Source: a virus (lineage: Duplodnaviria; Caudoviricetes). Taken from it: a stretch of DNA of 64,000 nucleotides. Position numbers and translations under genes: made by a program. The notes beneath the pieces are model-generated. The model ran no database searches. It was not told the origin of the DNA and worked only from the letters and a program-made list of their open reading frames with translations. Positions 1 through 64,000 of the stretch are shown one piece after another. Each line of letters starts with the position of its first letter. The first letter of the stretch is position 1. The DNA lies in the IMG/VR virus record IMGVR_UViG_3300031908_000002, positions 2,337-66,336 of that record, one strand, 5' to 3'.

Positions 1-2
1 AG

Positions 3-200
3 GAACTGTGGGAGGTGTACCGCACCACCGCGATTCCTGCCGGTGCGCCACTGATTCAGACGGTTGAAACCCAGCGGGCGATCTTCTGGACCATCGCCGC
101 GATGGCACAAGTTCTCAGTATTCGACCGGATGCTCTGTACACAATGGTGGAAGAAGTGAGAGAATACGGCCTCGCACAACTACAGAAGGGACTGAGGTAA
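3..200 (+). CDS. C-terminal part of hypothetical protein (gene begins left of window)
   Basis: Frame open from position 3 (ELWEVYRTT...); stop TAA overlaps ATG of next gene at 200. Confidence 0.6.
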   Translation, partial: ELWEVYRTTAIPAGAPLIQTVETQRAIFWTIAAMAQVLSIRPDALYTMVEEVREYGLAQLQKGLR

Positions 201-778
201 TGGGAGACCGCATGGCTAAGGGAGTTTGGTTTGGAAACGGATTCATCGCGGGGGCGTTGATGATGTTGGCGGGGGCTTCGTTCTGTTGGTACTCGCCACT
301 GGCCCACTCCAGCGACAAGGTGGTTTTGTCGGCGGAGAAGGTCGAGGCGTTGGCGGATTCGACAGCCCCTGTGGTCTACACCACCCCGCCTGAAAAGGGT
401 AACTACCTGATCAACCCGAGGGACGTCCTGTCGGTGTACGACGGCGACACGTTTTTCATCCGCCTGCCGGAGTGCGCGGACAAGCTGCCGTTCCTCTGCG
501 CGAAGATGGGGGTGCGGATCATGGGGATGGACACCCCGGAACGCAAAGGACTTTGCGAATCGGAGAAGAAACAGGCGGCGCTGGCGCAGATTCAGCTTGA
601 GGTCATGCTGCGCTCTGCAAGGCGCATCGAGCTGGTGAACGTGAAAACGGAGAAGTACGGGCGTCTGCTGGGCGGTCTGATGATCGACGGGCAGGACGTG
701 GTGGAAGACATGGTGCTGTCAGGGATGGCCCGACCGTATAACGGCGGGGCTCGAAAGGGTTGGTGTACCGTGCTGTAA
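200..778 (+). CDS. Thermonuclease / SNase-like nuclease with N-terminal hydrophobic segment
   Basis: Motifs VYDGDTF, RIMGMDTPE, KYGRLL, GMARPYNGG typical of staphylococcal-nuclease fold. Confidence 0.88.
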   Translation: MGDRMAKGVWFGNGFIAGALMMLAGASFCWYSPLAHSSDKVVLSAEKVEALADSTAPVVYTTPPEKGNYLINPRDVLSVYDGDTFFIRLPECADKLPFLCAKMGVRIMGMDTPERKGLCESEKKQAALAQIQLEVMLRSARRIELVNVKTEKYGRLLGGLMIDGQDVVEDMVLSGMARPYNGGARKGWCTVL

Positions 779-810
779 AAGAAAGGCCACCCGAGGGTGG
801 CCTTTTTGTT
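777..810. terminator. Bidirectional intrinsic terminator between convergent genes
   Basis: AAAGGCCACC-CGAG-GGTGGCCTTT (782-805) flanked by A and T runs, between the stops of 200..778 and 809..3742. Confidence 0.85.
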
Positions 811-3742
811 AGGCGTTCAAATATGGCGCGGTCGGTGGGAGGAAAGCGCCGCCGTAGCGCGCCACACTCTTGGTGACCCGCACCTCGTCGATGTAGCCGA
901 TGATCCCCGCAGGCCCAGCGCTGTTGCCTCCGCCGATCTGCAACTTGCCTGTGGAGTTCTTGAACGTGACGCTGGAAGGGGTGGCGGTCGCATGCACCAC
1001 GCCGTTGATGTAGACCCGGAACACGGTGCCAGAATCCCGTTCTACACACACGTGGTACTGGGTGTTAATGGTCGGCGTCCACGCAGCCGACACGTTCGCG
1101 CTGTTGGTACCGTCCGTGGAGTACCACAGCCCGAAGTTGCCGTTCACGAACCCCATGAACCACGACTGTTGGCCACTCGATTCCCACTGCGCGACGATGG
1201 CCTGGGTGTCGGAGCCGCCGGGGAGTGTGGTGAAGTAGACATAGGCCTCAACCGTGAAAAACCCGCTGGCGAAGTCCCAATCCGCATGGTCTGCCAGAGT
1301 CCAGCCGTTGGCGGTGCTGAACTCGGACACCGCAGAGGCCGTGCCGTACTTCTTCACCGCCGTAGAGATTTGACCTGTGCCCTGCGCCGTAATCGTCTTC
1401 GGCGTGCCGGAGTTGTCGGTCGCGGTGGTCTGCCCGTTGGTGCCGTCGAAATGCACCAACAGCTTCACGCTGGAGTAGTAAGGGTCGTTGAGCGTCCAGC
1501 CCTTGGCGGTTGCGATGTCCGTGGTGCTGGATGCGAAGCCCCAGTTGGCGTTGATCGTCAACGTCTTGGCCGAGACGCTTGGCAGGTTGGTGTAAATCTC
1601 GTTCAACTCCGTAGGCCCCAGCATCTGCTGGGTGAAGTTGATGTTGACCTTGATGTTGGTCATAAGCACGCGGGAGATGCTGTAGCCCGGTGTCAGGAAC
1701 GAAGCGAAGTCGGTCACCAGCGTGCAGTTCCAGGCTGGAATTGTGTTCAGCGACAGGCAGCCGTTGAGCATGCTGTTCATGGTGGTGACTTTGGCGGTGT
1801 CAAAGGCCGGCAGGGTTCGCAGGCTACGGCAACCGGTGAACATGCTGGCCATGTTGGTGACGTTGGTCGTGACGAACAGCGGCACCGTTTCGAGCGAGTA
1901 GCACGAGTCGAACATGCTGTCCGTGCGCGTACAGTTCTGGATGTTGAACAGCGGAACGGTTGTTAGGGCCGAGCACCCTGAGAACATGTTTAGGGTGATC
2001 GTCACCGCCGTACCCGTGACGATCTCGACGTACTGCAAGGACTTGCACGCGATGAAGGTGTTCTGAAGGGATGTAGCCGCCGTGAGCGTACCCATCTTGG
2101 CCGACTTCAACGCATAGCAGTTACTGAACATGGCGAAGAAGTTCGTGACGAGCGGCGAGCTGGTCATCTCGAAGGTTTGCAGGTTAAAGCAGTTGAAGAA
2201 CATCGAATCCATGGACAGGCACACGGGCGCAGAAATTACCTGCACCGACGCCAAGGACCAGCAAGAGTTAAACATGCTGCCCATCTGCGTGACCAAGTGA
2301 GTGTCCAAGGTCGGAACGCTGATCAGACTCGTACAGCCGTTGAACATGAAGTCCATGCGCGTGCATTTGGACGTGTCATACGCAGGAATCCCCATCAGGG
2401 CAGGGCAACTGTCGAACATGCTGATCATCTGGGTGACGTTGCCAGTGTTCAACGTTGGCCCCCATTGCAGGGAGGAGCAAGTGACGAACATGCTGTTCAT
2501 GTTCGTCACGCCGGAGGTGGTCGTGATGGTCACGTCCGTCAGCGACCGGCACGTGTCAAACGTCCGGTTCATGTTGAGCAGCGCCGACGTGGTGCCCAGC
2601 AGCTCGACCCTTTGCAGGGCGTAGCAGGTGTAGAACATCTGGGTCATGTCCGTCACTGCCGTGCAGGGCGTCAACGTCGCAGTGATCAGGTTGTGACAGA
2701 GGTAGAACATCTGGGTCATGTTCGTCACTTTCACAACGTTGAACGCCGGGATCGAGATCAGCCCACGGCAGCCGTTGAACATGCTGGACATGTTCGTGAC
2801 GTTGGCGGTGTTGAACAGCGGTACCGTTTGCAGCGCCGGGCAGTTGTTGAACATTTGGGACATGTTCGTGACGCTTTGCGTGTCAAACAGGTCCACCGTG
2901 CGCAGGGATGTGCAGTCCGAGAACATGGTGTTGCAGTCGGTGAGGGATGCCAACGTACCCGTAATGCTGGCGCTGATCAGCGAGGTACAGCCGTTGAACA
3001 TGCTGGCCATGCTGGTGGTCCCGGTGGCCGCTGTGATCTCCGCCACCCTCAGCCCATACACGTTAATGAACATGAAACTGAGGTTGGTCACCGCCGTACA
3101 GTTCAGCTTGACCTTGCGCAGCGCCCACATACGAGCGCTGGAGCCAGAGTTGCCCGGATAGACGTTGGAGCCCAGCATGAGCGACGTCAGGGTGGTCGAG
3201 GCGATGTGCAAGTCCAGCCACTGCATGCTGTGCTGGGTCAGCCCTTGGTGCTCGTTCGGCTGCACGTTCAGGTTGATGTTGGTCAGGGTCTGCCCCGACT
3301 GCGGATAGACCTGAATGATGACCTGCCGGAAGCCCTCGCTGGTCAGCGTGCCGGAGCTGATCGTCGACCAGACGTAGTTGTGCTGCGCCGTCACGTTGGT
3401 GGCGTAGTCCGTTACGGTGCCATCACCCCAGTCCACGGTGTAGGCGCCGGTACACTTGATCGCCACAACGTTGGTTTGCTGGTCGTACACGCCGAACAGG
3501 CCCACCAAGCGGGTGTCGCCCGCCGTGATGGATGGCAGCGACAGCCAGTCGCCGGGGCGGGTCCACGACGGTTCCGTGTAGTTGGCCGGCTGCGACGGGC
3601 GCGGGTAGTACGCGATGGACGCGATCTTGGCGGCGTAGGTGTTGTAGGCCGCACTGCCCACGGTTACGCCCTTGCCTTCGATAGCGGCCTTGATCGCCAG
3701 TTTGATGTCGTTCAAGGCCGTCAGTTGCGTTGCGATGGTCAT
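809..3742 (-). CDS. Tail fibre/receptor-binding protein with about 20 BspA/DUF285-like 24-aa repeats and C-terminal ConA-like (LamG) lectin domain
   Basis: Repeats of type T.VTNM..MF..C.SL..VP.F; C-terminus VKLLVHFDGTNG...FTVEAYVY...YIDEVRVTKSVARY. Confidence 0.75.
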   Translation of the reverse strand: MTIATQLTALNDIKLAIKAAIEGKGVTVGSAAYNTYAAKIASIAYYPRPSQPANYTEPSWTRPGDWLSLPSITAGDTRLVGLFGVYDQQTNVVAIKCTGAYTVDWGDGTVTDYATNVTAQHNYVWSTISSGTLTSEGFRQVIIQVYPQSGQTLTNINLNVQPNEHQGLTQHSMQWLDLHIASTTLTSLMLGSNVYPGNSGSSARMWALRKVKLNCTAVTNLSFMFINVYGLRVAEITAATGTTSMASMFNGCTSLISASITGTLASLTDCNTMFSDCTSLRTVDLFDTQSVTNMSQMFNNCPALQTVPLFNTANVTNMSSMFNGCRGLISIPAFNVVKVTNMTQMFYLCHNLITATLTPCTAVTDMTQMFYTCYALQRVELLGTTSALLNMNRTFDTCRSLTDVTITTTSGVTNMNSMFVTCSSLQWGPTLNTGNVTQMISMFDSCPALMGIPAYDTSKCTRMDFMFNGCTSLISVPTLDTHLVTQMGSMFNSCWSLASVQVISAPVCLSMDSMFFNCFNLQTFEMTSSPLVTNFFAMFSNCYALKSAKMGTLTAATSLQNTFIACKSLQYVEIVTGTAVTITLNMFSGCSALTTVPLFNIQNCTRTDSMFDSCYSLETVPLFVTTNVTNMASMFTGCRSLRTLPAFDTAKVTTMNSMLNGCLSLNTIPAWNCTLVTDFASFLTPGYSISRVLMTNIKVNINFTQQMLGPTELNEIYTNLPSVSAKTLTINANWGFASSTTDIATAKGWTLNDPYYSSVKLLVHFDGTNGQTTATDNSGTPKTITAQGTGQISTAVKKYGTASAVSEFSTANGWTLADHADWDFASGFFTVEAYVYFTTLPGGSDTQAIVAQWESSGQQSWFMGFVNGNFGLWYSTDGTNSANVSAAWTPTINTQYHVCVERDSGTVFRVYINGVVHATATPSSVTFKNSTGKLQIGGGNSAGPAGIIGYIDEVRVTKSVARYGGAFLPPTAPYLNA

Positions 3743-3748
3743 GCTCGA

Positions 3749-5545
3749 TTACCCCAAGATGGCTGTGAGAGCGGAGGCGATGTAGCCCAAGGCGCTGTCC
3801 AAGTCGGCCTGGACCAATGTCGAGGCGTTCAACGTGCCGCCCACCCAGATGCTGCCCCAGTGGTTGGTCGCATCGGACGGCACGTAAGACGGAGTGCCCG
3901 GAGTGCTTGGCGCCGCGCCAGAGGCTTGGGTGAAATAGACCATGGACGAGGGGCTGTGCGCCGCGCTGAAGTTCGCTACGCCCAGCACGAAGCCCGCCCA
4001 AATCACCGTGCCGGCGGTCAGGGTCAGGGCGGTGGACAGCATCACGGTGTTGAGGCCCTTGGTAATGCCCGTGACCTGTGGACCCAGCGCCAAGCGGGTG
4101 GAGATCTCGCCTTGGTTGTCGGAATAGATCGCCGGGTTGACCACGGAAGACCCGGAGGCTGCCGTGGCCCAGAAATGAATCCGGTCAACCACACAATCCT
4201 GCTGGATCAGGATCGAGCGCCCGCCGAAATACCCGTTGGCGAAGGTGGCTGAGGAAGCCGGGGCGAAGTCCGGCACGCCGAACTGCTTGCCCGCGATGAC
4301 GGTGGTGGCGGTGGCCCAGGCCTCGGCGCCGGACACCATCGTCAGAATCTGCCCATCGGTGCCTTTGGCCAACCGGGTCGCCGCGCCGCCCGAACCACCA
4401 ACGATCAAGTCGCCTGCGGTGGTCATTGGGTTGGTGAAGCCGCCCGAAGGTGCTGCCCACGCCTCTGCACCGGACACCATGGTCAGCACTTGGCCGTCAG
4501 TACCCTTGGCGAGACGGGTAGCCGCGCCCGACGCGCCGCCGACGATCAAGTCACCAGCGGTGGTCATCGGGTTGGTGACCTTGGCGTTCAACGCGGTTTG
4601 CAAATCCGTTTGATCGGAAAGGTCACCGGAAACGTGCCCCCAAAGGGCTTTTTCGTTTGCGTCTTGAAACCATAGATACAAGACGGCGTTGTCGGAAGGG
4701 TTACCCATAAGGGACGAGAATTGTACGTCGGTGCTCGGGGTTACCCAGCTCGGCAGGCCTTCTGTGAGTACGAGGGACTGGCCATCGGTGCCCTTCGGCA
4801 GGCGAGTAGCTGCGCCAGCGGTGCCGCCATAGATCAGGTCGCCCGAGGCGGTCATCACGTTGGTGAAGCTGGTCCCGTCAGCACCATCAGCACCATCAGC
4901 ACCGGCAGGGCCGTCCGCACCGGCAGGGCCTGCGAGCAGGCTCAAGGCGATCAGGTTCGTCCAGCTCCCAGCGCCGACATAGCGCCACTGGATGTGTGTG
5001 CTGTTCACCTGCAACTCGACGGCCACGCCGTTGGTCCCGTTCGTACCGTTGGACCCAGCAGGGCCTACCAGCTCGCTCAGCAGCTTGAGGTTGATCCACG
5101 TGGAGTCGCCCACGTAGCGCCACTGAATCCACGTGCTGGTGACTTGGAACTCAACCTGCTTGCCATTGGTGCCGTTGGTCCCGGCAGGGCCGGTGAGGGT
5201 GGCCAAGGAGACGAGTGCCGTCCACGCGGTATCACCCACGAAGCGCCAATTCAGGTAACCCCCGCTGACGCCGAACTCGACTTCACGCCCGTCCACGCCA
5301 TCGGTGCCGTCCGTACCGTCTGCACCGTCTGCACCGGCAGGGCCGGTGATCTCGTCGAGGTCGACAACATCAGTCCACGTGGTATCGCCTTCCAGTTGGT
5401 GCTGGATTTTGTGGCCGTTCTTGCGCAGCTTGATCGGACGGCCATCGGCGCCGCGAATACCACCCGCCGCAATCGGAACGGTGGACGCATGCTTACCCGG
5501 CAGCACCAGCACCTTGCCCTTCGGGTTGAAGACGATTAAGGCCAT
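3749..5545 (-). CDS. Collagen-like tail fibre protein with internal repeats
   Basis: GxxGxx stretches; four E(F/L).V....(I/L).WR(Y/F)VG..W..L...L.GPAG units; three (N)(P/V)MT.(A/S)GDLI.GG..GAATRL.KGTDGQ units. Confidence 0.7.
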   Translation of the reverse strand: MALIVFNPKGKVLVLPGKHASTVPIAAGGIRGADGRPIKLRKNGHKIQHQLEGDTTWTDVVDLDEITGPAGADGADGTDGTDGVDGREVEFGVSGGYLNWRFVGDTAWTALVSLATLTGPAGTNGTNGKQVEFQVTSTWIQWRYVGDSTWINLKLLSELVGPAGSNGTNGTNGVAVELQVNSTHIQWRYVGAGSWTNLIALSLLAGPAGADGPAGADGADGADGTSFTNVMTASGDLIYGGTAGAATRLPKGTDGQSLVLTEGLPSWVTPSTDVQFSSLMGNPSDNAVLYLWFQDANEKALWGHVSGDLSDQTDLQTALNAKVTNPMTTAGDLIVGGASGAATRLAKGTDGQVLTMVSGAEAWAAPSGGFTNPMTTAGDLIVGGSGGAATRLAKGTDGQILTMVSGAEAWATATTVIAGKQFGVPDFAPASSATFANGYFGGRSILIQQDCVVDRIHFWATAASGSSVVNPAIYSDNQGEISTRLALGPQVTGITKGLNTVMLSTALTLTAGTVIWAGFVLGVANFSAAHSPSSMVYFTQASGAAPSTPGTPSYVPSDATNHWGSIWVGGTLNASTLVQADLDSALGYIASALTAILG

Positions 5546-6162
5546 ACGGTGTACTCCTTCTCGGCAGTGATTTTGCTCGGGCCGATGATGCTGACGACGG
5601 CGCCGTTGGGCAGAATCGCCTCGATGTCATAACCGGCCTTGGTCCAGGCCACGGCGGCGGTGGTGGCTGCGGAGAAGGTGACGTCAAACGCGCTGTTCGG
5701 CACGTCGAGGGTGATCACACCCACGGCACCATCGGTCACGTCGCTCGACGCACTGAGCAGCAGGGCGTTGCTGGTGAGGTCCCTGATCTGCATGCGCAGT
5801 TTCCAGCCGGTCATGTCGGACGGCTTCTGGTAAACCAGCACGGCGGGACCCACAAACGGCTTGGCGGCGGTCAGGTTGAGGTCGTTGAGCTCGATGGTGT
5901 GGGTGTCTACCCGCGTGCCGAGGCGCCAGTTCGGCGCCACCATGTTCAATTCGGTGGGCGCGACGGCGCTCTCGGTGCGAACCGGCCAGCGGGTCGGCAA
6001 ACCGTGGTCGGTCACGGTCAAACGGCAGGGAGCGAGGGTCGGAATGGCCGAAATCGGCTTGTAGATCAGCTCGTCCTCGGCATAGCTGAGCTGCAAGGAG
6101 AAGGTCTTGCCCTTGGCCATGGTCACGTCATGGGTCTGAGAAGTCACGTATATCACTCCCAT
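5536..6162 (-). CDS. Putative virion/fibre-attachment structural protein
   Basis: Beta-rich, DMTGWKLRMQIR...YDIEAI pattern seen in proteins preceding fibres; overlaps start of the downstream fibre gene. Confidence 0.5.
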   Translation of the reverse strand: MGVIYVTSQTHDVTMAKGKTFSLQLSYAEDELIYKPISAIPTLAPCRLTVTDHGLPTRWPVRTESAVAPTELNMVAPNWRLGTRVDTHTIELNDLNLTAAKPFVGPAVLVYQKPSDMTGWKLRMQIRDLTSNALLLSASSDVTDGAVGVITLDVPNSAFDVTFSAATTAAVAWTKAGYDIEAILPNGAVVSIIGPSKITAEKEYTVWP

Positions 6163-6287
6163 CTGGTCGATTTTCTGTGGAATTTACGGCGGTTTCGCCG
6201 CTGTTTCTCGCGGAAAACGACCTAAATGCCCCCGGTTTTGCCTCATTCTAGCCCGATTCTGGGTCGTTTTCGGGTCATTTCACCCGG

Positions 6288-6671
6288 TTATGGGTAGACC
6301 TTCCTGTCCAACTCAAAATGCGGGCCGTCTTTCAGCGATTTCCAGTCCCCGCCCCAGACAATCGGGGTGTTGAGCTCCTTGGCGGCGCGCTTCATCGCAT
6401 CGGCCAGTTTGGAGTAGAGGGGCCAGTCCCAGCGCACTTCGGTGCCGATATAGGCCACCAGATCGACCGCATGCCCGGTCAAATGCCGGGACTTCAGCGT
6501 CTGGCTGGCGCCCTTGGCCACCAGTTCGCGCTGGCGCTCGATGGTGCGCAGGCCCTCGGTGACGGCGAAGTCCACGGTGGTCAGGGTGATGGCCAACTTC
6601 ACCACTTGGATGAGGTCCGGGTGGACCCCGCGCATTTTCTCCAGACTGCGTGGACTCAGGTTGAACGTCAT
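6288..6671 (-). CDS. Endolysin, L-Ala-D-Glu peptidase (peptidase M15 family)
   Basis: GVHPDL, EGLRTIERQ, SRHLTGHAVD, WGGDW, DGPHFEL motifs. Confidence 0.9.
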   Translation of the reverse strand: MTFNLSPRSLEKMRGVHPDLIQVVKLAITLTTVDFAVTEGLRTIERQRELVAKGASQTLKSRHLTGHAVDLVAYIGTEVRWDWPLYSKLADAMKRAAKELNTPIVWGGDWKSLKDGPHFELDRKVYP

Positions 6672-6696
6672 TCGTCGATCCTCCGGTGGTTGAGGT

Positions 6697-6712
6697 TCCC
6701 TTACTTCTTGTT
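6697..6712. repeat. Isolated copy of the 16-mer TCCCTTACTTCTTGTT, in the endolysin upstream region
   Basis: Identical to array unit at 12657-12672. Confidence 0.85.
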
Positions 6713-6763
6713 AATTGGGTACACTGCCAACCCTTCACGGCGTGGATTTATCGGGGGTTGGAC

Positions 6764-7258
6764 ATGGCTTTGCCAATGAATATAGCAGGCGAGTGGTTCG
6801 GGCAGTTGGAGGCGATCAGCCGCGCCGACTCGCGGGGGCGACGGACTTTCTGGCTGTTCCGTTGCGCCTGTGGCGTGGAAAAGGAGATCGACCTGAGCAA
6901 CGTCAAAAGTGGGAGGGTGATCAGTTGTGGCTGCTACAAGCGCGGGATGGCTGCTGCGCTCCTGACCGGTAAGAGGCTCAAGCGCTGGGGCAAGGAACCG
7001 CCGGCTCCTGCCCCGGTCGCGGTTCCGGCTGTGCGGCTGGTGGCAGTTCCGGCGGCGGTGGCTTTCGTGGAGCCAGAACCGGCGGACTATGTACGCCCGC
7101 TGGAACTGGACTATGAGGACGATATGGTCTCGTTCGATGAGTTCGCGGAACGCTGGGGCGTTGACCCGCAGAGGCTGTTCGAGGTCATGCGCGACTACAA
7201 ACAGTACCGGCAAAAGCCCGACGCGGCGGCGCTGGTGATCATCAAAAAGCGGGTTTAG
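6764..7258 (+). CDS. Homing-endonuclease-like N-terminal Zn-ribbon protein, no visible HNH catalytic domain
   Basis: GEWFGQLEAI...WLFRCACG...VKSGRVISCGC; oriented opposite to neighbours; start ATG 6764 chosen. Confidence 0.55.
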   Translation: MALPMNIAGEWFGQLEAISRADSRGRRTFWLFRCACGVEKEIDLSNVKSGRVISCGCYKRGMAAALLTGKRLKRWGKEPPAPAPVAVPAVRLVAVPAAVAFVEPEPADYVRPLELDYEDDMVSFDEFAERWGVDPQRLFEVMRDYKQYRQKPDAAALVIIKKRV

Positions 7259-7647
7259 GCCCGCGCCCTGCGATTAAGGATCGGGTACCACGCGCCGTCC
7301 GGGCGCAGGGCGGCGATCCAGTGGTAGGGCAGGGACTCCCGGCGACACACCCACGCACAGCGACTGTCCATGGCCCAGCCCTGCCGCACGCACAACAGGT
7401 GCAACTGGTCATCCTCATGGCGGCAGAACACCAAGTCGCTGTCGAGACCGGCCAGGGTCTTGAGCAAGGCGCGGCAGGTGAGGGCGAATTGCTCGGCCTC
7501 CTTGTTGATCTCTCCCGGCGACCAGAACTCTTCATAGCCCTTGGGGTGGCGGGTCATCGCGGCGATTTGCCCGGTCTGGGCAAGGTCGAGGACTTCTTGC
7601 AGGCGGTCGATCAATTCAATCTGGGAGGTCGGGGCACGAACGGACAT
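7255..7647 (-). CDS. Hypothetical protein (130 aa)
   Basis: ATG at 7647 preceded by AAGGAG SD; palindrome copy immediately upstream. Confidence 0.7.
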   Translation of the reverse strand: MSVRAPTSQIELIDRLQEVLDLAQTGQIAAMTRHPKGYEEFWSPGEINKEAEQFALTCRALLKTLAGLDSDLVFCRHEDDQLHLLCVRQGWAMDSRCAWVCRRESLPYHWIAALRPDGAWYPILNRRARA

Positions 7648-7725
7648 GGCGGGGCTCCTTCGCAAAGGACTTTGCAAATTGAGTCTAGGCGCAGTTCGTG
7701 GGTAGTGGCAGGGGGCCAGATAACA

Positions 7726-7761
7726 AAAACCCCACGCCCGGATGGACGGGGGTGGGGTTTT
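7726..7761. terminator. Intrinsic terminator-like hairpin
   Basis: AAAACCCCAC-G-CCCG-GATGGA-CGGG-G-GTGGGGTTTT. Confidence 0.65.
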
Positions 7762-7934
7762 CGGGAGACCAGTCCGGCGAAAAACTGATCTCCAACGGAG
7801 CGCACACAGGCTTGGGGAGGGCCGGAATGCTAGGGGTCGCACAACTTTCACAACTAGGGGGTGAAGGGAGGGGCTCAATTCACGGTGTGCGTCGCACACC
7901 ACGAAACAGGGGAGCCCCACCCTTCAGGAGTCGA

Positions 7935-8114
7935 CTATAGGTCAGCCGGCGCAGGAAGGGAAGGGCTGTCGAGGGGGAAGTGATGTTCCTCATAGGCCAC
8001 CAGACGGTCGGCCAACGCCTGCACCTCCACGATGGCCTCCGGGTCGTTGCGTTGCAGCATACGCAGGATGTCGCGCATCCCGACGACGTACTCCGCTTCG
8101 GTCAGCAAGTTCAT
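7935..8114 (-). CDS. 59-aa protein resembling the N-terminal domain of HigA-type antitoxins (not in ORF track)
   Basis: MNLLTEAEYVVGMRDILRMLQRNDPEAIVEVQALADRLVAYEEHHFPLDSPSLPAPADL; ATGA overlap with stop of 8111..8503. Confidence 0.6.
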   Translation of the reverse strand: MNLLTEAEYVVGMRDILRMLQRNDPEAIVEVQALADRLVAYEEHHFPLDSPSLPAPADL

Positions 8115-8503
8115 CGCAGCACGTCCTCTTCGATGAACACTTCGTCCGGGTCAATCTGGTTGCCGATGTACTTCTCCGGGTCCTCGATGACCTTGGCCTT
8201 CAGCGCCTCGGCGTCCTCGCGGCTGCGGCAAATGCCGATGCTGATCGCCCCCTCATAGCACTCCTGATACATGACCACCCACAGGCGGGCCACGCACTTG
8301 ATCGGCGCGACGTAGTACCAGTGGCGGCAGTGCGGGTGGCCGGCATCGCTGGCCTGCTGCAAGGAGGTGCCATGGGCCTTGGCTTCGGCCTCGGTGTCGA
8401 ATACGCGGTGCAGGTCGGCTTGGGTGTAGCCACGGGTGTGCCACGACTGGTACAGGCCGTAGACGGTGATCGTAGGGAGGGGGGTGACGACGTAGGTGGT
8501 CAT
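8111..8503 (-). CDS. Hypothetical protein (130 aa)
   Basis: ORF with SD; translationally coupled to 7935..8114. Confidence 0.65.
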   Translation of the reverse strand: MTTYVVTPLPTITVYGLYQSWHTRGYTQADLHRVFDTEAEAKAHGTSLQQASDAGHPHCRHWYYVAPIKCVARLWVVMYQECYEGAISIGICRSREDAEALKAKVIEDPEKYIGNQIDPDEVFIEEDVLR

Positions 8504-8591
8504 TGCCGGAGTCCTAGTTGGGTACAGGGGAGTAGGCTACCGCCTATTCCCCTGCCAACTCCAGGCATTTCTTGTGACGGGTGTTGCGGGA

Positions 8592-9230
8592 CTATTCGTG
8601 GACGACGCTCAGGGACTCGTAGACGATCCAGCCGCCTTCGGTGTCCGGGCCTACGTTGTCGATGACGTAAGCGCCGGCCTTGAAGTAGAACGGCGTCGGC
8701 AGCCAGCTCGGATGCACCGGGCACTCGAATTTCTGGCCGTTGAGCCAGATGACCAGTGTGCCGCCTTGGGTGACTTGGATGCGGAAGGTCGCCCTCGGGG
8801 TCAGGGTGGTGATCGGCTGGCGGATCACGGCAGGGGAGCCGCTGTCCTCAGCATGGACCCGTACCTCGGCGCGCAGCTCGTTGCCCATTTGCAGCAACTT
8901 GACGAAGGGCGCGCTGGCGCCGAAAGCGTGGACTTGGGCGAAGATCACCTTCATCGAGCTCGGCACCCGGCGGATCACGGCCACCCCGGTCAGGCTACTG
9001 CTCTTGAAATCGGCAGGGCGCCAGTTGAACAGCTCGGCGGTGTCACGCTTGGTCTCGCGCAGCTCGGTGCGCGGGGAGGAGCTACTGCCGGAGGTGCCGC
9101 TGGTGACCGGGCACCAGAAGTTCCAGTAGCCGTCCGGGTCCTGCCAGTGCAGGTTGCAGGGCGGGGCGATGATCTCGCCCTGCTCGTAGTCGTCGCCAGC
9201 GGCGGTGATGCGGTTGAAGTAGGGCTGCAT
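8592..9230 (-). CDS. Polysaccharide lyase family 7 (alginate lyase-like)
   Basis: PRTELRE, AQVH (QIH-like) and YFKAGAY, the three conserved PL7 blocks. Confidence 0.85.
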   Translation of the reverse strand: MQPYFNRITAAGDDYEQGEIIAPPCNLHWQDPDGYWNFWCPVTSGTSGSSSSPRTELRETKRDTAELFNWRPADFKSSSLTGVAVIRRVPSSMKVIFAQVHAFGASAPFVKLLQMGNELRAEVRVHAEDSGSPAVIRQPITTLTPRATFRIQVTQGGTLVIWLNGQKFECPVHPSWLPTPFYFKAGAYVIDNVGPDTEGGWIVYESLSVVHE

Positions 9231-9236
9231 GGTCCT

Positions 9237-9431
9237 TTACTCCGAGTGCTCGGTTTCACGCTCCCGCAGGATGCGCTGGTAGATTTCTTCGCGGTGGATC
9301 GGCACGTTGGCCTTGGCGTGGCAGCCGAGGCGGACCTGCTGGCCGGACACGCCAATGATGGTGACGGTGACCTGATTGTCGCCTTCGCCAAGGATGAGGG
9401 TTTCGTTGATTTTGCGGGTGAGTACGAGCAT
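9237..9431 (-). CDS. csrA: Carbon storage regulator CsrA/RsmA homolog
   Basis: MLVLTRK.NE.L.LG...[17 protein letters not shown]...[12 protein letters not shown]. Confidence 0.95.
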
Positions 9432-9440
9432 CGCTGGGTG

Positions 9441-9456
9441 ACTCCTTTCCGTGAGT
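9441..9456 (-). promoter_or_regulatory. Putative CsrA-binding hairpin overlapping csrA SD
   Basis: Minus strand ACUC-ACGGAAAG-GAGU: 4-bp stem, ACGGA in loop, AAGGAG SD partly paired. Confidence 0.45.
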
Positions 9457-9981
9457 GGTGGCCGGGGGCCAATGGCCCAGCCCCGCCGGGGTGATCTGCC
9501 CCATGGTTGGAATGGGCACCCCGGACGGGCCGGTACCCTAAAGTGAAGGGGGTCTCTTTAGGGGTGCGTGGAGGTTACTAGGGGCGGGTCGAGGTGTACA
9601 CATGGGATTTGCGGTATCGGACGAATGGTTAGGGGGTCTGTCCGCCTGGGTCCGGTGCCGTCCGTCGGTAAAAAGTGTGGTGGGGGTGTACTTGGCACAC
9701 TTTAAGCAAGGCATTTATCCTATGTGGACACCTTGTAGCACGTCACTGCCCCATGCCTGCCGCACTTCTATATGCCTGCCGTCCGCCGTCCGCTAGACCA
9801 TGCCCCGCCGTGTTACAATGGGCTTGTGTACAATGCGACCAACGGTCACGCCTTGCCTTGCACACTTTGCGAACTCGCATAGACTCTCAGTAGGCCAATG
9901 GATGGCTAGATGAGAATGAGAATCATTCTTGTTTACTCGCAAAGGGCTTTGCGAACCTTCTTACCTATCGGAGTCTTCATC

Positions 9982-11067
9982 ATGACCGCACAAGCTAGCA
10001 CCAACGCCAAGACCAACGGCACTACCCTTGCCACTGGCGCCAAGATCAGCAAGTCCGCCAAGCTCACTAAAGCCGAAGCCGAGCACAAGGCGCTGATCGA
10101 AAAAGGTTCAACCCTCATTGCAGACGCGGCATGGTCTGCCGGTTCCGGTGAATACAATTTGACCGGGCGCATTCGTGAAGCCTTGTCGCTGGTAGCTGCC
10201 GATAGTGTGGCGGTTATGTCTGGCGCCTTCGCAATCCTTGGCGACAAGGCTAAGCCTGATCCGATCCCCGCCGGGGCTGGCGCAGACGTCCGCACTGCAA
10301 TGGAAAAGGAGGCCAACGCCAAGCGGGAACAATGGTGGAAGGCTGGCAACCGTGTTGCCACTATCTGCCGCCAAGCTCGTGACTCTATGCCGTTGGATCA
10401 GCGGCCTGTCGTATCCATCAAGCTGGATAAGTCCGAGGGTTCCGCCGTTGTAACCGTTATTCCTGCCGGTACAAGCCGGGAGGATGTCGCCAAGGCGCTG
10501 GATCACGACAAAAAAGCGCTGGCACAAGTGGTCAAAAAACTCGACAAGGAGGACGCCGAACGGGCGGAAATTGTCGCCAAGGCTGCCGGCCTGCCATCCC
10601 CTAAAGCCGAAGCCGAAGCGCGCGCCAAGGCCGAAGCCGAAGCCAAGGAGGCCGCTGATTTGGCTAAGGGCATGATCACCGTAAACGGCAAGGCCTTTGC
10701 TGATCTGCCGGTCATCGTCATCGCTGCCGCGTTGTCTACCCTGTCGAGTAAGTCCCTTACCGACCTTTGCGGCATGTTGACCCGTCAGGCCGAAAGGAAC
10801 GCCAAGGCCGAAGCCAAGCAAGCCGAGCGGGAAGCCGCGAAGGCCGCTAAGGTTCCATCCGCCAAGGCTAAGACCGGCAAGGGGGCTGCCAAGGCGCCAA
10901 ACGCCAAGCCAACGCCTGCCAGCGCTGGCAATGCCCAACGCGCCAGCAAGTCCGCTGCCGCTGCCGTCAAGGATGTGACTAAACCGAGCGCTGCCGACAT
11001 GCTGGACCCTGCCAAGGCTGGCGTCACCGTGACCCCATCAGACGCCAGCATGTCCGCCAGCGCCTAA
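9982..11067 (+). CDS. Ala/Lys-rich protein, first gene of rightward block
   Basis: ATG 9982 after GGAG; KAEAE repeats and basic low-complexity C-terminus. Confidence 0.75.
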   Translation: MTAQASTNAKTNGTTLATGAKISKSAKLTKAEAEHKALIEKGSTLIADAAWSAGSGEYNLTGRIREALSLVAADSVAVMSGAFAILGDKAKPDPIPAGAGADVRTAMEKEANAKREQWWKAGNRVATICRQARDSMPLDQRPVVSIKLDKSEGSAVVTVIPAGTSREDVAKALDHDKKALAQVVKKLDKEDAERAEIVAKAAGLPSPKAEAEARAKAEAEAKEAADLAKGMITVNGKAFADLPVIVIAAALSTLSSKSLTDLCGMLTRQAERNAKAEAKQAEREAAKAAKVPSAKAKTGKGAAKAPNAKPTPASAGNAQRASKSAAAAVKDVTKPSAADMLDPAKAGVTVTPSDASMSASA

Positions 11068-11075
11068 ACCGACCC

Positions 11076-11098
11076 GGCCCCATGGACGGGGCCATTTT
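11076..11098 (+). terminator. Weak terminator-like hairpin
   Basis: GGCCCC-ATGGAC-GGGGCC followed by ATTTTC. Confidence 0.4.
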
Positions 11099-11113
11099 CA
11101 AGGAGTGACTATC

Positions 11114-11242
11114 ATGCGTGCCGCCTTTGCTTTGTTGTTCCCCCTGATCCTTTGCGCTCTCGTTGGCTGGACTATCGTTCTGCCCGCCACTGAGGCTATC
11201 GGTCACATATCCAAGGCCTTGGCAGTCGCATTGCCAAGGTAA
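11114..11242 (+). CDS. 42-aa small membrane protein (not in ORF track)
   Basis: AAGGAG SD; MRAAFALLFPLILCALVGWTIVLPATEAIGHISKALAVALPR. Confidence 0.6.
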   Translation: MRAAFALLFPLILCALVGWTIVLPATEAIGHISKALAVALPR

Positions 11243-11247
11243 GGCGC

Positions 11248-11290
11248 CAAACGACAAAGCCCCGGCCCCCTGCCGGGGCTTTGTCGTTTG
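11248..11290. terminator. Perfect 19-bp inverted repeat (terminator-like)
   Basis: CAAACGACAAAGCCCCGGC-CCCCT-GCCGGGGCTTTGTCGTTTG just after the 11242 stop. Confidence 0.7.
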
Positions 11291-12189
11291 TGGCTTTCCA
11301 GTTCCCCGGCCCCGTCAGGGGGCCACCCACCCCGGCCTTCGCAAAGGGCTTTGCGAAGGCGGCGTCATGTAGCAGGTGCGCGCACCTCACGCCAGTGCCT
11401 GGGATTTTCGCAAAGGGCTTTGCGAAGGGCTGCCATATGGCAGGAGGAAGCCGACAAAGGGAAAGGGCTCTCAGTGGGCCATAGCGCGAGGAAAGCGCCC
11501 CCCGGCGACGTTAAACGCGAAGGCGCCCCCGGTGAACTCATTAGGGAAGTTTCAGGGGCGCCCCGGCCCAGACCCACAGGAGCCAGCGCAGCACAGCCAG
11601 CAGGTGCCGCAGAGGCTCTCACACTCGCAAAGGGCTTTGCGAAGGCCTTCAGGGAGGCAAAAGGACTATCGCCTTCTCTTCTACTACTTACTTTCTTATA
11701 TTATTTGTATTTAAGTATCTAGTAGTAGTGTTTCAAGTACACGGTTTTTTGCAAAAGTGCTCGAAAGAACTTCCAAACTTGTGGAGGAAGCAGGCAGCGT
11801 GCGTGTCTGACGCTCTCGCAACCCATGCTTTTCCCCTGCTCCTTCCACCCAAGCCGACCCCCCGGAACAGGCCCCAAGCCACAAGGAATAAGGCTCTCAG
11901 CCCGATCAACCATGACACCGTGTACAGAGCACCGACTATCTATAATCGAACGAATATGTACATAGCACCACGACATGGAAAAAGTCTGTCAACCCCCCAA
12001 ACAGGAGAATTTTGTAACAGTAAAGAGACTTGTGTACTAGGCCCACACTGTGCCTCGAAAAATCCGTGTACCTATACGGTCAAAACTGTACAAAGCACGG
12101 TTACTTGTACCATGCGGCGATAAAATTTTTCCAAAATGATACCCAATTTTTACTTGACAGCCCTAATAACCCAGTCCCACAGCCACACC

Positions 12190-12238
12190 GTGTACAATGC
12201 CAGTGCCTATTCCGACGAGTGGTACTGGCATTGTACAC
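12190..12238. repeat. 15-bp perfect inverted repeat containing TGTACA
   Basis: GTGTACAATGCCAGT-N19-ACTGGCATTGTACAC. Confidence 0.85.
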
Positions 12239-12447
12239 AAAGACCCGTTACGATGCCGCTCGACCCCAAAAAGGGCCGAGGTCGGTGGTCGTCGTCGCTC
12301 CTGAAAGGGGGTTTTGCGGCAGAAAGTGACCCGTCTTTGTGTGCAATATCGGTCAATCCGCCCCTGTCGGACCTTGCCCACCGTCTATTCCCCGGCCAAC
12401 GCCAAGCAGCGGGAGCCATGGCGAGGGGTAAAGCAGGGGCGAATTGA

Positions 12448-13138
12448 TCCCTTACTTCCTGTTAAACGCATCACTTACATCTTGATCCAGCGCGTCCCTT
12501 ACTTCTTGTCAAAGCCCCTAGATACGTGGCTTTGCGGGAAACCAGCTAAGAACGCGACGAATGCCCCCTGCCGTAGCTAGGCGAAGTAGGGGGAGGGGGT
12601 CAGGGGCATCCCTTACTTCCTGTTAGGGTCCGCCCCTTACATCCTGTTAGGGTCCGTCCCTTACTTCTTGTTACGAGCTATCCCTTACATCTTGATCCAC
12701 CGCATCACTTACATCTTGTCAAAGCCGCTTCGCAAAGGGCTTTGCGAAGAAACAGGCAATCCCTTACATCCTGATCCAACCCTGATCCTTCAACGAGGAA
12801 CCGAACCATGAACAACGCCATCGCCATGATGTGGGCCTACTACGGTCACATCGCTGAACTGCTGTACCAATGGATTGAACGCCAGTTTCCCGGCTATCCG
12901 GCGCTGGTGTTGCTCGCCCCGATGTGGCCGATGATCCTCACCGTGGTCATCGTCCTGATCGCCAACGAAGTGAGCCACCGCCTGATGCTGCGGCGCCTGC
13001 GTAGGGACATCGCAGCCCGCCGTGCCCGTGCCATACAGGAACGGGAAGCGGCCAGCCGAGTCCCTGCGGATCGTCATTGACTACCCCCGGTAGCCATCCC
13101 TTACATCTTGTTCCACCCGCTATCCCGTACATCTTGTT
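12448..13138. repeat. Direct-repeat array, 11 copies of TC(C/A)CTTAC(A/T)TC(C/T)TG(T/A)(T/C)
   Basis: Units at 12448, 12471, 12495, 12609, 12633, 12657, 12681, 12705 (five at exact 24-bp period), 12760, 13097, 13123. Confidence 0.9.
12808..13080 (+). CDS. Hypothetical membrane protein (90 aa)
   Basis: GAGGA SD, hydrophobic central helix. Confidence 0.7.
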   Translation: MNNAIAMMWAYYGHIAELLYQWIERQFPGYPALVLLAPMWPMILTVVIVLIANEVSHRLMLRRLRRDIAARRARAIQEREAASRVPADRH

Positions 13139-13216
13139 CCACCCCCGGCTCGCAAAGCCCTTTGCGAAGTGAAGCGACAAGCGAGCCCACCTTCATCAAA
13201 GTAGGAGCAACACACC

Positions 13217-13471
13217 ATGGCAACCTCGAACAAATCCACCCCTGCCAAACCAGCCCGCTACTGGATGGGCTCTGACCCGAAAGCCTGCGACATCTGCCGC
13301 AAGGACTTTGAAGACACCTTTATCGACGGCGCCACCCTGCGTGGCCCGTGGGCGAACATGTGCCCTGCCTGCTGGGACCGTGGCCTTGGCCTTGGCGGCG
13401 CCTGCACTGAGGGTCGCGGTCAGCGCTACCAGCGCCAAGCCGATGGTCGCTGGTTGAAGGTGGAGGGCTGA
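13217..13471 (+). CDS. Small Zn-finger-like protein
   Basis: CDIC...MCPAC pairs; AGGAG SD. Confidence 0.75.
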   Translation: MATSNKSTPAKPARYWMGSDPKACDICRKDFEDTFIDGATLRGPWANMCPACWDRGLGLGGACTEGRGQRYQRQADGRWLKVEG

Positions 13472-13474
13472 GTC

Positions 13475-13831
13475 ATGAGCTGGACGACCCACTACGAACA
13501 GGCCACCAAGCAGGAACGCCTCGCTGCGGCCTTGGAAGACGTGAAGTTCTACCTCGGTGACGCCTACCCTCGCACCCTGCAAAGCCTGCGCGACTACTGG
13601 CAGGAGAACAGCCGCTGCTCCGTGGTCAGCCGCTACCGTGAGGGGCGGATGGTCATGGCGAACATCGTGGGCATACAGGGGAAGACCCCGTATGGAGCGT
13701 TGCTGCGTGCGGCATTGAAGCCGGCAACCCTCGCCCCTGAGCGCAAGCCGCATCTCACCCTGATCCTCACCGGCTCCATGCGTGTGATCGACATGGACAA
13801 TGCCCACGACGATCTTGAAGACGCCAACTGA
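13475..13831 (+). CDS. Hypothetical protein (118 aa)
   Basis: Tightly packed ORF after 13471. Confidence 0.65.
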   Translation: MSWTTHYEQATKQERLAAALEDVKFYLGDAYPRTLQSLRDYWQENSRCSVVSRYREGRMVMANIVGIQGKTPYGALLRAALKPATLAPERKPHLTLILTGSMRVIDMDNAHDDLEDAN

Positions 13832-13840
13832 TCCACCCCC

Positions 13841-13890
13841 AGCCCTTCGCAGCGTGCTCGCAAAGCACTTTGCGAGGGGCTTTTGTGTTT
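13841..13890 (+). terminator. Long terminator hairpin mutually exclusive with a palindrome copy
   Basis: 13841-13858 pairs with 13864-13881, followed by TTTGTGTTT; palindrome 13857-13876 overlaps it. Confidence 0.55.
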
Positions 13891-13929
13891 GTCGCACCAC
13901 CACCTGTCCCTTCATCTTGGAGACACAAA

Positions 13930-14565
13930 ATGGCTACGAAGAAACGCCCTCCTGCCCCGCCTGAACCCAACGAGGCAGACCACGACCCTGACCTGATCCC
14001 CCGTGCCTTGGCCCAGCTCAAGTCCACCCTGCGGGACCGGACCGGCCTTGTGCAGTTCAAGTCGGACGAGAACGTGCATGACTACCTGCGATTGAAGATT
14101 GGTCACATCGACGACCGCGAGGTGTTCGGTGTGATCTGGCTGGACGGGCAGGGCAGCATCATTGAAGACGTCAGGCTGGCCGAAGGCGGGTTGACCGAGA
14201 CGCACATCAGCCTCAAGCAGGTCCTGCGCAGTGCGTTGGACTACAAGGCTCACGCCGGGATCGTGTACCACAATCATCCCAGCGGGTATTCCGACCCCAG
14301 CGACAACGACATCAAGCTGACCGAGCGCCTGGGCTATCTGCTGGGGATGCTGGAGATCGAGCTGGTTGATCACTACATTGTCGGCTGTGACTCGGACTTG
14401 CAGGTGGGCAGCGTCAAGGATTACGTCACTGCCAAGGAGAAAGAGCAGGAAGAGCAGCAGGGCAAGCACGTGCGGATGCTGCGGGAGATGGGCATCGACG
14501 TCCCTAAAGGCGCGAGAGTGCCGGAAGGTCTGGTCCGCATCCTGCGAATGCTGCACGGCCTGTAG
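13930..14565 (+). CDS. radC: RadC-like JAB/MPN domain protein
   Basis: REVFGVIWLD, HNHPSGYSDPSDNDIKLT, IELVDHYIVG; start ATG 13930 after GGAG. Confidence 0.88.
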   Translation: MATKKRPPAPPEPNEADHDPDLIPRALAQLKSTLRDRTGLVQFKSDENVHDYLRLKIGHIDDREVFGVIWLDGQGSIIEDVRLAEGGLTETHISLKQVLRSALDYKAHAGIVYHNHPSGYSDPSDNDIKLTERLGYLLGMLEIELVDHYIVGCDSDLQVGSVKDYVTAKEKEQEEQQGKHVRMLREMGIDVPKGARVPEGLVRILRMLHGL

Positions 14566-14645
14566 CCACTAAAAGACGAAGGGTTCGCAAAGGGCTTTGC
14601 GAACCTGTTCCCCGAAGTTAGCAACACGATTGAAGGAGATCGACT

Positions 14646-15029
14646 ATGAACGCGCTGACCGAACACGGCCCCGCCCATGCCATCGCCAACCCGGAGGCCA
14701 ACCCAGCCACGGCCCTGATTATCGACGTGCCTACGGTGAAGACCGCCCATGCCACCCTGCGGGGCTTGCAGAAGGCGATCAACGCCAACGTGGGTGAGCG
14801 TACCCATACGGAAGAGGACATCTTGGCCGTGGCCGAAGCCCTCGGCCTGACGCTGCTCAGCCATGAAGTCACCAAACGGGCCACCAACAACGAGTACGGC
14901 CTGCCGGCCACACCCACCAGCCCGGAGGAAGTGTTCTTCCATGTGTGCTTCCTGCCGCCACCGCGCTACGCCGAGGACGGCCCACGCAAGGCGGGCTATC
15001 TGACGATTTACATGCCAGTCAACCAGTGA
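14646..15029 (+). CDS. Hypothetical protein (127 aa)
   Basis: AAGGAG SD, palindrome upstream. Confidence 0.7.
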   Translation: MNALTEHGPAHAIANPEANPATALIIDVPTVKTAHATLRGLQKAINANVGERTHTEEDILAVAEALGLTLLSHEVTKRATNNEYGLPATPTSPEEVFFHVCFLPPPRYAEDGPRKAGYLTIYMPVNQ

Positions 15030-15063
15030 CAGGCACCACCAACCAACAAGAGAGGTCTTCAAC

Positions 15064-15408
15064 ATGACCGCTGAACACTTGGGCATCCAAGCCCTACCCT
15101 GCTCGCCGCAGGAGCTGAAGCAGCACGTTCTGCCTACCCTCGGCCCACGTGCCTGCCAGTTCCTGCTGGAGCAGGTGACGAAGGCGCCGCACGACATGAT
15201 GACGCTGTGCTTCGTGGCCAAGGCCGGCTTCGGCGTCGGCCCCAAAGGCGTGGGACGCTCCGTGGAGTGGGAGTTCCAGAGCGTGCTGAGCATGTCGGAG
15301 GACGAACTGGAGCTGGTGGCCAGCCGCCTGCCGACGATCAAGCGCCTGTACGCCAGCCGCAAGGCGTGGCAGGTGGCGATCCACACCAGCCTGCCCGCCA
15401 GCCACTGA
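15064..15408 (+). CDS. Hypothetical protein (114 aa)
   Basis: GAGG SD, packed ORF. Confidence 0.65.
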   Translation: MTAEHLGIQALPCSPQELKQHVLPTLGPRACQFLLEQVTKAPHDMMTLCFVAKAGFGVGPKGVGRSVEWEFQSVLSMSEDELELVASRLPTIKRLYASRKAWQVAIHTSLPASH

Positions 15409-15469
15409 CCTAACCCCTAACCCCAGCCCTTCGCAAAGTCACTTTGCGAACTATGAAGGAATCAATCCG

Positions 15470-15805
15470 ATGGAAACGAAGTACACCGTGATCCTGCCCA
15501 ACGGCGAAGAGACGGAGCACTGCGAGGACCTGCCGGAGTTCCCCGGCTACGAACGGCTCGCGCTGATCGTCGAACCACTGTTAGGCCCAGGAGTTTTCAT
15601 GGAGCACGTGACCGTGCTCCACAACGGCATCTACACCGACATGTTCGTCGACGAACACGGCGGGCAGAAGCGCCTGCTGCGCAACCCCAAGGCGACGGTC
15701 ATCTACCGGCACAATTGGATGAGTAGCCACGAAGGGTGTGACCCGGAAGTGCTGAACTACATCGTTGGACCGGCTGTGCTGTTTCACCGCCGGGTGTGGG
15801 ACTGA
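15470..15805 (+). CDS. DUF3846-like protein
   Basis: IVEPLLG...EHVTV...MFVDEHG..KRL.RNPKAT...IVGPAVLF. Confidence 0.55.
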   Translation: METKYTVILPNGEETEHCEDLPEFPGYERLALIVEPLLGPGVFMEHVTVLHNGIYTDMFVDEHGGQKRLLRNPKATVIYRHNWMSSHEGCDPEVLNYIVGPAVLFHRRVWD

Positions 15806-15883
15806 CGCAAAACGTCACACACCCTCCACCCAACCGAAACCCCTGTGACATGCAACACCCATCCTTCACTTAGGAAAACGACC

Positions 15884-16486
15884 ATGAAACACGAACTCGC
15901 TTACGTGCTGACGGCTGCCCATATGGCCGAGCTCGAAGACTGCATCCGCCTGCTGAACTATGCGGATAACAACTTCACCAAAGTGACCACCCGTGAGGGG
16001 ATCATTGAACGTCTCAACGCACTCACCCCTCACCTGAAGGCTTGCCCTGAACTGCGCAAGCTCCCGCTCGTCCCCCGCATCCCCAACGTCGATCCCCTGA
16101 CGGCGGCAGAGATCAACGAACTGAACCAGTTCAATGGCATCCTGCACGTCTATCTCACGGCCCCTCTGCGCGCTGCGTGCCCAGAGTCCGAGGACGGTTA
16201 CGACCTCGTGGACTGGGCCAAGGCCCATTGGCTGATCCAGCAAGCCACCCCCAACGACCTCGCCCTGTACGTGGCCTGCCTGCGCCGCATCCTGCTGTTC
16301 ACCGAAGGCAAGACCGACTATGAAGCGATCAACGTCTACCTCGGCGTGCGAGTGAACAAGGACGCCACCAGCGACCCGGTTGGCTGGCTGGAGAACGGGA
16401 TGCTGTTCAAGCGACAGGACAGCAGCAAGTTCTTCCTCGGTGGCATCCAGCGCTCCCTCCACGGCATCCCTGAGTTCCACTCGTAA
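15884..16486 (+). CDS. Hypothetical protein (200 aa)
   Basis: AGGA SD with CCTTCA leader. Confidence 0.7.
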   Translation: MKHELAYVLTAAHMAELEDCIRLLNYADNNFTKVTTREGIIERLNALTPHLKACPELRKLPLVPRIPNVDPLTAAEINELNQFNGILHVYLTAPLRAACPESEDGYDLVDWAKAHWLIQQATPNDLALYVACLRRILLFTEGKTDYEAINVYLGVRVNKDATSDPVGWLENGMLFKRQDSSKFFLGGIQRSLHGIPEFHS

Positions 16487-16496
16487 GGAGTCGGTC

Positions 16497-16853
16497 ATGA
16501 GCAAATTAGTTTGCGCCCATGCCGACACTTGCCTGTCGGACTTCTGGGGCGGTCATCACCTGCCGCACATACAGGTGGCGGTACACCGGGGTATGCACCT
16601 CTCCGAGCTCAAGCGTGAGCTGCACAGCGCGCTGAACGAAGGCGCAGTGGCGGGCAATGATCCCGTGACCCGCGACGACTCCGGCGAGGAAGGCGACCGT
16701 TGGTTCAAGAAGGCCCACGCCGCCGTGAACCGGATCACGCCAGCGCAGAAGAAAAAGCGCCGGCTGTTCGAGGACTTGGAAGAGGTTGACCCCGAGGACG
16801 ACAGCGCCCCGATGGTCTACGCCTTCTTCGTGTTCCAACCGGACGAGGACTGA
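16497..16853 (+). CDS. Hypothetical protein
   Basis: AAGGAG SD, ATG 16497. Confidence 0.7.
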   Translation: MSKLVCAHADTCLSDFWGGHHLPHIQVAVHRGMHLSELKRELHSALNEGAVAGNDPVTRDDSGEEGDRWFKKAHAAVNRITPAQKKKRRLFEDLEEVDPEDDSAPMVYAFFVFQPDED

Positions 16854-16856
16854 GCC

Positions 16857-17300
16857 ATGTCGATCATGAACGACATCACCAAGTCCGTCGAAGGGGCGGA
16901 CAACCTGTCGATCGTGGTACTGGTCGCTGGCATCGAGGACACCCCCGATCCGGTCACGATGACGTGGCGTCAGGCCCGTGCGCGGCTCGCAAAGCCACTT
17001 TGCGAACTGTACGACGCTTGCCTGCGCTGGGCGATGGACTTGGAAAACTACGGCTTCAAGGTCACCAAGCTGGAGTTCACCACCAACCTCGAAGTCAAGG
17101 ACCGGATACGGATGAGGGTCTGTGCGCTGGACTACAACGGCACCTCGCACTCCTGCTCCGGCAACTGCATGTTGGAAGAGGACACCCTGCCCAAGCACGG
17201 CGGAGCGACCTTCCTGTACCTGAGCAGCAACCTGCAAGAGTTGGAAGACCTCTACGAAGACGCGGTGTACCGCCAGCGGGAAAAGGAGAAGCAGTCATGA
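16857..17300 (+). CDS. Hypothetical protein (147 aa), contains intragenic palindrome
   Basis: Packed ORF; palindrome encodes AKPLCE. Confidence 0.65.
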   Translation: MSIMNDITKSVEGADNLSIVVLVAGIEDTPDPVTMTWRQARARLAKPLCELYDACLRWAMDLENYGFKVTKLEFTTNLEVKDRIRMRVCALDYNGTSHSCSGNCMLEEDTLPKHGGATFLYLSSNLQELEDLYEDAVYRQREKEKQS

Positions 17301-17764
17301 ACGAGACAATCAACCGGGCCTACATCGCCGCGCAACTGCGCCAGCTCGCCACGGCGGAGCACCACTACACCCTGCAATTGGGCAGTGATGCCGGGGGGAA
17401 GACCAACCACCTGAACATCACGCCCAGCCAGTTCGCCATGCTGGTGCCGCTGCTGCTGATCGAACCGGACCGCAACCTGTACCACCAGTTGAACCGGTTG
17501 CTGGCCCAGGCTCGCGGCTGCATCGACGAACCGATTGCACTGGAGTACGCCCCGGACGTGTTCATCGAGGTACGACCCATCACGGACGACAACCGGGTCA
17601 GCGTGATGAAGCGCGGGCATGGCTTCACCTGCGTGAACTACACCCCCGAGGGGGTGATCGTCGACGTGATCGACGAGAACACTGACGAGGTTCACACAGT
17701 TTCAATTACGAACGACGGCCTGACCCTCCCCGAGGGCAGCGACCAACAACAACAGCCCGACTGA
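17297..17764 (+). CDS. Hypothetical protein
   Basis: AAGGAG SD, ATGA overlap. Confidence 0.7.
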   Translation: MNETINRAYIAAQLRQLATAEHHYTLQLGSDAGGKTNHLNITPSQFAMLVPLLLIEPDRNLYHQLNRLLAQARGCIDEPIALEYAPDVFIEVRPITDDNRVSVMKRGHGFTCVNYTPEGVIVDVIDENTDEVHTVSITNDGLTLPEGSDQQQQPD

Positions 17765-17766
17765 TC

Positions 17767-18099
17767 GTGACCGTCATGAAGAAAGACGAACTAGCCAAGC
17801 TACTTGCCGAGAAAGCCGCAGAGTTCCAGCAATACGGCGGCGAGATAGTGCGGTACGCCAGCCCGGAGAAGCCCAACAAGATCAAGTTGGGCGCGGCTCC
17901 GATTTTGCCGGACAACCTGCGTGATGCGGAATGGGAGCGGTACCTGCAAGAACTGTACTCCGGCACCTACGCCCCGGACACGGACTTCCGGGCACCGGAG
18001 CCGAAGCCGAAGAAGCCACCGAAGCTGCCGAAAGGCGAGGACGGCAGGGGGTGGAAGCCCATCAAGAACCATGGACCTAAATGGAAGGAGGACAAGTGA
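17767..18099 (+). CDS. Hypothetical protein (110 aa), Lys/Pro-rich C-terminus
   Basis: Packed ORF. Confidence 0.6.
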   Translation: MTVMKKDELAKLLAEKAAEFQQYGGEIVRYASPEKPNKIKLGAAPILPDNLRDAEWERYLQELYSGTYAPDTDFRAPEPKPKKPPKLPKGEDGRGWKPIKNHGPKWKEDK

Positions 18100-18263
18100 T
18101 CTGGAAAATACTCGACGAGGTGCCGTGGCAGGCAAAGCTGATCCTCTGGCTGTGGCTGCTGTGGACCTTCAAGTACATCGCCCTGTGGGTAGCGGCGGTG
18201 TACGTGCTGTGGTGCGTCCTGAAGTGCTTCTGGCTGTGCGTCAACAACCCGGAGGACGAGTGA
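18096..18263 (+). CDS. Small Trp-rich membrane protein
   Basis: GGAGG SD, GTGA overlap; hydrophobic. Confidence 0.65.
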   Translation: MIWKILDEVPWQAKLILWLWLLWTFKYIALWVAAVYVLWCVLKCFWLCVNNPEDE

Positions 18264-18400
18264 TGTGGAAGCTGTTCGACTCCATGCCGTGGTGGGGAAA
18301 GCTGATCGTCGTTGGCTACCTCATGGTCGCCTTCAGGATCGCCATGGTCGTGTTCGGGCTCTGGCTGTTCCTGAGCTGGGCCTTCAACAACAACAAGTAA
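18263..18400 (+). CDS. Small membrane protein, paralog of 18096..18263
   Basis: MWKLFDSMPWWGKLIVV vs MIWKILDEVPWQAKLIL. Confidence 0.65.
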   Translation: MWKLFDSMPWWGKLIVVGYLMVAFRIAMVVFGLWLFLSWAFNNNK

Positions 18401-18412
18401 GAAGAGGCTGAA

Positions 18413-18769
18413 ATGATTAGTTCAAAGACACAGGTCCTGACGCTGGACCGGGAGCAGGTGGACCGACTGGTCACCTTCTGCCAGTGCAACGGGCTGGAGA
18501 AGTTCTTCGTGGCAAAAGACCAAGGCGCCTATATCGGCGCCACTGTCGGTTCTGAGCCCGACCAAAAGGTCATCTTCTACTTCCCGCACTGCGACCCGGA
18601 GAAGGACGAGGACTGGTACGAAAACGCCCGCGAGCGCTTCGGCGGTGACGACTTCGGGCAGTTCCTGCCGGTCAGGGACTTGACCACCATGCTGGGCCGG
18701 GAAGGGGCGAGGGGCGTGAAGGTCATCGTGACCGAAGAGTTCATCAACATCGAACCCGTGCGGGACTGA
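18413..18769 (+). CDS. DUF3085-like protein
   Basis: KDQGAYI...CDPEKDEDWY..AR..FGGDDFGQFL. Confidence 0.65.
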   Translation: MISSKTQVLTLDREQVDRLVTFCQCNGLEKFFVAKDQGAYIGATVGSEPDQKVIFYFPHCDPEKDEDWYENARERFGGDDFGQFLPVRDLTTMLGREGARGVKVIVTEEFINIEPVRD

Positions 18770-18809
18770 CCTTCGCAAAGCCACTTTGCGAACTAAGAAG
18801 GAGACAACC

Positions 18810-19208
18810 ATGTTCTATGTCATCGGACACGACGAGGCCGGCAAGTTGGTCGCCATGACCAGCAAGGCCTTCCCCACGGAGGCGGCGGCGGATGAGTACG
18901 CCGCTACCTGCAACCAAGGCTGGACGCCGTTTGTGGTGCAGCACTGCAAGCCGCTGGACAACCGCCTGGAAGTGGCCGAACGCCGGGTAGCGGAGCTGGA
19001 GAAACACCAGCAGGCCATCCAAGCCTTGGCCCGTCGAACGCTGTGGATAGCGTACTGCTGGAACGACCACAACTTCGGCCCTGCGCACGTCGAAGCGCGC
19101 AAAGAGGCCGAGCGCTTCGGGATCGACGGCTTCCACGCCGCCAACGCCTTCATCGAAGAGATGCCGGACATCAAGGCGATGCGGGAAGGGGAGGCCGAGC
19201 AACCGTGA
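18810..19208 (+). CDS. Hypothetical protein
   Basis: AAGGAG SD after palindrome. Confidence 0.7.
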   Translation: MFYVIGHDEAGKLVAMTSKAFPTEAAADEYAATCNQGWTPFVVQHCKPLDNRLEVAERRVAELEKHQQAIQALARRTLWIAYCWNDHNFGPAHVEARKEAERFGIDGFHAANAFIEEMPDIKAMREGEAEQP

Positions 19209-19681
19209 ACACGGAAGAGTTCATCCGGCAGGCTGCGGCCAATGGCTGGTCGAAGGCGCAGACCATGCAAGCGCTGGGCATGTGCCGGGAGTATTTCTGG
19301 GAGATTTTGAAGAGCTGGCCGGACATCGTTTGGGCCAAGCGGGGGATGACCCTCGGCAACAAGATCGGCAACGCGAACCGGCCCAAGGGCGCCAGCGAGA
19401 AGATGCTGGCGGCGCTGGACCGGGCACGGGCCGCTCGCCGGGACAACCATTTGTACACGTGGCAGGGCCGTACCGGCACGGTCAAGGAGCTGGCGGTGTT
19501 TGCCAAGGCCAGCGAACGGACCATCCACCGCCGGCTAAAGGAAGGGAAGTCGGTGGACGATGCCTTCGGCCTGCCACCCAACAAAACCCCGCCAAAGACG
19601 GGACTCCGCACCCTTGTCAGGGTGCCCAACAGCTACATCACCCGAGAGGGGCTGCATCATGAAGAAGAAAGTGGACCATAA
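19205..19681 (+). CDS. Putative HTH DNA-binding protein
   Basis: C-terminal YTWQGRTGTVKELA...SERTIHRRLKEGKSVDDAF resembles the HTH tail of phage HNH endonucleases. Confidence 0.5.
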   Translation: MNTEEFIRQAAANGWSKAQTMQALGMCREYFWEILKSWPDIVWAKRGMTLGNKIGNANRPKGASEKMLAALDRARAARRDNHLYTWQGRTGTVKELAVFAKASERTIHRRLKEGKSVDDAFGLPPNKTPPKTGLRTLVRVPNSYITREGLHHEEESGP

Positions 19682-20831
19682 CCCGGACCTTGATCGTCTG
19701 GTGGACTGGCCAACCAAGTACAAGTTGGGATCGAAAGGCCCAACCGTGAAGCAATTGCTCGACTCCGGCTTCTGCCGGATCAGGGCCAGCGCTGACGTGC
19801 GGGACTGCATCGCCCGGTTGGACAAGAAGGACTGGATGGACTACGTGCAGGTCGAGTTCCCAGGCTCTGGCAGTTGGAGTCGGGAGAAGTGTGCGGACCG
19901 GTTCCGCTGCCTGTTGGCCAAGGGTTTCCGCAACGTGCCAACCCCCTTGCTGGAGCAGTTGCCGTTCTCGGACGAGGCTGACGCACCGACCGAGTTCCGC
20001 TACCACTGGAGCTTCGCCGGCAAGCGGGTTGAGGTCGAGCCCAAGATCAAGCCCGAGGCCCAGCCTGACCCAATGAAAAAGGTTAGGGGAATCTCGAAGG
20101 CGGCAGCCAAGGCAGCGGCAGCGGAGAAGGCCAAGGCCTTGGAAGGGGAGCATCACCCGGCGCCTGACCCAGTGCCGCCGATGCCCAAGGAATACGAGAT
20201 GGTCACGCTGACGGACGGGACGCAGGTGAGCATGAGCAAACAGGACAGCGACAACCCGTTCGCGGCACTGGCAGCCATGGCTCACGACCACGACGACGAC
20301 TCGCGCACGGAGTCACCGGCCCCGGTTCCGCCGCAGCAACGGGCACCGGCAGCGGTCGATGACATTGAAGACGGTGAGTGGTCACACGTCCACGACACGC
20401 CAGCGCCAACGGCGCACGTCGACACGCTATCGCTGGAGCCGCTGCCTACGAAGGTGGTGGTCGTGAAGTTCGAGGTCACCGGGGATCGGGAGTATTTCTA
20501 CTTCGCCCCGGATGACGCCAAGCCCGGTGATTGGGCGGTGGTCTACGCCAAGCTGGAGAACGACACGGGGGCGAGGTTCGCCATTGGCCAGATCGAACGG
20601 GATGACCCGGACCTTGAGGGCATGGCGCGCTACGCGGTTCTCGGCGTGTTCAACGAGGCGTTTGCCCAGTCGATTCAGGCACGGATGGACCGTGTGTCGC
20701 AGATCAAGGCCCGCCTGCAACGCAAGAAACAGCAGTTCGACGAGCGCCATATTTACGAGCTGATGGCCAAGGTTGACCCCGAGGCCCGCGAGTTGCTGGA
20801 CCTGCTCAAGAAGCTGGAAGGCGAACTGTAA
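19659..20831 (+). CDS. Hypothetical multidomain protein (390 aa) with Pro/Ala-rich linker
   Basis: Long ORF, coiled-coil C-terminus. Confidence 0.65.
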   Translation: MKKKVDHNPDLDRLVDWPTKYKLGSKGPTVKQLLDSGFCRIRASADVRDCIARLDKKDWMDYVQVEFPGSGSWSREKCADRFRCLLAKGFRNVPTPLLEQLPFSDEADAPTEFRYHWSFAGKRVEVEPKIKPEAQPDPMKKVRGISKAAAKAAAAEKAKALEGEHHPAPDPVPPMPKEYEMVTLTDGTQVSMSKQDSDNPFAALAAMAHDHDDDSRTESPAPVPPQQRAPAAVDDIEDGEWSHVHDTPAPTAHVDTLSLEPLPTKVVVVKFEVTGDREYFYFAPDDAKPGDWAVVYAKLENDTGARFAIGQIERDDPDLEGMARYAVLGVFNEAFAQSIQARMDRVSQIKARLQRKKQQFDERHIYELMAKVDPEARELLDLLKKLEGEL

Positions 20832-20888
20832 CCAACACCTTCGCAAAGCCACTTTGCGAAGGATTCCTTCATTCAGGAGAGCAACAAG

Positions 20889-21254
20889 ATGGCAACTCTT
20901 ACCTTTGAAGTCGAAGTCCACTTCGACGATGACTGTTCGCTGGTCACCAGACCGGACAAAGCCAAGGTCACGATCAGCACCCTCGACGTGCTGACGTGGC
21001 TGCACTGGACCAAGGTGATCAAGGCCGAGAACCTGTACAAGGTCGAGGCCTGGGACCACCGCTGCGTTTTCTACAACGAGGTCGAGCCGTTTGTCCTCGA
21101 AGAGAACACCGAGTTCCGGCAGGAGGCAGCCCGCGTCGTGGTTGACGACGGCGGCGTGTGCTTCGAGGGCTTCGAGAAGGGCGGCAACACGCGCACCGGT
21201 TGGTCAACCGAAGAACTGACCTTAGAAGACCTCGCAAAGCAACTTTGCGAATAA
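20889..21254 (+). CDS. Hypothetical protein (121 aa), ends in a palindrome copy
   Basis: AGGAG SD; last codons AKQLCE. Confidence 0.7.
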   Translation: MATLTFEVEVHFDDDCSLVTRPDKAKVTISTLDVLTWLHWTKVIKAENLYKVEAWDHRCVFYNEVEPFVLEENTEFRQEAARVVVDDGGVCFEGFEKGGNTRTGWSTEELTLEDLAKQLCE

Positions 21255-21281
21255 CAAGACCTTCATCAAGGAGAGCACTAC

Positions 21282-21512
21282 ATGGCAACGAAGAACGTGA
21301 AAGTCACCCCGCCCAACGGCGAGACCGGGATCGTGCCGATTCAGGCTACCGTCCTGACGCAGTACCTGCTGCACGCGGCAGGCGGTGGCTTCACCAGCGA
21401 GGAAACGGCCAAGGCCATCGAAGCGCGCCACACCCTCAATGACGGGGGTGAGGTGGTGCTTGGCAATTGGCGGTTCGAGCCCATCGACGAAGGGGATGAC
21501 GATGAGAGTTAG
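21282..21512 (+). CDS. Hypothetical protein (76 aa)
   Basis: AAGGAG SD with CCTTCA leader. Confidence 0.7.
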   Translation: MATKNVKVTPPNGETGIVPIQATVLTQYLLHAAGGGFTSEETAKAIEARHTLNDGGEVVLGNWRFEPIDEGDDDES

Positions 21513-21921
21513 CCCTTGGCGAAAACGCGCCCGAGTGCCGCAAGACACGGCCACTTACAACGCATGGCGTACCAACGTCCCGCCGCTGGACCAGCCGGTA
21601 GGCCTGTCGTTCACCAACAAAGAAACGGGCGAGATCATGGAGATCAGCCTGACCGATATGGAGGCGCAGGAAGTTGGTCGCGCCCTGCTGCAAATCACAG
21701 GAGGACTGATCATGGGCACCCCTGACATGGAACAACGCGCCGCCGTGCGCCGCTTTGCAAGGAAACAAGGTGGCCGCTGGAAGGCCGAGCTGCATATCTG
21801 CTGGATGAACGCGGCCTACCCGGATGCCCCGGAAGCCGACAAGCCGCTGCTCCAGCAGGTGCGCAACCAGTTCGGCCCGCTGTGGCTGGAGAAGGTCACG
21901 CTCAAGGACTTGGAGCCATGA
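21502..21921 (+). CDS. Hypothetical protein
   Basis: Overlapping packed ORF, start ATG 21502. Confidence 0.55.
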   Translation: MRVSPWRKRARVPQDTATYNAWRTNVPPLDQPVGLSFTNKETGEIMEISLTDMEAQEVGRALLQITGGLIMGTPDMEQRAAVRRFARKQGGRWKAELHICWMNAAYPDAPEADKPLLQQVRNQFGPLWLEKVTLKDLEP

Positions 21922-22223
21922 GCTATGCCGTCATCTGTGACGCCCGCACCGGGAAAGGGGCGGGCATTTCAGTGCTGGCGCTGGTGGACCGGGGTAAGAG
22001 CCGGTCCATGTGGTGGACGAGTGACGATCCCCGGATCGTCCTGAACTTCCACAGCTTGGAAGCGGCCAGAGCCACCTCCCGGCGCCTGTACTACAACCGC
22101 ACCCGAGTGGTGCCCTACGAGGACGCGATCAATGCCATCGAAGAGCAAGCCAACGAGATCGCCCACCACGAAGCCTGCGCGGATGCCGAGGCTGGTTGGG
22201 ACGGCCACAAGAACAGCTTCTGA
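21918..22223 (+). CDS. Hypothetical protein
   Basis: GGAG SD, ATGA overlap. Confidence 0.65.
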   Translation: MSYAVICDARTGKGAGISVLALVDRGKSRSMWWTSDDPRIVLNFHSLEAARATSRRLYYNRTRVVPYEDAINAIEEQANEIAHHEACADAEAGWDGHKNSF

Positions 22224-22230
22224 AGCCGAG

Positions 22231-22461
22231 GTGGAGAGCGGCGAGCTGAAACCGGAGGTCACGCAACTGACCTTCCTCAACCTTCAGGTCTGCGTGCCTG
22301 GAGATTACACCGACCAAATGGTGGAAGCCTTCGCCAACGCGGCTGAGCCGTGCGGCACCACCAACGGCTGGCGCGTCCGCAAGGGTGACACCAAGGACTG
22401 GCCGGAGCGCAACCCCTGCGCCAGCCGCACGGGCTGCGTCCATATCGTGCTGGACTGCTGA
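22231..22461 (+). CDS. Small Cys-containing hypothetical protein
   Basis: Fills gap; start uncertain. Confidence 0.5.
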   Translation: MESGELKPEVTQLTFLNLQVCVPGDYTDQMVEAFANAAEPCGTTNGWRVRKGDTKDWPERNPCASRTGCVHIVLDC

Positions 22462-22462
22462 C

Positions 22463-22717
22463 ATGGATGAACTGGAGCAATGCCCGGTGTGTGGCGAGGG
22501 GGTTCTGCACGACGCCAGTTGTGACCATGAGGTGGAACACAACGGCCAGACCGGCGTGGTGCGGATGGAGATGTCCGTGTGCAGCGTGTGTGAAGCCCAT
22601 CAAGCTTCGGCGGATCAGGTGAAAGCCAACTGCCGAGCTATGAAGGCGTTCGTCCAGTCCGTCCAACAGAAGAGGAAACGAACATGCCTGACCTTAAAGA
22701 ACAGGCCCGTGGAATGA
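22463..22717 (+). CDS. MqsA/YgiT-type zinc-finger protein lacking HTH
   Basis: CPVCGEG...EVEHNG..GVV....SVCSVC....S.DQVKAN.RAMKAF. Confidence 0.6.
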   Translation: MDELEQCPVCGEGVLHDASCDHEVEHNGQTGVVRMEMSVCSVCEAHQASADQVKANCRAMKAFVQSVQQKRKRTCLTLKNRPVE

Positions 22718-22872
22718 GCGAAGCCGAGCTGCGCGATGCCTTGAATTGGAACAAGGCATTGCGTGAGCACGCCGACGAAAACATGCAGTTCAGCGAATAC
22801 CGGATGGCCGACGAGAAGGTGAAGGTCATCGAAGCGGAACTGCGCAACCGTGGAAAATTGGGGAGGGGTTGA
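22684..22872 (+). CDS. Hypothetical protein (62 aa)
   Basis: GAGGA SD. Confidence 0.6.
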   Translation: MPDLKEQARGMSEAELRDALNWNKALREHADENMQFSEYRMADEKVKVIEAELRNRGKLGRG

Positions 22873-22873
22873 G

Positions 22874-23095
22874 ATGGAAACCGATGTAATGAGTTCGAGG
22901 GACTACCGGGCCAGTGGCGGCTGCCTCTGCCCGCTGTGCCGGAGCACCGACATAGAGTCCAGAGGCAACGTGCAGAGCGATGGGCAGGATTGCTGGCGCA
23001 GGGTGTATTGCAACGCCTGCGGGGCGAGCTGGGCTGACGACATCGTGGTGATCGGTTACTTCGATCTGATGCCCGCCCGCGACTCGGAGGTCTGA
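22874..23095 (+). CDS. Small Zn-ribbon protein
   Basis: CPLC...CNAC. Confidence 0.65.
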   Translation: METDVMSSRDYRASGGCLCPLCRSTDIESRGNVQSDGQDCWRRVYCNACGASWADDIVVIGYFDLMPARDSEV

Positions 23096-23097
23096 CC

Positions 23098-23604
23098 ATG
23101 CTCGAACAGTTCAACCTGAAAGGGAACGAGCCGCTGTATCTGGGGATGATCATCGGTCGCGCCATGAAGTTGGGTCAGGAAGGGAGTCTGGTGGCCAGCT
23201 CCATGCAACTGACCATGGACATCGGCATGTGCCACGCCTTCGCCTGCCCTCTGAAGTTGCAGGAGCTGGCGGAAGCGACCGACAAGGACTTCCTACATGA
23301 CGTGCGGGGCATCCACCGCCTGCTCAATCGGCGGTTGAAGCGGCTGGACGAGGGGTTCTGGCCGATCCATGCCGCCGTCGAACGGTTCACCGAGGCCGAG
23401 AAGTTGTTGCAGGACGTGGTGGAGTACATCGACAGCGAAACCTGCCAGCACGAGGAAACTCACCGGGGTGGGGCGATATGGGAAATCTGCGACGGCTGTG
23501 GGAAGAAGTGGGCGGATGACGAAGGCGGCAAGCCGGAGTTCAAGCACGCACCGCCTGTAGCCGCCGCGATGGCCTACTTGGAAAAAAGAAGGGGAAGACC
23601 GTGA
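23098..23604 (+). CDS. Hypothetical protein (DUF6874-like N-terminal domain plus Cys/His C-terminal domain)
   Basis: MDIGMCHAFACPLKLQEL...DFLHDV.GI.R.LNR. Confidence 0.55.
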   Translation: MLEQFNLKGNEPLYLGMIIGRAMKLGQEGSLVASSMQLTMDIGMCHAFACPLKLQELAEATDKDFLHDVRGIHRLLNRRLKRLDEGFWPIHAAVERFTEAEKLLQDVVEYIDSETCQHEETHRGGAIWEICDGCGKKWADDEGGKPEFKHAPPVAAAMAYLEKRRGRP

Positions 23605-23927
23605 CAAAGAAACTACGCACCGGAACTCGCAAAGAACTTTGCGAGGTACACCGGATACCGGTGCTGAGCACTAAGCACCTCGATAAGGCGACGTGTGCTC
23701 GATTGGACAAGGACCGCAACGATAGCCCGTGGTGCGTCTGTGTGGAGTGGGAGTACGGCTACTTCCTGCACTTCTTCCACCCGGACATGCCCGTGGAGAA
23801 AGAGCCATTGCCGAAGTGTCTGCAAGACCTACGCAAGTGGCTCGAAGACAACGGATTCACCGACCGCTGGGTGCGTCTGGATACCCACGCCCTCGTGCAG
23901 CCGGAACTACCGATCTACCACCCGTGA
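23601..23927 (+). CDS. Hypothetical protein, intragenic palindrome
   Basis: GTGA overlap; palindrome encodes RKELCE. Confidence 0.6.
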   Translation: MTKKLRTGTRKELCEVHRIPVLSTKHLDKATCARLDKDRNDSPWCVCVEWEYGYFLHFFHPDMPVEKEPLPKCLQDLRKWLEDNGFTDRWVRLDTHALVQPELPIYHP

Positions 23928-23937
23928 GGGGTCAACG

Positions 23938-24210
23938 ATGGACACACGAAAAATCGCGTGGCAGGGCTGGGTGAAACTGCAACGCTCGATCAACACCAAC
24001 GCCCCGAAGCCGCAGATGCTGATCTACAACTACGACCGCAGCCTCGAAGCCGAGGACGACCTGCCCGACGATCTGGCCCGCCAGATGGGCGAGCACCTGC
24101 GCATCTACGTGAAGGCCGTTTTGTACAAGGGCGGTGGCCTGGAGTTGGACTTGGCCACCACGCAATACGACTCACCGTGGGCCAGCGACCCATCATCAAC
24201 CCGTAACTGA
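23938..24210 (+). CDS. Hypothetical protein
   Basis: GAGG SD, ATG 23938. Confidence 0.6.
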   Translation: MDTRKIAWQGWVKLQRSINTNAPKPQMLIYNYDRSLEAEDDLPDDLARQMGEHLRIYVKAVLYKGGGLELDLATTQYDSPWASDPSSTRN

Positions 24211-24220
24211 GGCACCGATC

Positions 24221-24616
24221 ATGAAGACTTCATTGAGTCTGGAATACCGCCTGACCCACGGCTATGTGGAGGGTTGGGCACACCTCGACAAGCACGCCTA
24301 CGTCTGCATCGCGCAGAGCACCAAGGCTAAGCGGGTGTCCGGCGACAAATACGGCGACTCGGAAACCATGCAGGCGGTGGTGACCCTTAGCCCATTGGCC
24401 TTGGAAGCGGCCAAGGCCAACTACCGGCAGGTGCGGCGCCACTTCAAGCAGATACCGACCTTCAGCCGGTTCCTGCGCTACGCCATCGGCAACGCCTTAT
24501 CCAGCGGCTGCCAGTGTGAGTTCGACTGCTGCGGGCACTGGCAATACAGCGGCAGCGCCGAACGGACCAAACGCCGCGAGTTCGTGGTGACCATCCACGG
24601 CTACCGCAACGTGTAA
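24221..24616 (+). CDS. Hypothetical protein with C-terminal CxCxxDCCG motif
   Basis: GAGG SD; CQCEFDCCGHW. Confidence 0.65.
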   Translation: MKTSLSLEYRLTHGYVEGWAHLDKHAYVCIAQSTKAKRVSGDKYGDSETMQAVVTLSPLALEAAKANYRQVRRHFKQIPTFSRFLRYAIGNALSSGCQCEFDCCGHWQYSGSAERTKRREFVVTIHGYRNV

Positions 24617-24669
24617 CCCACCGGCTCGCAAAGTGACTTTGCGAGCCCCCTTCATCAAGGAGTACAGAA

Positions 24670-25083
24670 ATGAGCGAGAAATCCTTTGTCAGCATGGAGA
24701 CGGCCATCTGCCCCGTCTGCGCCCAGCAGCACCAGACCGGCGCCCTGCTGATCGACAAGCGCGTGCGCAACAGCATGGAACGGGAGACGCTGACCGGCTT
24801 CGCCATGTGCGCAGAGCACCAGAAGCTGAAAGACGACGGCTTCATTGCCTTGGTCGGCATTGACCCGAAACTCAGCACCCTCGAACCGAACGGCAGCGTC
24901 ACCGTCAGGGGTGCCTACCGCACCGGCAATCTGGCCCACATGCGGGCCTCGGTCTGGCCGACCTTCTTCCACATGCCCGTGCCGCCCCATGGCATGTGCT
25001 TCGTCGAGGACGAGATGATCGAGCAGTTGAAACAGTTCATGGAAGAGCTTCACCCCAACGGGGAGGAAAAGAATGAAGATTGA
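24670..25083 (+). CDS. Hypothetical protein with CPVC motif
   Basis: AAGGAG SD with CCTTCA leader. Confidence 0.7.
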   Translation: MSEKSFVSMETAICPVCAQQHQTGALLIDKRVRNSMERETLTGFAMCAEHQKLKDDGFIALVGIDPKLSTLEPNGSVTVRGAYRTGNLAHMRASVWPTFFHMPVPPHGMCFVEDEMIEQLKQFMEELHPNGEEKNED

Positions 25084-25588
25084 AATCCCAGAAATCAGCA
25101 AAGGCAACGAGGGCAATCTGCGCACGCTCAGGCGTGCTTCCGACAACGACGATCTGGCGCTGGTGGTCTGTTACGACAGGCTGACCCACACCTACGTCGA
25201 TGCGGTGTGCGCGCTGAATCACGAGCCGGCGGACGATGGCAAAGACTACAGCTTTGTCCCGCTCGCCATCATGAACAAAGGCTATTCGTTCTTCGACCGG
25301 CTGGTGCCCTGCACTAACCCGGAGGCCATCGAAGCGGTCATCGAGGAATCGCAGAACGTCGACTTCGCCGCCGTGACCCAGCGCAAGTGGATGGAGGCAC
25401 TGGCGCGCATCAGCTACTTGGAGGCGCACCTGATCAATCTGGCCGATGGCGTGTTGAGCAAGCGCAAGCTGCTGCTCAGCGAGACCCCGACGTCGAAGTA
25501 CATCAACGTGCCTGACCTGCTTCAGGCCATCGCTGACGAGGCCAAGAGCGCCATCAACATCGACATCAACACCGTGGTGAAACACTGA
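25073..25588 (+). CDS. Hypothetical protein (171 aa)
   Basis: GGAGG SD, overlap. Confidence 0.65.
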   Translation: MKIEIPEISKGNEGNLRTLRRASDNDDLALVVCYDRLTHTYVDAVCALNHEPADDGKDYSFVPLAIMNKGYSFFDRLVPCTNPEAIEAVIEESQNVDFAAVTQRKWMEALARISYLEAHLINLADGVLSKRKLLLSETPTSKYINVPDLLQAIADEAKSAINIDINTVVKH

Positions 25589-25601
25589 CAGGAGGTGTGA
25601 C

Positions 25602-25889
25602 ATGACCCCTGAAGAAGCCCTGCTGGAGCGGATCAAGAAGCTGGGCTACTACGAACAAGTCCGTAAGCTGGAAGACGGCACGATCATTGGCTTGGGAAAG
25701 CTGATGTTCACCACAGCGCTGTTCGTGAACATGGACCTGACGGGCTACGAAACGCGCTACTGCTTCAAAGACCCGGCCTTGGCTGTTAAAGCCTTCGAGG
25801 CCATGAAGACAGGCGACGACAAGCCGGAAGGCTGGATCGCCCGCCGCCCCGAACCGGAAGGTTTCTACGACCTCCCGCCGAAAGAGTAA
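25602..25889 (+). CDS. Hypothetical protein (95 aa)
   Basis: AGGAGG SD. Confidence 0.7.
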   Translation: MTPEEALLERIKKLGYYEQVRKLEDGTIIGLGKLMFTTALFVNMDLTGYETRYCFKDPALAVKAFEAMKTGDDKPEGWIARRPEPEGFYDLPPKE

Positions 25890-25942
25890 CCAACCCGGCT
25901 CGCAAAGTCCCTTTGCGAGCCCCCTTCACCGAGGACTGCAAC

Positions 25943-26386
25943 ATGAAGCGATTCACCAACAGCGACTCTGACCAGATGGTCAAAGTCGTCTCCAAGGTTT
26001 TCGGCGGTGCCGAAGCCATCGTGCTGGAGAACCTTGTCTGCGAGGCCGCCCGCGAGTTCAGCACGAATTACGGCGGCGGCTCCTGGGATTTCATCACGGA
26101 CGACGAAGAGGCCAATGGCTTCTGGGTCCCGACCGACAAGGAAGCCTACAAGGTCATCGTGCCGAGCAACTACTACCACAACGAAGCCATGCAGGCGGTG
26201 GCGTTCGGCGCTGGCCTGACCTTGCTGATGGTCAACATGCTGGCTTGGCGGTTCCACGAAGCCGGCCACGTGAAGGCCGACCTGTACAGCAACAAGTACC
26301 ACGCTTTGTTCAACATGGTGTTCAACCTGTCCGAGAGCGAAGGCGACTTCTTGGACGGGGTGGCCGTCGCCGGGTTCATCGACTGA
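25943..26386 (+). CDS. klcA: ArdB/KlcA-family antirestriction protein
   Basis: E..V...AREF..NYGGGSWDF...NGFWVP...V...NYY....M.A.AFG..L.L...KY..L. Confidence 0.7.
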   Translation: MKRFTNSDSDQMVKVVSKVFGGAEAIVLENLVCEAAREFSTNYGGGSWDFITDDEEANGFWVPTDKEAYKVIVPSNYYHNEAMQAVAFGAGLTLLMVNMLAWRFHEAGHVKADLYSNKYHALFNMVFNLSESEGDFLDGVAVAGFID

Positions 26387-26396
26387 GGAACATGCA

Positions 26397-26789
26397 ATGG
26401 ACGAGTTAGACGAAGTGCTCCACGTGGTCTGGGGTTTGGTCTCCGTGATGGTGCGGGGGCATTCCATGCCTGTGGAGGATACGGGCTGCCGGGACAAGGA
26501 TGGCACCCTGATCAAGACCGGCGACGTGCTGGAGACGTGGATAGTCCCCGATGGCACCTTCCACAGCGAAGAGCCTAGCGAAGAGCTGAAGCCGGTTCGG
26601 GAGGTGCTGGTGGTTCACGCAAGGGAAGGCGTGGTCTCGGCGGTTGACTACGACATCCTGCGGGGCATCGACCTGCACGAAATTTCCACCAACTGCACGG
26701 TCAGGGGCAGCGCCATGGACGACGAAGGGCTTGAGTACCTGCGCATGGGGTTGGCCCGCTTCAACGGTCAGGGGGTGGATGATGAGTGA
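26397..26789 (+). CDS. YopX-like protein
   Basis: DTG.RDKDGTLIKTGDVL...V.GS. Confidence 0.45.
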   Translation: MDELDEVLHVVWGLVSVMVRGHSMPVEDTGCRDKDGTLIKTGDVLETWIVPDGTFHSEEPSEELKPVREVLVVHAREGVVSAVDYDILRGIDLHEISTNCTVRGSAMDDEGLEYLRMGLARFNGQGVDDE

Positions 26790-27039
26790 CAAGAAGGAAG
26801 TAACCCTCATCGACCTGCTGCAAGCAGTCGGCGTGGACAACCTGACGTATCAGACGCTGGGCAGTTGCCTGACCGGCAACCAGAAGACCAACAAGGACGG
26901 GTCAGTCAACCTGACCTTCATTACCCACGAGACGCTGTACGACGTGGTAGTCGCCCGGAAACGGGAAGCCCTGATCATCTGGGCGGACCGCGACGTGCTG
27001 GTGGCCGCTCACAAGAAACTGCGGGAGGAACAATCATGA
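26782..27039 (+). CDS. Hypothetical protein
   Basis: Packed ORF, ATG 26782. Confidence 0.6.
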   Translation: MSDKKEVTLIDLLQAVGVDNLTYQTLGSCLTGNQKTNKDGSVNLTFITHETLYDVVVARKREALIIWADRDVLVAAHKKLREEQS

Positions 27040-27722
27040 AACTGATCAGGCTGGATAGCGTGACCATCGCCCGTGGCGATGACATTGATATTGGCGTCCT
27101 GTACGGCACGCTGGCCACGCTGCTGTACGGCGAGCTGGACAGTGCGGTGCATGGCAAACATCTGGCAGGCCGGATCGACACTGGCCACGACCGCCTGATG
27201 GGTGGCGCGCTGATGTATGCCACCTACGCCTACCAGACCTTGAAGGGCATGGTGGATTGGCGGGCGTTGGAGGACAAGGAAGGCGTCGGCGTGTTCGCCT
27301 ATGACTTCCTCGAAGCGCAGTTCCATGAGGCGTGGGAAGTACGCAAAGACTTTGCGAGCTTCCTGCTGCGGGAAACCCCAGAGAAGGTCTGGTACGAGAT
27401 CGCTGATAACTGGATGGTGCCGGCGGTTGAGGACATGAAGGCGATGATCAATCGCTGGGCGGCAGAGGTAGACCTGCCGCTGATACCCGGAGACCAGTCG
27501 GAGCTGGCGGTCTACACCCGCAAGTTGGAGGCCCACCTGAAGCGCTTCTATGGCCTGGAGTTGAACGACACCTACTACGAAAAGCCGGAGGTGGTCGCCG
27601 GGCTGATGGCGGACAAGGTGCCGGCCTATGAAGCGATCAACCTTCTGGCCGCAGAGTCAGGGCTTGACCGGCTGGACTTCAAACAGGGCGGGCTGACCGC
27701 CGCTGACGACGAGGCAGTCTGA
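27036..27722 (+). CDS. Hypothetical protein, intragenic palindrome
   Basis: GGAGG SD; palindrome encodes RKDFA. Confidence 0.65.
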   Translation: MKLIRLDSVTIARGDDIDIGVLYGTLATLLYGELDSAVHGKHLAGRIDTGHDRLMGGALMYATYAYQTLKGMVDWRALEDKEGVGVFAYDFLEAQFHEAWEVRKDFASFLLRETPEKVWYEIADNWMVPAVEDMKAMINRWAAEVDLPLIPGDQSELAVYTRKLEAHLKRFYGLELNDTYYEKPEVVAGLMADKVPAYEAINLLAAESGLDRLDFKQGGLTAADDEAV

Positions 27723-27727
27723 CAGCC

Positions 27728-27757
27728 CCCCGGTGGCGGTGTACACTGCCACCGGGG
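27728..27757. repeat. 30-bp near-perfect palindrome centred on GTGTACAC
   Basis: CCCCGGTGGCGGTGTACACTGCCACCGGGG, one G:T mismatch. Confidence 0.8.
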
Positions 27758-27781
27758 ACTACCCCCTACGGAGGAACTAAG

Positions 27782-28153
27782 ATGGCCAAGTTCAAGATCG
27801 AATTACTACCCGGCGCGTCCGAAGGCGACAGGGAAAGGGCGTTCCAGCTCTGCTGTTCGCTGGACGCCCTGCTGCCCGTGCTGGTCCTACGGATGGAGGA
27901 AGAGCTGGGCGTTCTGCTGGGCGTGGACCGGCGCAATCTGCTGGCGCAGGTGCAGACGCTGGGTGCCGAGGAAGTGGCGCTGCGGGCGCTGGCTGCCGTG
28001 CTGACGAACGCCGCCGAACGGATCGGTCCACGGAATGCACGGATCACCTTTGCCCTGCACCGGGAGGACAGTACCGTCGACTCGCGTGGCTGCAAGGCGT
28101 CGGTGGATCGGATGCGCCGACTGCTACACGAAGAGGTAGTCACGGCGGTTTGA
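27782..28153 (+). CDS. Hypothetical protein (123 aa)
   Basis: GGAGG SD. Confidence 0.65.
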   Translation: MAKFKIELLPGASEGDRERAFQLCCSLDALLPVLVLRMEEELGVLLGVDRRNLLAQVQTLGAEEVALRALAAVLTNAAERIGPRNARITFALHREDSTVDSRGCKASVDRMRRLLHEEVVTAV

Positions 28154-28507
28154 TATGCAGAAACAAACTATGTACTGAGACTCCACTTCGTCTACTGTTC
28201 TGATCAGGAAGCAGAATAAGAAACGATGGGGGTGGCAGCCATGGTGTGCAAGGTTGTAAGCAAGCAGCGGAGGTCCGTCGTCGTTGACGAGCACCCGCGT
28301 GAGTACGTGTTCTTCTGCCATCAAGAGGCCGAGTTGCTCAGGTGTTTGTCGGGTTATCGCCGGGTCTACCACCCGGCAGAAAGGGTCCTCGCCACCGACC
28401 TGTTGGAAGCCTTCGATCCGTGCCGCCCACAGCGCACGGTGACAGTGGTTAACGGCAACGGTGACACCGACACCTTGTCCCTTCACACCTTGCACTGAGG
28501 TCTCAGG

Positions 28508-29113
28508 ATGATCGTTGAACAACTGCGTCTGAATGGATTCCACTACCTGCTCGATCTTGAGTGCGTGACCTTCCCGCCAGCCCAGCCACGCCCACACGAA
28601 CAGTGGACGGAGTTGGGCCTGTACCGGGGGCCGGTCAAGGTGCATGGCTGGCTGCTGCATATTCCAGGCATCTGCGAGCCGGAGTTTTTCACCAGACAGG
28701 AACGGGCCATTGCCCGTCACGCCTACCTGACCAGCCTGCTCAAGGCGCGCAGCTATCTGGGCGTGGTGGACGGCAACCTGTACGACTTCCGGTCGGTCCC
28801 GGTCCCTCGGGTAGTGCGGCTGGGCTACGAACACCTGTGTTCCGACATCCGTACCGGGCGTCAGCTCGCCGCGACTCTGCGGGCGATGAACAAGTTGGCG
28901 CTCAAGGAACACGCCTACTTCACCACGGCGACGGACCGGGCGCTGTGCCAATCCTGCGTGCGGCAGGAGATGGTCACGGTGGTCTATGCCATGCGCAACG
29001 AGGCCGACTTTGACTATCTGGTCAACGGCTGGTCGGTGAACTACGAAGAGCCGGGGAACCAGCTCACCTGTGACCACTGCCACCGCGAGATACCGGCGGT
29101 GACGGACAACTAA
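28508..29113 (+). CDS. Hypothetical protein with C-terminal CxxC pairs
   Basis: GAGG SD; CQSC and CDHC. Confidence 0.65.
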   Translation: MIVEQLRLNGFHYLLDLECVTFPPAQPRPHEQWTELGLYRGPVKVHGWLLHIPGICEPEFFTRQERAIARHAYLTSLLKARSYLGVVDGNLYDFRSVPVPRVVRLGYEHLCSDIRTGRQLAATLRAMNKLALKEHAYFTTATDRALCQSCVRQEMVTVVYAMRNEADFDYLVNGWSVNYEEPGNQLTCDHCHREIPAVTDN

Positions 29114-29168
29114 ACGTTTCATCGTTCGCAAAGCTGCTTTGCGAGCCACCTTCAGAGAGGGCAACACC

Positions 29169-30611
29169 ATGAACGATCGTTTCTTTACCTACGGCCCGAA
29201 CTACGGCGCGCTGACCCACTTCCACCAGCTCCCTGCATTGCTGAACAAGCACGGCGTTTCGGCGCTGGCCTTCCAGCAACTGCGCATGGCGGACAAGCCG
29301 GAGCTGACCTACATCCTGCTGCGGGCCATGCTTGAGCAGGACCTGCTGGGCGTACCCAAGGCTATGAAGGGGATGGTGGTCAAGAGGCTGCACCGCTGCC
29401 ACGTCGCGGCGCGGCGTTGGGCCAGCCTCCCCGTGAACCACACCCACGCGCTGCTCAGCGCGGTGGCGGACTTCGACAACCGCAAGGAGAACTCGCAGCG
29501 GGACGCTATGCGCAGGCTGGTCGTTGCGCTGATCGACGAGAACGGCCTGTACGACGAGGACGGGGTAGTGAAGGCGAAGCTGCAAGGCACCTTCTCCTAT
29601 GACACCTATGACCTCTGGCAGGACCGGCTCGACAACTTCTTCACGCTGGACTGCGCCAGTTGCGGGCACAGCGAAATCATCAAGAAGCCGTGGGAGTGGG
29701 CCACCTCCGGCGGAGCGGCGCTGGCGCCGGAAGACGTGCCGGAAATGCTGGAACAGGCGTGTGAATGCGCCGGCTTCGATCCCCTGAGCGGCCCCTATGT
29801 GCGCTGCATCCGCTGTGACTGGACGCAGCGCGCCAAGATAGGCGAGGCCGTCTCCCTGCCTGATGACGAAGGCGACGACATTGACGACCTCGAAGAACAG
29901 TGGACCGATTACGTCGAGCACCTGGGAACGCTGGTCGAAGCGCTGGTCGAGCACGCCAAGCAGCACGGCCTGCCTGCACCCTACCGGCTGAAGGTCATCG
30001 CCAACCGCATCCGCTGGGACGGAGCCACCGGCTACACCGACTGCGAAGTGGACGGCAAGGCGCTGGCGGACAAGCTGAAGGTCGACAGCGACTTCTCTAT
30101 CAGCAGCGGCAAGCTGTGGCTGGAGCCGGACGGGACAGGGATGCTCACCTGCTCGCTCGCGCACCACGACGCCACCGGCTTCATGGAAGTCGTCCCGCAG
30201 TGGCTGTGTGAACTGGCCGACCGCGACACTGACGACGACGCGCTGATCGAGGCCGATCAGGTGCCAGCGTGCAGCACGTGGCTGCCGATGATTGCCAACA
30301 CCCTGCTGTGCGGCAAGGGTATGCCATTCGCGTTCACGTCCAAGTTCGCCTTCAAGATGGTCAGCCGCACCCACTTGATTACCGCTTTGGAGTGGATGCA
30401 GAAGCAACTCGATTGGGATGACGAAGTGCTGGAACTGGAAGGCGTGTGGGCGGTGCAGATCGCCGGCAACTTGCTGATGAAACAGATGTGCTACTTGATC
30501 CGCACCACGGTTAGCGACGTTGAAGGGTATGCACTGGCACAAACAGCGCAGCAACTAAGGGCAGTGATCGACACGTTCTTGGTCGAGAAACAAAACTTCC
30601 CCGAACAATAA
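29169..30611 (+). CDS. Large hypothetical protein (480 aa) with Cys pairs and acidic patch
   Basis: CCTTCA leader and palindrome upstream; CASC, CEC, CIRC; DDEGDDIDDLEE. Confidence 0.7.
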   Translation: MNDRFFTYGPNYGALTHFHQLPALLNKHGVSALAFQQLRMADKPELTYILLRAMLEQDLLGVPKAMKGMVVKRLHRCHVAARRWASLPVNHTHALLSAVADFDNRKENSQRDAMRRLVVALIDENGLYDEDGVVKAKLQGTFSYDTYDLWQDRLDNFFTLDCASCGHSEIIKKPWEWATSGGAALAPEDVPEMLEQACECAGFDPLSGPYVRCIRCDWTQRAKIGEAVSLPDDEGDDIDDLEEQWTDYVEHLGTLVEALVEHAKQHGLPAPYRLKVIANRIRWDGATGYTDCEVDGKALADKLKVDSDFSISSGKLWLEPDGTGMLTCSLAHHDATGFMEVVPQWLCELADRDTDDDALIEADQVPACSTWLPMIANTLLCGKGMPFAFTSKFAFKMVSRTHLITALEWMQKQLDWDDEVLELEGVWAVQIAGNLLMKQMCYLIRTTVSDVEGYALAQTAQQLRAVIDTFLVEKQNFPEQ

Positions 30612-30642
30612 TCACAAAGAACTTTGCGAAAGGAATACCCCG

Positions 30643-31161
30643 GTGGCTATCAAGTTGAAGTACGCACATGAAGACCGGCAGAACGAATGGGCTGACACGA
30701 TCAAGGAAGTGATCCGTGACCCCAAACTTATCGACAAGATGGGTAGCGCCGACCTGAAGCGAATCAGCAAGGCGCTGACCCTGACCATCGTGCGGGTAGG
30801 GGAGCGGGCTGCCCGTGCCGAGACTGCCTTGGAGCAGGGCGGCATGGTCAGCGACGAAGGGCTCAGGGAGGCCTTCAACTCGGTAACGGCTCGCAACATT
30901 GAGCTGACAGGTGGCCGTCCGCCGGAGTGGTCCTACCTGTACCGTGACAACGTTGACGTCCTGCACCACTTCATCGAGTTCGAGATGAAGACGACGCAGA
31001 AGGGCGTGTCGGTGTTCGGCGTGTTGGAGGACTGGGAGGCCAAACCGCTGTACGACTTCGACTTCGCAGACCTGGGGGTATCAGGGGCGAACCGGTCGGC
31101 GCACCTGATGACGACCCATCTGCGCCAGTGCTTTGCGCCACGGGAAGGGCAAAATGAGTAG
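30643..31161 (+). CDS. Hypothetical protein (172 aa)
   Basis: AAGGA SD, variant palindrome upstream. Confidence 0.65.
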   Translation: MAIKLKYAHEDRQNEWADTIKEVIRDPKLIDKMGSADLKRISKALTLTIVRVGERAARAETALEQGGMVSDEGLREAFNSVTARNIELTGGRPPEWSYLYRDNVDVLHHFIEFEMKTTQKGVSVFGVLEDWEAKPLYDFDFADLGVSGANRSAHLMTTHLRQCFAPREGQNE

Positions 31162-31171
31162 ATTATAGGGG

Positions 31172-31200
31172 TTGACAACAGTATCCATTTAGTGTACAAT
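31172..31200 (+). promoter_or_regulatory. Sigma70-type promoter
   Basis: TTGACA-N17-TACAAT. Confidence 0.8.
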
Positions 31201-31255
31201 GGACCCACTAGCAAAAGTACGGTTCCCATACAGTTGGGGACCAGAGGAAACAGCC

Positions 31256-31480
31256 ATGCTGAAGACAGAATTGGTGGACCGCATCGCGGCCAAGTCGGGC
31301 GTAGACCGACGATCCGCCGAGCGCATGCTGGAGGCAATGATCAGCTCCATCGCAGACGCTCTCTGGGAAGACGACCGCCTGCGAATCCCCGGCTTGGGCA
31401 CTTTTTACGCTCGCCTCAACTTTGAAGGCAAGCGCCGTATCAATTTCAATTCTGACAAACGACTGAGGGAAAGGGATTAA
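31256..31480 (+). CDS. HU/IHF-like histone-like protein with shortened beta-arm
   Basis: MLKTELVDRIA...AERMLEA....I..AL....RLRIPGLGTF...INF...KRLRE. Confidence 0.75.
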   Translation: MLKTELVDRIAAKSGVDRRSAERMLEAMISSIADALWEDDRLRIPGLGTFYARLNFEGKRRINFNSDKRLRERD

Positions 31481-31482
31481 AA

Positions 31483-31893
31483 ATGGGGGCACTAGAAGAG
31501 CAAGTTGGTGGTAAGCATTACAAGGGTATGTTGCTTCAACCGATGGAGTTCTCTGTGAAAAATGGCTGGGATGCGGCTGCGCATACCGCCTTGAAATATC
31601 TGTCACGCTTTAAGAAAAAGAACGGCTACCAAGATTTGGAGAAGGCTCAGCACTGCCTGAAACTTCGAGCCGAACTACTGCCGTTCGATAACTGGCAACG
31701 TCGTCGGAGCACGCTGCCAATCAGCATGGCGCACTACGTCGAGAAGAATAAATTCGACGGGTTACATGCGGCAGCGTTGTTCAAGTTGGAGCTGTATGTA
31801 CTGAACAATCACGAGTTGACGTACCGCGACGTTATGCAGGCCGTCGAGGATTTGATTGAGCTCGAATATCCATTGGGGGGAGGTTGGCCATGA
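31483..31893 (+). CDS. DUF3310 (SaV-like) protein
   Basis: QVGGKHY...QPMEF...LKYLSR..KKNG.QDLEKA. Confidence 0.75.
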   Translation: MGALEEQVGGKHYKGMLLQPMEFSVKNGWDAAAHTALKYLSRFKKKNGYQDLEKAQHCLKLRAELLPFDNWQRRRSTLPISMAHYVEKNKFDGLHAAALFKLELYVLNNHELTYRDVMQAVEDLIELEYPLGGGWP

Positions 31894-32096
31894 GTGATGG
31901 AGACATTTACACCTACGTCGGCGTGCCCGACAGCCGTTACGAACTGCTGGGCGCCTGCATCAGTGCGGGCACCTACCGTGGCCTGACCACGCTCGTGTAC
32001 CGCGACCTGAAAACCGGCCAGTTGTACAACCGACTGCCTGCGGACTTTGTTGACCGCATGGTGAAAGTGGAGTCCGAGCAATGCGCCGATTCCTAA
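31890..32096 (+). CDS. DUF1653-like small protein
   Basis: Y.Y...RYELLG...LVYRDL..GQLYNR...DF. Confidence 0.45.
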   Translation: MSDGDIYTYVGVPDSRYELLGACISAGTYRGLTTLVYRDLKTGQLYNRLPADFVDRMVKVESEQCADS

Positions 32097-32377
32097 ACGT
32101 GCTCAGGGACAGCCTCTTCGGCTGGCGCTTCTGGATGGGCACGCTGGCGACCTTCTGCCTGCACCTGATGCTGCTGGAAGTGGCCGGCTTCAACATCTGG
32201 GTGGTGCTGTTCATCAACATGATCGTTGGCTTCTGGCTGGGTGCATTGGCAGGGACTGCCGACCACGAAGAGCGCTACGAGCGGTTCCAGGCAGCACGGG
32301 CCGTTTGGGCAAAACGCTTTGAAGAGGCCTATCGCAAGATGGGCTACCGGATCATGGAGAAGAAAGATGTCATTTAA
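32081..32377 (+). CDS. Hypothetical membrane protein (98 aa)
   Basis: Two hydrophobic helices. Confidence 0.6.
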   Translation: MRRFLNVLRDSLFGWRFWMGTLATFCLHLMLLEVAGFNIWVVLFINMIVGFWLGALAGTADHEERYERFQAARAVWAKRFEEAYRKMGYRIMEKKDVI

Positions 32378-32738
32378 GGTTCCTGAAAGGTGCCGGGTCC
32401 GTGAAGGGCTGTTCGGCTCCGATGAAAGCTACGGCAACAACGGCATGTTCCTCGTCGTCTACCTCGGCGTGGAATGGAAAATCATGGCCGGTGACGGCGA
32501 CGGCTGGGAACACGTCAGCGTGAGCAACCCTGACGTGATGCCGAGCTGGCAGGTGATGAACCGGATCAAAGACCTGTGCTGGGGGCCGGAGGATTGCGTG
32601 ATGCAGCTCCATCCTCCGCACTCCGACTACGTGTCGTTCCACCCGAACTGCCTGCACCTGTGGCGCCCGATTGGCGGGGGCCTACCACGCCCACCGACCT
32701 ACATGGTCGGGCCTGTCACGGGCAAGGGCGAGGCATGA
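32367..32738 (+). CDS. Conserved-looking phage hypothetical protein
   Basis: GWEHVSVS...PSW..M..IKDL.W..ED.VMQ.HPP..YV..HP.CLHLWRP. Confidence 0.65.
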   Translation: MSFKVPERCRVREGLFGSDESYGNNGMFLVVYLGVEWKIMAGDGDGWEHVSVSNPDVMPSWQVMNRIKDLCWGPEDCVMQLHPPHSDYVSFHPNCLHLWRPIGGGLPRPPTYMVGPVTGKGEA

Positions 32739-32956
32739 ACTACGCTATCGAACGGCGCATGCACCTGATCGACTTCCTGCTGGCGTACTACGGCTACGTC
32801 CAACGGGACGCGCTGATGAACTACAGCGGGATCAGTCAGGCGCAGGCCAGCCTCGACCTGACCATGTACCGGGAAATGGCTGACGGCAACATGACCTACA
32901 ACGCCAGCGCCAAGCGCTGGGAACGTAGCGATACGTTTGCGCGGTTGTACGAATAA
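32735..32956 (+). CDS. Stand-alone BrxR/CapW-like winged HTH protein, copy 1
   Basis: YAIERRMHLIDFLLAYYGYVQRDALMNYSGISQAQASLDLTMYREMADGNMTYNASAKRW. Confidence 0.65.
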   Translation: MNYAIERRMHLIDFLLAYYGYVQRDALMNYSGISQAQASLDLTMYREMADGNMTYNASAKRWERSDTFARLYE

Positions 32957-32972
32957 CTGGAAGGAGTCAGGT

Positions 32973-33230
32973 ATGTCCTGCATCAAAAACGGCGCCCGCG
33001 TGTATCTGGAGAACTATGGTTCCAGTGCCCCGGCTGACCTGTTCGCCGTAGGCAATTGCATCGTGGTGCGTTTCCCGCGAGCCTTCGACGAGTGCTGTGA
33101 ATTTGAGAGCCCGTCTACACCGATTACGCACGTCGTCGAAGTGTTCGACGGCAGCGATTACTACTGGCGTAAAGACCTCGGGGTGCTGGTTATTCCCCGC
33201 CAACTGATCAAGGAGGCCGACCGTGGCTGA
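32973..33230 (+). CDS. Hypothetical protein
   Basis: AAGGAG SD. Confidence 0.65.
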   Translation: MSCIKNGARVYLENYGSSAPADLFAVGNCIVVRFPRAFDECCEFESPSTPITHVVEVFDGSDYYWRKDLGVLVIPRQLIKEADRG

Positions 33231-33675
33231 TTGCATTTCTTTCTACGACGAACTGCGCTTCGACACGCGCAACCCTGAGTTCACCAGCGTCTCCGTGTTC
33301 ATCCGCTGTGAAGGCGACTGTCCGTTCTTCATGCACGGTTGGCATCGCAAAGACTTTGCGAAGAGCATCCCCACTCAGGAGATTTTCAACCTGATCTGGA
33401 CCGGGCAGGAATCCCCGATGGAATGGGACCGGGTGGCGCCAGCCCCTGTTCTGGCCCCGGTGATCTTCAACCCGTGGGACCGCATCCCGGTGCCCGTGGA
33501 ACAACTGGTGTCGTGGCGCGTGGCCCTGAATAAAGGTTGCGATCAGGCCATGGGCGACGAACTGGCCGAGCAGATCAACGGCCACCTGACCAGCGTGCCG
33601 CAGTGGGACAAGTGCTGCCCGACCTGTCAGGCCCACGACATGATGATGCAAGTGCAGAGGAACCCGCCGCAATGA
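33223..33675 (+). CDS. Hypothetical protein, intragenic palindrome
   Basis: AAGGAGG SD; palindrome encodes RKDFAK. Confidence 0.65.
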   Translation: MADCISFYDELRFDTRNPEFTSVSVFIRCEGDCPFFMHGWHRKDFAKSIPTQEIFNLIWTGQESPMEWDRVAPAPVLAPVIFNPWDRIPVPVEQLVSWRVALNKGCDQAMGDELAEQINGHLTSVPQWDKCCPTCQAHDMMMQVQRNPPQ

Positions 33676-33902
33676 AAGCGTGGACCGACTTCTCGTTTGT
33701 CGAACTCGGGGACAAGGCAGGGGCGCTGGCGCCTGTGCGCGATTGCGTGGTGCTCAGCTATGACCGCAAAAAGTTCTGCCGGATTTTGATCGAAGACGTC
33801 TTCACTGCGGTCAAGGCCAGCTACCTGTACAGCCAGCCGGGGCGCAGCCGGGAAGTTCCGCACCTGACCCATGAGCAACTGCTGGAGCTGCCGGAGAGAT
33901 GA
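33672..33902 (+). CDS. Hypothetical protein
   Basis: ATGA overlap. Confidence 0.6.
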   Translation: MKAWTDFSFVELGDKAGALAPVRDCVVLSYDRKKFCRILIEDVFTAVKASYLYSQPGRSREVPHLTHEQLLELPER

Positions 33903-34120
33903 GGTACGCCGTTGAGCAACGCCTGCGCCTGATCGACTTCCTGCTGCTGCACTACGGCAGCGTGGGGCCTGACCAGTTATTGGACTACTACGGCATTGCC
34001 CCTGCCACGGCCACTCGCGATTTCTCGCTTTACCGTCAGCAGTTTCCTGGGAATGCTGTGTTCGATACCCACTCCAAACTCTGGATAAAGGGGGTGAACT
34101 TCAAACGCGGTTACAGCTAA
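33899..34120 (+). CDS. Stand-alone BrxR/CapW-like winged HTH protein, copy 2
   Basis: YAVEQRLRLIDFLLLHYGSV....LLDYYGIAPATATRDFSLYRQQFPGNAVFDTHSKLW. Confidence 0.7.
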   Translation: MRYAVEQRLRLIDFLLLHYGSVGPDQLLDYYGIAPATATRDFSLYRQQFPGNAVFDTHSKLWIKGVNFKRGYS

Positions 34121-34132
34121 GAAGGGGGCGCC

Positions 34133-34345
34133 ATGGCAGAACACCACTGCGCAAATTGCGGGAACCCGGATGTAGTACGACTTGCAACCTGCCATATGCA
34201 GGAGATGAATGAGGTGCAACCGGGCGATCCGGTGGGCTATGTCCACTGTCCCGATTGCCATCATGAAACGCCTTGGCACTTGAGCCACAGGCAAAACCAC
34301 CTGATCTGTAGCAACCGCGCAGACAGGAAAACAAAACCGGAATAA
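34133..34345 (+). CDS. Small Zn-finger protein
   Basis: CANC...CPDC. Confidence 0.55.
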   Translation: MAEHHCANCGNPDVVRLATCHMQEMNEVQPGDPVGYVHCPDCHHETPWHLSHRQNHLICSNRADRKTKPE

Positions 34346-34374
34346 CTCCGGCCATTAGCACTAGGGGAATACAT

Positions 34375-34821
34375 ATGTTGGGTATGGGGAAATTGTTCGG
34401 TCGTAAAGCACGTCAAGCCACTCAAGCTGTCGTGAAGTTCGAGAACCGCGACCTTGCACAGGCCGCGATCTACGGCTGCTACTGGGTGGCAAGTGCTGAC
34501 GGGGAGATCGGAACGAAGGAAATGGACAAGACCGACCGCCTGCTGCGCAACGCGCCGCAACTGTCGGGCTTTGGGGCTGAGCTGGGCCTGATCATTGATC
34601 GCGCCAAGGCTGACTATCTGGAAGGTGGTGCTCGCATCATCCGTATGAACGCGAAGAAAGAGCTGGGGGACTTGGCGCACGACCCGGAAAACGCCGGCAT
34701 CGTCCTGAACTTCATGCTGACCGTCGCTGAGGCGGACGGCGAGATTCAGGTTCCGGCTGAGATGGAAGTTCTGGAACAGGCGGCTGGCTGCCTGAACCTG
34801 CGTCTGAAGGACTTCCTGTGA
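34375..34821 (+). CDS. terB: TerB-family (tellurite-resistance-like) protein
   Basis: VASADGEI...E...VAEADGEI...EMEVLEQ.A..L.L. Confidence 0.8.
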   Translation: MLGMGKLFGRKARQATQAVVKFENRDLAQAAIYGCYWVASADGEIGTKEMDKTDRLLRNAPQLSGFGAELGLIIDRAKADYLEGGARIIRMNAKKELGDLAHDPENAGIVLNFMLTVAEADGEIQVPAEMEVLEQAAGCLNLRLKDFL

Positions 34822-35540
34822 TGGCCTCCGCAACACGCATGGACGCCATGCTTCGCGGACAATCAGCGCTGGCACAGAAAGTTTTCAGTGCCATGTCGGA
34901 GGACAAGTTGCAGGACCTCCCGATGATCAAGCGCTATCTGGAAAAGAACGAGTTGGTCGGCACCATCGAGCAACCCAAGCTGCTTGCATGCCTGGGAGCT
35001 TTGAAGGACGCACGCCTGATCACTGAGCCGAAAGCCGGTCAGTACAAGCGTCGTAGCCGTCCGGGTCCGAAGCGTACCCTTCGCCCTGCCGAACCGCAGG
35101 ATCAGGGGATGCTCGTGCCGCAGCCGGTCTTGGTTGCAGCGGTGGTGATTCACCCTGTCGAGGAACCGGAACCGGTTGAACCTGTGATCGAGGCTCCGGC
35201 CCCGGCTCAGGTCGAGGCAGAGGCCACGGCGGTGGTCACGGCGGTAGTCACCCCTGTGGCTGACGCCCCGGTCGTGGAAGTGGTCGAAGCTCCGGCTCCG
35301 GTCGTGGTCAAGGCTGTGATCGAGGCTCCGGCCCCGGTGGCGGCAGAGGCTCCGGCTCACAACAAGTCGTTGGACGTGTTGAGTGAACTGGCCGCTGAGG
35401 TCGTGACGCTGGGCGAAGAGATGAACGCTCGCCTGAAGTCCATCGCTGCCCGCATAGAGGAAGCCGCGCTGTTGCGTGAAGACCACGCTGAGCAGGCCGA
35501 GAAGCTGAAGAAGTTGCAAGACTTCGTGAGGTCTCTGTAA
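34818..35540 (+). CDS. Hypothetical protein with wHTH-like N-terminus, Pro/Ala/Val/Glu linker and coiled coil
   Basis: Exact 24-bp internal repeat at 35182 and 35314 (VIEAPAP). Confidence 0.6.
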   Translation: MMASATRMDAMLRGQSALAQKVFSAMSEDKLQDLPMIKRYLEKNELVGTIEQPKLLACLGALKDARLITEPKAGQYKRRSRPGPKRTLRPAEPQDQGMLVPQPVLVAAVVIHPVEEPEPVEPVIEAPAPAQVEAEATAVVTAVVTPVADAPVVEVVEAPAPVVVKAVIEAPAPVAAEAPAHNKSLDVLSELAAEVVTLGEEMNARLKSIAARIEEAALLREDHAEQAEKLKKLQDFVRSL

Positions 35541-35701
35541 TGAAAGGCTGGCTCGATAAGTTTCGCCTTTGGGCGGCTTTCGGGCTGGCCGGTGCAGTCG
35601 TGCTGGTCGATTCGACCAGCCGTCTGCTTTCCATGTGCGCCGACCTTGTGCTGGTCGCCGCGCTCATGGCGGTCATGCTCATGTTCAAATCGAAAGACTG
35701 A
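35540..35701 (+). CDS. 53-aa membrane protein (not in ORF track)
   Basis: TAATG overlap; MKGWLDKFRLWAAFGLAGAVVLVDSTSRLLSMCADLVLVAALMAVMLMFKSKD. Confidence 0.6.
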   Translation: MKGWLDKFRLWAAFGLAGAVVLVDSTSRLLSMCADLVLVAALMAVMLMFKSKD

Positions 35702-35711
35702 GGGGAACACA

Positions 35712-36086
35712 GTGATCAATCTGCGACAGCAACAGGTGACCGTTAAGCGTGAGAAGTTGCTTGAGGCACTGAGGAATGGCAAGGAAGCGCACGACGCCGA
35801 ATACGCTCAGGCGCTGGACGACTACAAGGCAGCGGTGACTCGCTTCCTGACCGACGCGCTGGCACGCTCCCTCAAGGGTGACTTCTCCAACGTCATCCTG
35901 CGCCTGCCAAAGCCTGAATACTTCGGCAAGGAATACACCAACGTGATCGACATGGTGGAGATGTCCATCGACGAAACATTCACCATCGACGGGGATTCCT
36001 TCAGGGCGTACTTCAGGGGTGAATGGTCGTGGCGTAGTACCTTTGAAGCAGCCTCCGGTACGCTCAAGAGCTACTTGGAGTCCTGA
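35712..36086 (+). CDS. Hypothetical protein
   Basis: GAGG SD, GTG start. Confidence 0.65.
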   Translation: MINLRQQQVTVKREKLLEALRNGKEAHDAEYAQALDDYKAAVTRFLTDALARSLKGDFSNVILRLPKPEYFGKEYTNVIDMVEMSIDETFTIDGDSFRAYFRGEWSWRSTFEAASGTLKSYLES

Positions 36087-36237
36087 TGTGCCTGTATGAC
36101 ACGTCACCAGATAATTGGGACCATCTGCTCGACATTGGCTTTTTGGCTATTGTCGTTGCAATGGCGCTGCTGCTTGAGAAGCGCCATAAACGCCCCTGAT
36201 CTCGCAAAGTCCTTTGCGAACAACCGAGGAAACATAG

Positions 36238-36501
36238 ATGACAAACAAGTCCAACCGTCCCGCTTTCAACCAAGCCGCCGTGGTGGCGGTCCCTGAGACC
36301 GTCGAAACGGTTGCTGCTGAAGCCGCCGCTGAAGCAAACGCCGAGGCAGTAGCAGAAGCCACCGCGCCGGCTGCTCCGCTCAACATGGGTGCGCCGCTGG
36401 CTGCCATCCTCAAGTCTGCCGTGAATGACATGCACCACTACGGGGTCATCACGGACGCCGAGGCCGTCTCCCTCAAGGAACGGATCGAGGCCAAGAGCTA
36501 A
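36238..36501 (+). CDS. Ala/Glu-rich hypothetical protein
   Basis: GAGGA SD, palindrome upstream. Confidence 0.7.
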   Translation: MTNKSNRPAFNQAAVVAVPETVETVAAEAAAEANAEAVAEATAPAAPLNMGAPLAAILKSAVNDMHHYGVITDAEAVSLKERIEAKS

Positions 36502-36505
36502 CACC

Positions 36506-36529
36506 CAACCCCGGCCTCCGCCGGGGTTG
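36506..36529 (+). terminator. Hairpin after 36501 stop
   Basis: CAACCCCGGC-CTCC-GCCGGGGTTG; weak U-tract. Confidence 0.5.
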
Positions 36530-36560
36530 TTGCATCTGAACCTTCATCGAGGAAATCAAC

Positions 36561-37412
36561 ATGCTGTTCAACGTAGCGCACCGCTTCTACGCGGACCTGA
36601 ATCTCGTCCTGCTCTACCTGCCGGACGAATGCAATCTCGACAACTTCGAGGACGAGGACCTGCCGCTGGACATCGTGCCAGACGTCACCACGTCCACGGA
36701 GCATGTCACGGAAGGCGGTGGACGGTACGCCCACGCCTCGTCCACCGCCTACCTGCGCCTGGAACCTTACGACAGTGAGGCGGCGTACCAACACCTGCCT
36801 GAGCCGGTAAAGAAGGCCTATCAGGCGTTCTCGAACAAGCTGGGTGAGGTGCTGAAGAACCAAGAGTGGGGCGTACAGCTCCGCCAAGCCGTGGCGCTGG
36901 CCTATCAGGTCGAGGCAGGTTTGCAGCGGACCCCGCCTCGCGTGCATCTGGAGCTGACGGTCGACATCCCCTACTCGGTCAAGGGGCTGCGCACCGTGGA
37001 AGCCCAGCGCCAGCGCGCCGAGGATGCGGCGGCATTGGCAGGGCACAAGCTGCGCACCACCCTGCTGCTGGAGGCCAAGCGCGCTGTGGCGAGGATGCAG
37101 GAGGTGTTGGTTGTCGCCCTCGAAGCCTTCAACGCCCAGCAGGTGAAACCCCTGCTGACCCAGATCGACCTCGGCCTGTGGCCTCAGAAGGCCTATGCCG
37201 CCGACGTGGAGGCTTCGCACGAGCGATACCGGAACATCCAGAACGAGCTGGCCAAGATGCAAATCGAGGCTGACATGCTCTGGAAGGCATACAGCGAGAT
37301 GTACAAGTCGTCGGTCGCAAAGGACTTTGCGAACGACTTCCCTACCGACTCGCTGCTGGAAAACGTGTTAACCCGCAACATCAACCGCTTCAATCCCCTG
37401 CGCTACCTGTGA
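36561..37412 (+). CDS. Hypothetical protein (283 aa), intragenic palindrome
   Basis: CCTTCA leader; palindrome encodes AKDFAN. Confidence 0.7.
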   Translation: MLFNVAHRFYADLNLVLLYLPDECNLDNFEDEDLPLDIVPDVTTSTEHVTEGGGRYAHASSTAYLRLEPYDSEAAYQHLPEPVKKAYQAFSNKLGEVLKNQEWGVQLRQAVALAYQVEAGLQRTPPRVHLELTVDIPYSVKGLRTVEAQRQRAEDAAALAGHKLRTTLLLEAKRAVARMQEVLVVALEAFNAQQVKPLLTQIDLGLWPQKAYAADVEASHERYRNIQNELAKMQIEADMLWKAYSEMYKSSVAKDFANDFPTDSLLENVLTRNINRFNPLRYL

Positions 37413-37420
37413 GGTGAATC

Positions 37421-37690
37421 ATGGAAAAAGCACAAGTTATGGCACTGCTGGAAAAGGGTCTGGTTCGCGTCGTGTTCCAGAAAAAGGCAACCGGCGAGCG
37501 CCGCGAAATGCGCGCCACGCTGCACCCCTCGATCCTGCCACCGCCGCCACCAAAGGACCCGAACAAAGCACCTCGCAAGTACCCAGAGAACCTGATCATC
37601 TGCTGGGATGTGGAGGCGGCGAGTTTCCGAACATTCGATCCAGACGACCTGCTGGAAGAGCCGGTCACGCTGGAGAGCTACACAGCATGA
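37421..37690 (+). CDS. WYL_2/DUF2693-like SH3-barrel protein
   Basis: L..GLVRVVFQKK.TGERREMRATL...ENLIICWDVE..SFRTF. Confidence 0.65.
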   Translation: MEKAQVMALLEKGLVRVVFQKKATGERREMRATLHPSILPPPPPKDPNKAPRKYPENLIICWDVEAASFRTFDPDDLLEEPVTLESYTA

Positions 37691-38460
37691 ACAGACAGGA
37701 CTTGATCGCCATTGAAAAACTCATCTGGCGTCGAGTCCTTGCAGTGTCCCACGTCGTGGAGGGCTTCCAAGCCGTCCGTGGCGAGGGCCTGCCGGAGGAC
37801 TGCGAGGATGTCGAGGTGAACAGGGACGGAGAAGGCTCGCTCGCATGGGTGTTGGAGGACGACGACTTGCTGGGGAACTTGGCCAGCATTGGCGTGGAGC
37901 CGACAGAGGGTGACTCCCTGCCGTTGGTTCTGACCTTCAACGACCGTCGCACTGAGCCAGTTACCTTGCGAATGATGGGTCGCAGTAACTGGAGCAAGGC
38001 GTGGTACCCGATCAGTCAGATGGCTGTATGGCCTGGAGAAGTTTTGCTGGAGAAGGACGAAGAGGCAACGGTGCTGAAGTGCGAGGTCGACTTCTACTCG
38101 ATCCTCGCCTTCGACGAGGCCCACCGGCAGTACCGCGTGTTGAGGTTTAGGGAGGATGAGCACCCTCTGCACGCGGTAATGGAGCTGGCGCGGAACTTGG
38201 TTGACCCCGAGTTCCAGCGCCGTTTTTTCAACCCGAAGACGTTAAAGGAGCGCATGAAGAACCCAAGGTTGGACAGTGATGAGCCACTGGACCACCGCCC
38301 GCAGGGGGAGATTCTGCTGGTGCCCTACATTTGGACCGCAGCCAGAAAGCTACCGCGTTCTGGTAAACGACTATATGAGGGGTATTGGGTCCACAGACTT
38401 GTCAATACAGAAGACCCAATCGTGTACACTAGGAACACTAATAAAAATCTAGGGGATTAG
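37687..38460 (+). CDS. Hypothetical protein
   Basis: ATGA overlap. Confidence 0.6.
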   Translation: MNRQDLIAIEKLIWRRVLAVSHVVEGFQAVRGEGLPEDCEDVEVNRDGEGSLAWVLEDDDLLGNLASIGVEPTEGDSLPLVLTFNDRRTEPVTLRMMGRSNWSKAWYPISQMAVWPGEVLLEKDEEATVLKCEVDFYSILAFDEAHRQYRVLRFREDEHPLHAVMELARNLVDPEFQRRFFNPKTLKERMKNPRLDSDEPLDHRPQGEILLVPYIWTAARKLPRSGKRLYEGYWVHRLVNTEDPIVYTRNTNKNLGD

Positions 38461-38463
38461 GGA

Positions 38464-38928
38464 ATGGGGTCGGTTCACTGTTTCACAACGCACCTGAAGC
38501 TAAAGGCTGGGCATCTTCCTGAAGAGGTTCCGGTGGTGGCGGAAACGCTGTCTCTGAAGGAAGGGGTGTTACGGGACTTCCGGCGGATCATGCCGGAAGG
38601 GTGTGATGATGAAGAAGTCATCCACGCGGTCGCTGGGGCGGCTGTGCGCTACCTGATGGAGGTTCTGTCGAAGCAAAATCACGACGTTCCTCTGAAGACG
38701 CGGTTCAAGTTCTTCGGGGTGTATTACGGAGGCGGGTACCAACTCTTGATGAAGGTGGGCAAGGTTGTCGACCTCAGAACGGGCAAGGGGAAACCTCGCT
38801 GCTTCATTGTAGCGGCGCACAACCTGTACCCACGACCGGCCTGCATGGATAGTGAGACGGTGAAAAATACTTCTGGCAAACCGTTGATAACGATTCCGAT
38901 GTCAACACTCTACCGGTACACTGTATAA
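38464..38928 (+). CDS. Hypothetical protein (154 aa)
   Basis: Packed ORF. Confidence 0.55.
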   Translation: MGSVHCFTTHLKLKAGHLPEEVPVVAETLSLKEGVLRDFRRIMPEGCDDEEVIHAVAGAAVRYLMEVLSKQNHDVPLKTRFKFFGVYYGGGYQLLMKVGKVVDLRTGKGKPRCFIVAAHNLYPRPACMDSETVKNTSGKPLITIPMSTLYRYTV

Positions 38929-38954
38929 AATCCCGAAGTCAATAAGGGGGGAAA

Positions 38955-39809
38955 ATGACCACCGTAGTCAGAATTGGCGGGAATGTCGCCAAGCACAAGC
39001 CCGTGAAGCCGGGTCAGCGTCCGGTCCCGCAAGTACGTCGGGACAATCCAGCCGTCCACTGTCTGGTACAGGCGGCAGACATCCTGCGCCTGCGCACGAC
39101 TTGGACGGACGAGAGGAAGCTGGCAGAGGCGCAAGCCATGCTTCACGAAGCGGAGCAGACGGTATTCCACCAACTGCCTACGGGGTGGTGGTACGGGGCG
39201 TTTCGCCTGCAATACAAGGACCGAATGCCGGATGGCTCGCTCCGATACATGGTCACCTGCGTCTGCGGAAAGGATCACTACCTGACCACCGAGCAGTTGA
39301 CCCGGTATCTGGTCGAGCACACCGGCTGCCGGGACAACTGTTGTCAGCAGAAGCTGCTGATGCGCCTGTTCTGGGGCACCCTGCCGGATGCCTTGCGGGT
39401 GCAATGGAAGCTGATGCAGGCCTGCTACCCCGAGGGGATTCCCAGCTACTGGGGCGGCACGCTGGACGACATGTTCAAACGCGACATCAAAACCGGTTTC
39501 GTCCGGGCGTATCAGGAAGTGCTCTGTCACCTCGTTGACCTGAGCCGGCCTGACCTACGCTGGCTGACTCCCCTGAACCCGGAGCTGCCATACACGCTCG
39601 ACAACCTGACATTGGCCAAAGAGCCGTGGAACCGGATGGACCGCCTCAACTTCCTCAAGCCCGTGATTGCTGGGCATCCGGTGAGGATGAGTGAGTTGTG
39701 CAGCAGCCTTAATGTAACGCCTGAGCAGGTGTTGGCAACCATCGTGGACGACGACGTTGACCCCGATGAGTTGGCTGTCGCCCTGCTGGGCTTTGGAGAA
39801 GCAAAATGA
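38955..39809 (+). CDS. Possibly degenerate HNH-endonuclease-like protein
   Basis: Y..TCVCG, W..M...C, then P...Y.LDN pattern, but no intact HNH. Confidence 0.4.
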   Translation: MTTVVRIGGNVAKHKPVKPGQRPVPQVRRDNPAVHCLVQAADILRLRTTWTDERKLAEAQAMLHEAEQTVFHQLPTGWWYGAFRLQYKDRMPDGSLRYMVTCVCGKDHYLTTEQLTRYLVEHTGCRDNCCQQKLLMRLFWGTLPDALRVQWKLMQACYPEGIPSYWGGTLDDMFKRDIKTGFVRAYQEVLCHLVDLSRPDLRWLTPLNPELPYTLDNLTLAKEPWNRMDRLNFLKPVIAGHPVRMSELCSSLNVTPEQVLATIVDDDVDPDELAVALLGFGEAK

Positions 39810-40465
39810 ACGATCAAACTGAAACTGTGCAGCCGCCTCTGGCGGTCGCCATCGTCGAAGGAGCAACCGCAGCCGCCAGCTACATTCGCGAAGGACGGCC
39901 AAAGGCAGTCGTTGTTGTAAAACCGCATGTTCTGACTTCCAGCGCAATCTACGACGGCCTCGCGGCTCTCTACAACGACGCCAACAAAGGGGCGTTGTTG
40001 GTGGTAGACCTGCCGAACAAGCCGACCACCGGCAACCTGCACAAAGTTCTTCTCGGACGTGGGTTGGTGAAGGGTGTGGACTACGCGCTGTTCCGGGCGA
40101 AGGCTGACGTACATGGAAACAACTTTGGCCCACGGCAACGTCCGCTGGTGCTGGAGAAGCTGACGGACGCGCCGATCACTGTTCCGCAGAGTCGCAAGTT
40201 CCAGGCGCAGATGTTGGCCAACGAAGCCGTCGTCCGTGGCGTCAAGGACCTGCGCCTGCTGCACGCGACCCCAAAGACCGGGGTGGACAGGACGCTGCCG
40301 ATGGTTGACCTGCCGCTGGTCCGGCCAGAGCGCACGTACAGCCACAATGAACTGCTCGAAGAGCGGTTCATGCAAGTTCGCAAGAAGGAGTTCAACCCTG
40401 TGGATGCTGAGGCAGACAGGGAGCTAAGAGCGATCCGTCTCCCTGACCTTGAAATGGGGCAGTAG
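39806..40465 (+). CDS. Hypothetical protein (219 aa)
   Basis: GGAG SD, ATGA overlap. Confidence 0.65.
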   Translation: MNDQTETVQPPLAVAIVEGATAAASYIREGRPKAVVVVKPHVLTSSAIYDGLAALYNDANKGALLVVDLPNKPTTGNLHKVLLGRGLVKGVDYALFRAKADVHGNNFGPRQRPLVLEKLTDAPITVPQSRKFQAQMLANEAVVRGVKDLRLLHATPKTGVDRTLPMVDLPLVRPERTYSHNELLEERFMQVRKKEFNPVDAEADRELRAIRLPDLEMGQ

Positions 40466-40476
40466 TCAGGCGCGAT

Positions 40477-40503
40477 AAAACCCGTCAGAGTCTGGGTTTT
40501 TTC
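40477..40503 (+). terminator. Intrinsic terminator
   Basis: AAAACCC...GGGTTTTTT after 40465 stop. Confidence 0.55.
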
Positions 40504-40566
40504 CGCTTGCAAACCTGTACTAGGTACACTAAGTTACAAGACGGTCGCACACAAAAGGGAGCCACC

Positions 40567-40833
40567 ATGAAGATCACCACCGAGTCCGGTAAGGTGTTTT
40601 ATACCGAAAGCATCACCGACTCTGAACGCACCGCATACCTGCGGCAACTGGCGTCTCACTACCGCCTGACCCGCAACGACGTTTCCCGTTACACCGGCTA
40701 CAGTGCAAATTACGTGGCCGCTTGGTTCGCCACCGAAGGCACCCCCCGCCATCGACCGGTACCCGTTCGGGCCGTTGACCGCCTGATCCTTGAGATTCAG
40801 GCCGGCAACGTTCAAAGCAGCAAGGGTCGCTAA
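40567..40833 (+). CDS. Putative HTH transcriptional regulator
   Basis: LRQL...YRLTRNDVSRYTGYSANYVAAW (XRE-like); GGGAG SD. Confidence 0.55.
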   Translation: MKITTESGKVFYTESITDSERTAYLRQLASHYRLTRNDVSRYTGYSANYVAAWFATEGTPRHRPVPVRAVDRLILEIQAGNVQSSKGR

Positions 40834-40865
40834 GAAGAAAAAGAACGGGCCGTGGGGGATTTTGA

Positions 40866-43760
40866 ATGTACAGGTACTATCAGCGGCACGAGAAGGACTC
40901 GTGGTTCGTCATTTCTGATAAAGGCGGTGAAGAGGTTGTTGCCACTGCCCTGTCGAATGGCGCGAAGAAACTCACCATCCTCACCATCAACCAGATGGTT
41001 CAGGATGGTGACGATCCCGACCACCCAAGGAACCGGGACAGCCTCGCATACCGAGGCCCCCTGTACTTCGACATCGACTGCAAGGGCGACTTGGCCCAGG
41101 CCATTGCCAGCGGCAACGAGCTGGTGCAGCGCCTGCTGACCCTTGGCACGCCCGAGGCCGGGATCAAGATTTACCTGTCTGGCTCGAAGGGGTTGCACAT
41201 CCTTGTGGATGAGCGCCTGTTCTCGTCGGGGCGGTTCTTCAAGCGCCTGCCCGAGATTTACAAGGAAATGGCCCGCGACCTGTACGTGGCAGGCGTGGAC
41301 TACTCCGTCTATTCCGGTGGCCGTGGCAACAGCTTCCGCATCCCCAACGTGGAACGGTTCGACGGACGCTACCGGGTGCCGGTGACTGTCACTGAGCTGA
41401 TGGCGCTGGACCCTGATTTGTACCTGACACTGGTCAGCGGGCCTCGCAAAGTCCTTTGCGAAGAGGTGCCCAAGGTTCCGGTGCCGGAGCTGTCGGCCCT
41501 GTTCGACGCAGCCAAGAAGCGCATCGGTACGGCTCAGAAGGTGGTGATCATTGCCACCTCCAGCGAGCTGGAAAAGATTCGCTTCGAGCCGCCGACCTGC
41601 GTCCAGATGCTCTGCGATGGCAAGAACCTGAAGAGCGAGGCCAACTTCAACCAAGTGGCGACCCAGCTTGCGGCGTACATCGTCCGGGCAGGGGTTGAGC
41701 CGATGGTGGCCGATGCTCTGGCGTCCCGTGCCGCCGAGGCCAACCACTCCAGCAAGTACCACAACGCCCGGACGCGCCGTGAGCATATCGAAGCGCAAAT
41801 CCGCTACGTGGAGCACACGCCGGGATTCTCGTTCGGCTGCAACGCCATCCGCGCCTTGCTGGGCAAACGCCCGTGCGAAGGCTGTGCGATTGAGGCCGGC
41901 AGCAACGCGGACGGGGAAGGCAACGACTCCGACATCAGCGCAGAAACCCGCGTGGACGGATACTACGTGCGCTATGGTGATAACTGGAGACGTGTAACCA
42001 ATTTCGTCCTGCAACCGCAGGACGTGGTGATCGAGGTTCCGCAAGACGGAAGGTCACCCCGCCGCACGGCCACCAACATGGGGGTCTTTAAGGGCGGTGT
42101 GCAGGATGGGAAGATCACTTTCAAAGAGAGTTCGTTCAGTGGTCGCTCCACCTTCCTGAAAGAGATCGAAGGGATTTCCGACCTGACCTTCCAAGGGTCA
42201 GACGGGGACGTGCAGCGGATCAAGATTGCTATCTTCAAGGAGGCTCAGGACGTGGGTGAGGTTTTTAAAGTCTATACATCCGGCATTCATCTGGACTTCG
42301 TAGGCGACGAACCTGTCTTCACCTACGTTGAGCCGGACATGTCGATCAACAACATGAAGGTCAAGGGCACCCACCAATTCTCCGGGGAGCTCCAGGCTCG
42401 TCCGCACTTCGGCAAGGCTTCGGTCCCCGAGGTGGGCGACAAGGCCACGGACATGGCGCTGTCGGCCATGTTGCGGATCAACAAGCCCATCGAGATCGGC
42501 GTCATTGTCGGGTGGTCCTCGGCCTGCCACTACAAGACCCACCTGATGTACCTGCACAACCAGTTCCCGGTTCTGAGCCTGTGGGGTTCGGCTGGCTCCG
42601 GTAAGTCGATCACCGCAGGCATCGTGACGTGGATCAACGGCACCGACTACATGTCGCTGGACTCCGGCATCAACGCCCCGAGCGCCACGTCCTACGGGAT
42701 GCTCGACTACCTGTCGTCCACCACGACGATTCCCCGCATCATCGAGGAATACAACAAGTCGAAAATGGAGCCGAGGCAGTTCAAGGAAACCGGCGAGCGC
42801 ATCAAGCAGACTTGGGGCGGTGAGTCCGCGATCAAGGGCAAGATCGGCGGCAACGGCATGGGCCGGGTCAACGCCGAGACGGTGGTCATCCCCCTGTCGT
42901 CCCCAATCATCGTCTGCTCCGAGCAGGAGATCGAGATGCCGGCGATTCAGGAGCGCTCCCTGCGCATTCACCTGACCAAGCAGAAGCGCGCCGGGAGAAA
43001 GGAACACTTCGAGTACGCCCGGAAAAACCGGAAGTACCTGCGCAGCTTCGGCAAGGCGCTGATGATTCAGGCGATGAACACCACGCTGGTTGAGATGGAA
43101 GCCCTGATGGACGAGGCCAGCGCCCTGCTGCCCGATTCCATGGACGACCGCCCGCGCTATTCGTTGCAGGTCGCCATTGTCGGACTGTGGCAGGCACGCA
43201 AGGCTGCCGCTTCCCTGAAACTGACCGAGGCTGAGAGCCTGCTGGACGATTACGCCAATCAGTTGATCGCCAAGTACAGCCGTGCTGCGGCGAAGGCCCG
43301 CGAAGACGAAGACGAACTGCTGAACATGGCTTCCGGCGACGGCTTGGTTGGCACCGTGGTCCAGTCGGAAACCGATATTGTCGTGGCCAAGATGGCGATG
43401 GTCATTGCGCTGTCGAAGGGCGCGGAAGCAGCAGGGGCGTCGGTCGTTGCCCTGCGCGAAGGCCTGCAATACTTCGTTCCGCCGAAGGGCGAGTTCCTGA
43501 TCATCGACCCGATTTTCTGCTTCGTGGCCTACGTCCAGTTCGTCACCAGCCATGAACGTCAGCAGCCGGTCATCAGCAACGTCAGCCAGTTCCTGAAACT
43601 CGTCATGGAAGAGCCTTACTTTGCCGGCCTGAAAAAGTTCGAGCGCATGGGCGACAGCCGCCCGATGCTGTTCCTCAACATCGAGAAACTGCGCGAGAAG
43701 AACATCGACACCAGCCTGATTACAGGAGGGGTCAATGATGGATGGTCCCACACTGGCTGA
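40866..43760 (+). CDS. DNA primase (AEP-like)-helicase fusion
   Basis: LYFDID, SGSKGLHI, FRIPN primase motifs; Cys cluster; Walker A GSAGSGKS in C-terminal domain. Confidence 0.8.
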   Translation: MYRYYQRHEKDSWFVISDKGGEEVVATALSNGAKKLTILTINQMVQDGDDPDHPRNRDSLAYRGPLYFDIDCKGDLAQAIASGNELVQRLLTLGTPEAGIKIYLSGSKGLHILVDERLFSSGRFFKRLPEIYKEMARDLYVAGVDYSVYSGGRGNSFRIPNVERFDGRYRVPVTVTELMALDPDLYLTLVSGPRKVLCEEVPKVPVPELSALFDAAKKRIGTAQKVVIIATSSELEKIRFEPPTCVQMLCDGKNLKSEANFNQVATQLAAYIVRAGVEPMVADALASRAAEANHSSKYHNARTRREHIEAQIRYVEHTPGFSFGCNAIRALLGKRPCEGCAIEAGSNADGEGNDSDISAETRVDGYYVRYGDNWRRVTNFVLQPQDVVIEVPQDGRSPRRTATNMGVFKGGVQDGKITFKESSFSGRSTFLKEIEGISDLTFQGSDGDVQRIKIAIFKEAQDVGEVFKVYTSGIHLDFVGDEPVFTYVEPDMSINNMKVKGTHQFSGELQARPHFGKASVPEVGDKATDMALSAMLRINKPIEIGVIVGWSSACHYKTHLMYLHNQFPVLSLWGSAGSGKSITAGIVTWINGTDYMSLDSGINAPSATSYGMLDYLSSTTTIPRIIEEYNKSKMEPRQFKETGERIKQTWGGESAIKGKIGGNGMGRVNAETVVIPLSSPIIVCSEQEIEMPAIQERSLRIHLTKQKRAGRKEHFEYARKNRKYLRSFGKALMIQAMNTTLVEMEALMDEASALLPDSMDDRPRYSLQVAIVGLWQARKAAASLKLTEAESLLDDYANQLIAKYSRAAAKAREDEDELLNMASGDGLVGTVVQSETDIVVAKMAMVIALSKGAEAAGASVVALREGLQYFVPPKGEFLIIDPIFCFVAYVQFVTSHERQQPVISNVSQFLKLVMEEPYFAGLKKFERMGDSRPMLFLNIEKLREKNIDTSLITGGVNDGWSHTG

Positions 43761-45273
43761 ATACTTCCAGGCGGCGGGTATCCAACGATACCCGGCCTTC
43801 GCACCCTTCGTGCGCTTGGACAAGAAGCCATTCGGTTCGCAGGTGACTGGGCTGTCGCTCTGCGCGCATTACCAGTGGTACGGGTTGCTGGATCAGACCG
43901 GGGCGGGCAAGTCCCTCCCTGCCGTCGCCACCGCCCTGCATTACATCGGCCTCGGCAACAAGGTGCTGGTCGTGACCTTGGCCTCGCTGACCGTCCAGTT
44001 CGCAGAGTCGGTCTACTCCGAGTTCGTCGGCATCGACAAGTACGTCCGGGTCCACATCCTCGACGAGGGGCCGGCAGAGCGGAACGCGCTGATTGCTGAG
44101 TGGAAGAAGAACAACTCGTGGCCGGAAATCATGGTGATGTCCTACGAGATGTTCGCCGTGCGCAAGCTGGATTTGGTGATGAAGGCGGCAGGCTACGACG
44201 TCCTGATCACCGACGAATCGCAGAAGTGGAAGACCCCCGGCAAGGTGTTCGCCATGCACGTGGAAAACTACGTGGGCAACCCGGAAGACCCGGACACGGC
44301 TTTCATCCCGATGACAGGGACGCCCATGCACACCTGCATGACCGACTGCTACATGCTGGTCAAGCTGCTGTCGCCGGGGCACTACGGCTCCTACGACGAG
44401 TTCATGGCAACCCATTGCGTCTACAAACGGTACAAGCTGAAGGAGCCCCGGATCACCAAGGGCGGCAAGATTCAGCGCTGGTTCACCGTGCTGGACGGCT
44501 ACACCGGGCACGACAAACTCTCGACCATCCTGTACGAGCGGGCGCGGCGCGTGCTCAAGCGGGAGATTCCCGAGCTGGTGGAACTGAAGACGCCGATCAT
44601 CACCGAGGTTCCGGTCAAGCTCTCGCCGCCGCACCTGACGCTGTACAGGAAGCTGCTGGCCGAACGTTTCCTCGAACTGGAAGGCAACGAGGTGATCACT
44701 GCCTTGCAGGAGCAGGACCTTCGCATGAAGAGCTTGCAGATCGTCACCTGCCCGGAAGCCTTCATCCCCGCCAGCCAGACCATCGACAACCACGTGGTCG
44801 CCACCATCCACGACCTGATCGACACCGCAGCCAGCGAGACCAAGGTCATCCTGTTCCTGCATTTCCGCGATACCGTCGAGCGTTATGCAAAGTTCTTTGC
44901 GAAATGGAACCCTGCATTGATCTACGGCGGCGTGGATGCGAACGGCAGGGAGAAGGCTCGCCAGAGCTTCCTGTTCGACGACAACTGTCGCCTGCTGATT
45001 GCCAACCCCAAGTCGGCAGGGGCGGGATTTAACTTCCAGAGCGTGTCCCACACCACGATCTTTGGCGAGCCCATGGCAAGTCCAGGCGACTTCACGCAGG
45101 CGATGGATCGGATCGACCGACCGGGCCAGCGGTACCAGTGCAACATCTACGTCATCAAGGCTCTGTCGACCATCGCGCCGCACGCTATCAAGGAGATGCT
45201 GCGCCGCGATACCGACATCAGCCAAGTCACCCGCGACCCAACAACGCTCCGCCATCTTTACAACTTTGCCTAA
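43735..45273 (+). CDS. SNF2-like superfamily 2 helicase
   Basis: DQTGAGKS, ITDESQK, MTGTP, AGAGFNFQ, QAMDRIDRPGQ. Confidence 0.88.
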   Translation: MMDGPTLAEYFQAAGIQRYPAFAPFVRLDKKPFGSQVTGLSLCAHYQWYGLLDQTGAGKSLPAVATALHYIGLGNKVLVVTLASLTVQFAESVYSEFVGIDKYVRVHILDEGPAERNALIAEWKKNNSWPEIMVMSYEMFAVRKLDLVMKAAGYDVLITDESQKWKTPGKVFAMHVENYVGNPEDPDTAFIPMTGTPMHTCMTDCYMLVKLLSPGHYGSYDEFMATHCVYKRYKLKEPRITKGGKIQRWFTVLDGYTGHDKLSTILYERARRVLKREIPELVELKTPIITEVPVKLSPPHLTLYRKLLAERFLELEGNEVITALQEQDLRMKSLQIVTCPEAFIPASQTIDNHVVATIHDLIDTAASETKVILFLHFRDTVERYAKFFAKWNPALIYGGVDANGREKARQSFLFDDNCRLLIANPKSAGAGFNFQSVSHTTIFGEPMASPGDFTQAMDRIDRPGQRYQCNIYVIKALSTIAPHAIKEMLRRDTDISQVTRDPTTLRHLYNFA

Positions 45274-45279
45274 GTAATG

Positions 45280-45316
45280 GTGTGTGCTGTACATAAAAAA
45301 TTTGTACAGCACACAC
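45280..45316. repeat. 14-bp perfect inverted repeat with TGTACA in both arms
   Basis: GTGTGTGCTGTACA-TAAAAAATT-TGTACAGCACACAC. Confidence 0.85.
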
Positions 45317-45325
45317 ATTTTCCTC

Positions 45326-45353
45326 TTGACTCCTATGCAGGAATTGGCAAAAT
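45326..45353 (+). promoter_or_regulatory. Possible sigma70-type promoter
   Basis: TTGACT-N16-CAAAAT in AT-rich gap upstream of 45419. Confidence 0.4.
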
Positions 45354-45418
45354 CAGTCTCACCCGAGAGGGAGTAAATGAACTGAAGTCCGAACTGCAAT
45401 CGAAAAGGAAAATGGAAA

Positions 45419-46213
45419 ATGGCATTGATTAAAGATACCCAAGCTGTCGACAACAAAGCTCTGGAAGCAGCCCAAGCTGAAGCCGCAGCAGCAGTTGAAA
45501 GTGAAACCCCTCTCGTTGTTGAAGCGTCTGATGACGTTCTCGAAGTCGCCCCCGAACCTACCCCTGCACTGGAAAGCACCGAAACCGCCGTCGCGGTTGT
45601 GGAAGCTGCTGCTCCGACTGTCTCCGCTCAGCGCACTGCCTCTCAGGCTGCGATGCTTGGCGACATGGCAAACCGTGGTTTCGAGGGTCTGAAAATTGAC
45701 TTCTCGTCCTTCCCAAGCATCGTCCTGAAAGACGGCGAGTTCCAAGTCTCCGGCTCCACCAAAGCGTTTGACGGCAAAAAGGGCTTCGACGGTATCATCA
45801 CTGGTACCCGTAAGAAGGTCGCCATGCGCGTGGGTGGTGACGACGACGGCGATGTCGTGTTCGCAGACGAAGCGAAGCAGTTCCAAGACCCGAACACCGA
45901 AGCTGGTGCCAAGGTTCAGGAATGGAAAGCGAAAGGCCTCAAGCCTGAGCTGAAGGAATACATCGAAGCGTTCACCATGATTACCGTGATCCACGACCCT
46001 GACGCAGACGTCGAGGACCTGATCGGTAGTCTGGTTGTTGTGCAGGTGAGCCCAACGTCCTGCGGGCGTTTCTCCGGCTACACCGCTATCCAGCAGATGA
46101 AGCATGGCCTGGACCCTAACGGCTACCAGACCAACTTCTCTCGCGGCGAGAAAGTGACCAACACCAAGTTCCCGTTCTACCCGTGGAACTTCAAGCTGGT
46201 CAGCCTGAACTGA
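45419..46213 (+). CDS. Putative ssDNA-binding/recombination protein
   Basis: Position between helicase and polymerase; strongly biased codons; acidic Ala-rich N-terminus, OB-like beta core. Confidence 0.5.
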   Translation: MALIKDTQAVDNKALEAAQAEAAAAVESETPLVVEASDDVLEVAPEPTPALESTETAVAVVEAAAPTVSAQRTASQAAMLGDMANRGFEGLKIDFSSFPSIVLKDGEFQVSGSTKAFDGKKGFDGIITGTRKKVAMRVGGDDDGDVVFADEAKQFQDPNTEAGAKVQEWKAKGLKPELKEYIEAFTMITVIHDPDADVEDLIGSLVVVQVSPTSCGRFSGYTAIQQMKHGLDPNGYQTNFSRGEKVTNTKFPFYPWNFKLVSLN

Positions 46214-46231
46214 TCTGATCAAGACAGGTAA

Positions 46232-46262
46232 GCCCGGTGGGAAACCACCGGGCCTTTCTTTC
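46232..46262 (+). terminator. Intrinsic terminator
   Basis: GCCCGGTGG-GAAA-CCACCGGGC-CTTTCTTT. Confidence 0.8.
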
Positions 46263-46287
46263 CGCACGCCTGCACAAAGGTAGAGCC

Positions 46288-49200
46288 ATGCTTAAAATTC
46301 CTGGGATCGTCCTGCTCGACATCAAGGGACTGTTGATCCACTCGTACTTTCGCGGCAAAGACCCTGACGCCGTTCTCGACGCCAGCGGCACCCCAGTCAA
46401 CACCTCCGGTTTCGGCCTCCGTACCTTCATTGATGGGTACCTGCGGGGCATCCTCCAAGAGTTCGCCCCCCTGAACATCATTGCAGTTTGGGATGGTGGT
46501 ACGGACTATCGAACGTCGATCTTCCCCAACTACAAGGTCAAGCGGAAAGCCCGCGAGAAGAACGAAGCGCAGGAAGTCCAACTCGCTGACCTGTACAAGA
46601 AGGCGAAGGTGCTGCTGGCCTACATCGGCGCGCACAACGTCATCGTGGCAGGCACCGAAGCGGACGACGTGATCGGCGCGCTGGTCAAGCGGGTCAAGGG
46701 TGTACCGAAGCTGGTCTACACCGTTGACGGCGACCTCGTGCAACTGACCGCCGACGACTGCGTGGTTTTGGTCGGCGGCGAAGTGACCACCGAGTTCGAG
46801 GGCCATCCGCACCACCTGATTCGTCTGTACAAGTCGCTGGTGGGTGACACCTCCGACGAGTACGGCGGCGTGCCGCAGATCGGGCCAAAGGCGTTCCAGT
46901 TCCTGCTGGACACCTACGAGCTGGACGGGATGCAGGAGCTGGAAGCCTGTGTACGGGCCAACGACTTCAGCTATCTCAAGATGGCGGTTGAAGCCACCAA
47001 CTGCAAAGTGTTGAACAAGCTGTACGAAAACCGGGGCATCTGGCGGACCATGTACCTGCTGGCTGACCTCCACCCTGAGTTGTGTCACCGCGCTACGGCC
47101 AAAGAGATCATCCGGCCTGAGTGGTATGTCCGCATGGCGGACGCTGAGCGCGTGAAGCAAGTGCTGCATTCAGCAGGCGCGGACTACATGTTCGACCTGT
47201 TCGAGCCGTTCCTGCCCCGCTTCGCCCTGATCGAAGAAGAGGATGTCCCTGCTACTCTCGATCACTTTCGCAAAGCACTTTGCGAAACCCCCTACGTTCC
47301 TTTCGACTATGAAACCTATGACGCCCTCGGCAAGGACTGGAAGCCAGCCCTACCGGACGCCGCCAAAGGTGACTACGTTGACGTGCTCTCGCAGCGCCTG
47401 ACAGGCGGCTCGTTCTGCTATGGAGCAAACCTCCAGCACACCGTTTACGTCCCTGTTCAACACAAGGACACCGCGAATGCCCCAAGGGATACCCTCGCCC
47501 AGTTTCTGACGTTCATCGAAGAAGCTGAGCTGGACTACGTGGCGCACAACGCCCGCTTCGAGGAACAACTGTCGAAGCAGGACCTGAACTTCCAACTGGA
47601 AGGGCCTATCTGTACCCAGGTCCTTGCCAGCTACGTCGATGAAAACCAGTTCGCCGGCCTGAAGGACCAGACCGCCCTGTACTTCAGCTACGAGCAAACC
47701 CGCTTCAAAGACCTGTTGGAGCAGCACGGCGCCAAGGACATGCGCGACCTGACCGGTGAGCAGGTGCTGGCCTACGGCTGTGACGACTCCTATGTCTCCG
47801 GTCGCCTGTTCATGCTCCAGTACCTGACCCTCTGCCTTGAAGAGCAGTGGGACTTCGCCTACTACCGTGACCGTTTCACCTGTCACCCATTCAACCGGTC
47901 GTTTGAAACCGGCGTGATGATTGACTACGAAGAGATGGAGCGCCTGAAAGCGGCGGACCAGATCACCATCGACACCAACATGCTGCGCATCCGCGAGCTG
48001 CTGTCCGAGAACTGCCGTCAGCAGAATCCGGCAGGGGCGATGGAGCTCAAGCGTGCCGAGGGCGAGGCGCAGATTCGCCTGCACATGTCCAAGGAACTGA
48101 ACCGGGCGCAGGCTTCGGCCAAGCTGGCTGAGTCGGTGATTCGCTGGACCGAGGCCTCGGTGTACGTGCCGTTCACGTCCACGCACCGCCCTGAAGAGTT
48201 CATGCCGACCGCCAAGGGCTTCAGCCGCTGCGCCGAACTGGTGGGGATCAAGACCCCACTGGAGAAGCTGAGCGCTGCCGGCCTGACCGAGTGGCTGATC
48301 AGCATCAAGGCTGACCTGACCGCCGAGGGCGTAGACCCGCGTGCTGACAAGCTGGTCACCCTGTTTGCCGAGTGCGGCATGCAGGAGTTCAAGGAGCGGG
48401 CTGGTTCTGCCTTCAACGCGCTGAAGCAGTACGTCGAGGCCAACATCCTGCACGAGAGCGGCAAGGTGATCGAGTCAGGCTGCGAGCTGAACTTCGGTTC
48501 GGCCAAGCAAATGACCGAGATGCTTTACTGCATGCTGGCCTTGCCGGTACGCATCCGCACCTTCCCTGACCGTGGTTCGCAGCGCGACAAGCTGGGCCTG
48601 GAAGGTGCGCCAAGCACCAACGAAGAGGCGGTGATGGCTGCGCTGGCAGAGGACTGCCCTGAAGGTGACTGGCGCCGTGAGCTTTTGCAGAAGTTCCTTG
48701 AGGTCAAGGAATGCCAGACCCGCTTCTCCCTGTACTACAAGAAGTACCCGTTCTGGAAACACCCACGGGACGGCGCGGTTCACCCCGGCACTCGCAACTG
48801 CGGCACGATCACCCGTCGCCCTGCCGGTGCCAACCCGAACATGCTGGCCGTGTCCAAGGGTCCGCTGCGTGGTATCTACATCCCGCGCTTCCCGAGCCAC
48901 GTGTCGGTATCGCTCGACTTCTCCGGTGAAGAGCTGCGCATCACTGGCTCCGAAGCGAACGACCCGGTTCTGATTGAGGCCTACACAGGCCTGCCGAACT
49001 ACATCGACGAAGACGGCATGACTCGCGCCAACTTCCGCGACATCCACGCCATGACCGGCTGCACCTTCGCCAGTCACGTGCTGGAGCAGGAGCTGGGCAA
49101 GCGCATCCTCGACGAGCTGATCTGGAGCGAAACCGGCACGCTGGACTACGAGCTGTTCTGCAACCTGCTGGACCGCAAGAACCCGGTGTACGAACGCTTC

Positions 49201-49857
49201 GAGGTGGTTGGCGACAAGTTGCAGAAGACCGTCGTCAAGGTCAGGAAAATGGCCAAGACGGTAAACTTCCTGATCATCTATGGCGGTCAGGCGTTCTCCA
49301 TGGGCATGAAGCTGGGCATCCCTGAGCGGGCCGCGCAGAAGATCATCGACGGTGTGTTCGCCGGTTACCCGCGCCTTGGTGCGTGGCAGCAGGAGACCAT
49401 CGCAGAAGGTCGGACGCAGGGGTACATCACCACGTCCTACGGCACTCGCAAGCACTGCGACGTGAACATTCTCAGCCGGGAAGGCAGCCTGCGGGCACGC
49501 GCTGAGCGGCAGACGGTGAACCACAAGATTCAAGGGACGGCGGCGGACATCCTGAAGGTCGTGATGACCAACGCGCACCACACCCGCCTGTACGAAGAAA
49601 CCCGGTCGGTGCTGTACGCCCCGGTTTATGACGAGCTGACCAACTCGGTGCCAATCGACAATGTGTTCGAGTTCGTCGAGCGTGCGCAGGACCTGATGAA
49701 CATCACGCCTCCAGGCCACAAGATTCCGATGCTGGCAGAGGTGTCCATCGGCAGGAACTGGCACGAGGTTGCGGCCAACGAACTGCACGACCGGCCTTCT
49801 GAGAAGAAGATCGAGGCGCTGTTCGACACTTGGTACGCAGAGGGGTGGCGGCGATGA
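46288..49857 (+). CDS. polA: Family A DNA polymerase with 5'-3' and 3'-5' exonuclease domains
   Basis: EADDVIG, GDTSDEYGGVPQIGPK (FEN); FDYET, HNARFE, YGCDD (exo); DFSGEELR, AKTVNFLIIYG, VYDE (pol motifs A/B/C). Confidence 0.92.
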   Translation: MLKIPGIVLLDIKGLLIHSYFRGKDPDAVLDASGTPVNTSGFGLRTFIDGYLRGILQEFAPLNIIAVWDGGTDYRTSIFPNYKVKRKAREKNEAQEVQLADLYKKAKVLLAYIGAHNVIVAGTEADDVIGALVKRVKGVPKLVYTVDGDLVQLTADDCVVLVGGEVTTEFEGHPHHLIRLYKSLVGDTSDEYGGVPQIGPKAFQFLLDTYELDGMQELEACVRANDFSYLKMAVEATNCKVLNKLYENRGIWRTMYLLADLHPELCHRATAKEIIRPEWYVRMADAERVKQVLHSAGADYMFDLFEPFLPRFALIEEEDVPATLDHFRKALCETPYVPFDYETYDALGKDWKPALPDAAKGDYVDVLSQRLTGGSFCYGANLQHTVYVPVQHKDTANAPRDTLAQFLTFIEEAELDYVAHNARFEEQLSKQDLNFQLEGPICTQVLASYVDENQFAGLKDQTALYFSYEQTRFKDLLEQHGAKDMRDLTGEQVLAYGCDDSYVSGRLFMLQYLTLCLEEQWDFAYYRDRFTCHPFNRSFETGVMIDYEEMERLKAADQITIDTNMLRIRELLSENCRQQNPAGAMELKRAEGEAQIRLHMSKELNRAQASAKLAESVIRWTEASVYVPFTSTHRPEEFMPTAKGFSRCAELVGIKTPLEKLSAAGLTEWLISIKADLTAEGVDPRADKLVTLFAECGMQEFKERAGSAFNALKQYVEANILHESGKVIESGCELNFGSAKQMTEMLYCMLALPVRIRTFPDRGSQRDKLGLEGAPSTNEEAVMAALAEDCPEGDWRRELLQKFLEVKECQTRFSLYYKKYPFWKHPRDGAVHPGTRNCGTITRRPAGANPNMLAVSKGPLRGIYIPRFPSHVSVSLDFSGEELRITGSEANDPVLIEAYTGLPNYIDEDGMTRANFRDIHAMTGCTFASHVLEQELGKRILDELIWSETGTLDYELFCNLLDRKNPVYERFEVVGDKLQKTVVKVRKMAKTVNFLIIYGGQAFSMGMKLGIPERAAQKIIDGVFAGYPRLGAWQQETIAEGRTQGYITTSYGTRKHCDVNILSREGSLRARAERQTVNHKIQGTAADILKVVMTNAHHTRLYEETRSVLYAPVYDELTNSVPIDNVFEFVERAQDLMNITPPGHKIPMLAEVSIGRNWHEVAANELHDRPSEKKIEALFDTWYAEGWRR

Positions 49858-50174
49858 ACGAGCCGGTGGAGTCGATCAAGCAGCGGTATGAGCGGTTAGG
49901 TATCCGTGATGTCCATGAGCAGGTCCACAAGTTCACCGGCAAACATGGGCGGCTGCTTACGATAACCACCACGTTGTGGGATTACCGCGACTTTGGTGGT
50001 CAGGTGGTCGACCAACAGATTCTTCACCGCGACTACACCTTCAGTGGGATGTCGGTGCAGATGGCCGACACCATGATGGCTTACATCTTGGCCAAGGATT
50101 TCCAGCATGTTGTCGTTTTAATGGATAGCGAAAAAGAAGAAATGGGGGTGGTAGATGATCAAGTTAAACAGTGA
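49854..50174 (+). CDS. Hypothetical protein
   Basis: ATGA overlap. Confidence 0.55.
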   Translation: MNEPVESIKQRYERLGIRDVHEQVHKFTGKHGRLLTITTTLWDYRDFGGQVVDQQILHRDYTFSGMSVQMADTMMAYILAKDFQHVVVLMDSEKEEMGVVDDQVKQ

Positions 50175-51423
50175 CCAGCGCGAAGCCGTAGACGAGATGC
50201 ACGTCTTCGCCAAGGGGGTGGAGCCGTTCTTCCTGCTGCTGGGTAGTGCCGGTACCGGTAAGACCACCTGCGTGCAGACGTTCATCAGGGAGACCCGCCT
50301 GCGGGTAGCCCTCACAGCCCCAACCAACAAGGCTTCCAAGGTGCTGCGCGAGACTGCGCGGCAGGAGCTGGAAGGCACCATCGACGCCAGCACCATCTAC
50401 TCCCTGCTGGGTCTGCGCTTGGACAGCAACGGCGAGTGCCGCGAGATCACCGTCAACGAGGAAGGCAACAAGGCCAACCAGTACGACGTCATCGTGGTGG
50501 ACGAAGGCTCGATGGTGAACGACTCCCTGTTCGGCCACATCTGCCGTGCAGCGCGGGAGTTCGGCGTGAAGTTCCTGTTCATGGGCGACGGCTGCCAGTT
50601 GCCACCTGTTGGGCAGGAGCGCTCGCAGGTGCTGGACATCCGCTACTACCGCAAGCTGACCAAGGTGGAGCGTCACGACAACCAGATTCTGACCCTCGCC
50701 AACCACATCCGGTTGGTCCAGGCAGGGCAGGCGCACCTGTCGCTCGACTCGGACAACGACGAAAACGGCGGCGTCTACAAACTCAACTGGAAGGCGCTGC
50801 GCCGTCGTGCCTGCGAGGCGTTCACCTCGGACAGCTACAAGGCCAACCCTAACTCGTTCAAGGTCATCGCGTGGCGCAACGACACGGTGAAGTTCTACAA
50901 CGAACTGATCCGCGATGCGATGTATGGGCCGAAAATGGCTGCCGAGATGCCGTTCCACGAGGGTGAGCGGGTCGTCACCTGCCAGCCGATCATGGTGGGC
51001 GATGAGCTGGGCATGGCGACCGACGAGGAAGGCACCGTCGAGCACGTCGTCATCATGCAGCACCCGATCTACGGCAACCTGAAAGTCTACGCCATGACCA
51101 TCCAGCCGGACTTCTGGGATCAGTGGGTGGTTGGCTTCGTGGTCCACGAGGACAGCCGCCGCGACTACAACGCCATGCTCACCGAAATGTCGAACAGCGC
51201 CCGGATCGGCAACGGCTCTTGGGCAGCGTTCTGGGACTTGAAGGACTCGATCCACGACATTCGTCCGTGTCACGCGATCACTTCGCACCGGGCGCAGGGG
51301 TCGACCTACGACACCGTGTTCGTCGACACCGCCGACATCCTGTGCAACCAGAACACTCTGGAAGCACTGCAAAGCCTCTACGTTGCATGTTCTCGCCCAC
51401 GTCGCATTGCTGTTCTCTGCTAA
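50155..51423 (+). CDS. Dda/RecD-like SF1B helicase
   Basis: GSAGTGKTT, VVDEGSM, GDGCQLPPV, HAITSHRAQGSTY, LYVACSRP. Confidence 0.9.
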   Translation: MIKLNSDQREAVDEMHVFAKGVEPFFLLLGSAGTGKTTCVQTFIRETRLRVALTAPTNKASKVLRETARQELEGTIDASTIYSLLGLRLDSNGECREITVNEEGNKANQYDVIVVDEGSMVNDSLFGHICRAAREFGVKFLFMGDGCQLPPVGQERSQVLDIRYYRKLTKVERHDNQILTLANHIRLVQAGQAHLSLDSDNDENGGVYKLNWKALRRRACEAFTSDSYKANPNSFKVIAWRNDTVKFYNELIRDAMYGPKMAAEMPFHEGERVVTCQPIMVGDELGMATDEEGTVEHVVIMQHPIYGNLKVYAMTIQPDFWDQWVVGFVVHEDSRRDYNAMLTEMSNSARIGNGSWAAFWDLKDSIHDIRPCHAITSHRAQGSTYDTVFVDTADILCNQNTLEALQSLYVACSRPRRIAVLC

Positions 51424-51434
51424 GGAGTTACACC

Positions 51435-51944
51435 ATGTTCGAGTTCCTGCTGTCGTTGTTCCGCAAGAAGAAGAGTAAGCGCGATCTCGCAAAGGACTTT
51501 GCGAATGAAACGTCGGAACCGGTCTGGCCAAGGGAGGTTAGGCGGCCACAAATGCCACCTGTGAGGAATCCGAGGGCGGCGACACCACCGCCACCGCCGA
51601 AGTTTTCGTCAGCACCGCCACCACCGAGGTCAGCGTCGTCAAGTCCCAGGCCTGCGGATCGCAGCGGGCGCGACGACTACCTGATGAACCCGGCTCACCC
51701 GTTGAGCCCGTTGAACCCGATGAATCAGCCGGACACCCGCAGGGACGAACCGGACTGCGCGCCAGTTCGCTCCCACAGCACGCACCACAGTACGTCGAGG
51801 TCTGACGACGATTACACGCCTTCTCGCTCCCACAGCTCTTGCAGTTCCAGCAGCTACAGCAGCTACGGCGGCGACAGCAGTTCCAGCAGCAGTTCGAGTT
51901 GCGACAGCAGCTCCAGCAGCAGCTCCAGCAGTTCGTGTGATTGA
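51435..51944 (+). CDS. Pro-rich protein with Ser-rich tail, intragenic palindrome
   Basis: AAGGAG SD; ends ...GGDSSSSSSSSCDSSSSSSSSSSCD. Confidence 0.7.
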   Translation: MFEFLLSLFRKKKSKRDLAKDFANETSEPVWPREVRRPQMPPVRNPRAATPPPPPKFSSAPPPPRSASSSPRPADRSGRDDYLMNPAHPLSPLNPMNQPDTRRDEPDCAPVRSHSTHHSTSRSDDDYTPSRSHSSCSSSSYSSYGGDSSSSSSSSCDSSSSSSSSSSCD

Positions 51945-51953
51945 GGGAAGACC

Positions 51954-52448
51954 ATGGCCAAGACGCCGCAAGAGGTAGGGAAGGAGTTCGAGGAAGATTT
52001 CCGCCTGCTGTGCAAGGGGATCACCACCCGGCACCGGGCGGCGGTTCACCGTCTGTACGACGCACACTCGGCAGGCGGGTACATGCCGGAGCAGCCGGGG
52101 GATTTCTTCTTCTTGATGGAACAACACCTGCACCTGTTCGAGCTGAAGTCGAGCCACACGCACCAGACGCTGGTGAGTGGCTTGTCCTCGCTGATGAACA
52201 CCAGTCAGGCAGCACAACTCCGCTTTTGGGCGCGGGCCGGGGCAGTAACCCACGTCCTGTTCCTGTCGCAGCAGGACGGGGCAATTGAATTATGGTCAGG
52301 CGAGCACGTGGCTACGGTCCGTGCAAGTTACAGGGGGCGACTCAAGCCCGATGGGATCGTTATGCACTTCAAGAGTTTCAAGGAATTTAAGGCGGTCTTC
52401 GAGGCCGCTCTGATCGACAACCCGCGTTTCAGCGCAGCAGGGGCCTGA
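51954..52448 (+). CDS. RecU-like Holliday junction resolvase (PD-(D/E)xK)
   Basis: GKEFEEDF, QPGDFF, FELKS. Confidence 0.7.
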   Translation: MAKTPQEVGKEFEEDFRLLCKGITTRHRAAVHRLYDAHSAGGYMPEQPGDFFFLMEQHLHLFELKSSHTHQTLVSGLSSLMNTSQAAQLRFWARAGAVTHVLFLSQQDGAIELWSGEHVATVRASYRGRLKPDGIVMHFKSFKEFKAVFEAALIDNPRFSAAGA

Positions 52449-52449
52449 G

Positions 52450-53559
52450 ATGACCACAGTGATTACCGTCTACACCGATCCACACTTGGGCCGCACGATG
52501 CAGGCCCACACCACCGTCGCCAGCCGTGCGCGGTTGCGCGACACCATTTTCAAGACCGTGGACGACACCCTTCTGCGGACCGAGGCGGGCTGCTACAAGG
52601 TCTGCTTGGGCGACCTGTTCGACCAGTTCACCAACCCCGAGGTGGTGATTCAGCAGGGGCTGAGGATTGCCGAGAACAGCGACTACATCATGGCCGGCAA
52701 CCACGACGTCACCGCCGACAAGAACAAGGTCGGGAGCCTGGAGTTCCTGAGCCACCTGATGGAAGAGTACGAGTCCGACTGCAAAATCCTGCTGTCGGGC
52801 TTTGGTGAGTCGCGCTGCTACCTGAACTCGATTGCCGGCTTCGACTTCATTTTCGTGCCGCACCACACCACCGACGAGTTGTTCCAGCGCTCGCTGGATG
52901 ACGTGGCGGAGTGGGCGCACCAGCGCCGGATCACCCGCAGCGTGAAGCCCAAGGCGTACCTCTGCCTGCACTGCAACTACGACTCCGGGTTCGCCGTGGA
53001 CGAGACAGCCCTGTCGTTTACCCGCAAGCAGGCCAAGGATTTGCTGGACGCAGGGATCGACTACATCCTGATCGGGCACGACCACCACCCCCGTGAGGAC
53101 TTCGAGGGCAGGGTGATCATCCTCGGCAACATGCACCCGACTGGTTTTGGGGACATCACCCCCAAGCGCGTGCTGGAGATCAAGGCGGACGGCGGGCATG
53201 AGTTCCGTACCATCTGGTCGCCGGAGGGCAAGTACGTCCAGCTCGACGCCGAGGCCTTGATCGGGGGCATGCCTGAGACAGTCCCGCAGGGGGTCCAGTT
53301 CATTGAGGTGGTGGGTAAGCTCCCACCAGAACACGTGATGCACATGGCCAAGGCGATCCGTGGCCTGTGGACCTGCTACGAGCCGCTGGCGATCCGCAAC
53401 AAGGCGGAGATCGTCAAGGCCACGGGTGGTGACGCGGTGTCCTACGACTTCCAATCCATCGACAAGGTGGTGATGGATGACCTCAAGGGCATGCCTGACC
53501 TGCTCGATCTGTTCCTGTCGTTCTGGGGCCGCACGCTGGCCGGGTTGGGAGAAGACTGA
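52450..53559 (+). CDS. sbcD: SbcD/Mre11-like metallophosphoesterase nuclease
   Basis: TDPHLG, LGDLFD, AGNHD, IGHDH. Confidence 0.88.
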   Translation: MTTVITVYTDPHLGRTMQAHTTVASRARLRDTIFKTVDDTLLRTEAGCYKVCLGDLFDQFTNPEVVIQQGLRIAENSDYIMAGNHDVTADKNKVGSLEFLSHLMEEYESDCKILLSGFGESRCYLNSIAGFDFIFVPHHTTDELFQRSLDDVAEWAHQRRITRSVKPKAYLCLHCNYDSGFAVDETALSFTRKQAKDLLDAGIDYILIGHDHHPREDFEGRVIILGNMHPTGFGDITPKRVLEIKADGGHEFRTIWSPEGKYVQLDAEALIGGMPETVPQGVQFIEVVGKLPPEHVMHMAKAIRGLWTCYEPLAIRNKAEIVKATGGDAVSYDFQSIDKVVMDDLKGMPDLLDLFLSFWGRTLAGLGED

Positions 53560-53789
53560 TGCTGGTAGAGGTGTGGTGCGAACTGACCTGCGCCTTCTGC
53601 CAGACGGCGCTGGAAGGCCAATACGTGCAAGGCGAGTTCATTCCGAGGGAGCAGATGCTGCGCGCTGCCCTTGAGCGTGGACGGGCAGTGAACCTCGAAG
53701 GCGAGGTTTTCTGTGACGCACGCTGCCGCGTGCAACTGACGAAACGCCGAGTGGAACAAAGGGGAAGGGACAATGTTAAAGAAGCTTGA
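53559..53789 (+). CDS. Small Cys-motif protein
   Basis: CAFC...CDARC. Confidence 0.55.
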   Translation: MLVEVWCELTCAFCQTALEGQYVQGEFIPREQMLRAALERGRAVNLEGEVFCDARCRVQLTKRRVEQRGRDNVKEA

Positions 53790-56010
53790 GCTGAACTATT
53801 TCAAGAAACACGAGTACCTGACGGTGGACTTTGCCGAGGGTCTGAACGGCATCACCGGCCCGAACTACAAGGGCAAGAGCACCATCCTGCTGGGCATCCT
53901 GTTCTGCCTTGGCGGTTCGCGCATGGTTCCAGGCAGCCGCATCGCCACCCGTGGCACCAACGCAGGCTTCCGCCAGACCCTGTGGTTCGCCATCCCCGGC
54001 AAGGGGGATTACATCGTCCAGCGCACCAAGACCGCCGCCAACCTGAAACGGCTGGATGCAGCAGGGCTGGAAGAGCTGGTCGCCAGCGGCACCACCCCGG
54101 TGAACAACGCCATCGCTGAGTTGCTGGGCATGCCGCTGCGCCGATTCGCGCAGATCAAGTACGCCAAGCAGAAGGCTGCCGACGCGATCCTCAAGGCCGG
54201 CTCCGGCGAGCTGTTCAAGATCGTGACCGAGCTGACCGGGCTGGAACGGATCATGTCCGTGCTGTCCCTGCTGGACAACGACCTGAAGGTGCATCGCCAC
54301 ATCGTTGAGCTGACGCCAGAGATCGACGTTGCGCCGAAGCAGGCCACGCAGGAGGCCTGCCGCACTGAGCTGGAGAAGGCCACCGTTCTGCTGGAGAAGG
54401 ACAACGCCGCCCTGAAGAAGTTGAGCGGGGAGCTGGAGGAAGCAGAGATGGAGGAACGCCGCCTGAACAAGGTCCGTTCCGAGCTGCACGACGCCAAGCG
54501 TGAGATGAACTACGCCAACCTGACCATGGACACCGCCTGCCATCGCTACACCGCCGTGAAGGACAAGCTGACCGAACTTCAGATCGAGTCGATCAAGCTG
54601 TGCGGCGGCGAGGACAAGGTGCTGGCTGACAGCATCGTCAGGCTGGCCAACGGTCGTGCCAATCTCGTTGAGCAGGAACGCCAGAGCCGTGCGCTGAGCA
54701 TCGAGGTAGCGACCCTGACTCGTGAGTGTAAAGGCCTGACCGATGGGGAGGACAAGCTGGAGATGGAATTGCAGCTCGCCACCAACCTGCTGAACTCGCG
54801 GCCACAGCCTGACCTCGCTGCGCAGGCGCTCGTTGAGCACGAGTTGAACGCGCTGAAGGGCGCTCGCCCTGAGTTCGTCCACCGGCTCCGGCACGCCCGC
54901 GCCACCGTGGATCAAGGGGTGTGTGACGGTTGCCAGCGCCCAATGGAGGACTTCAACCCAGAGGAAGCGCAGCGGGCTGTCGTCAAAGCCACCAGCGACC
55001 TGTCAGTGCTGGACGAGCGGGTCAAAGAGTTGCACGAGCGCTGGAACCAGATTGAGCAAGAGCAGCACGCCGTGAACCGCGCTCAGGATGACGTGCGCCG
55101 CAAGAACCTCGCGCTGGAGGACTTCCGTTCGCACGCGGGCAAACTGCGCCACTCGCTGGCGTTGAAGTCGCTGGAGTTGGCACCCCTGCCAAACGCCGAG
55201 AACCTCAAGGAAGAACTGGCCGCGCTGGACGAATTGCTGGAGCACTCGCGCCAACTGTCGCGCAACCTGAGCAACACGATGGGCGAGCTGAAGGACACCG
55301 AAAGGGTTGCCGAGGACGCCAGCGCTCTGCACGCCAAGGCCCAGGCCACCCACGACGCGCTGCTGAAAACGCACAACGTGTTCCACGTGGAACATGCAGG
55401 CGAATTGCTGGAGCAGATGCAGAAGCACCGGGCGGACATCCGCAAGCTGTACGACGAAATCATGGTTGACCGGGATAAGAACCGGGAGCGCACCGGCCAC
55501 CTGATGACGCAGGTGCAACTGCTGGAGCAGGAGATCGCCAACGGCTTGGCCAACAACGCCAAGTACGAAGAGGCGCTGGTGAAGGTGTCGGCCATGGAAC
55601 AGTTGCGCGACCTGATCCGAGGCAACCGCGACCGCTACTCCAAGCAGGTGTGGAACGTGTTCATGGCTTCGGCCAGCCTGTTCGCCAGCACCCTGACCGC
55701 TGGCTACATGGAGCAGTTGAGCCGTGACAGCGAAGGCGCGTTTACCTTCTTCGAGGAAGGCTTCGAGATGAGCCTTGAGGAAGGGTCAGGTGCCCAGCTC
55801 GCCATCATCGGCTGCGCTGTGCAGATGGCACTGGCAGAGGCGGCGCAATGTCCGCTGGACGTGATCCTGATGGACGAACCGACTGCCGACATGGACCCGG
55901 AACACGCCTTGGCGTTCTCCACCCTGCTGGCGGCGAGCGGCAAACAGGTGATCATGGTCAGCCACCGGGAACTGGATTCCTCGGTATTCAACCACTCGAT
56001 CACGCTCTGA
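53773..56010 (+). CDS. sbcC: SbcC/Rad50-like SMC ATPase
   Basis: Walker A GPNYKGKST, coiled coil with CDGC hook, GSGAQ signature, LMDEPTADMD. Confidence 0.9.
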   Translation: MLKKLELNYFKKHEYLTVDFAEGLNGITGPNYKGKSTILLGILFCLGGSRMVPGSRIATRGTNAGFRQTLWFAIPGKGDYIVQRTKTAANLKRLDAAGLEELVASGTTPVNNAIAELLGMPLRRFAQIKYAKQKAADAILKAGSGELFKIVTELTGLERIMSVLSLLDNDLKVHRHIVELTPEIDVAPKQATQEACRTELEKATVLLEKDNAALKKLSGELEEAEMEERRLNKVRSELHDAKREMNYANLTMDTACHRYTAVKDKLTELQIESIKLCGGEDKVLADSIVRLANGRANLVEQERQSRALSIEVATLTRECKGLTDGEDKLEMELQLATNLLNSRPQPDLAAQALVEHELNALKGARPEFVHRLRHARATVDQGVCDGCQRPMEDFNPEEAQRAVVKATSDLSVLDERVKELHERWNQIEQEQHAVNRAQDDVRRKNLALEDFRSHAGKLRHSLALKSLELAPLPNAENLKEELAALDELLEHSRQLSRNLSNTMGELKDTERVAEDASALHAKAQATHDALLKTHNVFHVEHAGELLEQMQKHRADIRKLYDEIMVDRDKNRERTGHLMTQVQLLEQEIANGLANNAKYEEALVKVSAMEQLRDLIRGNRDRYSKQVWNVFMASASLFASTLTAGYMEQLSRDSEGAFTFFEEGFEMSLEEGSGAQLAIIGCAVQMALAEAAQCPLDVILMDEPTADMDPEHALAFSTLLAASGKQVIMVSHRELDSSVFNHSITL

Positions 56011-56018
56011 GGTGGGTC

Positions 56019-56309
56019 ATGGCCTGCTATGTTCTAAGTGCATGGGAGTTTGGAGAGCTGCTGACGGCGTACAAGCAGGATCAGGAGGAAGAGGCCCGGA
56101 GTCGTGAAGACTACCTCGGCCCCTTCCGGGCCATCCAGACGCCGCAGCTCATGATCTCGCTGAAGTTCTGGTGCAAGGCCCGCGAGCTGTTGCGGGACAG
56201 GGGTGAACCCATCCCTGCTGAGTTCAAGCCACTGATTTGGCTTACCCCCGGCTCACCTGACCGCCTCCCGCGCTACCATCTGACGACCGCGCAAGGAGAA
56301 ACACCATGA
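56019..56309 (+). CDS. Hypothetical protein
   Basis: GAGG SD. Confidence 0.6.
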   Translation: MACYVLSAWEFGELLTAYKQDQEEEARSREDYLGPFRAIQTPQLMISLKFWCKARELLRDRGEPIPAEFKPLIWLTPGSPDRLPRYHLTTAQGETP

Positions 56310-56521
56310 GTGACTGGACCGACAACGCCTCAGAGCTGGAGATGTTGCAGACTCAAGTGGCCATTGAAAGGCAGCGCAAGGCAGGACAGGAGCTGGAAGA
56401 GGTACTGAGTACCGCCGCCGGCCACTGCCTGAATTGCGAAGAACCTTTGGAGCAGGGCCGCTTCTGCGATGCGGATTGTCGAGAGGATTTTCAGAAGCGA
56501 CTCAAGTTCAAGGGACGTTGA
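56306..56521 (+). CDS. TraR/DksA-like C4 zinc-finger protein
   Basis: MSDWTDNASELE...CLNCEEPL...RFCDADCREDF. Confidence 0.75.
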   Translation: MSDWTDNASELEMLQTQVAIERQRKAGQELEEVLSTAAGHCLNCEEPLEQGRFCDADCREDFQKRLKFKGR

Positions 56522-56957
56522 AGTAGTTAGGGCCAACGAAGTCTTTCCCGTTTGCGGGACGCTCGTTGGCTCTTTTGTTCCAGTAAGCCCAACCGCCTAC
56601 CCGCACCGCCGCGTACATCGCGTTGCGTTTCCAGGCCTGCACCCCGATAGCTTCCATTGCCTCAAGCAGCAGGTCATCCGCCTGCTTGCGGGTCAGATGC
56701 TGCGCGCAATACAGGAAGTCATGCAGCACCGCTGCCCTGCGGTGTGAGTCGTTCACATCGAGCAGGCCGCGCATGAACTTCGGGATCGACGCCAAGTCCG
56801 TGATGAAGCCACGCGGCACGGTGAGCTGCCCCAGCGAGCCTTCGTAGATCAGGGGTTGGAACACGACCCACTCACCCGGCACAGACCGAGCACCACGCAT
56901 GTACTCTTCGAGGATCAGCGGTGTCAGGAACTTGGGTACGAACTCAGGCATGCTCAT
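56508..56957 (-). CDS. DUF1353-family protein
   Basis: VPRGFITDLASIP, AAVLHDFLY, RKQAD..LLEAM, AVRVGG. Confidence 0.8.
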   Translation of the reverse strand: MSMPEFVPKFLTPLILEEYMRGARSVPGEWVVFQPLIYEGSLGQLTVPRGFITDLASIPKFMRGLLDVNDSHRRAAVLHDFLYCAQHLTRKQADDLLLEAMEAIGVQAWKRNAMYAAVRVGGWAYWNKRANERPANGKDFVGPNYFNVP

Positions 56958-57193
56958 GGCTTGTCCACCTTGTCTTCCAGCACTTTGCCGAGGGCGTCCT
57001 TCACTACGTCCTTGGTCGGGCGCTCATCCTTCACGATCAGGATCACGGCCAGCAGCAGCACGCCAGCCGAGGTCACCATCTCCACCGGAACCCCCAGCCA
57101 CGTAGCCAGAGAGCCGGCCAGCAGGGTGATGCCCTGCCAAGTCGACGGTTGCTTGAGGTACTGGATCAACACTGTCAGCAGTTCGCTGTTCAT
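56954..57193 (-). CDS. Putative holin
   Basis: 79 aa, two TM segments, KQPSTWQG motif, charged C-terminus. Confidence 0.6.
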   Translation of the reverse strand: MNSELLTVLIQYLKQPSTWQGITLLAGSLATWLGVPVEMVTSAGVLLLAVILIVKDERPTKDVVKDALGKVLEDKVDKP

Positions 57194-57525
57194 CGTCTCC
57201 CCCTCGGCTCCAGAGCCTTGTTCACCACTGCCTGCTGAAGCTGGAGGTCACGAATCTTGCTGTCCAGCTTCTCGATTTCCTGACGCAGACTGTCACGCGA
57301 GGCGTAGTCCTTCGCCAATGCTGCCAGCACCAGCGATTGCTCCACCTGCTTGTCTTTGATCGTCACCAGCTCAGCGCTGGTGGTTTTCATGTGCGCCTCG
57401 ATCAGCGGGGCTTGGGTGGCGATGTCCTTTACCGTTCCCAAGAAGCCCAGCAGGAGGGTGGCGGCGACGGTCGTGGAAACAGCCGTGATCGAGCTGATTA
57501 CGGTTCCCTTCGATTCCGTTGCCAT
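57190..57525 (-). CDS. Membrane-anchored coiled-coil protein (lysis-cassette-like)
   Basis: One N-terminal TM helix then coiled coil; directly upstream of putative holin. Confidence 0.55.
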   Translation of the reverse strand: MATESKGTVISSITAVSTTVAATLLLGFLGTVKDIATQAPLIEAHMKTTSAELVTIKDKQVEQSLVLAALAKDYASRDSLRQEIEKLDSKIRDLQLQQAVVNKALEPRGRR

Positions 57526-57567
57526 ATGTCCCCCTTGAGGTGTCGTCCACCTTCGTTATTCCGGGCT

Positions 57568-57576
57568 ATTATAGCA
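57568..57576 (-). promoter_or_regulatory. Extended -10 promoter TGcTATAAT
   Basis: Perfect TGnTATAAT on minus strand about 43 nt upstream of ATG 57525. Confidence 0.6.
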
Positions 57577-57619
57577 CTGGCGTACCGCCACCACCTTCGC
57601 AAAGTCCTTTGCGAAAACC

Positions 57620-58237
57620 TTACTTGTTGATCACCAGCGTGATGCCCAACTCGGCCAGCGTGGCGTCCTGCGTGGTCGTTGTGTAGACCTTCACGAAGTC
57701 GCCAGCCACCAAAGTGACAGCCGCACCGGACGGCGTAGCGCTCCAAGTGCCGACTTGAGAGCCTGCGTAGAAGGTCACGTTGCCGATGTTGGTCCCATTT
57801 TTGTTGATGTAGATGACGGTGTTCACCGTCGCTGCAACCTCTGCGAACGCCCGCGACCCGGCGAAGTTGGCAGGGATGGTCATCGACATTGGCGCGACAA
57901 AGCGACGAAGGGTGGTGCTCACGCCCGGACTCCCAGGCTTGCCCGCAATCGTCAGCTCGCAGAGGTGGGTGGCCGTGCCGCCTGCACCCTCGGAGAATGT
58001 CACAGTCGCTTCGCCCACGGCGGTCTCTGTGACAGTCACCACGGAACCCACGAACTTGATCGTGTGAAACAAGCCGAGGTCGGTGGTCTCATCCAGCAGG
58101 GTGATCTCCGGCGAGCCTCGGACCTGCGCCACTGTCGCGCTTCGGGATTGTGGTGTCTCATCACCGACCGAAACCAGTACGAGGTCGGTGTCTGCCAGCG
58201 TGCCAGCGGGCGTGAGCTGGCTCAGTTTCTTGGCCAT
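57620..58237 (-). CDS. Tail/fibre-associated protein
   Basis: KKLSQL...DTDLV N-terminus; shares domains with 61187..62776. Confidence 0.65.
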   Translation of the reverse strand: MAKKLSQLTPAGTLADTDLVLVSVGDETPQSRSATVAQVRGSPEITLLDETTDLGLFHTIKFVGSVVTVTETAVGEATVTFSEGAGGTATHLCELTIAGKPGSPGVSTTLRRFVAPMSMTIPANFAGSRAFAEVAATVNTVIYINKNGTNIGNVTFYAGSQVGTWSATPSGAAVTLVAGDFVKVYTTTTQDATLAELGITLVINK

Positions 58238-58245
58238 GGGTTACC

Positions 58246-59016
58246 TCAGAAAGTCGGGTCGATGATCAGGTTGGTGATCCAAGTATGGCTCTCAAGCGGA
58301 CTCCATGTCGTGCCCGGTGGCCGTGACCACTGCCACTTCAGTTCGTAGGTGCCAGCGGGCACGACGAAAGAGTAGCTGCCCGTGGCAAGGGCCATGTCAC
58401 TGCCACCCACCTCCAGTGGATACCACACCATCTGCTCCACGTCGTCGATGAGGAATCGCAGGAGGTCGCTGCTATCTGGGTCATTGGTGCCGAACCAGCG
58501 CCCGTGAATGCCCCAGTCAAAGGTGACTTGAGTGTTCCCGGTAGCCACGAGGGTCAGGGTGGCGTCCTCCAGCGCGCCTGCCAGCGACGGCAACGGACTG
58601 CGCAGCACACCATCCGTTTTGCGGTTGGTCAGGTAATAGCGCCCAAGCACCCACGTCCCTGCGGTCGGGGTGCTGGTCTGGAACAGCTCGATGGTTGGGG
58701 TGCCGCTGTCCAGCGAGCCGGTTTCCTCGATCAGGGTGAAGCCCTCTTCCATCAGCAGGACGTCACCCGTCTCCCGCGCAATCGTGGTCGAGGTCACAGG
58801 CGGCACGGACTGATCCAACCACACGTAGACCGGGACGAGTGCCGGTGGGTCAGGGTCAGGGTCGCCGCCACCGCCACCGAAAGGGGTGGGGAAAAACGGC
58901 AGGCCACCATAGGTGGCGTCCGTGCTCACTCCAGCCTTCGCCGTGACGGTGAAGAACGGCTCACCGCCGTAGGTCCAGTCCAGCGTCAGCAGTTGATCTC
59001 TGGTTGGCAGTGTCAT
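58246..59016 (-). CDS. Virion structural protein (tail)
   Basis: Duplicated TYGG.PFF motif, Gly/Pro linker; in tail operon. Confidence 0.6.
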   Translation of the reverse strand: MTLPTRDQLLTLDWTYGGEPFFTVTAKAGVSTDATYGGLPFFPTPFGGGGGDPDPDPPALVPVYVWLDQSVPPVTSTTIARETGDVLLMEEGFTLIEETGSLDSGTPTIELFQTSTPTAGTWVLGRYYLTNRKTDGVLRSPLPSLAGALEDATLTLVATGNTQVTFDWGIHGRWFGTNDPDSSDLLRFLIDDVEQMVWYPLEVGGSDMALATGSYSFVVPAGTYELKWQWSRPPGTTWSPLESHTWITNLIIDPTF

Positions 59017-59017
59017 A

Positions 59018-61183
59018 TCAGGTCGCCTGTGTCACTTCGAGGTCATCGTAGTAGACCGAGTAGATTTCCGGCGGGGTCAGTTCGGCTGGGCCGTAGCTGC
59101 CGTACTGGGCGTAGACGTAGGCGTACACCGGCACCACACCAGTCTCCCCCGGCGTGAAGTTCAGCGTCACCTGCTGCCACGAGCCCACGGTCGCCATGTT
59201 GGCAGCCACCTGAATCAGCGGAATCTCCATGGTGGCGTCCGGCAGCACCATGATGCCCCACACCGCCGCCGGGTCGTCCATCGGGTCATCGTACTGTTTG
59301 AAGACGTCGTACTCGACGTACATCCAGCAGGTGACGGTCACCTCCTTGTCGGCCTCACATGCCACGTGGCCCAGCAGGTGGCCCGGAGCCCCGGCGGGGC
59401 GGTCGTTGTGGAAGTATTCCCACTTGGCCGTTTGCAGGCGCCACGACAGCCCGCTGGCCGTGTGGCGGATCGCCGTGCTGCTCTCGAAAATCTCGTTGCC
59501 GTTCACAATGGTCCGGTTCTTCGTTGGGTCACCGCCGATCCGGGTCTGCCGTACCAAGGAAGGGTAGTTATCAATCGCGTAGAACAGGGACGAGCCGTCG
59601 TAGTCAGCATCCAGCATCAGTTCGGCCATGTTGTCGAAGTGCAGACAGAAGGGCCGAGCGTCGGCTTGGAGCGATACCGCGAAGTCGGTGTCGTTGTTCT
59701 GAATGACCGTGCCCACCAACTTGAGGTCGTTGAAGGTCCCATCCAGCAGGATGGCAGCCTTGTTGCCGTCGATCTTGCCGATAGCGTAGGTGGTCGGGTT
59801 GGCCTGGAAAGAGACGCCCGGAGTCCATGCCGCCAAGCTGTTGTCGGAACGCGGGTAACCGTGGATACGCCCGATGGTGAACTTGCCGGGGCGGTTCGGT
59901 GTGGTCAGCGGGTTCAGGCTGGCCCACACCTGCTTGCAGCGGAAGTCGAAGTACCCTGCATACCGCTTCGAGTTGCTGCCACCTGTCGGCAGGTAGGAGA
60001 CGGGCGTGAGACACGCGATGATGCCAAGGAAGTCGTAGACCGAGGTGGTCGCCAGCTTGCCCTGCCCGACAGATAGCGACACACCCGCCGTGGTGAAGTT
60101 GGTGAAGCCGATGTTCAGGATGTTGACGTCCGAACGGTTGGTCGTGTCCGGCCCAATCCCCGCGAGCATCGTCATACCGCAAAGCCACGTCTCACCGGTC
60201 TTGGTGCTCATGTCGGTGCGGTTGTAGCCGCCCTCGATGGTGATCTTGTTCCGCACGTACTGGTACTCCGTGCTGGACCACGCGGCCACGATCTTCAGGG
60301 GGTTGCGGATGTAGGTCGTCACCGACTCGGTAGTCCCGCGATAGTCGCGGTCGGTCAAGGTGAAACCGGACACCACCCTGTACATGTTGCCCGTAACCTT
60401 CACGCCGGTCTCAGACAGGTCGGTGATCGGGTACCACTCCGTCTCGCCGCCTGCGTTCTTCCCGATCAGGGAATACAGGTCGATCAGGTCGGAAGCGCCG
60501 GGGGCCTTGCAGAGGGTGAACCCGTCGAAGCCGAGGGTGACCGTGCCGGGGTCCGCCGTCATGTAGATGGCGATGGAGTTGATCGAGGTTCCCGGCAGGG
60601 CCGAACCGTAGTCCAGATGCACAGGGGTCCACGTTTGCGTAGTGGTGGAGTCCGACTGGTTGAAGTCGGTCAGCCACGTCAGTGTCTTCGTGATCTCGGC
60701 CACGATGGTGTTGCCGGTGGTGTCCGAGCACAGGCAAATCTTGAAACTGACGTTCGACGAGTTGTACGACTGGAAGTAGAAGGCAATCTGCTGGAACGCC
60801 GAGACGGTCAGGGCCGATGGCAGCGTCTTGTACGCCGCCTTGCCGGTGGTGAACCCGCTGGCGATGGCCAACTGCAAATAGCTGGAGCCGGTCTTGCCCT
60901 TGCTCCCGGTCGGGTGGGTAACCGTGACGTTGGTTGCCGCTGTCCAGCCGGATTCGCAACCGTCAATTTTCAGGTTGGAGGTGTTGGTCCACGTGATGTC
61001 TTTCGTCCAGTCAGTCCACGACGCGCTGCCGACGCTGAACGGGTCAGGGCTGGCGATCATCCTGATGGTGTCGAGTTCGGCGGCGGCGGTCGTCACCGAG
61101 GTGATGGTGCGCTTACGGTTGGCGAACGACAGACCGTCGTTCGCATCGTTCCCTGCAACCGGGTCCACGTAAAGGATCGTCAT
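59018..61183 (-). CDS. Large tail/receptor-binding protein (721 aa)
   Basis: YVDPVAGNDANDG N-terminus typical of beta-helix/tailspike-like proteins; beta-sandwich regions. Confidence 0.6.
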   Translation of the reverse strand: MTILYVDPVAGNDANDGLSFANRKRTITSVTTAAAELDTIRMIASPDPFSVGSASWTDWTKDITWTNTSNLKIDGCESGWTAATNVTVTHPTGSKGKTGSSYLQLAIASGFTTGKAAYKTLPSALTVSAFQQIAFYFQSYNSSNVSFKICLCSDTTGNTIVAEITKTLTWLTDFNQSDSTTTQTWTPVHLDYGSALPGTSINSIAIYMTADPGTVTLGFDGFTLCKAPGASDLIDLYSLIGKNAGGETEWYPITDLSETGVKVTGNMYRVVSGFTLTDRDYRGTTESVTTYIRNPLKIVAAWSSTEYQYVRNKITIEGGYNRTDMSTKTGETWLCGMTMLAGIGPDTTNRSDVNILNIGFTNFTTAGVSLSVGQGKLATTSVYDFLGIIACLTPVSYLPTGGSNSKRYAGYFDFRCKQVWASLNPLTTPNRPGKFTIGRIHGYPRSDNSLAAWTPGVSFQANPTTYAIGKIDGNKAAILLDGTFNDLKLVGTVIQNNDTDFAVSLQADARPFCLHFDNMAELMLDADYDGSSLFYAIDNYPSLVRQTRIGGDPTKNRTIVNGNEIFESSTAIRHTASGLSWRLQTAKWEYFHNDRPAGAPGHLLGHVACEADKEVTVTCWMYVEYDVFKQYDDPMDDPAAVWGIMVLPDATMEIPLIQVAANMATVGSWQQVTLNFTPGETGVVPVYAYVYAQYGSYGPAELTPPEIYSVYYDDLEVTQAT

Positions 61184-61186
61184 GGG

Positions 61187-62776
61187 TTAGGCCCTCACAC
61201 CGGCCATCGTGATGGAGACACCCAACAGGGTAGCGTCCTGCGGGCTTGGTGCGGTGATCTCAAGGATGTCACCGGCAACGAAACTCACGGTCGCGCCGCC
61301 CGAGGTGGCAAAGGTACCGGTGGTGCCCGAGGCCGCGAAGGTCAGGGTGCCGACTTGGGTGCCGTTTTTCTTGATCAGGAACACGGCAGAGGCCGTAGCC
61401 GCCGCCACCGCATCGGCGTCCGACAGGGAGAAGTTCGCCGCGAAGTCCACAGCCTTGGTGAAGGTGTGGCGGTACGCAACCGCGCCGCTTGGGCGCTTGT
61501 CGGCAATGTAGGTCGAGAGGTCGTAGTCCACCGCGCCGCCTGTAGCACCTGGGATCGTCACGAGGATGTGACCGGCAGAAGGCTGGGTCACGGTGACGCC
61601 ATCGCCTGCGAAGTCGATCACGACGACCGCCGAGTCCACCGCCGTGCCTTCGTCCTTCACTTGCAGCGGGGAGCCACCAGTGATCGCCACCTTCACCTGA
61701 CCGGCAGAGGTCTGGGTCACGGTGACGCTGGAGCCCTCGAAGTTGATCCCTGCCACCGCGCTGTCAACCGCCGAGCCTTCCTCCTTGACCACGAGGGTGG
61801 AGGTCAGCACCGAGGCAGGGGTCACCAACTCGGTGCCGGTTTCGTCCTCCCGCACGCGCAGCAGTTTGAGGCCTTGGCCAGTGTAGGAGTCCGGGGTGTC
61901 ATTCAGCTTGAGCAGGCTGTTGATCGGGACGTTCCCGCCTTGGCGGAAAATGTGAACCACGTTGGTGCTGTCGCAGTACAGGACGGCGCTCTCGCCGGCC
62001 ACCAACGCGATGCCAGTCCCTGCCGCCGTTTTCACCGTGACCGTGAACGAACCGGTGAACTCGTTGACGATCAGGTACACCTTGTCCTTGTTCGGCACGG
62101 TGATGGTCCGGTTGGCGGTCGGCACACCGGTAATCCGCAGGCCGATGGCTTCCATCGCTTGTGCGGCGGTTGGGGTGAAGTTGCCCGAGGTCATGTCTGC
62201 CGACAGCAAGTCGCTGAAGGCTTTCTCCGTGGCGATCAGGCGCAGAGCCGGGGTCGCGTAGGTGATCCCCGAGTAGGTGCTGGCGTTCATCGCGCTGATG
62301 TCTGGCGCGGTCGGGGTGATGGTCGCGAGCTGAGTGATGGTGCTGAAGGTCGACCCAGCCCACACCACGCTATAGATCGCGCCGGAGGTGATGGTGTCGG
62401 CATACGGGGTGTCGGTCCCGTCGAACCGGATGTAGTAGGTCCCCGCCGCCTTGCCCACAAACGGGATCACCGTGCTGGTGTTCTTGGCGTGCATCAGGCC
62501 CATGGTCCCGTCCCAGCAGAAGCCGCCGGTCAGGGTGAGGTCCGTGCCGCTGGTGCTGTCAGAGAACGCATCGGAACCCACGAACACCATGCCGGTGGAA
62601 CCGTAGGTGGCCGAGCCAATGTTGGCCGCGTTCGCCGCGCCGCTGCTTGCGCCAGACACAGTGGACAGCGTGGACTCAACGCTCCCCAGAAAGGACAGCA
62701 GGGCGGCGACGTTGGCGTTGTGCTTGCTGATGTAGTTCGTGTCGCCAATGGCGAACTCTTGCAGTGTAATTGGCAT
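61187..62776 (-). CDS. Tail fibre-like protein (529 aa)
   Basis: Thr/Ala/Gly-rich; tandem VK.EG.AVDSAV..I.F.G..VTVTQ.SAG units. Confidence 0.65.
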   Translation of the reverse strand: MPITLQEFAIGDTNYISKHNANVAALLSFLGSVESTLSTVSGASSGAANAANIGSATYGSTGMVFVGSDAFSDSTSGTDLTLTGGFCWDGTMGLMHAKNTSTVIPFVGKAAGTYYIRFDGTDTPYADTITSGAIYSVVWAGSTFSTITQLATITPTAPDISAMNASTYSGITYATPALRLIATEKAFSDLLSADMTSGNFTPTAAQAMEAIGLRITGVPTANRTITVPNKDKVYLIVNEFTGSFTVTVKTAAGTGIALVAGESAVLYCDSTNVVHIFRQGGNVPINSLLKLNDTPDSYTGQGLKLLRVREDETGTELVTPASVLTSTLVVKEEGSAVDSAVAGINFEGSSVTVTQTSAGQVKVAITGGSPLQVKDEGTAVDSAVVVIDFAGDGVTVTQPSAGHILVTIPGATGGAVDYDLSTYIADKRPSGAVAYRHTFTKAVDFAANFSLSDADAVAAATASAVFLIKKNGTQVGTLTFAASGTTGTFATSGGATVSFVAGDILEITAPSPQDATLLGVSITMAGVRA

Positions 62777-62779
62777 GTG

Positions 62780-63292
62780 TTACCTCAACTCAAGAAGGGT
62801 GTCGCCACTGAAGATGGCCGTGGTTCCGTAGGGCACGGTGCCGTAGCCCCCGTAAGTCGCCAGCTCCCCGTAACTGATGGCTCTGGCGGACAGCCCGATG
62901 TTGACCGGGGTGGCAATAGTATAGGGAACCGGGTCGAAACCGGGTTCAGGGATACCGACGCCCACCCGTGTATATGTCCCTACCCGCCGCTTCGAGAAGC
63001 CTACCACCTCCCACCTGCCAGAGTCCGAGCGCCGCAGGCGAACCGCCGAGCCGATGTCGGTGTAGATCAGGTCCTTGTTCGCCGCCGCGATGGGCACGTT
63101 GCGCAGGGGAGTGACCACTTCGTCGCCCGTGTTGTTGTCGATGGCCTTCACGCCAACGTCCACGTCCACGCCGTAGGTCAGACCCATGCCGTCCGTGATC
63201 AGCAGAGTAGGACGGGTCAGGGTCGTGCCGTCGATCTCGCGGGTGGCTTGGTCGATCTCCGCCCGCATCAGGTAAGTCAGGTAGCCACTCAT
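62780..63292 (-). CDS. Tail/baseplate structural protein (170 aa)
   Basis: In tail operon, OB-like beta pattern. Confidence 0.55.
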   Translation of the reverse strand: MSGYLTYLMRAEIDQATREIDGTTLTRPTLLITDGMGLTYGVDVDVGVKAIDNNTGDEVVTPLRNVPIAAANKDLIYTDIGSAVRLRRSDSGRWEVVGFSKRRVGTYTRVGVGIPEPGFDPVPYTIATPVNIGLSARAISYGELATYGGYGTVPYGTTAIFSGDTLLELR

Positions 63293-63999
63293 ACACGGAA
63301 CCCCTTCACAGAAAGCACGGCAGGCGCACCGTGCGACAGGTCGCGGGAGTAATCGACCACGTAGAGCCTGGAACCGTCCGGCAGGCGCAGGATGTCACCC
63401 TTCTCGATCAACGGGTTGTCGACAATATCCACGTTCCAACTGTGCGCCGACATGCTGCGATATAGCAGCTCACGGACGGCCATCGCCTGCGCATGGGCTT
63501 CGTTCATGATGAAGTCGGACGAGATGGTTTCCTCCAGCCGCACCCACGCCGGGGCGTTCAGGTCGTAGGCCTCGGTGGTGTTGGTCTCATGCACGTAGTC
63601 GTAAGGGTCGCCCCAGATTTCATAGTTGCCGGTGCCCAGCGACATGATGATCAGGAAGTAGGCCACCTGACCCGCCGCCTCGATCCGCCGGCCAATCGGG
63701 ATGGTCACACCACCGCCGAGGGAGGCCACGCCGTCCGGCAGGGCTGCCGACAGGAGCATGATGGACATGCTGACGGTGGCCAAGGTAGGCACCCACATCA
63801 GGGTGGTGACGGTGATCTTGCCGGAGAACTCGTCCGTCTGGCTGTAGTCCTCATCGCCTACCGGCAGCAAGCCGTCGTTCACGGAGGCCAGCACCTTCAT
63901 GAAGGTGTTCTCGGCACGCTGGCGCCGGTCCTCCGACCAGTAGACGCGCCGCGTCTGCTTGAGCTTGAAGAAGCCCGCAGTGATCGACTCCTTCGCCAC
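63289..63999 (-). CDS. C-terminal part of tail tip/baseplate-hub-like protein (gene probably begins right of window)
   Basis: Open to window edge; NPLIEKGDI...YVVDYSR pattern of hub proteins. Confidence 0.55.
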   Translation of the reverse strand: MAKESITAGFFKLKQTRRVYWSEDRRQRAENTFMKVLASVNDGLLPVGDEDYSQTDEFSGKITVTTLMWVPTLATVSMSIMLLSAALPDGVASLGGGVTIPIGRRIEAAGQVAYFLIIMSLGTGNYEIWGDPYDYVHETNTTEAYDLNAPAWVRLEETISSDFIMNEAHAQAMAVRELLYRSMSAHSWNVDIVDNPLIEKGDILRLPDGSRLYVVDYSRDLSHGAPAVLSVKGFRV

Positions 64000-64000
64000 C

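Follow-up and report, generated by a model that had tools for sequence, protein, structure and literature searches.

The palindromes described here are carried by an uncultured siphovirus-type phage of roughly 80–90 kb from soil, which has a GC content of 60% and encodes PolA, primase, helicases, an SbcCD-like nuclease and a protein with an alginate-lyase domain. The contig comprises 66,336 b, and the window, the whole stretch of 64,000 nucleotides that was analyzed, corresponds to contig bases 2337–66336. A pattern search for CGCAAAG-N1-3-CTTTGCG found 26 exact matches in the window, compared to 0.00 expected from 100 dinucleotide-preserving shuffles. Three one-mismatch variants (7661, 30613 and 44886) bring the total to 29, and beyond the window the contig has a 30th, exact copy (G000:746-760). 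Spacers of 1, 2 and 3 nt occur in two, 19 (16 exact and three variants) and eight copies, respectively. These counts are identical to those of the preliminary description, and its regional patterns were also recovered: GG spacers occupy 9.9–14.6 kb (with CC at 13151), every 3-nt spacer falls within 15.4–29.1 kb, and there are zero copies in 0.8–7.6 kb and 57.7–64 kb. The conserved unit is longer than first stated, with T at −1 in 27/30 copies, A at +1 in 30/30, a pyrimidine at −2 in 26/30 and a purine at +2 in 30/30. The family consensus is YT-CGCAAAG-N1-3-CTTTGCG-AR, a unit that is symmetric as far as Y/R at ±2. Isolated half-sites outside the palindromes number 3 and 8, which is the chance level.

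The leftmost copy of the window (542–557, spacer GA) lies inside a + strand ORF (212–778, SNase-like), and the variant at 7661–7676, in which the last G is replaced by A to give U:G in the − strand sense RNA, is found 13 nt upstream of the start of the − strand gene 7255–7647. The same variant is kept in a relative at L293:6121. Outside the three variants every copy is exact. The first rightward gene (9982–11067) starts 28 nt after the copy at 9938–9953 (GG), and three copies with GG spacers (11340–11355, with a stem extended by 5 bp; 11409–11424; and 11626–11641, which adjoins an AT-rich region) occupy a non-coding stretch downstream of a strong intrinsic terminator at ~11250–11295. This arrangement is conserved in a relative, and L170 likewise has three copies in the stretch matching 11340–11641. 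The copy at 12731–12746 (GG) sits within an array of 16-mer repeats, with gene 12808 starting 61 nt downstream, and is followed by intergenic copies at 13151–13166 (CC; CA in orthologue L170:2111), 50 nt before gene 13217, and at 13859–13874 (CA), which runs into a T-run. A stem extended by 4 bp is found at 14586–14601 (GG), between a stop codon 20 nt upstream and a start 44 nt downstream.

Further intergenic copies are located at 15432–15448 (TCA; 2-nt spacer in orthologue L170:4441), 18774–18790 (CCA; 2 nt in L170:7977), which is 4 nt after a stop and 19 nt before a start, 20842–20858 (CCA, stem +4 bp), 23628–23643 (AA), 24627–24643 (TGA, stem +4 bp; CCA in L166:4936), which precedes a CCTTCA-SD leader, 25901–25917 (TCC, stem +4 bp; 2 nt in L167:174) and 29127–29143 (CTG; 1 nt in L166:9961 and 2 nt in L167:3720). 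The variant at 30613–30628 (CACAAAG arm) lies 1 nt after a stop and 14 nt before a start; it is identical in L167:5233 and further decayed in L166. The copy at 36203–36218 (TC; CA in L166:16773) is 19 nt before gene 36238, and that at 57598–57613 (TC) separates − strand genes, following the stop of 57620–58237 by 6 nt. Within genes, copies occur at 16988–17004 (CCA; gene 16857–17300, kept in L170:5996), at 27342–27356 (A; gene 27036–27722) and 33346–33360 (A; gene 33223–33675), both kept in L166 and L167, and at 37316–37331 (GA; gene 36561–37412), where L166:17880 has a C>T (U:G) variant. Complementarity at 27342 continues outward past one mismatch. The copy at 21233–21249 (CAA) overlaps the last codons of gene 20889–21254 and is kept in L166:1206 with spacer CAG. 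Replication genes carry copies in the primase gene (41445–41460, TC; gene 40866–43760), the SNF2-type helicase gene (44886–44901, TGCAAAG arm giving U:G in the sense RNA; gene 43735–45273), where L125:1745 is exact, and a variable linker of the PolA gene (47269–47284, CA; gene 46237–49857), where L125:4125 has spacer TC. Another copy (51488–51503, GA) is near the 5′ end of ORF 51435–51944, after the Dda-like helicase gene.

Overall, 19/29 copies fall in non-coding DNA, which makes up ~10% of the sequence, and ten are intragenic. Intergenic copies are typically 4–27 nt past a stop codon and 14–61 nt ahead of the next start, and the median gap at gene junctions is 56.5 nt with a copy versus 8.5 nt without. 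The rightward early/middle/replication block (9.9–56.5 kb) holds 25/30 copies, and the structural-gene regions contain only four in about 19 kb. The "genome-wide" spread of the preliminary description was thus overstated. The bias toward early/middle genes also fits poorly with the suggested role in DNA entry or genome organization.

The copies hold the same positions in three relatives with 75–88% nucleotide identity to the window, which formed the comparison set for conservation. Alignment with an 87%-identical relative is possible at 17 of the window's sites, of which 15 are retained with at most one mismatch. Arm differences at orthologous sites amount to 3/280 versus 95/620 (15%) in the flanks (p = 1e-16), and 2/52 third codon positions in the arms differ versus 165/587 (28%) nearby. 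By contrast, the spacer differs in 11/20 orthologous pairs, and its length differs between orthologues at 15432, 18774, 25901 and 29127, the last having 3, 1 and 2 nt across genomes. The arms are under strong purifying constraint, and the loop is free to vary. The proposal that the core is recognized in a sequence-specific manner is borne out by arms conserved far beyond flanks and synonymous sites, and a rigid dimer operator is made less likely, as first suggested, by a spacer whose sequence and length both vary freely between orthologues. Flanks can also change on both sides of an orthologous site, with C:G replaced by T:A at ±2 of 25901 (L167:174) and G:C by A:T at ±3 of 27342.

All of the flank extensions quoted earlier are present. 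Pairing beyond the core exceeds that in flank-shuffled controls (sum of longest runs 72 versus 52.5, p = 0.00025), and the flank covariation score (0.125 versus 0.089) was reached by 1/500 shuffles. Outer pairing is found in about half of the copies and stops at around ±2 to ±4, so the "covarying outer stems" are real but modest, and G:U pairs show no excess relative to A:C in their sense strand. Predicted RNA hairpins form locally, with energies of −7.5 to −18.7 kcal/mol. The hairpin at 13859 resembles a terminator, with the copy as its stem and a U-run that follows on the sense strand alone; it is cleaner in a relative (L170:2784), with a 14-bp stem and then a U-run. Three C>T arm variants, at 7661 (in two genomes), 44886 and L166:17880, give U:G in sense RNA, and two A:C arm variants are located at sites that are decaying in a relative.

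The palindrome family is restricted to one narrow clade. Relatives at about 60–70% PolA identity have zero copies and no substitute hairpin family. Among the genome-scan matches listed, there is no bacterial or viral group rich in copies and no tandem array of the motif, and the bacterial matches are single ones in many unrelated groups. We conclude that the palindrome is a lineage-specific signal that is read by its sequence. The binders proposed at the outset are poor candidates. The HTH protein at 40567 and both wHTH proteins have orthologues in relatives that lack the motif, and for the Ala/Lys-rich first early protein we found no family or fold match suggesting sequence-specific binding. 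Our gene search found no lineage-specific RNase or RNA-binding candidate.

The best explanation is that the copies are one family of cis-acting signals, read through the stem sequence by a trans-acting factor, which is probably encoded by the phage lineage itself. We infer that RNA is the active form and that a protein is the reader, and we give a probability of about 40% to the copies being read as stem-loops on early/middle transcripts. The working form would be an 8–12-bp stem-loop in the long rightward early/middle transcripts, placed directly past a stop codon and ahead of the next ribosome-binding site. For the factor, recognition would depend on the stem and on the A-R step conserved at the 3′ base of the stem, not on the loop, and each site would punctuate polycistronic RNA through cleavage, 3′-end protection or attenuation at cistron boundaries. 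Copies within long genes could be extra sites where an intergenic gap is missing. Such punctuation would be akin to that by RNase III sites in T7 or to the reading of repeat hairpins by Cas6, though the resemblance is in working mode only. RNase III sites of T7 early mRNA are intercistronic stem-loops of a long phage transcript, but are longer, have internal loops and are not mutually identical. Cas6 reads the stem sequence and 3′ base of the CRISPR repeat hairpin and largely ignores the loop; in this phage we recognized no Cas6-like or RNase gene, and no array of the motif appears among the matches listed. An RNA stem-loop is supported by the excess of copies, their placement and retention, the constrained arms and free loop, outer-stem pairing, folding, the terminator-like copy, the U:G variants and the early/middle bias. 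Against it stand the ten intragenic copies with conserved synonymous sites, for which a DNA-level site is simpler than an RNA site unfolded by ribosomes, as well as the three copies past the strong terminator, the lack of G:U excess, the lack of a lineage-specific RNase or RNA-binding candidate, and the relatives at about 60–70% PolA identity that do without these hairpins or a substitute family. To our knowledge, RNA stems that are read sequence-specifically are uncommon.

A known parallel for intergenic stem-loops comes from T4-type phages, whose PeSL (promoter-early stem-loop) cassettes are composites of ~100 bp that carry a sigma-70 promoter and at which recombination shuffles genes (Arbiol et al. 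2010, PMC2839356). Like the palindromes, PeSLs place a repeated stem-loop between small early genes, from the upstream stop to the downstream Shine-Dalgarno (PMC2839356). The element here is only 16–25 nt, has no promoter-like sequence and occurs within genes too, and most genes gained or lost between relatives lie away from copies.

Nearly as likely as the RNA stem-loop is a network of operators on duplex DNA, in which a somewhat flexible dimeric protein of the lineage would bind two 9-bp half-sites (YTCGCAAAG) and target the early/middle block; it might, for instance, bring about early shut-off as a roadblock to elongation, like stoperators and in line with the proposal made for the Cluster O repeat. 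The earlier preference for a hairpin or cruciform over a rigid dimer is supported by the free spacer and some covariation, but a flexible dimer on duplex DNA still fits and strand-specific G:U signal is absent. Arms invariant in 26/29 copies and constrained at intragenic synonymous sites, the symmetry out to ±2 and the retention of the one third of copies that are intragenic all favor such operators, as do half-site centers that 1–3-nt spacers set 9–11 bp apart, about one helical turn. Copies also cluster in the non-coding control region after the terminator, beside promoter-like and AT-rich DNA. However, dimeric operators do not usually vary in spacer length as these sites do among copies and orthologues, the two flanks covary more than column composition explains, and the recognizable HTH/wHTH proteins are common to motif-free relatives. 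No promoter-like sequence was found at the copy sites themselves, and because neither the contig nor three complete relatives yielded an integrase, no lysogeny is evident that would need silencing.

A single phage protein reads the stoperators, which are asymmetric, follow the direction of transcription and let the repressor of a temperate phage silence the prophage. Those of Cluster A mycobacteriophages L5 and Bxb1 resemble the present sites as dozens of near-identical, lineage-specific short sites across transcription units, often in short gaps between genes and sometimes within genes (PMC4351075), whereas the sites here are palindromic with a variable spacer, and no integrase was found in this contig or its complete relatives. 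The motif had been described as no known element, which is true of its sequence, but a counterpart of the same kind has been published. The nearest parallel described is the 17-bp repeat TGTTCGG-NNN-CCGAACA of Cluster O mycobacteriophages, with 34 repeats and 3 one-mismatch variants in Corndog, which its authors interpreted as binding sites on duplex DNA (Cresawn et al. 2015, PMC4351075). In both families, a short variable center separates two inverted arms of 7 bp that do not vary; each genome holds some 30 copies and a few variants with one mismatch, at higher density in one part than elsewhere, and about one third of copies are within genes. Both lie away from promoters and are absent from the host and other phages, and in neither case was an integrase found in the phage. 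The sequences and phage lineages are unrelated, as probably are the hosts. The Cluster O spacer is fixed at 3 bp, in contrast to the 1–3 nt here that change between orthologous sites, and here the outer stem partly covaries and the space between stop and start is very narrow around most intergenic copies.

It is improbable that the signal is instead a hairpin of single-stranded DNA, read by sequence on unwound DNA during replication or recombination as, for example, a priming, loading or nicking site. This would reconcile invariant arms with a free loop, extendable stems, intragenic copies and strand symmetry, given that a B-form stem can be sequence-read. The phage encodes primase, helicases, PolA and an SbcCD-like nuclease, and copies flank an AT-rich stretch that is a possible origin. 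Yet relatives with 57–65% identical primase and PolA lack the motif or any other hairpin family, the sparsely populated structural-gene regions are also replicated, and a Pfam search detected no HUH or Y1-type enzyme.

Comparably doubtful is a selfish or neutral repeat, spread and homogenized by short-patch gene conversion, template switching or insertion and tolerated mainly between genes, with no reader and no phage function. Neighboring copies share spacers (GG at 9.9–14.6 kb; CCA at 17–21 kb) that differ from those of the relative's orthologues, which suggests copy-to-copy conversion; a clean indel of ~30 nt with CCTT flanks accounts for the absence of the 20842 copy in the 87%-identical relative, and the family is limited to a narrow clade. 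Arms of 7–9 nt are very short for homologous exchange, however, and intragenic copies were made by in-place substitution, as at 47269 in PolA, which arose by substitution and not insertion, and have persisted across 25% nucleotide divergence. Gene-content differences between relatives are mostly away from copies, and the gene search found no transposase-like gene. REP/REPIN elements are short multi-copy intergenic palindromes of bacterial genomes that form hairpins after genes, and REPs are host-genome families linked to RAYT transposases, in contrast to the single bacterial matches in unrelated groups among those listed and the lack of a Y1/HUH gene by Pfam here.

Finally, ordinary intrinsic terminators or generic mRNA-stabilizing hairpins with no sequence-specific reader would account for intercistronic copies, stable stems and the one copy with a U-run, but are very unlikely, as a sense-strand U-run is present in just 1/29 copies, such hairpins have no need for 14–16 identical letters across 26 copies and their orthologues, and the intragenic copies are conserved.

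The window contains 26 exact copies of CGCAAAG-N1-3-CTTTGCG, compared with 0.00 expected from shuffled sequence, together with three one-mismatch variants (7661, 30613 and 44886; sites are named by their first window base). The whole contig holds 27 exact copies, one of them outside the window. The form of the family agrees with the preliminary description: spacers measure 1, 2 and 3 nt in two, 19 and eight copies, respectively; GG spacers cluster at 9.9-14.6 kb and 3-nt spacers at 15.4-29.1 kb; the complementary flank extensions that it quoted are all present; and the stretches that it named as motif-free (0.8-7.6 kb and 57.7-64 kb) are empty. The conserved unit is slightly longer than first stated, with T at position -1 in 27/30 copies and A at +1 in 30/30, and the second flank position is a pyrimidine at -2 in 26/30 copies and a purine at +2 in 30/30. 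The motif is a perfect palindrome, and its spacers have no strand bias. Single half-sites outside palindromes occur at chance level, and thus the enrichment is restricted to the paired form.

The contig is a 66,336-b IMG/VR virus record of the linear class with an estimated completeness of 81%; the window corresponds to its bases 2337-66336 and has a GC content of ~60%. Between 9.9 and 56.5 kb, the + strand carries numerous small early genes, followed by a replication module encoding a primase, an SNF2-type helicase, PolA fused to a 5'-3' exonuclease, a Dda-like helicase and an SbcCD-like nuclease. Tail, baseplate and fibre genes lie on the - strand at both window ends, and CsrA is encoded on the same strand at 9237-9431 (Pfam E = 1.9e-18). 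Further window genes encode an alginate-lyase-domain protein, an M15 peptidase, RadC, an antirestriction protein, TerB and an HU-like protein. Complete relatives are 82-84 kb in length and their largest gene encodes a 2204-aa tape measure protein, which identifies the window phage as a large siphovirus-type phage. We found no tyrosine integrase (PF00589) in the contig or in four relatives (three complete), using a search in which the control genomes all scored. Among cultured phages, Vibrio phages have the most similar PolA (34% identity), and no cultured phage gave a megablast match to 48 kb of the window.

Window sequence is present in DNA runs from soil (several studies) and sediment (one study). 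In the four runs aligned to the window, the contigs are short and mostly identical fragments, which say nothing about conservation of individual sites. All four have very high depth over 10600-10650, where the first early gene encodes a low-complexity Ala/Lys stretch; because unrelated contigs align there, this is a mapping artefact and carries no copy-number signal. The orthologue of 8592-9230 in the closest JGI contig (L293:6889-7527) carries an alginate-lyase domain, an Alginate_lyase2 match is also found among the window proteins, and a locus from a relative (L124:91-867) encodes two MvaT-like proteins. The alginate-lyase domain and the MvaT-like proteins hint at a Pseudomonas-type, alginate-producing host.

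PolA homologues delimit a family of uncultured phages, and three closer relatives (~75-88% identity) carry the motif at the same positions. The first is an 89-kb JGI contig (pieces L293, L170 and L166), which has ~87% nucleotide identity over window 3-41 kb and contains 22 copies. The second (L167/L168) has ~75% nucleotide identity, and the third (L125) has ~88% identity over the replication genes. Five IMG/VR relatives with ~60% PolA identity (G001-G005, three complete) have zero copies, even under a relaxed pattern. Nor did the relaxed pattern find a copy in five partial Logan contigs with 60-70% PolA identity, or in two contigs carrying a 33% homologue of an early protein. The motif-free relatives have no alternative repeated hairpin family, and perfect hairpins are as dense in them (0.5-1.1 per kb) as in the window when motif copies are set aside (0.66 per kb). 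One of them, G002, has a 14-bp palindrome of its own, CGCCACATGTGGCG, with seven exact sites and one variant at 662-4393 and 82146-83311, all close to one or other contig end; the ends are repeats of one another. Scans of viral and genome contigs gave only single matches to the motif in unrelated contigs and taxa among the matches listed; the bacterial matches listed were likewise singles across many unrelated groups, and a host with many copies would still be compatible with these scans. Gene content differs from that of the 87% relative in four places, and only an HNH gene insertion abuts a copy. This endonuclease gene (L166:4439-4924) lies between the orthologue of 24221-24616 and a palindrome copy, and the window lacks it.

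Comparison of orthologous sites shows strong selection on the arms. We found that 15 of the 17 window sites that can be aligned to the JGI contig are kept there with no more than one mismatch. Site 20842 is missing through a clean, CCTT-flanked indel of ~30 nt, and the variant at 30613 has decayed further. Across 20 orthologous pairs, the arms differ at 3/280 positions versus 95/620 in the 20-nt flanks on each side (p = 1e-16). These pairs were picked by motif presence in both genomes, a selection bias that is small because the 15/17 retention was counted from window sites. The constraint extends to third codon positions of intragenic copies, which differ at 2/52 positions in arms compared with 165/587 in neighbouring coding sequence (p = 8e-6). 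The spacer has changed in 11/20 orthologous pairs, including nearly all intergenic pairs, and its length shifts at 15432, 18774 and 25901 (3 versus 2 nt) and at 29127 (3, 1 and 2 nt in three genomes). Therefore, the arms are held by sequence and the centre is free. Together, these results show that the motif is a cis element that is specific to the lineage and strongly constrained in sequence, which implies a trans-acting reader that checks the letters of the stem. A generic hairpin is disfavoured, because 14-16 letters are identical across 26 paralogues and their orthologues.

Placement was counted on a hand-checked gene map. The non-coding ~10% of the window holds 19/29 copies. At + strand junctions between 13 and 36 kb, a copy begins 4-27 nt past the upstream stop codon and ends 14-61 nt (mostly 17-30 nt) before the next start, and the stem-loop sits between the stop codon and the Shine-Dalgarno sequence. 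The median junction gap is 56.5 nt with a copy versus 8.5 nt without. The rightward early/middle block holds 25/30 copies, and ~19 kb of late-gene DNA holds four. The ten intragenic copies (10/29) use two of the three reading frames and lie at 542, 16988, 21233, 27342, 33346, 37316, 41445 (primase), 44886 (helicase), 47269 (PolA) and 51488; the copy in PolA replaces a variable linker segment without an indel. Three copies occupy a non-coding stretch 3' of a strong terminator-like hairpin (~11250-11295; 16-bp stem and T-run), which closes the first small rightward operon (9982-11243), and 5' of an AT-rich promoter-like region. The JGI relative has the same arrangement, in which the terminator-like hairpin (L170:410-450) precedes three copies of the motif and a stretch of AT-rich DNA. 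The AT-rich stretch behind this terminator could be an origin or unwinding element.

The stem extends modestly beyond the arms in roughly half of the copies. Watson-Crick pairing of the flanks, taken as the sum of longest runs, is 72 compared with 52.5 in flank-shuffled controls (p = 0.00025), and the covariation score over 58 copies from four genomes is 0.125 versus 0.089, with 1/500 shuffles as high. Positions +-2 to +-4 are paired in 53-60% of copies, and positions farther out are at background. Orthologous changes on both sides of the stem occur at 25901 (C:G to T:A) and at +-3 of the intragenic copy at 27342 (G:C to A:T). Predicted RNA hairpins have energies of -7.5 to -18.7 kcal/mol and fold in their local context. 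The outer stems have no excess of G:U over A:C on the sense strand, and so they do not favour RNA over DNA. Within the arms, three C>T variants give U:G in sense RNA, one of them conserved in two genomes, and two A:C variants are at sites that are decaying in a relative; this pattern hints weakly at RNA.

We rank first, with a probability of roughly 40%, the reading in which the copies form RNA stem-loops on early and middle transcripts and serve as boundary, processing or protection signals. A folded form is favoured by three features: the centre is free and varies in length, the stem can be extended, and copies in early/middle operons lie between a stop codon and the next start. Only slightly less probable is that the copies form a network of duplex-DNA operators or roadblocks. 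The intragenic copies are conserved, a cluster of copies lies behind a terminator and beside a control region, the conserved unit is symmetric without any strand signal, and half-site centres are 9-11 bp apart, all of which speak for a duplex. Signals that act as hairpins in single-stranded DNA appear unlikely. We give equally little credence to a selfish or homogenised repeat, which would account for the spacers common to neighbouring copies and for the indel at 20842. A REP/RAYT element would have many copies in a bacterial genome and an associated Y1 transposase; the bacterial matches listed are single, and no Y1_Tnp match was found among 78 proteins. Plain terminators or stabilisers are very improbable, since a sense-strand U-run follows the hairpin only at copy 13859, whose orthologue in the relative forms a genuine terminator from the motif (clean 14-bp stem and U-run), and in two others the match is confined to the antisense strand. 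At 13841-13876, the window is ~11 bases longer than the relative (L170:2776-2807), and the additional bases partly repeat the left arm (CTTCGCAGCGTGCT).

A bolder and rather doubtful reading is that a small phage clade has evolved a private hairpin code, which is read by one protein. This protein would recognize the 8-bp stem by sequence, regardless of the loop, at ~30 positions; there it would cut, protect or insulate each cistron of the early/middle transcript (45 kb), or else target these hairpins where the DNA is single-stranded, and the sites would be written into the primase, helicase and polymerase genes at a cost in codon choice. If true, the clade would have a new type of punctuation system, Cas6-like or RNase-III-like, and the same principle might account for the repeat of Cluster O mycobacteriophages.

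That Cluster O repeat is the closest described case, a likeness of phenomenon and not homology. It is a 17-bp repeat with invariant 7+7 arms in 34 + 3 copies, one third of them within genes; it is not promoter-linked, has no host counterpart, occurs in phages without an integrase and is of unknown function (PMC4351075). Both families have ~30 copies per genome of an invariant 7+7 bp inverted repeat, with about one third intragenic (10/29 here) and most not at promoters (here, no sigma-70-like match falls on a copy). The centre is fixed at 3 bp in Cluster O, whereas here it measures 1-3 nt and varies between orthologous sites; the sequence and the phage lineage also differ, and the tight intercistronic placement is particular to the present family. 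We found no subsequent publication on what the Cluster O repeat does, and the letters of the present motif matched only primer coincidences in the literature. We regard the motif family as a variation on a known, still unexplained phenomenon, and the observation itself is solid.

Several other known systems were rejected. Stoperators are asymmetric sites oriented with transcription, found in temperate phages with repressor and integration functions; the motif is symmetric, its spacers lack strand bias and no integrase was found. N4-type hairpin promoters depend on a giant virion RNA polymerase that uses DNA hairpins, and we saw no RNA polymerase here, the largest gene of the relatives being that of the tape measure protein. 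The PeSL cassette resembles the motif in placing a stem-loop between stop codon and Shine-Dalgarno sequence; it contains a sigma-70-type early promoter and is associated with gene insertions and deletions at the elements (PMC2839356), whereas there is no promoter at the motif copies and gene flux is mostly elsewhere. Sigma-54 and sigma-70 promoters do not fit the spacing of the motif. CsrA targets are rejected because the loop contains GGA in few copies only and CsrA is common to the window phage and the motif-free relatives. Chi-like sites are rejected on the chance-level half-sites, a CRISPR-repeat mimic because there were no arrays among the matches listed, and a known RNA family because no Rfam family matched anywhere in the window at the gathering score.

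As binders, the preliminary description had proposed the HTH protein at 40567, two wHTH proteins and an Ala/Lys-rich protein. The HTH and wHTH proteins have orthologues in motif-free relatives and are therefore poor candidates, barring a changed specificity. The Ala/Lys-rich protein, the first early protein (9982-11067), gave no family or fold match; it is absent from G001-G004, and the L166 and L167 loci compared do not span its position. Proteins kept in L166 and L167 and absent from G001-G004 include an HU-like protein with shortened arms (31256-31480), a conserved 70-aa Cys/His-rich protein (34133-34345) and a number of small proteins without known function between 26.4 and 35.5 kb; these and the first early protein are the candidate readers. 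The HU-like protein is the sole nucleic-acid-related match among the proteins absent from G001-G004; a Bac_DNA_binding gene is also present on the contig of a more distant relative. Searches of Pfam (78 proteins), PHROGs (31), PDB sequences (3) and the ESM Atlas (the first early protein) gave nothing conclusive. All of these candidates are weak, and computation on ~81% of the genome and about half of the best relative ties none of them to the motif.

Lineage-private, letter-perfect dispersed palindromes had been described in detail once before, for Cluster O in 2015, and left unexplained. What is new here is the evidence from natural variation, with arms under strong selection even at synonymous sites and a loop free in sequence and length, which narrows the possible kinds of reader. 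The family originated in a narrow clade with close motif-free relatives, and therefore gene-content comparison of full genomes should name the reader. A stem-specific protein binding RNA or DNA hairpins would mean that phage genes are regulated by a new principle, and would provide synthetic biology with a compact, orthogonal pair of tag and reader; a flexible operator protein would extend stoperator-like control to a lineage in which no integrase was found.

A sigma-70 scan, which needs a -35 element and misses extended -10-like words, gave two promoter-like matches in 20 kb (4.1 expected) and none at copies. Together with a terminator scan, it found no promoter-like or sense-strand terminator-like context at copies other than 13859, and a promoter cannot fit beside the copies because the gaps are only 40-60 nt. 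The extended -10-like words TGTACAAT and TGTTACAAT, with other GTGTAC words, cluster at 9805-9840 and 11900-12260, two non-coding control regions, and are probably early promoters. The leader CCTTCA-N2-4-(A)AGGAG recurs 5-9 nt 5' of start codons and is often fused directly to the palindrome (20866, 21260, 24649, 25923, 36541 and others). Its CCTT could pair with the Shine-Dalgarno AAGG, and its CAAGGAG is similar to a CsrA site. At 12448-13140, 5' of gene 12808, ~10 units of a 16-mer with the core CYTTACWTCYTG form an array, and one further unit lies 6 kb away (6699) in a late-gene leader. The minus strand of the array contains CAGGATG-like words similar to CsrA-binding motifs, and the phage has a CsrA homologue. 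The 87% relative carries different repeats at this position.

Follow-up and report, generated by a model that had tools for sequence, protein, structure and literature searches.

What reads a short palindrome that a phage has repeated throughout its genome, including within its core replication genes? We analysed a 64,000-nt stretch of DNA (the window) from a 66,336-bp record that is 81% complete. The source is an uncultured Pseudomonas-type tailed phage, with Pseudomonas as the likely host group.

A palindrome with near-invariant arms is dispersed across the phage genome

The palindrome has the consensus YTCGCAAAG-N(1-3)-CTTTGCGAR and is 18-20 bases long. Searching for GCAAAG-N1-3-CTTTGC gave 28 copies in the window and 29 in the record, and an extra degenerate copy with one mismatch was found at 30612. 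By mismatch class, 25 copies are perfect, five have one mismatch and one has two, with almost nothing weaker; shuffled genomes held no copy with 0-1 mismatch, and the chance expectation is ~0. Isolated half-sites were not enriched (~2-6 against ~4 expected, the background level). Altogether we counted 30 copies in the 81%-complete record, 12 of them in ORFs. The 17-18 intergenic copies lie 5-28 nt past a stop codon and 14-62 nt ahead of a start codon. The spacers, of many sequences, are 1 nt (four copies), 2 nt (16 copies) or 3 nt (nine copies) long. No conserved asymmetric flank was detected beside the site, which is a perfect palindrome. Across 43 copies from two genomes, the arms showed neither change nor compensatory change. 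At position 9, the combinations TA, CA, TG and CG in the two arms were observed 16, 10, 7 and 6 times (15.3, 10.7, 7.7 and 5.3 expected), and this independent variation between arms fits two separately read half-sites. Some copies are contained within perfect stems of 11-13 bp, more commonly than expected (P ~0.001-0.005), which hints at hairpin formation at these copies.

Eighteen copies fall within 9.9-29.2 kb, and copy density drops from ~0.93 per kb in the early region to 0.29 and 0.21 per kb in the middle and late regions, respectively. Coordinates are given here without strand. At the early end, the copy at 541-558 (ACGCAAAG-GA-CTTTGCGA, one mismatch) encodes RKGLCE within an SNase-domain gene (212-778), and an intergenic copy at 7660-7677, also with one mismatch, lies 14 nt upstream of the start of the minus-strand gene 7255-7647. 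The copy at 9937-9954 is in a divergent control region beside the CsrA gene, 29 nt upstream of gene 9982-11067, which is the first on the plus strand. A gene-poor region holds copies at 11339-11356 (within a 12-bp perfect stem), 11408-11425 and 11625-11642, the last adjoining an AT-rich stretch (11650-12200). The copy at 12730-12747 lies within a CCCTTACATCTTGT repeat array, and gene 12808 starts 62 nt downstream of it. Further intergenic copies are found at 13150-13167, 13858-13875 (terminator-like, with a T-run after it), 14585-14602 (11-bp stem), 15431-15449 and 18773-18791 (both with 3-nt spacers), 20841-20859 (11-bp stem), 24626-24644 (11-bp stem, with a CCTTCA-SD leader next), 25900-25918 (flanks identical to those of copy 24626) and 29126-29144 (upstream of a 480-aa gene). 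Coding copies in the same region encode AKPLCE (16987-17005, gene 16857-17300), AKQLCE-stop as the final six codons of gene 20889-21254 (21232-21250), RKELCE (23627-23644; 28 nt past GTG 23601, intergenic with GTG 23661 as the start) and RKDFAS (27341-27357, 1-nt spacer and one mismatch, gene 27036-27722).

Beyond 29 kb, the degenerate copy TCACAAAG-AA-CTTTGCGA (30612-30629) separates genes 29169-30611 and 30643-31161. Intergenic copies occur at 36202-36219, 20 nt upstream of gene 36238, and at 57597-57614 among minus-strand tail genes. Inside genes, copies encode RKDFAK (33345-33361, gene 33223-33675), AKDFAN (37315-37332, gene 36561-37412), RKVLCE in a variable linker of the primase/helicase (41444-41461, gene 40866-43760), AKFFAK in the SNF2 helicase (44885-44902, gene 43735-45273; the weakest copy, with two mismatches), RKALCE in the linker before the ExoI motif of PolA (47268-47285, gene 46288-49857) and AKDFAN 54 nt into ORF 51435-51944 (51487-51504).

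The original statement that copies recur about every 1-6 kb beyond 30 kb agrees with the intervals of 1.1-6.1 kb observed beyond 29 kb. Its suggestion of roughly regular spacing fared less well: intervals in this region were more even than random (CV 0.39, P=0.008), as they were with the late-region gaps of this phage and a relative included (CV 0.47, P=0.004), P values of 0.004-0.008 that lend weak support, the regions having been chosen post hoc. The largest copy-free gap in ~100 kb examined was 7.3 kb.

Intragenic copies point to selection on the nucleotide sequence

Eleven copies had been listed as lying in coding sequences, and all are real, with correct positions and peptides, and are in ORFs. 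Nine are well inside called genes; the other two, 23627 and 51487, are intragenic only with the upstream starts GTG 23601 and ATG 51435, both of which have Shine-Dalgarno sequences. Copies do occur in different reading frames, in that two frames carry six each and the third none. Among all genes there are 13 motif-compatible hexapeptides, of which 10 encode the palindrome core, well above the 0.076 expected from codon usage. A dozen copies are written into genes through amino-acid and codon choice.

We compared the phage with relative R (metagenome contig Ga0315912_10000369, 79-92% identical). Both 8-base arms were unchanged in all nine orthologous copies, while six of the nine spacers had changed, two of them in length, and the adjoining 10-nt flanks were 68% identical. 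For instance, the spacers at 13150, 14585 and 57597 are CC, GG and TC in the phage and CA, TC and CA in R. The spacer at 13858 also differs, and the 3-nt spacers at 15431 and 18773 are 2 nt in R. At 16987 and 51487, the arms are the same in R and the flanks differ. Judged from these alignments, the arms are under nucleotide-level purifying selection and the spacers are free.

In alignments of PolA and primase/helicase orthologs, these or similar peptides occur in close relatives and are absent from distant ones. In PolA, RKALCE is identical in R, is RKVLCE in a 91% relative and is absent at ≤72% identity; in the primase/helicase, the peptide RKVLCE is retained in an 80% relative, is RKVVCE in R and is absent at ≤66% identity. 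The SNF2 copy corresponds to AEFFAD in relatives. The palindrome motif was absent from 60%-identical relatives, where the same protein positions hold other residues with no indel (HHKAFPKT in place of the 33345 copy). This indicates that several substitutions, each altering an amino acid of a variable linker, created the copies now found inside genes. Collectively, the codon test, the invariant arms in R and these substitution-made sites bear out the proposal of selection on the nucleic-acid word itself, at gene starts and elsewhere. The case is unusually clean evidence for selection on a DNA word, which here overrides the choice of amino acids and codons in genes essential for replication.

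In 185,579 species genomes, the palindrome was absent apart from single chance matches, and a sister clade has a different motif in its place. On sequence comparison, the palindrome is confined to a narrow phage clade.

The palindromes may be docking sites for a phage DNA-binding protein

We tentatively favor, with a probability of about 0.45, the explanation that the palindromes are genome-wide docking sites for one lineage-specific phage DNA-binding protein, forming a network that controls transcription in the manner of stoperators or the Cluster O repeats described below. The docking protein would probably be phage-encoded and specific to the narrow clade, and we infer that it acts on duplex DNA with an effect on transcription. 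In such a mechanism, one protein subunit would read each 8-base arm (TCGCAAAG), leaving the 1-3-base center unread. The cheapest placement would be the short gaps among small early genes, where almost every junction carries a site (~1 per kb). In long genes, sites were placed in tolerant protein linkers by substitution, leaving no stretch longer than ~7 kb without a site. Instead of working at promoters, the docked protein would affect host RNA polymerase in transit, through blocking, pausing or silencing. The outcome would be a graded, timed shut-off, strongest for early genes, in the fashion of mycobacteriophage stoperators.

The phage encodes two stand-alone CapW/BrxR-type winged-helix (wHTH) proteins (32735-32953 and 33899-34117) that, speculatively, are candidate readers; they might accept variable half-site spacing because they are without the dimerising WYL part. 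A 55% homolog in a relative lacking the motif counts against these candidates. Searches of the 81%-complete record returned neither a repressor nor ParB, and no integrase (PF00589), resolvase or CI-like protein. Also counting against docking is the 1-3 bp spacer, variable even among orthologs, which a rigid dimer on B-DNA should not tolerate, and the extended 11-13-bp stems hint in the same direction. With a likely host group, a shortlist of candidate readers and spacers that naturally come in lengths of 1, 2 and 3 bases, the case makes the function of such lattices directly testable.

Hairpin readings account for some features of the palindromes

Reading of the palindromes as RNA is the rival that survives best, and we consider it unlikely. 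Here the 8-bp stem would form a hairpin in polycistronic messages, bound by a phage endoribonuclease or RNA-binding protein that cuts, protects or silences. The stem would then resemble a site of Cas6-type or RegB-type processing or inactivation, or serve to stabilise mRNA, with the intragenic copies timing the decay of middle messages. The intergenic copies do follow a stop codon and precede the ribosome-binding site of the next gene, in minus-strand units too, and the predicted RNA stems have energies of -7 to -19 kcal/mol. Spacer length is free, as in a loop, the stems are extended at some copies, and each of the two core deviations at arm position 7 gives a G-U pair in the sense RNA. One copy with a U-run (13858) is terminator-like; in R, the orthologous stem spans 12 bp and includes one G-U pair. 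However, the stems stay invariant and show no covariation, and conservation is missing from the loops, the part that most RNA-binding proteins read. Sense strands fold no better than antisense strands, leaving no sense-RNA signature, and position 9 has 10 C-A against seven U-G pairs. Moreover, the flanks are no more stabilising than random coding flanks, the distance to the start codon is variable (16-60 nt) and no Rfam family matched.

Transcription signals of familiar types were also considered and rejected. Intrinsic terminators do not fit, as a T-run is present only at the 13858 (plus strand) and 14585 (minus strand) copies, and the phage's clear canonical terminator, at 11250-11290, is unrelated in sequence to the palindrome. 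N4-type hairpin promoters were dismissed since no giant virion or T7-like RNA polymerase was found: PF00940 was missing from the record and from three complete relatives, and R encodes a tape measure protein in its 2,270-aa ORF. A sigma-70 scan of 9.2-16 kb returned one promoter-like site, not at a copy, a count below the shuffle mean.

It is likewise rather unlikely that a dedicated phage enzyme reads the palindromes as RNA or single-stranded DNA hairpins that serve as genome-wide punctuation. If it did, a hairpin-specific nuclease would process and retire every early and middle message at defined points, or the primase-helicase would begin lagging-strand synthesis only there, and in either case the phage would have been forced to embed the signal in the genes for its polymerase, primase and helicase. 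The single-stranded DNA hairpin taken alone, as a priming signal for the phage primase-helicase or an entry point for recombination or a nuclease, we regard as improbable. Such priming is known for ssiA/ssiB of RSF1010, which are read by RepB'. Being palindromic, the hairpin could form on either strand independent of orientation and coding status, and a priming or entry role would require a copy every few kilobases, as in the more-than-random evenness and 7.3-kb maximum gap over ~100 kb. The free spacer and the extended stems at some copies also fit, as do the three to four copies clustered beside an AT-rich non-coding stretch, a possible origin; GC skew gave no clear origin. The phage encodes SbcCD homologs and a 964-aa primase, for which we found no PDB or Pfam match; its DxD/H motifs and Walker A box are characteristic of AEP primase-helicases. 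Left unexplained is the early-region density excess (0.93 versus 0.29 and 0.21 per kb), and the 60% relatives share the same primase, PolA and SbcCD, yet are without the motif. Primases of this family are not known to prime specifically at hairpins.

Recombination joints and host-type signals are poorly supported

Very improbably, the copies are mainly recombination joints or the footprint of a self-spreading, PeSL-like cassette, in which case gene conversion, with no reader protein involved, would keep them identical. This would suit the copies at junctions in the early region, which is rich in accessory genes and where copies are often joined to a shared CCTTCA-SD leader, the common flanks of copies 24626 and 25900, and the indels that adjoin several copies between the phage and R. 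Set against this, the intragenic copies in essential genes were made by point substitutions without indels and then conserved, no copy-bounded gene swap was found in the 8.6 kb compared with R, only small indels, and no sigma-70 promoter is attached to the copies.

The weakest explanation, that the palindrome resembles parS, Chi or uptake sequences and serves in segregation, in the control of recombination nucleases or in DNA uptake, draws on the intragenic positions and roughly regular spacing, and we discount it almost entirely: no ParB_N protein was found in the 81%-complete record (PF02195, nothing at E≤1), the variable spacer is unlike parS, and the clade-restricted perfect palindrome, with half-sites at background level and only single chance matches in the species genomes, has no Chi-like asymmetry. 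Chi and uptake sequences each consist of one oriented word that occurs throughout the host genome. Of the original interpretation, then, selection on the word is upheld and regular spacing weakly so, and the parS, Chi and uptake analogies are not.

Comparison with known systems

In KorB with its OB operators (IncP-1 plasmid RK2) and in ParB-parS, one globally acting protein recognizes one dispersed palindrome with fixed site spacing. The phage palindrome likewise extends across the replicon, far from promoters and in genes as well, but its spacer is variable and searching the 81%-complete record gave neither a ParB_N nor a KorB protein. The PeSL (promoter-early stem-loop) cassettes of T4-type phages resemble the palindromes as a conserved stem-loop element at junctions of small early accessory genes. 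PeSLs, however, have a sigma-70 early promoter, are defined by gene swapping and are not in essential genes (PMC2839356, PMC4122927); none of these traits was observed for the phage copies, in the 9.2-16 kb scanned for promoters and the 8.6 kb compared with R.

The operators and stoperators of Cluster A mycobacteriophages are recognized by the L5 gp71-type repressor. Stoperators are 13-mers without symmetry that follow the direction of transcription; in these temperate phages a monomeric immunity repressor binds them, and they act on elongating polymerase and not on initiation (PMC9283540, PMC6550527). Both systems have twenty to thirty-odd short sites genome-wide, mostly in short intergenic gaps, with a motif that varies among related clades, and many copies here are in short gaps away from promoters. 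In contrast to stoperators, the site here is palindromic, and a repressor and integrase were not found in the 81%-complete record. Relatives encode a small serine recombinase, and primase homologs are present in Pseudomonas chromosomes.

Unrelated phages, among them the Cluster O mycobacteriophages, repeatedly show dispersed palindromic repeats whose arms are invariant. Those phages (Corndog) carry 17-bp dyad repeats, TGTTCGG-NNN-CCGAACA, about one-third of them in genes, several just past start codons, and not promoter-linked (PMC4351075). The two families share ~30 or more copies per genome, invariant inverted arms around a free center, greater density toward one genome end, about one-third of copies in coding sequence and phages that are not obviously temperate. 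They differ in sequence and host, in arm length (7 bases there, 8-9 here) and in the spacer (fixed at 3 bp there, 1-3 bp here), and the phage studied here shows nucleotide-level selection and de novo sites in replication genes. By analogy, phage stoperators and the Cluster O 17-bp dyad repeats are the nearest published parallels to the palindromes.

Distribution and conservation of the palindrome

Searching for GCAAAG-N(0-8)-CTTTGC, we found 29 copies of the palindrome in the record, a 66,336-bp virus sequence with a completeness estimate of 81%; 28 of them fall in the window, its bases 2337-66336. Up to eight central nucleotides were allowed, and every copy had a spacer of 1-3 nt, the consensus being YTCGCAAAG-N1-3-CTTTGCGAR. 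A mismatch-tolerant search of both 8-base arms returned 25 perfect copies, five with one mismatch and one with two, including a newly found degenerate copy at 30612 (one mismatch in the arms), while shuffled genomes yielded no copy with zero or one mismatch. Half-sites alone were present at background frequency, and the palindrome is therefore the unit. The 18-base form gave single matches only in 185,579 species genomes and IMG/VR, which argues against a host-wide word, and a literature search on the motif itself returned nothing relevant. We conclude that the palindrome is a real feature under strong selection.

Genes were called with a codon-usage model, and the copies were then placed on these calls. 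Nine of the eleven intragenic copies listed in the original prediction lie deep within called genes, with matching peptides: the SNase-domain gene, the genes at 16857, 20889 (last six codons), 27036, 33223 and 36561, and those for the 964-aa primase/helicase, the SNF2 helicase and PolA. The other two (23627 and 51487) are intragenic if their ORFs use upstream starts, GTG 23601, which overlaps the preceding stop and has a Shine-Dalgarno sequence, and ATG 51435, which is preceded by TAAGGAG; both starts are likely real. The second ORF (51435-51944, + strand), missed by the codon model, is Ser/Pro-rich, of low complexity and 169 aa long, and is inserted directly after the Dda helicase gene, where a relative with about 60% identity in its replication proteins has only a 9-nt gap before the following gene. 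With a twelfth intragenic copy beyond the window, two reading frames are used, six copies in each. Only 13 hexapeptide windows in the whole gene set are able, whichever synonymous codons are chosen, to encode the core; 10 of them do, far above the 0.076 expected from codon usage. We looked for internal translation starts beyond the deep intragenic copies and saw none.

A close relative, R (contig Ga0315912_10000369, 89,318 bp), came to light when metagenomes were scanned for the motif and is represented here by 36 kb from five loci. Identity to R was 92% across 46106-61539 and 79% across about 12183-20629. In the nine orthologous copies both arms were intact (0 substitutions in 144 positions), while the spacer was altered in six, two of which (15431 and 18773) have 3 nt in this phage and 2 nt in R. 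Identity was 68% in the adjacent 10 nt and 80% in the next 30 nt, and several of the copies were adjoined by indels. The two intragenic orthologs that are informative (16987 and 51487) show changes at 0 of 32 arm positions versus 12 of 112 flanking positions. The arms are held constant while flanks and spacers vary. The R primase reads RKVVCE at the copy position, indicating that this copy is weakened.

Three complete genomes (82-84 kb) of the 60% relatives carry no copy. PolA has FRKALCE in this phage and YVEGLRD in the relatives, the primase PRKVLCEE versus PRVVEVDD, the SNF2 helicase YAKFFAKW versus YAEFFADM, and gene 33223 HRKDFAKS versus HHKAFPKT. As these other residues occur with no indels at the intragenic positions, the intragenic sites arose through several amino-acid-changing substitutions. 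Variable linkers house these sites, and that of PolA immediately precedes the ExoI motif. Closer relatives (including P0001 and P0123; Logan) were compared as peptides alone. A 91% identical PolA (P0001) has RKVLCE, which is arm-compatible, so that only the spacer would differ, at the price of an A-to-V replacement, and an 80% identical primase (P0123) has RKVLCD; the peptide is absent from PolA relatives of 72% identity or less and primase relatives of 66% or less. Collectively, the codon test, the invariant arms in R, the substitution-made sites and the peptides kept in closer relatives bear out the proposal that selection acts on the DNA word itself. They contradict both outcomes named as refuting it, namely free variation of synonymous positions among orthologs and an intragenic frequency no higher than codon-shuffled expectation.

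Neither the motif nor the SNF2 helicase led to a close relative when scanned against IMG/VR, and megablast and blastn detected no match among cultured phages, for which the best protein matches were 26-34% identical (Vibrio and Pseudomonas phages). The 60% relatives form a sister clade with a different, non-dispersed motif of TTCACA repeats, likewise upstream of the ribosome-binding sites of a few early genes. One of them, G003, has about seven sites (56295-71375 and 3814) where TTCACA-N-TTCACA follows TGTGAA. In six of these a start codon comes no more than about 30 nt downstream, and most are in the early region; no copy was found in the replication genes of G003.

Spacing and genomic context

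Beyond 29 kb we measured gaps of 1.1-6.1 kb (CV 0.39, P=0.008 versus random placement), in line with the 1-6 kb originally noted beyond 30 kb. When the late-region gaps of the record and R were included, the 13 gaps, none below 1.1 kb or above 7.3 kb, had a CV of 0.47 (P=0.004). The copies therefore appear more evenly placed than random (P 0.004-0.008), though the proposed regular spacing is only suggestive because the regions were chosen after the data had been seen. The early region (9.9-29.2 kb) is the densest, with about 0.93 copies per kb, compared with about 0.29 across the replication region and about 0.2 for both the tail genes and the late region of R.

Intergenic copies lie 5-28 nt past a stop codon, mostly 16-30 nt ahead of the next start and frequently with a CCTTCA-SD leader on their 3´ side. 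At junctions in 13170-29170, a CCTTCA-N2-6-AAGGAG leader precedes many early genes; its CCTT can pair with AAGG, such that the ribosome-binding site could be hidden. The analogous leader of the sister clade is CCTGAGAAGG. Three or four copies cluster in gene-poor 11.3-12.7 kb beside an AT-rich segment. A non-coding, AT-rich stretch between copies (11890-12240, 38-48% GC) has about eight TGTACA-centred repeats (GTGTACA..GCAC) and could be an origin or operator cluster. An array of about 11 CCCTTACATCTTGT-like 16-mer units occupies 12440-13140, just ahead of where the small early genes begin, with two such units directly 5´ of the copies at 12730 and 13150.

Several known classes of element were set aside. 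For promoters, no sigma-70 match was found at the copies, no phage RNA polymerase is encoded in the 81% complete record, and most copies are just 16-30 GC-rich bases from a start codon; nor does the record show a polymerase for N4-type hairpin promoters. A terminator family was rejected with a T-run at two copies only and with the clear terminator at 11250-11290 unrelated by sequence, and a CsrA target with GGA in just 4 of the 29 sense-strand loops. An Rfam scan for known RNA families was empty, as was a tRNA scan.

This phage is an uncultured siphovirus, and the host is probably Pseudomonas, given primase homologs (55-57%) in Pseudomonas genomes and an alginate lyase domain in a tail-region protein. 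It encodes PolA, an AEP-type primase-helicase, SNF2 and Dda helicases, SbcCD, CsrA and an HU-like protein. The CsrA homolog (64 aa, 9237-9431, - strand; PF02599, E 2e-18) is located at a divergent control region and also occurs in a 60% relative. The HU-like protein, of the HU/IHF family (Bac_DNA_binding), is encoded at 31199-31480 (+ strand), and tblastn (E<=1e-5) detected no match to it in the palindrome-free 60% relative. A hydrophobic ORF of 42 aa that is absent from the gene calls (11115-11290) has a strong Shine-Dalgarno sequence and leads into the canonical intrinsic terminator at 11250-11290. The early region (12808-29113) is rich in anti-defence-type families that it shares with the leading regions of plasmids and with prophage islands, namely RadC, KlcA-type Antirestrict, Lar, DUF3085, DUF6874, DUF5983, and CbtA-like and MqsA-like domains. 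In R, a 2,270-aa tape measure protein (locus L195, 4378-11190) lies in a region missing from this record, with one palindrome copy near the 3´ end of its gene. No T7-like RNA polymerase, tyrosine integrase, resolvase or ParB was found in the 81% complete record. The complete 60% relatives each encode a small serine recombinase (resolvase domain); this, along with primase homologs in Pseudomonas chromosomes, suggests that some members of the wider group may be temperate or plasmid-like.

Proposed readings: duplex docking sites or hairpins

We tentatively favour, with a probability of about 0.45, the reading that the copies are putative docking sites on duplex DNA, each with two half-sites. Across 43 copies the arms stay invariant and show no compensatory change; position 9 varies independently on the two sides; sense and antisense folding show no asymmetry; and the flanks contribute no stability beyond that of random coding flanks. 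All four observations favour the duplex. An RNA hairpin is possible with distinctly lower probability: spacer length varies, orthologs included, perfect stems of at least 11 bp occur in 6 of 29 copies versus 1.65 expected (P about 0.002), and one copy with a U-run is terminator-like. For intragenic copies, flank complementarity significantly exceeded that of permuted partners, but the comparison with random coding flanks was not significant; given this conflict, only the excess of long stems was counted. The variable spacer and long stems would also suit a hairpin in single-stranded DNA, acting in priming or recombination, which we consider doubtful.

For docking on duplex DNA, candidate readers are two paralogous 73-aa proteins (32735-32953 and 33899-34117, + strand; 42% identical to each other) that match the CapW/BrxR N-terminal winged-helix domain (PDB 7tb5, 7qfz), with E values of 4e-10 and 4e-8 to PDB chains. 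The pair lacks the WYL sensor domain and has a single counterpart in the 60% relative. Such a role is plausible, if speculative, as the missing dimerising domain could relax the spacing.

Comparison with known systems

That the copies are recombination cassettes is improbable: PeSL cassettes are likewise positioned at gene junctions, but they come with promoters and mediate gene swaps (PMC4122927). At the palindromes no sigma-70 promoter was seen, nor were gene swaps in the 8.6 kb compared with R. The suggested analogy to parS, Chi or uptake sequences is very unlikely to hold, with no ParB found in the record, half-sites at background and an 18-base form that is not host-wide.

The stoperators of Cluster A phages share an intergenic distribution and a clade-specific motif with the palindromes; however, they are asymmetric, oriented and linked to an immunity repressor (PMC9283540, PMC6550527). 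The closest published parallel is the 17-bp dyad repeat found in Cluster O mycobacteriophages, present in 34 copies and of unknown function. Its arms, too, are invariant around a free centre, its density is higher towards one end, and one-third of its copies lie in genes (PMC4351075). The palindrome belongs to a known, still unexplained kind of phage feature.

What the first reader, a model, noticed from the sequence alone, without database searches (positions are those of the whole stretch)
12786..36561. Fixed-distance CCTTCA-SD leader cassette on at least ten early genes, often fused to the palindrome
Seen: CCTTCA at 12787, 13190, 13909, 15863, 20866, 21260, 24649, 25923, 29149 and 36541, lying 20-23 nt before ATG (one at 27) and followed by AGGA/GGAG. 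CCT(T) can pair with the SD (e.g. CCTT-CATC-AAGG, TCCT-TCAACG-AGGA). The frequent order is stop, C-rich tract, palindrome, CCTTCA, SD, ATG. Established: T4-type phages shuffle early genes through repeated promoter/stem-loop cassettes (PeSL). Inference: a shared translational switch (SD occlusion opened by a factor or by processing) and a recombination handle for modular gene exchange.
Basis: partly seen in the sequence, partly recalled or inferred. Interest (0 to 1): 0.72.

Follow-up and report, generated by a model that had tools for sequence, protein, structure and literature searches.

The report
Conserved CCTTCA box before early-gene ribosome sites
Ten early genes of an uncultured 60% GC tailed phage carry the same six bases, CCTTCA, exactly four bases ahead of their ribosome-binding site; a related phage keeps them unchanged, so this is a real start-associated control element of unknown mechanism, most like the unexplained SAS/ESAS motifs of mycobacteriophages.

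Summary
All ten CCTTCA sites exist. Anchored on the Shine-Dalgarno GG, nine are exactly CCTTCA-N4-GG and one is N8; shuffled leaders gave at most 4 for any hexamer at one offset. A metagenomic relative (67-88% nt identity) keeps CCTTCA at all nine comparable leaders (54/54 bases) while flanking bases change, so the box is under selection.

- CCUU is predicted to pair with the RAGG of the SD in 7-8 leaders. These hairpins are weak (-1.4 to -4.1 kcal/mol), and the SD is no harder to open than in other genes (p=0.27).
- No covariation is possible, and pairing does not explain the invariant CA.
- Box and palindrome are separable: the relative lacks one palindrome (30-nt indel) but keeps the box.
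- The PeSL analogy fails. This is not a T4-type phage, the cassettes hold no sigma-70 promoter, and gene gain/loss breakpoints are not enriched at them.

More distant relatives (60% DNA polymerase identity) have a different pyrimidine box, ACCCACC(T/C), at the same place. All of these phages encode CsrA, a candidate trans factor.

The closest known analogue is SAS/ESAS of Cluster K mycobacteriophages, so this is a new variant of a known kind. One tool, the look-up of encoding contigs, was closed.

The parts
12787..12798 (+). Leader box CCTTCA-N4-GG before the 90-aa gene 12808-13080
   Evidence: The relative keeps it while everything further upstream than about 14 nt differs.
13190..13205 (+). 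Variant leader box CCTTCA-N8-GG before gene 13217-13471
   Evidence: The N8 spacing is kept in the relative. The window has a 17-nt insertion between palindrome and box that repeats GCGAG.
13909..13920 (+). Leader box before the RadC-like gene 13930-14565
15863..15874 (+). Leader box before gene 15884-16486; no palindrome upstream
   Evidence: In the relative the N4 changes at 3 positions while CCTTCA and AGGAAAACGA are kept.
20866..20877 (+). Leader box before gene 20889-21254
   Evidence: The relative keeps TCCTTCA-SD but lacks the palindrome.
21260..21271 (+). Leader box before gene 21282-21512
24649..24660 (+). Leader box before gene 24670-25083
25923..25934 (+). Leader box before the ArdA-like antirestriction gene 25943-26386
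   Evidence: Orthologues in G002/G003 carry ACCCACCC-G(A/C)GA-AGGGAG instead.
29149..29160 (+). Leader box before the 480-aa gene 29169-30611
36541..36552 (+). Leader box before gene 36561-37412, downstream of a GC-rich terminator-like hairpin
   Evidence: No relative sequence was available here.
11646..11657 (+). Orphan copy: palindrome, CCTTCA, then GGGAGG directly, with no canonical start codon within 12 nt
20842..20858 (+). Palindrome CGCAAAG-N3-CTTTGCG 7 nt upstream of a box; it lies inside a 30-nt indel
21233..21249 (+). Palindrome upstream of box 21260
24627..24643 (+). Palindrome upstream of box 24649
   Evidence: The relative has an HNH gene inserted just upstream.
25901..25917 (+). 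Palindrome upstream of box 25923
29127..29143 (+). Palindrome upstream of box 29149
   Evidence: The spacer is 3 nt in the window and 1 nt in the relative.
9237..9431 (-). Phage CsrA gene, a candidate trans-acting factor (context, not shown to act here)
   Evidence: PF02599 65.6 bits and phrog_9500. Matches solved CsrA/RsmE structures at E 2e-16 with the ...HREEIY... segment kept. Present in G001-G004.

Best explanation
CCTTCA-N4-GG is a start-associated cis element. It belongs to the translation-initiation region of the first gene of about ten early gene clusters, and it acts in the mRNA.

The most concrete model is this. CCUU (or UCCU) folds back on the RAGG/AGGA core of the Shine-Dalgarno sequence, making a 3-5 bp hairpin with a 4-6 nt loop directly 3' of the unrelated, much stronger intergenic palindrome hairpin. 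This partly masks the ribosome-binding site and sets, or makes regulatable, de novo initiation at cistrons that are not translationally coupled.

Shown:
- the motif and its fixed spacing to the SD;
- its restriction to early + strand leaders with an intergenic gap of 27 nt or more;
- its strict conservation in a relative;
- its independence from the palindrome.

Inferred:
- that it acts in RNA;
- that the hairpin forms;
- that the effect is on initiation;
- whether the effect is a throttle or a switch.
For: - Fixed spacing to the SD rather than to the palindrome: N4 in 9/10, while the palindrome-to-box distance runs from 3 to 40 nt.
- One orientation only, always upstream of + strand starts. 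It is absent from the ~40 early-region genes with gaps under 27 nt or overlapping starts, and from all virion genes.
- Purifying selection. In 9 orthologous leaders CCTTCA is 54/54 identical, against 6/40 changes in the spacer and about 19/70 between SD and ATG. P(0/54) is about 1.5e-4 at 15% divergence.
- All spacer substitutions fall at predicted loop or unpaired positions.
- Predicted pairing of the box with the SD: summed probability 2-3.7 bp in 8 leaders. Local SD-upstream pairing is 0.56 vs 0.13 in other genes (p=2e-5), and 0.73 vs 0.50 for composition-matched shuffles.
- Relatives at 60% DNA polymerase identity have a different pyrimidine box at the same place: CCU-GNRA-AGGA (12 leaders) or CCC-GNRA-AGGG (8), with only 2 of the mixed type CCC-AGGA (Fisher 1.4e-4). 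This fits a family-wide SD-adjacent mini-hairpin.
- The same gene (ArdA-like) has the CCTTCA box here and the ACCCACCC box in G002/G003.
Against: - The hairpins are marginal (-1.4 to -4.1 kcal/mol). The cost of opening the SD is not higher than in other genes (4.0 vs 3.4 kcal/mol, p=0.27).
- In the relatives, pairing is barely above composition-matched shuffles (0.42-0.46 vs 0.37-0.40).
- CCTTCA is invariant, so no compensatory change can be scored. Pairing does not explain the conserved CA.
- Two leaders use a different register (UCCU:AGGA, 6-nt loop) yet keep the same N4 spacing. Two (13190, 13909) show little or no direct box-to-SD pairing.
- The T/AGGA vs C/AGGG association in the relatives is not phylogenetically independent and could reflect two copied leader types.
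- There are no expression data.
Confidence: 0.4

Rival explanations
1. The box, with or without the small hairpin, is the operator of a trans-acting regulator: a phage protein or small RNA that represses or activates a regulon of early, partly anti-defence genes. This would resemble T4 RegA. The phage's own CsrA binding the adjacent A(N)GGA is one candidate.
For: - Strict sequence conservation, including the unpaired CA, and rigid N4 spacing regardless of pairing register.
- The box is lineage-specific while the position is family-wide, as expected if box and factor co-evolve.
- CsrA with intact RNA-binding residues is encoded at 9237-9431 and in all relatives.
- 8 of 10 SDs read A(N)GGA, and two read UCAAGGAG, which matches CANGGANG.
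- A WYL_2/Sm-like protein follows the last box gene.
Against: - CsrA recognises GGA, not CCUUCA, and it is conserved in relatives that carry a different box. CsrA specificity therefore cannot explain the lineage-specific sequence.
- No RegA, S21 or RNase family was found.
- No complementary RNA is conserved. The only similar repeat, the 24-bp array, is absent from the relative.
Confidence: 0.3
2. The box is a pyrimidine-rich translational enhancer or standby site (for example for ribosomal protein S1) that helps 30S subunits load at cistrons which cannot use translational coupling.
For: - It is found only at leaders with an intergenic gap of 27 nt or more.
- Relatives have another C-rich box at the same place.
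- S1 prefers single-stranded pyrimidine-rich RNA just 5' of the SD (established knowledge, not tested here).
Against: - S1 binding is not sequence-specific enough to hold six bases invariant.
- 12 of 22 gap leaders in the same region lack the box.
- A box that pairs with the SD would be expected to lower initiation, not raise it.
Confidence: 0.12
3. The cassette is a PeSL-like mobile regulatory unit: palindrome plus leader serve as homology for modular gene exchange.
For: - Cassettes sit before small ORFans and anti-defence genes.
- Some cassettes are similar over about 50 nt (24627 vs 25901).
- The palindrome itself shows presence/absence and internal duplication.
- One indel (an HNH gene) abuts a cassette.
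Against: - PeSLs are defined by a strong sigma-70 promoter plus a terminator stem-loop (PMC2839356). No promoter-like site lies in any cassette, and no T-run follows the stem.
- Of 10 indels or replacements against the relative, only 3 have one boundary within 25 nt of a cassette. The chance expectation is 32% (12 of ~37 junctions carry a cassette). None is flanked by cassettes on both sides.
- Six bases are too short to be a recombination substrate.
Confidence: 0.06
4. The box is a DNA-level signal: part of a phage promoter or transcription start, or a binding site of a DNA-binding protein.
For: - It is orientation-specific and intergenic.
- It resembles the array unit ATCCCTTACATCTTG, which differs from the 13909 box by a 1-nt indel and looks like an iteron or operator.
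Against: - No RNA polymerase gene was found in the genes scanned here; the largest protein of the relatives is a tape measure.
- Nothing further upstream than about 14 nt is conserved with the relative at 12787 and 15863.
- A -10 at this position would start transcripts at or after the SD.
- The spacing is fixed to the SD, not to any upstream element.
- The array is missing in the relative, which keeps all boxes.
Confidence: 0.07
5. The box is a functionless remnant of duplicated leaders.
For: Sub-families share longer strings (GCGAGCC(C/A)CCTTCA at four sites).
Against: - 54/54 bases are conserved across two genomes whose neighbouring bases diverged 15-27%.
- Flanks of different copies are unrelated.
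Confidence: 0.05

Closest known systems
[quoted passage not shown] 2011, PMC3203893; still functionally unexplained in 2025, PMC12699233)
   Same: - A short asymmetric motif in one orientation, a few bases from the start codons of 11-19 genes.
- Restricted to the non-structural half of the genome, overlapping or adjoining the SD, and strongly linked to ATG starts.
- About half of the copies are preceded by an inverted repeat with a variable spacer, and the repeat's sequence differs between sublineages.
- One gene family has the motif with the repeat in some phages and without it in another. This matches here.
   Different: - The sequence is unrelated (GGGATAGGAGCCC vs CCTTCA-N4-GG).
- SAS contains the SD and lies 3-7 nt from the start; this box lies upstream of the SD and 20-23 nt from the ATG.
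- ESAS arms are 17 bp, imperfect, 4-13 nt apart, and judged not to form RNA hairpins. Here the arms are 8-11 bp, near-perfect, 1-3 nt apart and also occur inside genes.
- The host phylum and phage lineage are unrelated.
PeSL (promoter-early stem-loop) cassettes of T4-type phages (Arbiol et al. 2010, PMC2839356; PMC4122927)
   Same: A repeated intergenic stem-loop-containing unit in front of small early ORFans.
   Different: No sigma-70 promoter, no terminator tail, breakpoints not enriched, and not a T4-type phage.
T4 RegA translational operators and RegB cleavage of GGAG in early SDs (review PMC3014915)
   Same: One phage-wide post-transcriptional signal placed in the initiation regions of many early genes.
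   Different: RegA sites are A+U-rich, unstructured and overlap the AUG. RegB cuts the SD itself. No RegA homologue is present here.
SD-sequestering hairpins: fourU and short ROSE-like RNA thermometers, T4 e/soc/I-TevI early-transcript hairpins (from established knowledge)
   Same: A short pyrimidine run pairs with AGGA/AAGG of the SD, sometimes behind a stabilising 5' hairpin.
   Different: Those are single-gene devices with longer, tuned stems. No Rfam family matches here, and the stems here are only 3-5 bp.
CsrA/RsmE-controlled leaders, including phage-encoded CsrA
   Same: A GGA-containing SD next to a small hairpin, with the phage encoding CsrA.
   Different: In CsrA sites the GGA sits in the loop; here it is predicted in the stem. 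CCUUCA is not a CsrA determinant.

Membership tests
PeSL (T4-type promoter-early stem-loop cassette) | Contains a strong sigma-70-like early promoter (-35, -10, AT-rich upstream region) | tested here: not met
   Only 2 promoter-like sites in 9400-29300, fewer than in shuffles, and none in a cassette. Definition.
PeSL (T4-type promoter-early stem-loop cassette) | Stem-loop acting as terminator or attenuator | tested here: inconclusive
   A stable 8-11 bp stem is present, but no T-run follows it except weakly at 13857. Termination cannot be tested here.
PeSL (T4-type promoter-early stem-loop cassette) | Insertions, deletions and replacements between close relatives are bounded by the cassettes | tested here: not met
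   3 of 10 events touch a cassette on one side and none on both; 32% is expected by chance. Only one relative and 15.9 kb were compared.
PeSL (T4-type promoter-early stem-loop cassette) | Host genome is a T4-type myovirus | tested here: not met
   60% GC. The nearest cultured DNA polymerase is Vibrio phage SHOU24 at 34%. Relatives carry a 2200-aa tape measure.
SAS/ESAS (Cluster K mycobacteriophages) | Short asymmetric motif, one orientation, immediately upstream of start codons of a subset (about 10-20) of genes | tested here: met
   10 copies, all on the + strand, 20-27 nt from an ATG and 4 nt from the SD GG.
SAS/ESAS (Cluster K mycobacteriophages) | Restricted to the non-structural part of the genome | tested here: met
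   All copies lie between 12.8 and 36.6 kb among small early genes. None is before a tail or virion gene or a replication gene.
SAS/ESAS (Cluster K mycobacteriophages) | About half of the copies are preceded by an inverted repeat with variable spacer; presence can differ between relatives | tested here: met
   8 of 10 have the palindrome within 40 nt. The spacer varies from 1 to 3 nt. One palindrome is absent in the relative.
SAS/ESAS (Cluster K mycobacteriophages) | Consensus GGGATAGGAGCCC containing the SD, in Cluster K actinophages | tested here: not met
   The motif is CCTTCA upstream of the SD, and the phage is unrelated.
SD-sequestering RNA thermometer or attenuator hairpin | SD base-paired in a hairpin whose stability makes the SD markedly less accessible | tested here: inconclusive
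   Pairing is predicted in 7-8 of 10, but opening energy is not above the genome background. No Rfam hit.
SD-sequestering RNA thermometer or attenuator hairpin | Compensatory changes keep the stem | tested here: inconclusive
   Both arms are invariant in the window and the relative. The only family-level signal, CCU/AGGA vs CCC/AGGG, is not phylogenetically independent.
CsrA-binding leader | A(N)GGA presented in a hairpin loop, usually two sites per dimer | tested here: not met
   The GGA is predicted in the stem, and there is a single GGA per leader.
CsrA-binding leader | A CsrA protein is available | tested here: met

The most novel reading that the evidence does not exclude
The box is the operator of a phage-specific translational regulon. 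A lineage-specific factor, either a protein or RNA of this phage or CsrA acting on the box-SD hairpin, would read CCUUCA-N4-GG and switch a set of early, partly anti-defence genes (ArdA-like, RadC-like and ORFans) on or off together. The different pyrimidine box in sister lineages would then mark co-evolving operator/factor pairs. This would give the long-unexplained SAS-type 'start-associated sequences' a mechanism.
Probability: 0.25. Interest if true: 0.72.

Novelty: new variant of a known kind. Interest (0 to 1): 0.5.

Why it matters
Start-associated repeat motifs have been known in Cluster K mycobacteriophages since 2011, and no mechanism has been found. This is an independent example in an unrelated high-GC phage lineage, and three features make it easier to reason about:
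- The box lies outside the SD.
- It is separable from the inverted repeat.
- Sister lineages carry a different box at the same position.

It marks a co-regulated set of early genes that includes anti-restriction functions, in a phage family that always encodes the SD-binding regulator CsrA. If the box proves to be a translational operator or a tunable SD mask, it would show how tailed phages time anti-defence genes post-transcriptionally. It would also give a compact, portable control element.

Tried and rejected
- **N4-like hairpin promoters or a phage RNA polymerase.** No RNA polymerase gene was found. The only giant protein in the relatives is a tape measure.
- **Sigma-70 promoters or intrinsic terminators in the cassettes.** None above shuffles.
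- **Sigma-54, ECF or MotA-type geometry.** Checked by eye; it does not fit, because the spacing to the palindrome is variable.
- **Known RNA families and tRNAs.** None.
- **RegA and ribosomal protein S21 genes.** None. Pfam on 50 early proteins gave no RNase or classical RNA-binding domain except WYL_2/Sm-like.
- **Close relatives through early proteins, DNA polymerase, or the palindrome in IMG/VR.** None. INPHARED megablast: none. The cassette pattern in 185,579 species genomes gave only single chance hits and no host clue.
- **The look-up of encoding contigs.** It was closed, so the Logan contigs with 91-64% DNA polymerase identity (P0001-P0007) could not be read.
- **A box/start-codon hairpin (UUCA:UGAA).** Possible in 4-5 leaders but with 15-nt loops, and never predicted by folding.
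- **The 24-bp array as decoy or antisense partner.** Attractive on sequence (12 bp with one bulge to the 13909 leader), but the array is absent from the relative, which keeps all boxes.
- **Genome-wide excess of the hexamer.** Put down to codon usage rather than function (my inference; seen on both strands).

Full report
**What the window is.** The window is 64 kb of a 66.3-kb IMG/VR virus record, estimated 81% complete, with 60% GC. Tail genes lie on the - strand at both ends. A long + strand block (9982-56521) holds about 60 small genes, followed by primase, helicases, DNA polymerase and SbcCD.
- The nearest cultured DNA polymerase is Vibrio phage SHOU24 at 34% identity.
- Uncultured relatives at about 60% identity are 82-84 kb with terminal repeats and a 2200-aa tape measure.
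- This is therefore a siphovirus-like phage, not a T4-type one.
- No RNA polymerase gene was found. In both non-coding regions that border the + strand block there are TGTACAAT boxes that look like extended -10 elements. The small genes are therefore probably read as long host-polymerase transcripts; this is inference.

**The observation.** All ten CCTTCA sites are present, 20-23 nt before an ATG (27 nt at 13190).
- The real regularity is to the Shine-Dalgarno sequence. Nine of ten are exactly CCTTCA-N4-GG. This is the top (offset, hexamer) pair among 101 leaders, with a count of 9. The runner-up has 4, and the maximum in 1000 shuffles was 2-4.
- CCTTCANNNNGG occurs 19 times against 2.7 expected.
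- The box occurs only before + strand genes between 12.8 and 36.6 kb that follow an intergenic gap of 27 nt or more (10 of 22 such leaders). It never occurs before genes with a smaller gap or an overlapping start, replication genes or virion genes.
- Genes behind the box include a RadC-like protein, an ArdA-like antirestriction protein and ORFans.

**Comparative evidence.** The exact palindrome-plus-box pattern found one real relative among JGI metagenomes: contig Ga0315912_10000369 (89 kb). Of this, 15.9 kb is held as L057 and L061, at 67-88% nucleotide identity to window 12.2-18.1 and 20.6-29.3 kb.
- All nine comparable leaders keep CCTTCA (54/54 bases) and the A-G-G of the SD.
- The spacer shows 6/40 changes, the SD-to-ATG stretch about 19/70, and sequence upstream of the box is often unalignable.
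- At 12787 and 15863, homology starts only about 5-14 nt before the box, so no larger conserved promoter surrounds it.
- The odd N8 spacing at 13190 is also kept.
- The box is therefore under purifying selection.

**Box and palindrome are separate elements.**
- The palindrome (TCGCAAAG, 1-3 nt, CTTTGCGA) has 24 exact and 3 near copies in the window, several of them inside genes.
- Its distance to the box varies from 3 to 40 nt.
- At 20842 the relative lacks it altogether (a 30-nt indel) and reads TAACCA-TCCTTCA-TAC-AGGAG.
- At 13151 the window has a 17-nt internal duplication.
- At 29127 the spacer is 3 nt here and 1 nt in the relative.
- Among gap leaders the two elements are not significantly associated (p=0.20).

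**Does the box mask the SD?**
- ViennaRNA predicts CCUU:RAGG (4-nt loop) or UCCU:AGGA (6-nt loop) in 7-8 leaders.
- Local SD-upstream pairing probability is 0.56 against 0.13 in other genes, and 0.73 against 0.50 for shuffles of the same 16 upstream bases.
- The isolated hairpins are worth only -1.4 to -4.1 kcal/mol. The ensemble cost of freeing the SD is 4.0 kcal/mol against 3.4 for the other 92 genes (p=0.27).
- Both arms are invariant, so no covariation test is possible.
- Pairing does not explain the invariant CA, nor the constant N4 spacing across two pairing registers.
- SD masking is therefore plausible but not demonstrated, and as a 'switch' it is weak.

**A family-wide pattern.** Relatives at 60% polymerase identity (G001-G005) have neither the palindrome nor CCTTCA-SD above background. 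Their early leaders carry another pyrimidine box at the same place: (T)AACCCACC(T/C) followed by GAGA or GAAA and then AGG.
- CCT goes with AGGA (12 leaders) and CCC with AGGG (8). Only 2 are the mixed type CCC-AGGA, and none is CCT-AGGG (Fisher 1.4e-4).
- This fits a 3-bp stem closed over a GNRA-type loop. The leaders are not independent, however, and predicted pairing there barely exceeds shuffles.
- The ArdA-like gene has the ACCCACCC box in G002/G003 and the CCTTCA box here.
- A pyrimidine box about 4 nt before the SD is thus ancestral to the group, and its sequence is lineage-specific.
- Every member encodes CsrA with the RNA-binding residues intact. A regulator that binds SD-type GGA motifs is therefore always present, but nothing here shows that it reads these leaders.

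**The recombination-handle idea.** PeSLs are defined by a strong sigma-70 promoter plus a terminator stem-loop, and by indels bounded by them.
- Here no promoter-like site lies in any cassette.
- Of ten indels or replacements against the relative, three touch a cassette on one side and none on both. About 32% of junctions carry a cassette, so this is the chance level.
- One of the three is a free-standing HNH homing-endonuclease gene flanked by a 9-nt direct repeat.
- The PeSL reading is not supported, though only one relative could be examined.

**Closest known system.** The best match in kind is the SAS/ESAS system of Cluster K mycobacteriophages.
- SAS is a 13-bp asymmetric motif 3-7 bp before the starts of 11-19 non-structural genes.
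- About half are preceded by inverted repeats with a variable spacer.
- The repeat sequence differs between subclusters, and one gene family has the repeat in some phages but not another.
- The function was still unknown in 2025.
- The present element shares this architecture but not the sequence, the position relative to the SD, the repeat geometry or the phage lineage.

**Verdict.** This is a real, selected, start-associated leader element, new in sequence and lineage and a variant of a known but unexplained kind.
- Best mechanism: an RNA-level effect on initiation through a small SD-adjacent hairpin (0.4).
- Main rival: an operator for a trans factor (0.3).
- Lesser rivals: an enhancer or standby site, a DNA-level site, a PeSL-like handle, or a functionless remnant.

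Noticed in passing
window 9237-9431 (-): A CsrA homologue (64 aa) is the first gene of the leftward block, next to the divergent regulatory region. CsrA is present in all four relatives checked.
   Followed up: partly
L057 reverse strand 3808-4290 (relative), equivalent to window 24607-24615: A free-standing HNH homing-endonuclease ORF is inserted in the relative just upstream of the palindrome. It is flanked by the 9-nt direct repeat CAACGTGTA.
   Followed up: partly
window 20837-20866: The palindrome here lies within a 30-nt presence/absence difference with the relative. The palindromes thus behave as insertable units, independent of genes and leaders.
   Followed up: partly
window 12447-12776 and 13096-13139: An array of about ten ATCCCTTACATCTTGTT units, five of them at a 24-bp period. 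The unit equals the 13909 leader box CCCTTCATCTTGG plus one inserted A. The whole array is missing from the relative, which has GTTCCACC-type repeats instead.
   Followed up: partly
window 9690-9840 and 11900-12240: Clustered GTGTAC/TGTACAAT boxes in the two large non-coding regions that border the + strand block, one of them AT-rich (11680-12230). They look like extended -10 early promoters or operators.
   Followed up: no
window 11626-11670: Palindrome, CCTTCA and a strong GGGAGG with no ATG/GTG/TTG within 12 nt. The frame stays open to 12123 (first GTG at 11728). This could be a non-canonical start or a non-coding leader.
   Followed up: no
G002 (L044-L048), G003 and G004 (L039-L043, L049-L053): G002 has its own repeated perfect palindrome GCGCCACATGTGGCGC (7 copies). 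G003/G004 have TTCACAATTCACAA iterons in front of early genes. Each lineage of this phage group seems to have its own intergenic repeat set.
   Followed up: partly
window 13930-28153: The early region resembles the anti-defence islands of conjugative elements and cryptic prophages: RadC, an ArdA-like protein, DUF3085, DUF6874, DUF5983, DUF6117 and a faint CbtA-like hit.
   Followed up: no
window 37421-37690 (+): A small WYL_2 / Sm-like beta-barrel protein lies directly after the last box-bearing gene. It is a possible nucleic-acid-binding factor.
   Followed up: no
window 12547-12599: A 53-nt block in the non-coding leader region is 89% conserved with the relative amid unalignable sequence. 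It is followed by a GGGGGAGGGGG run that is complementary to the C-rich leaders.
   Followed up: no
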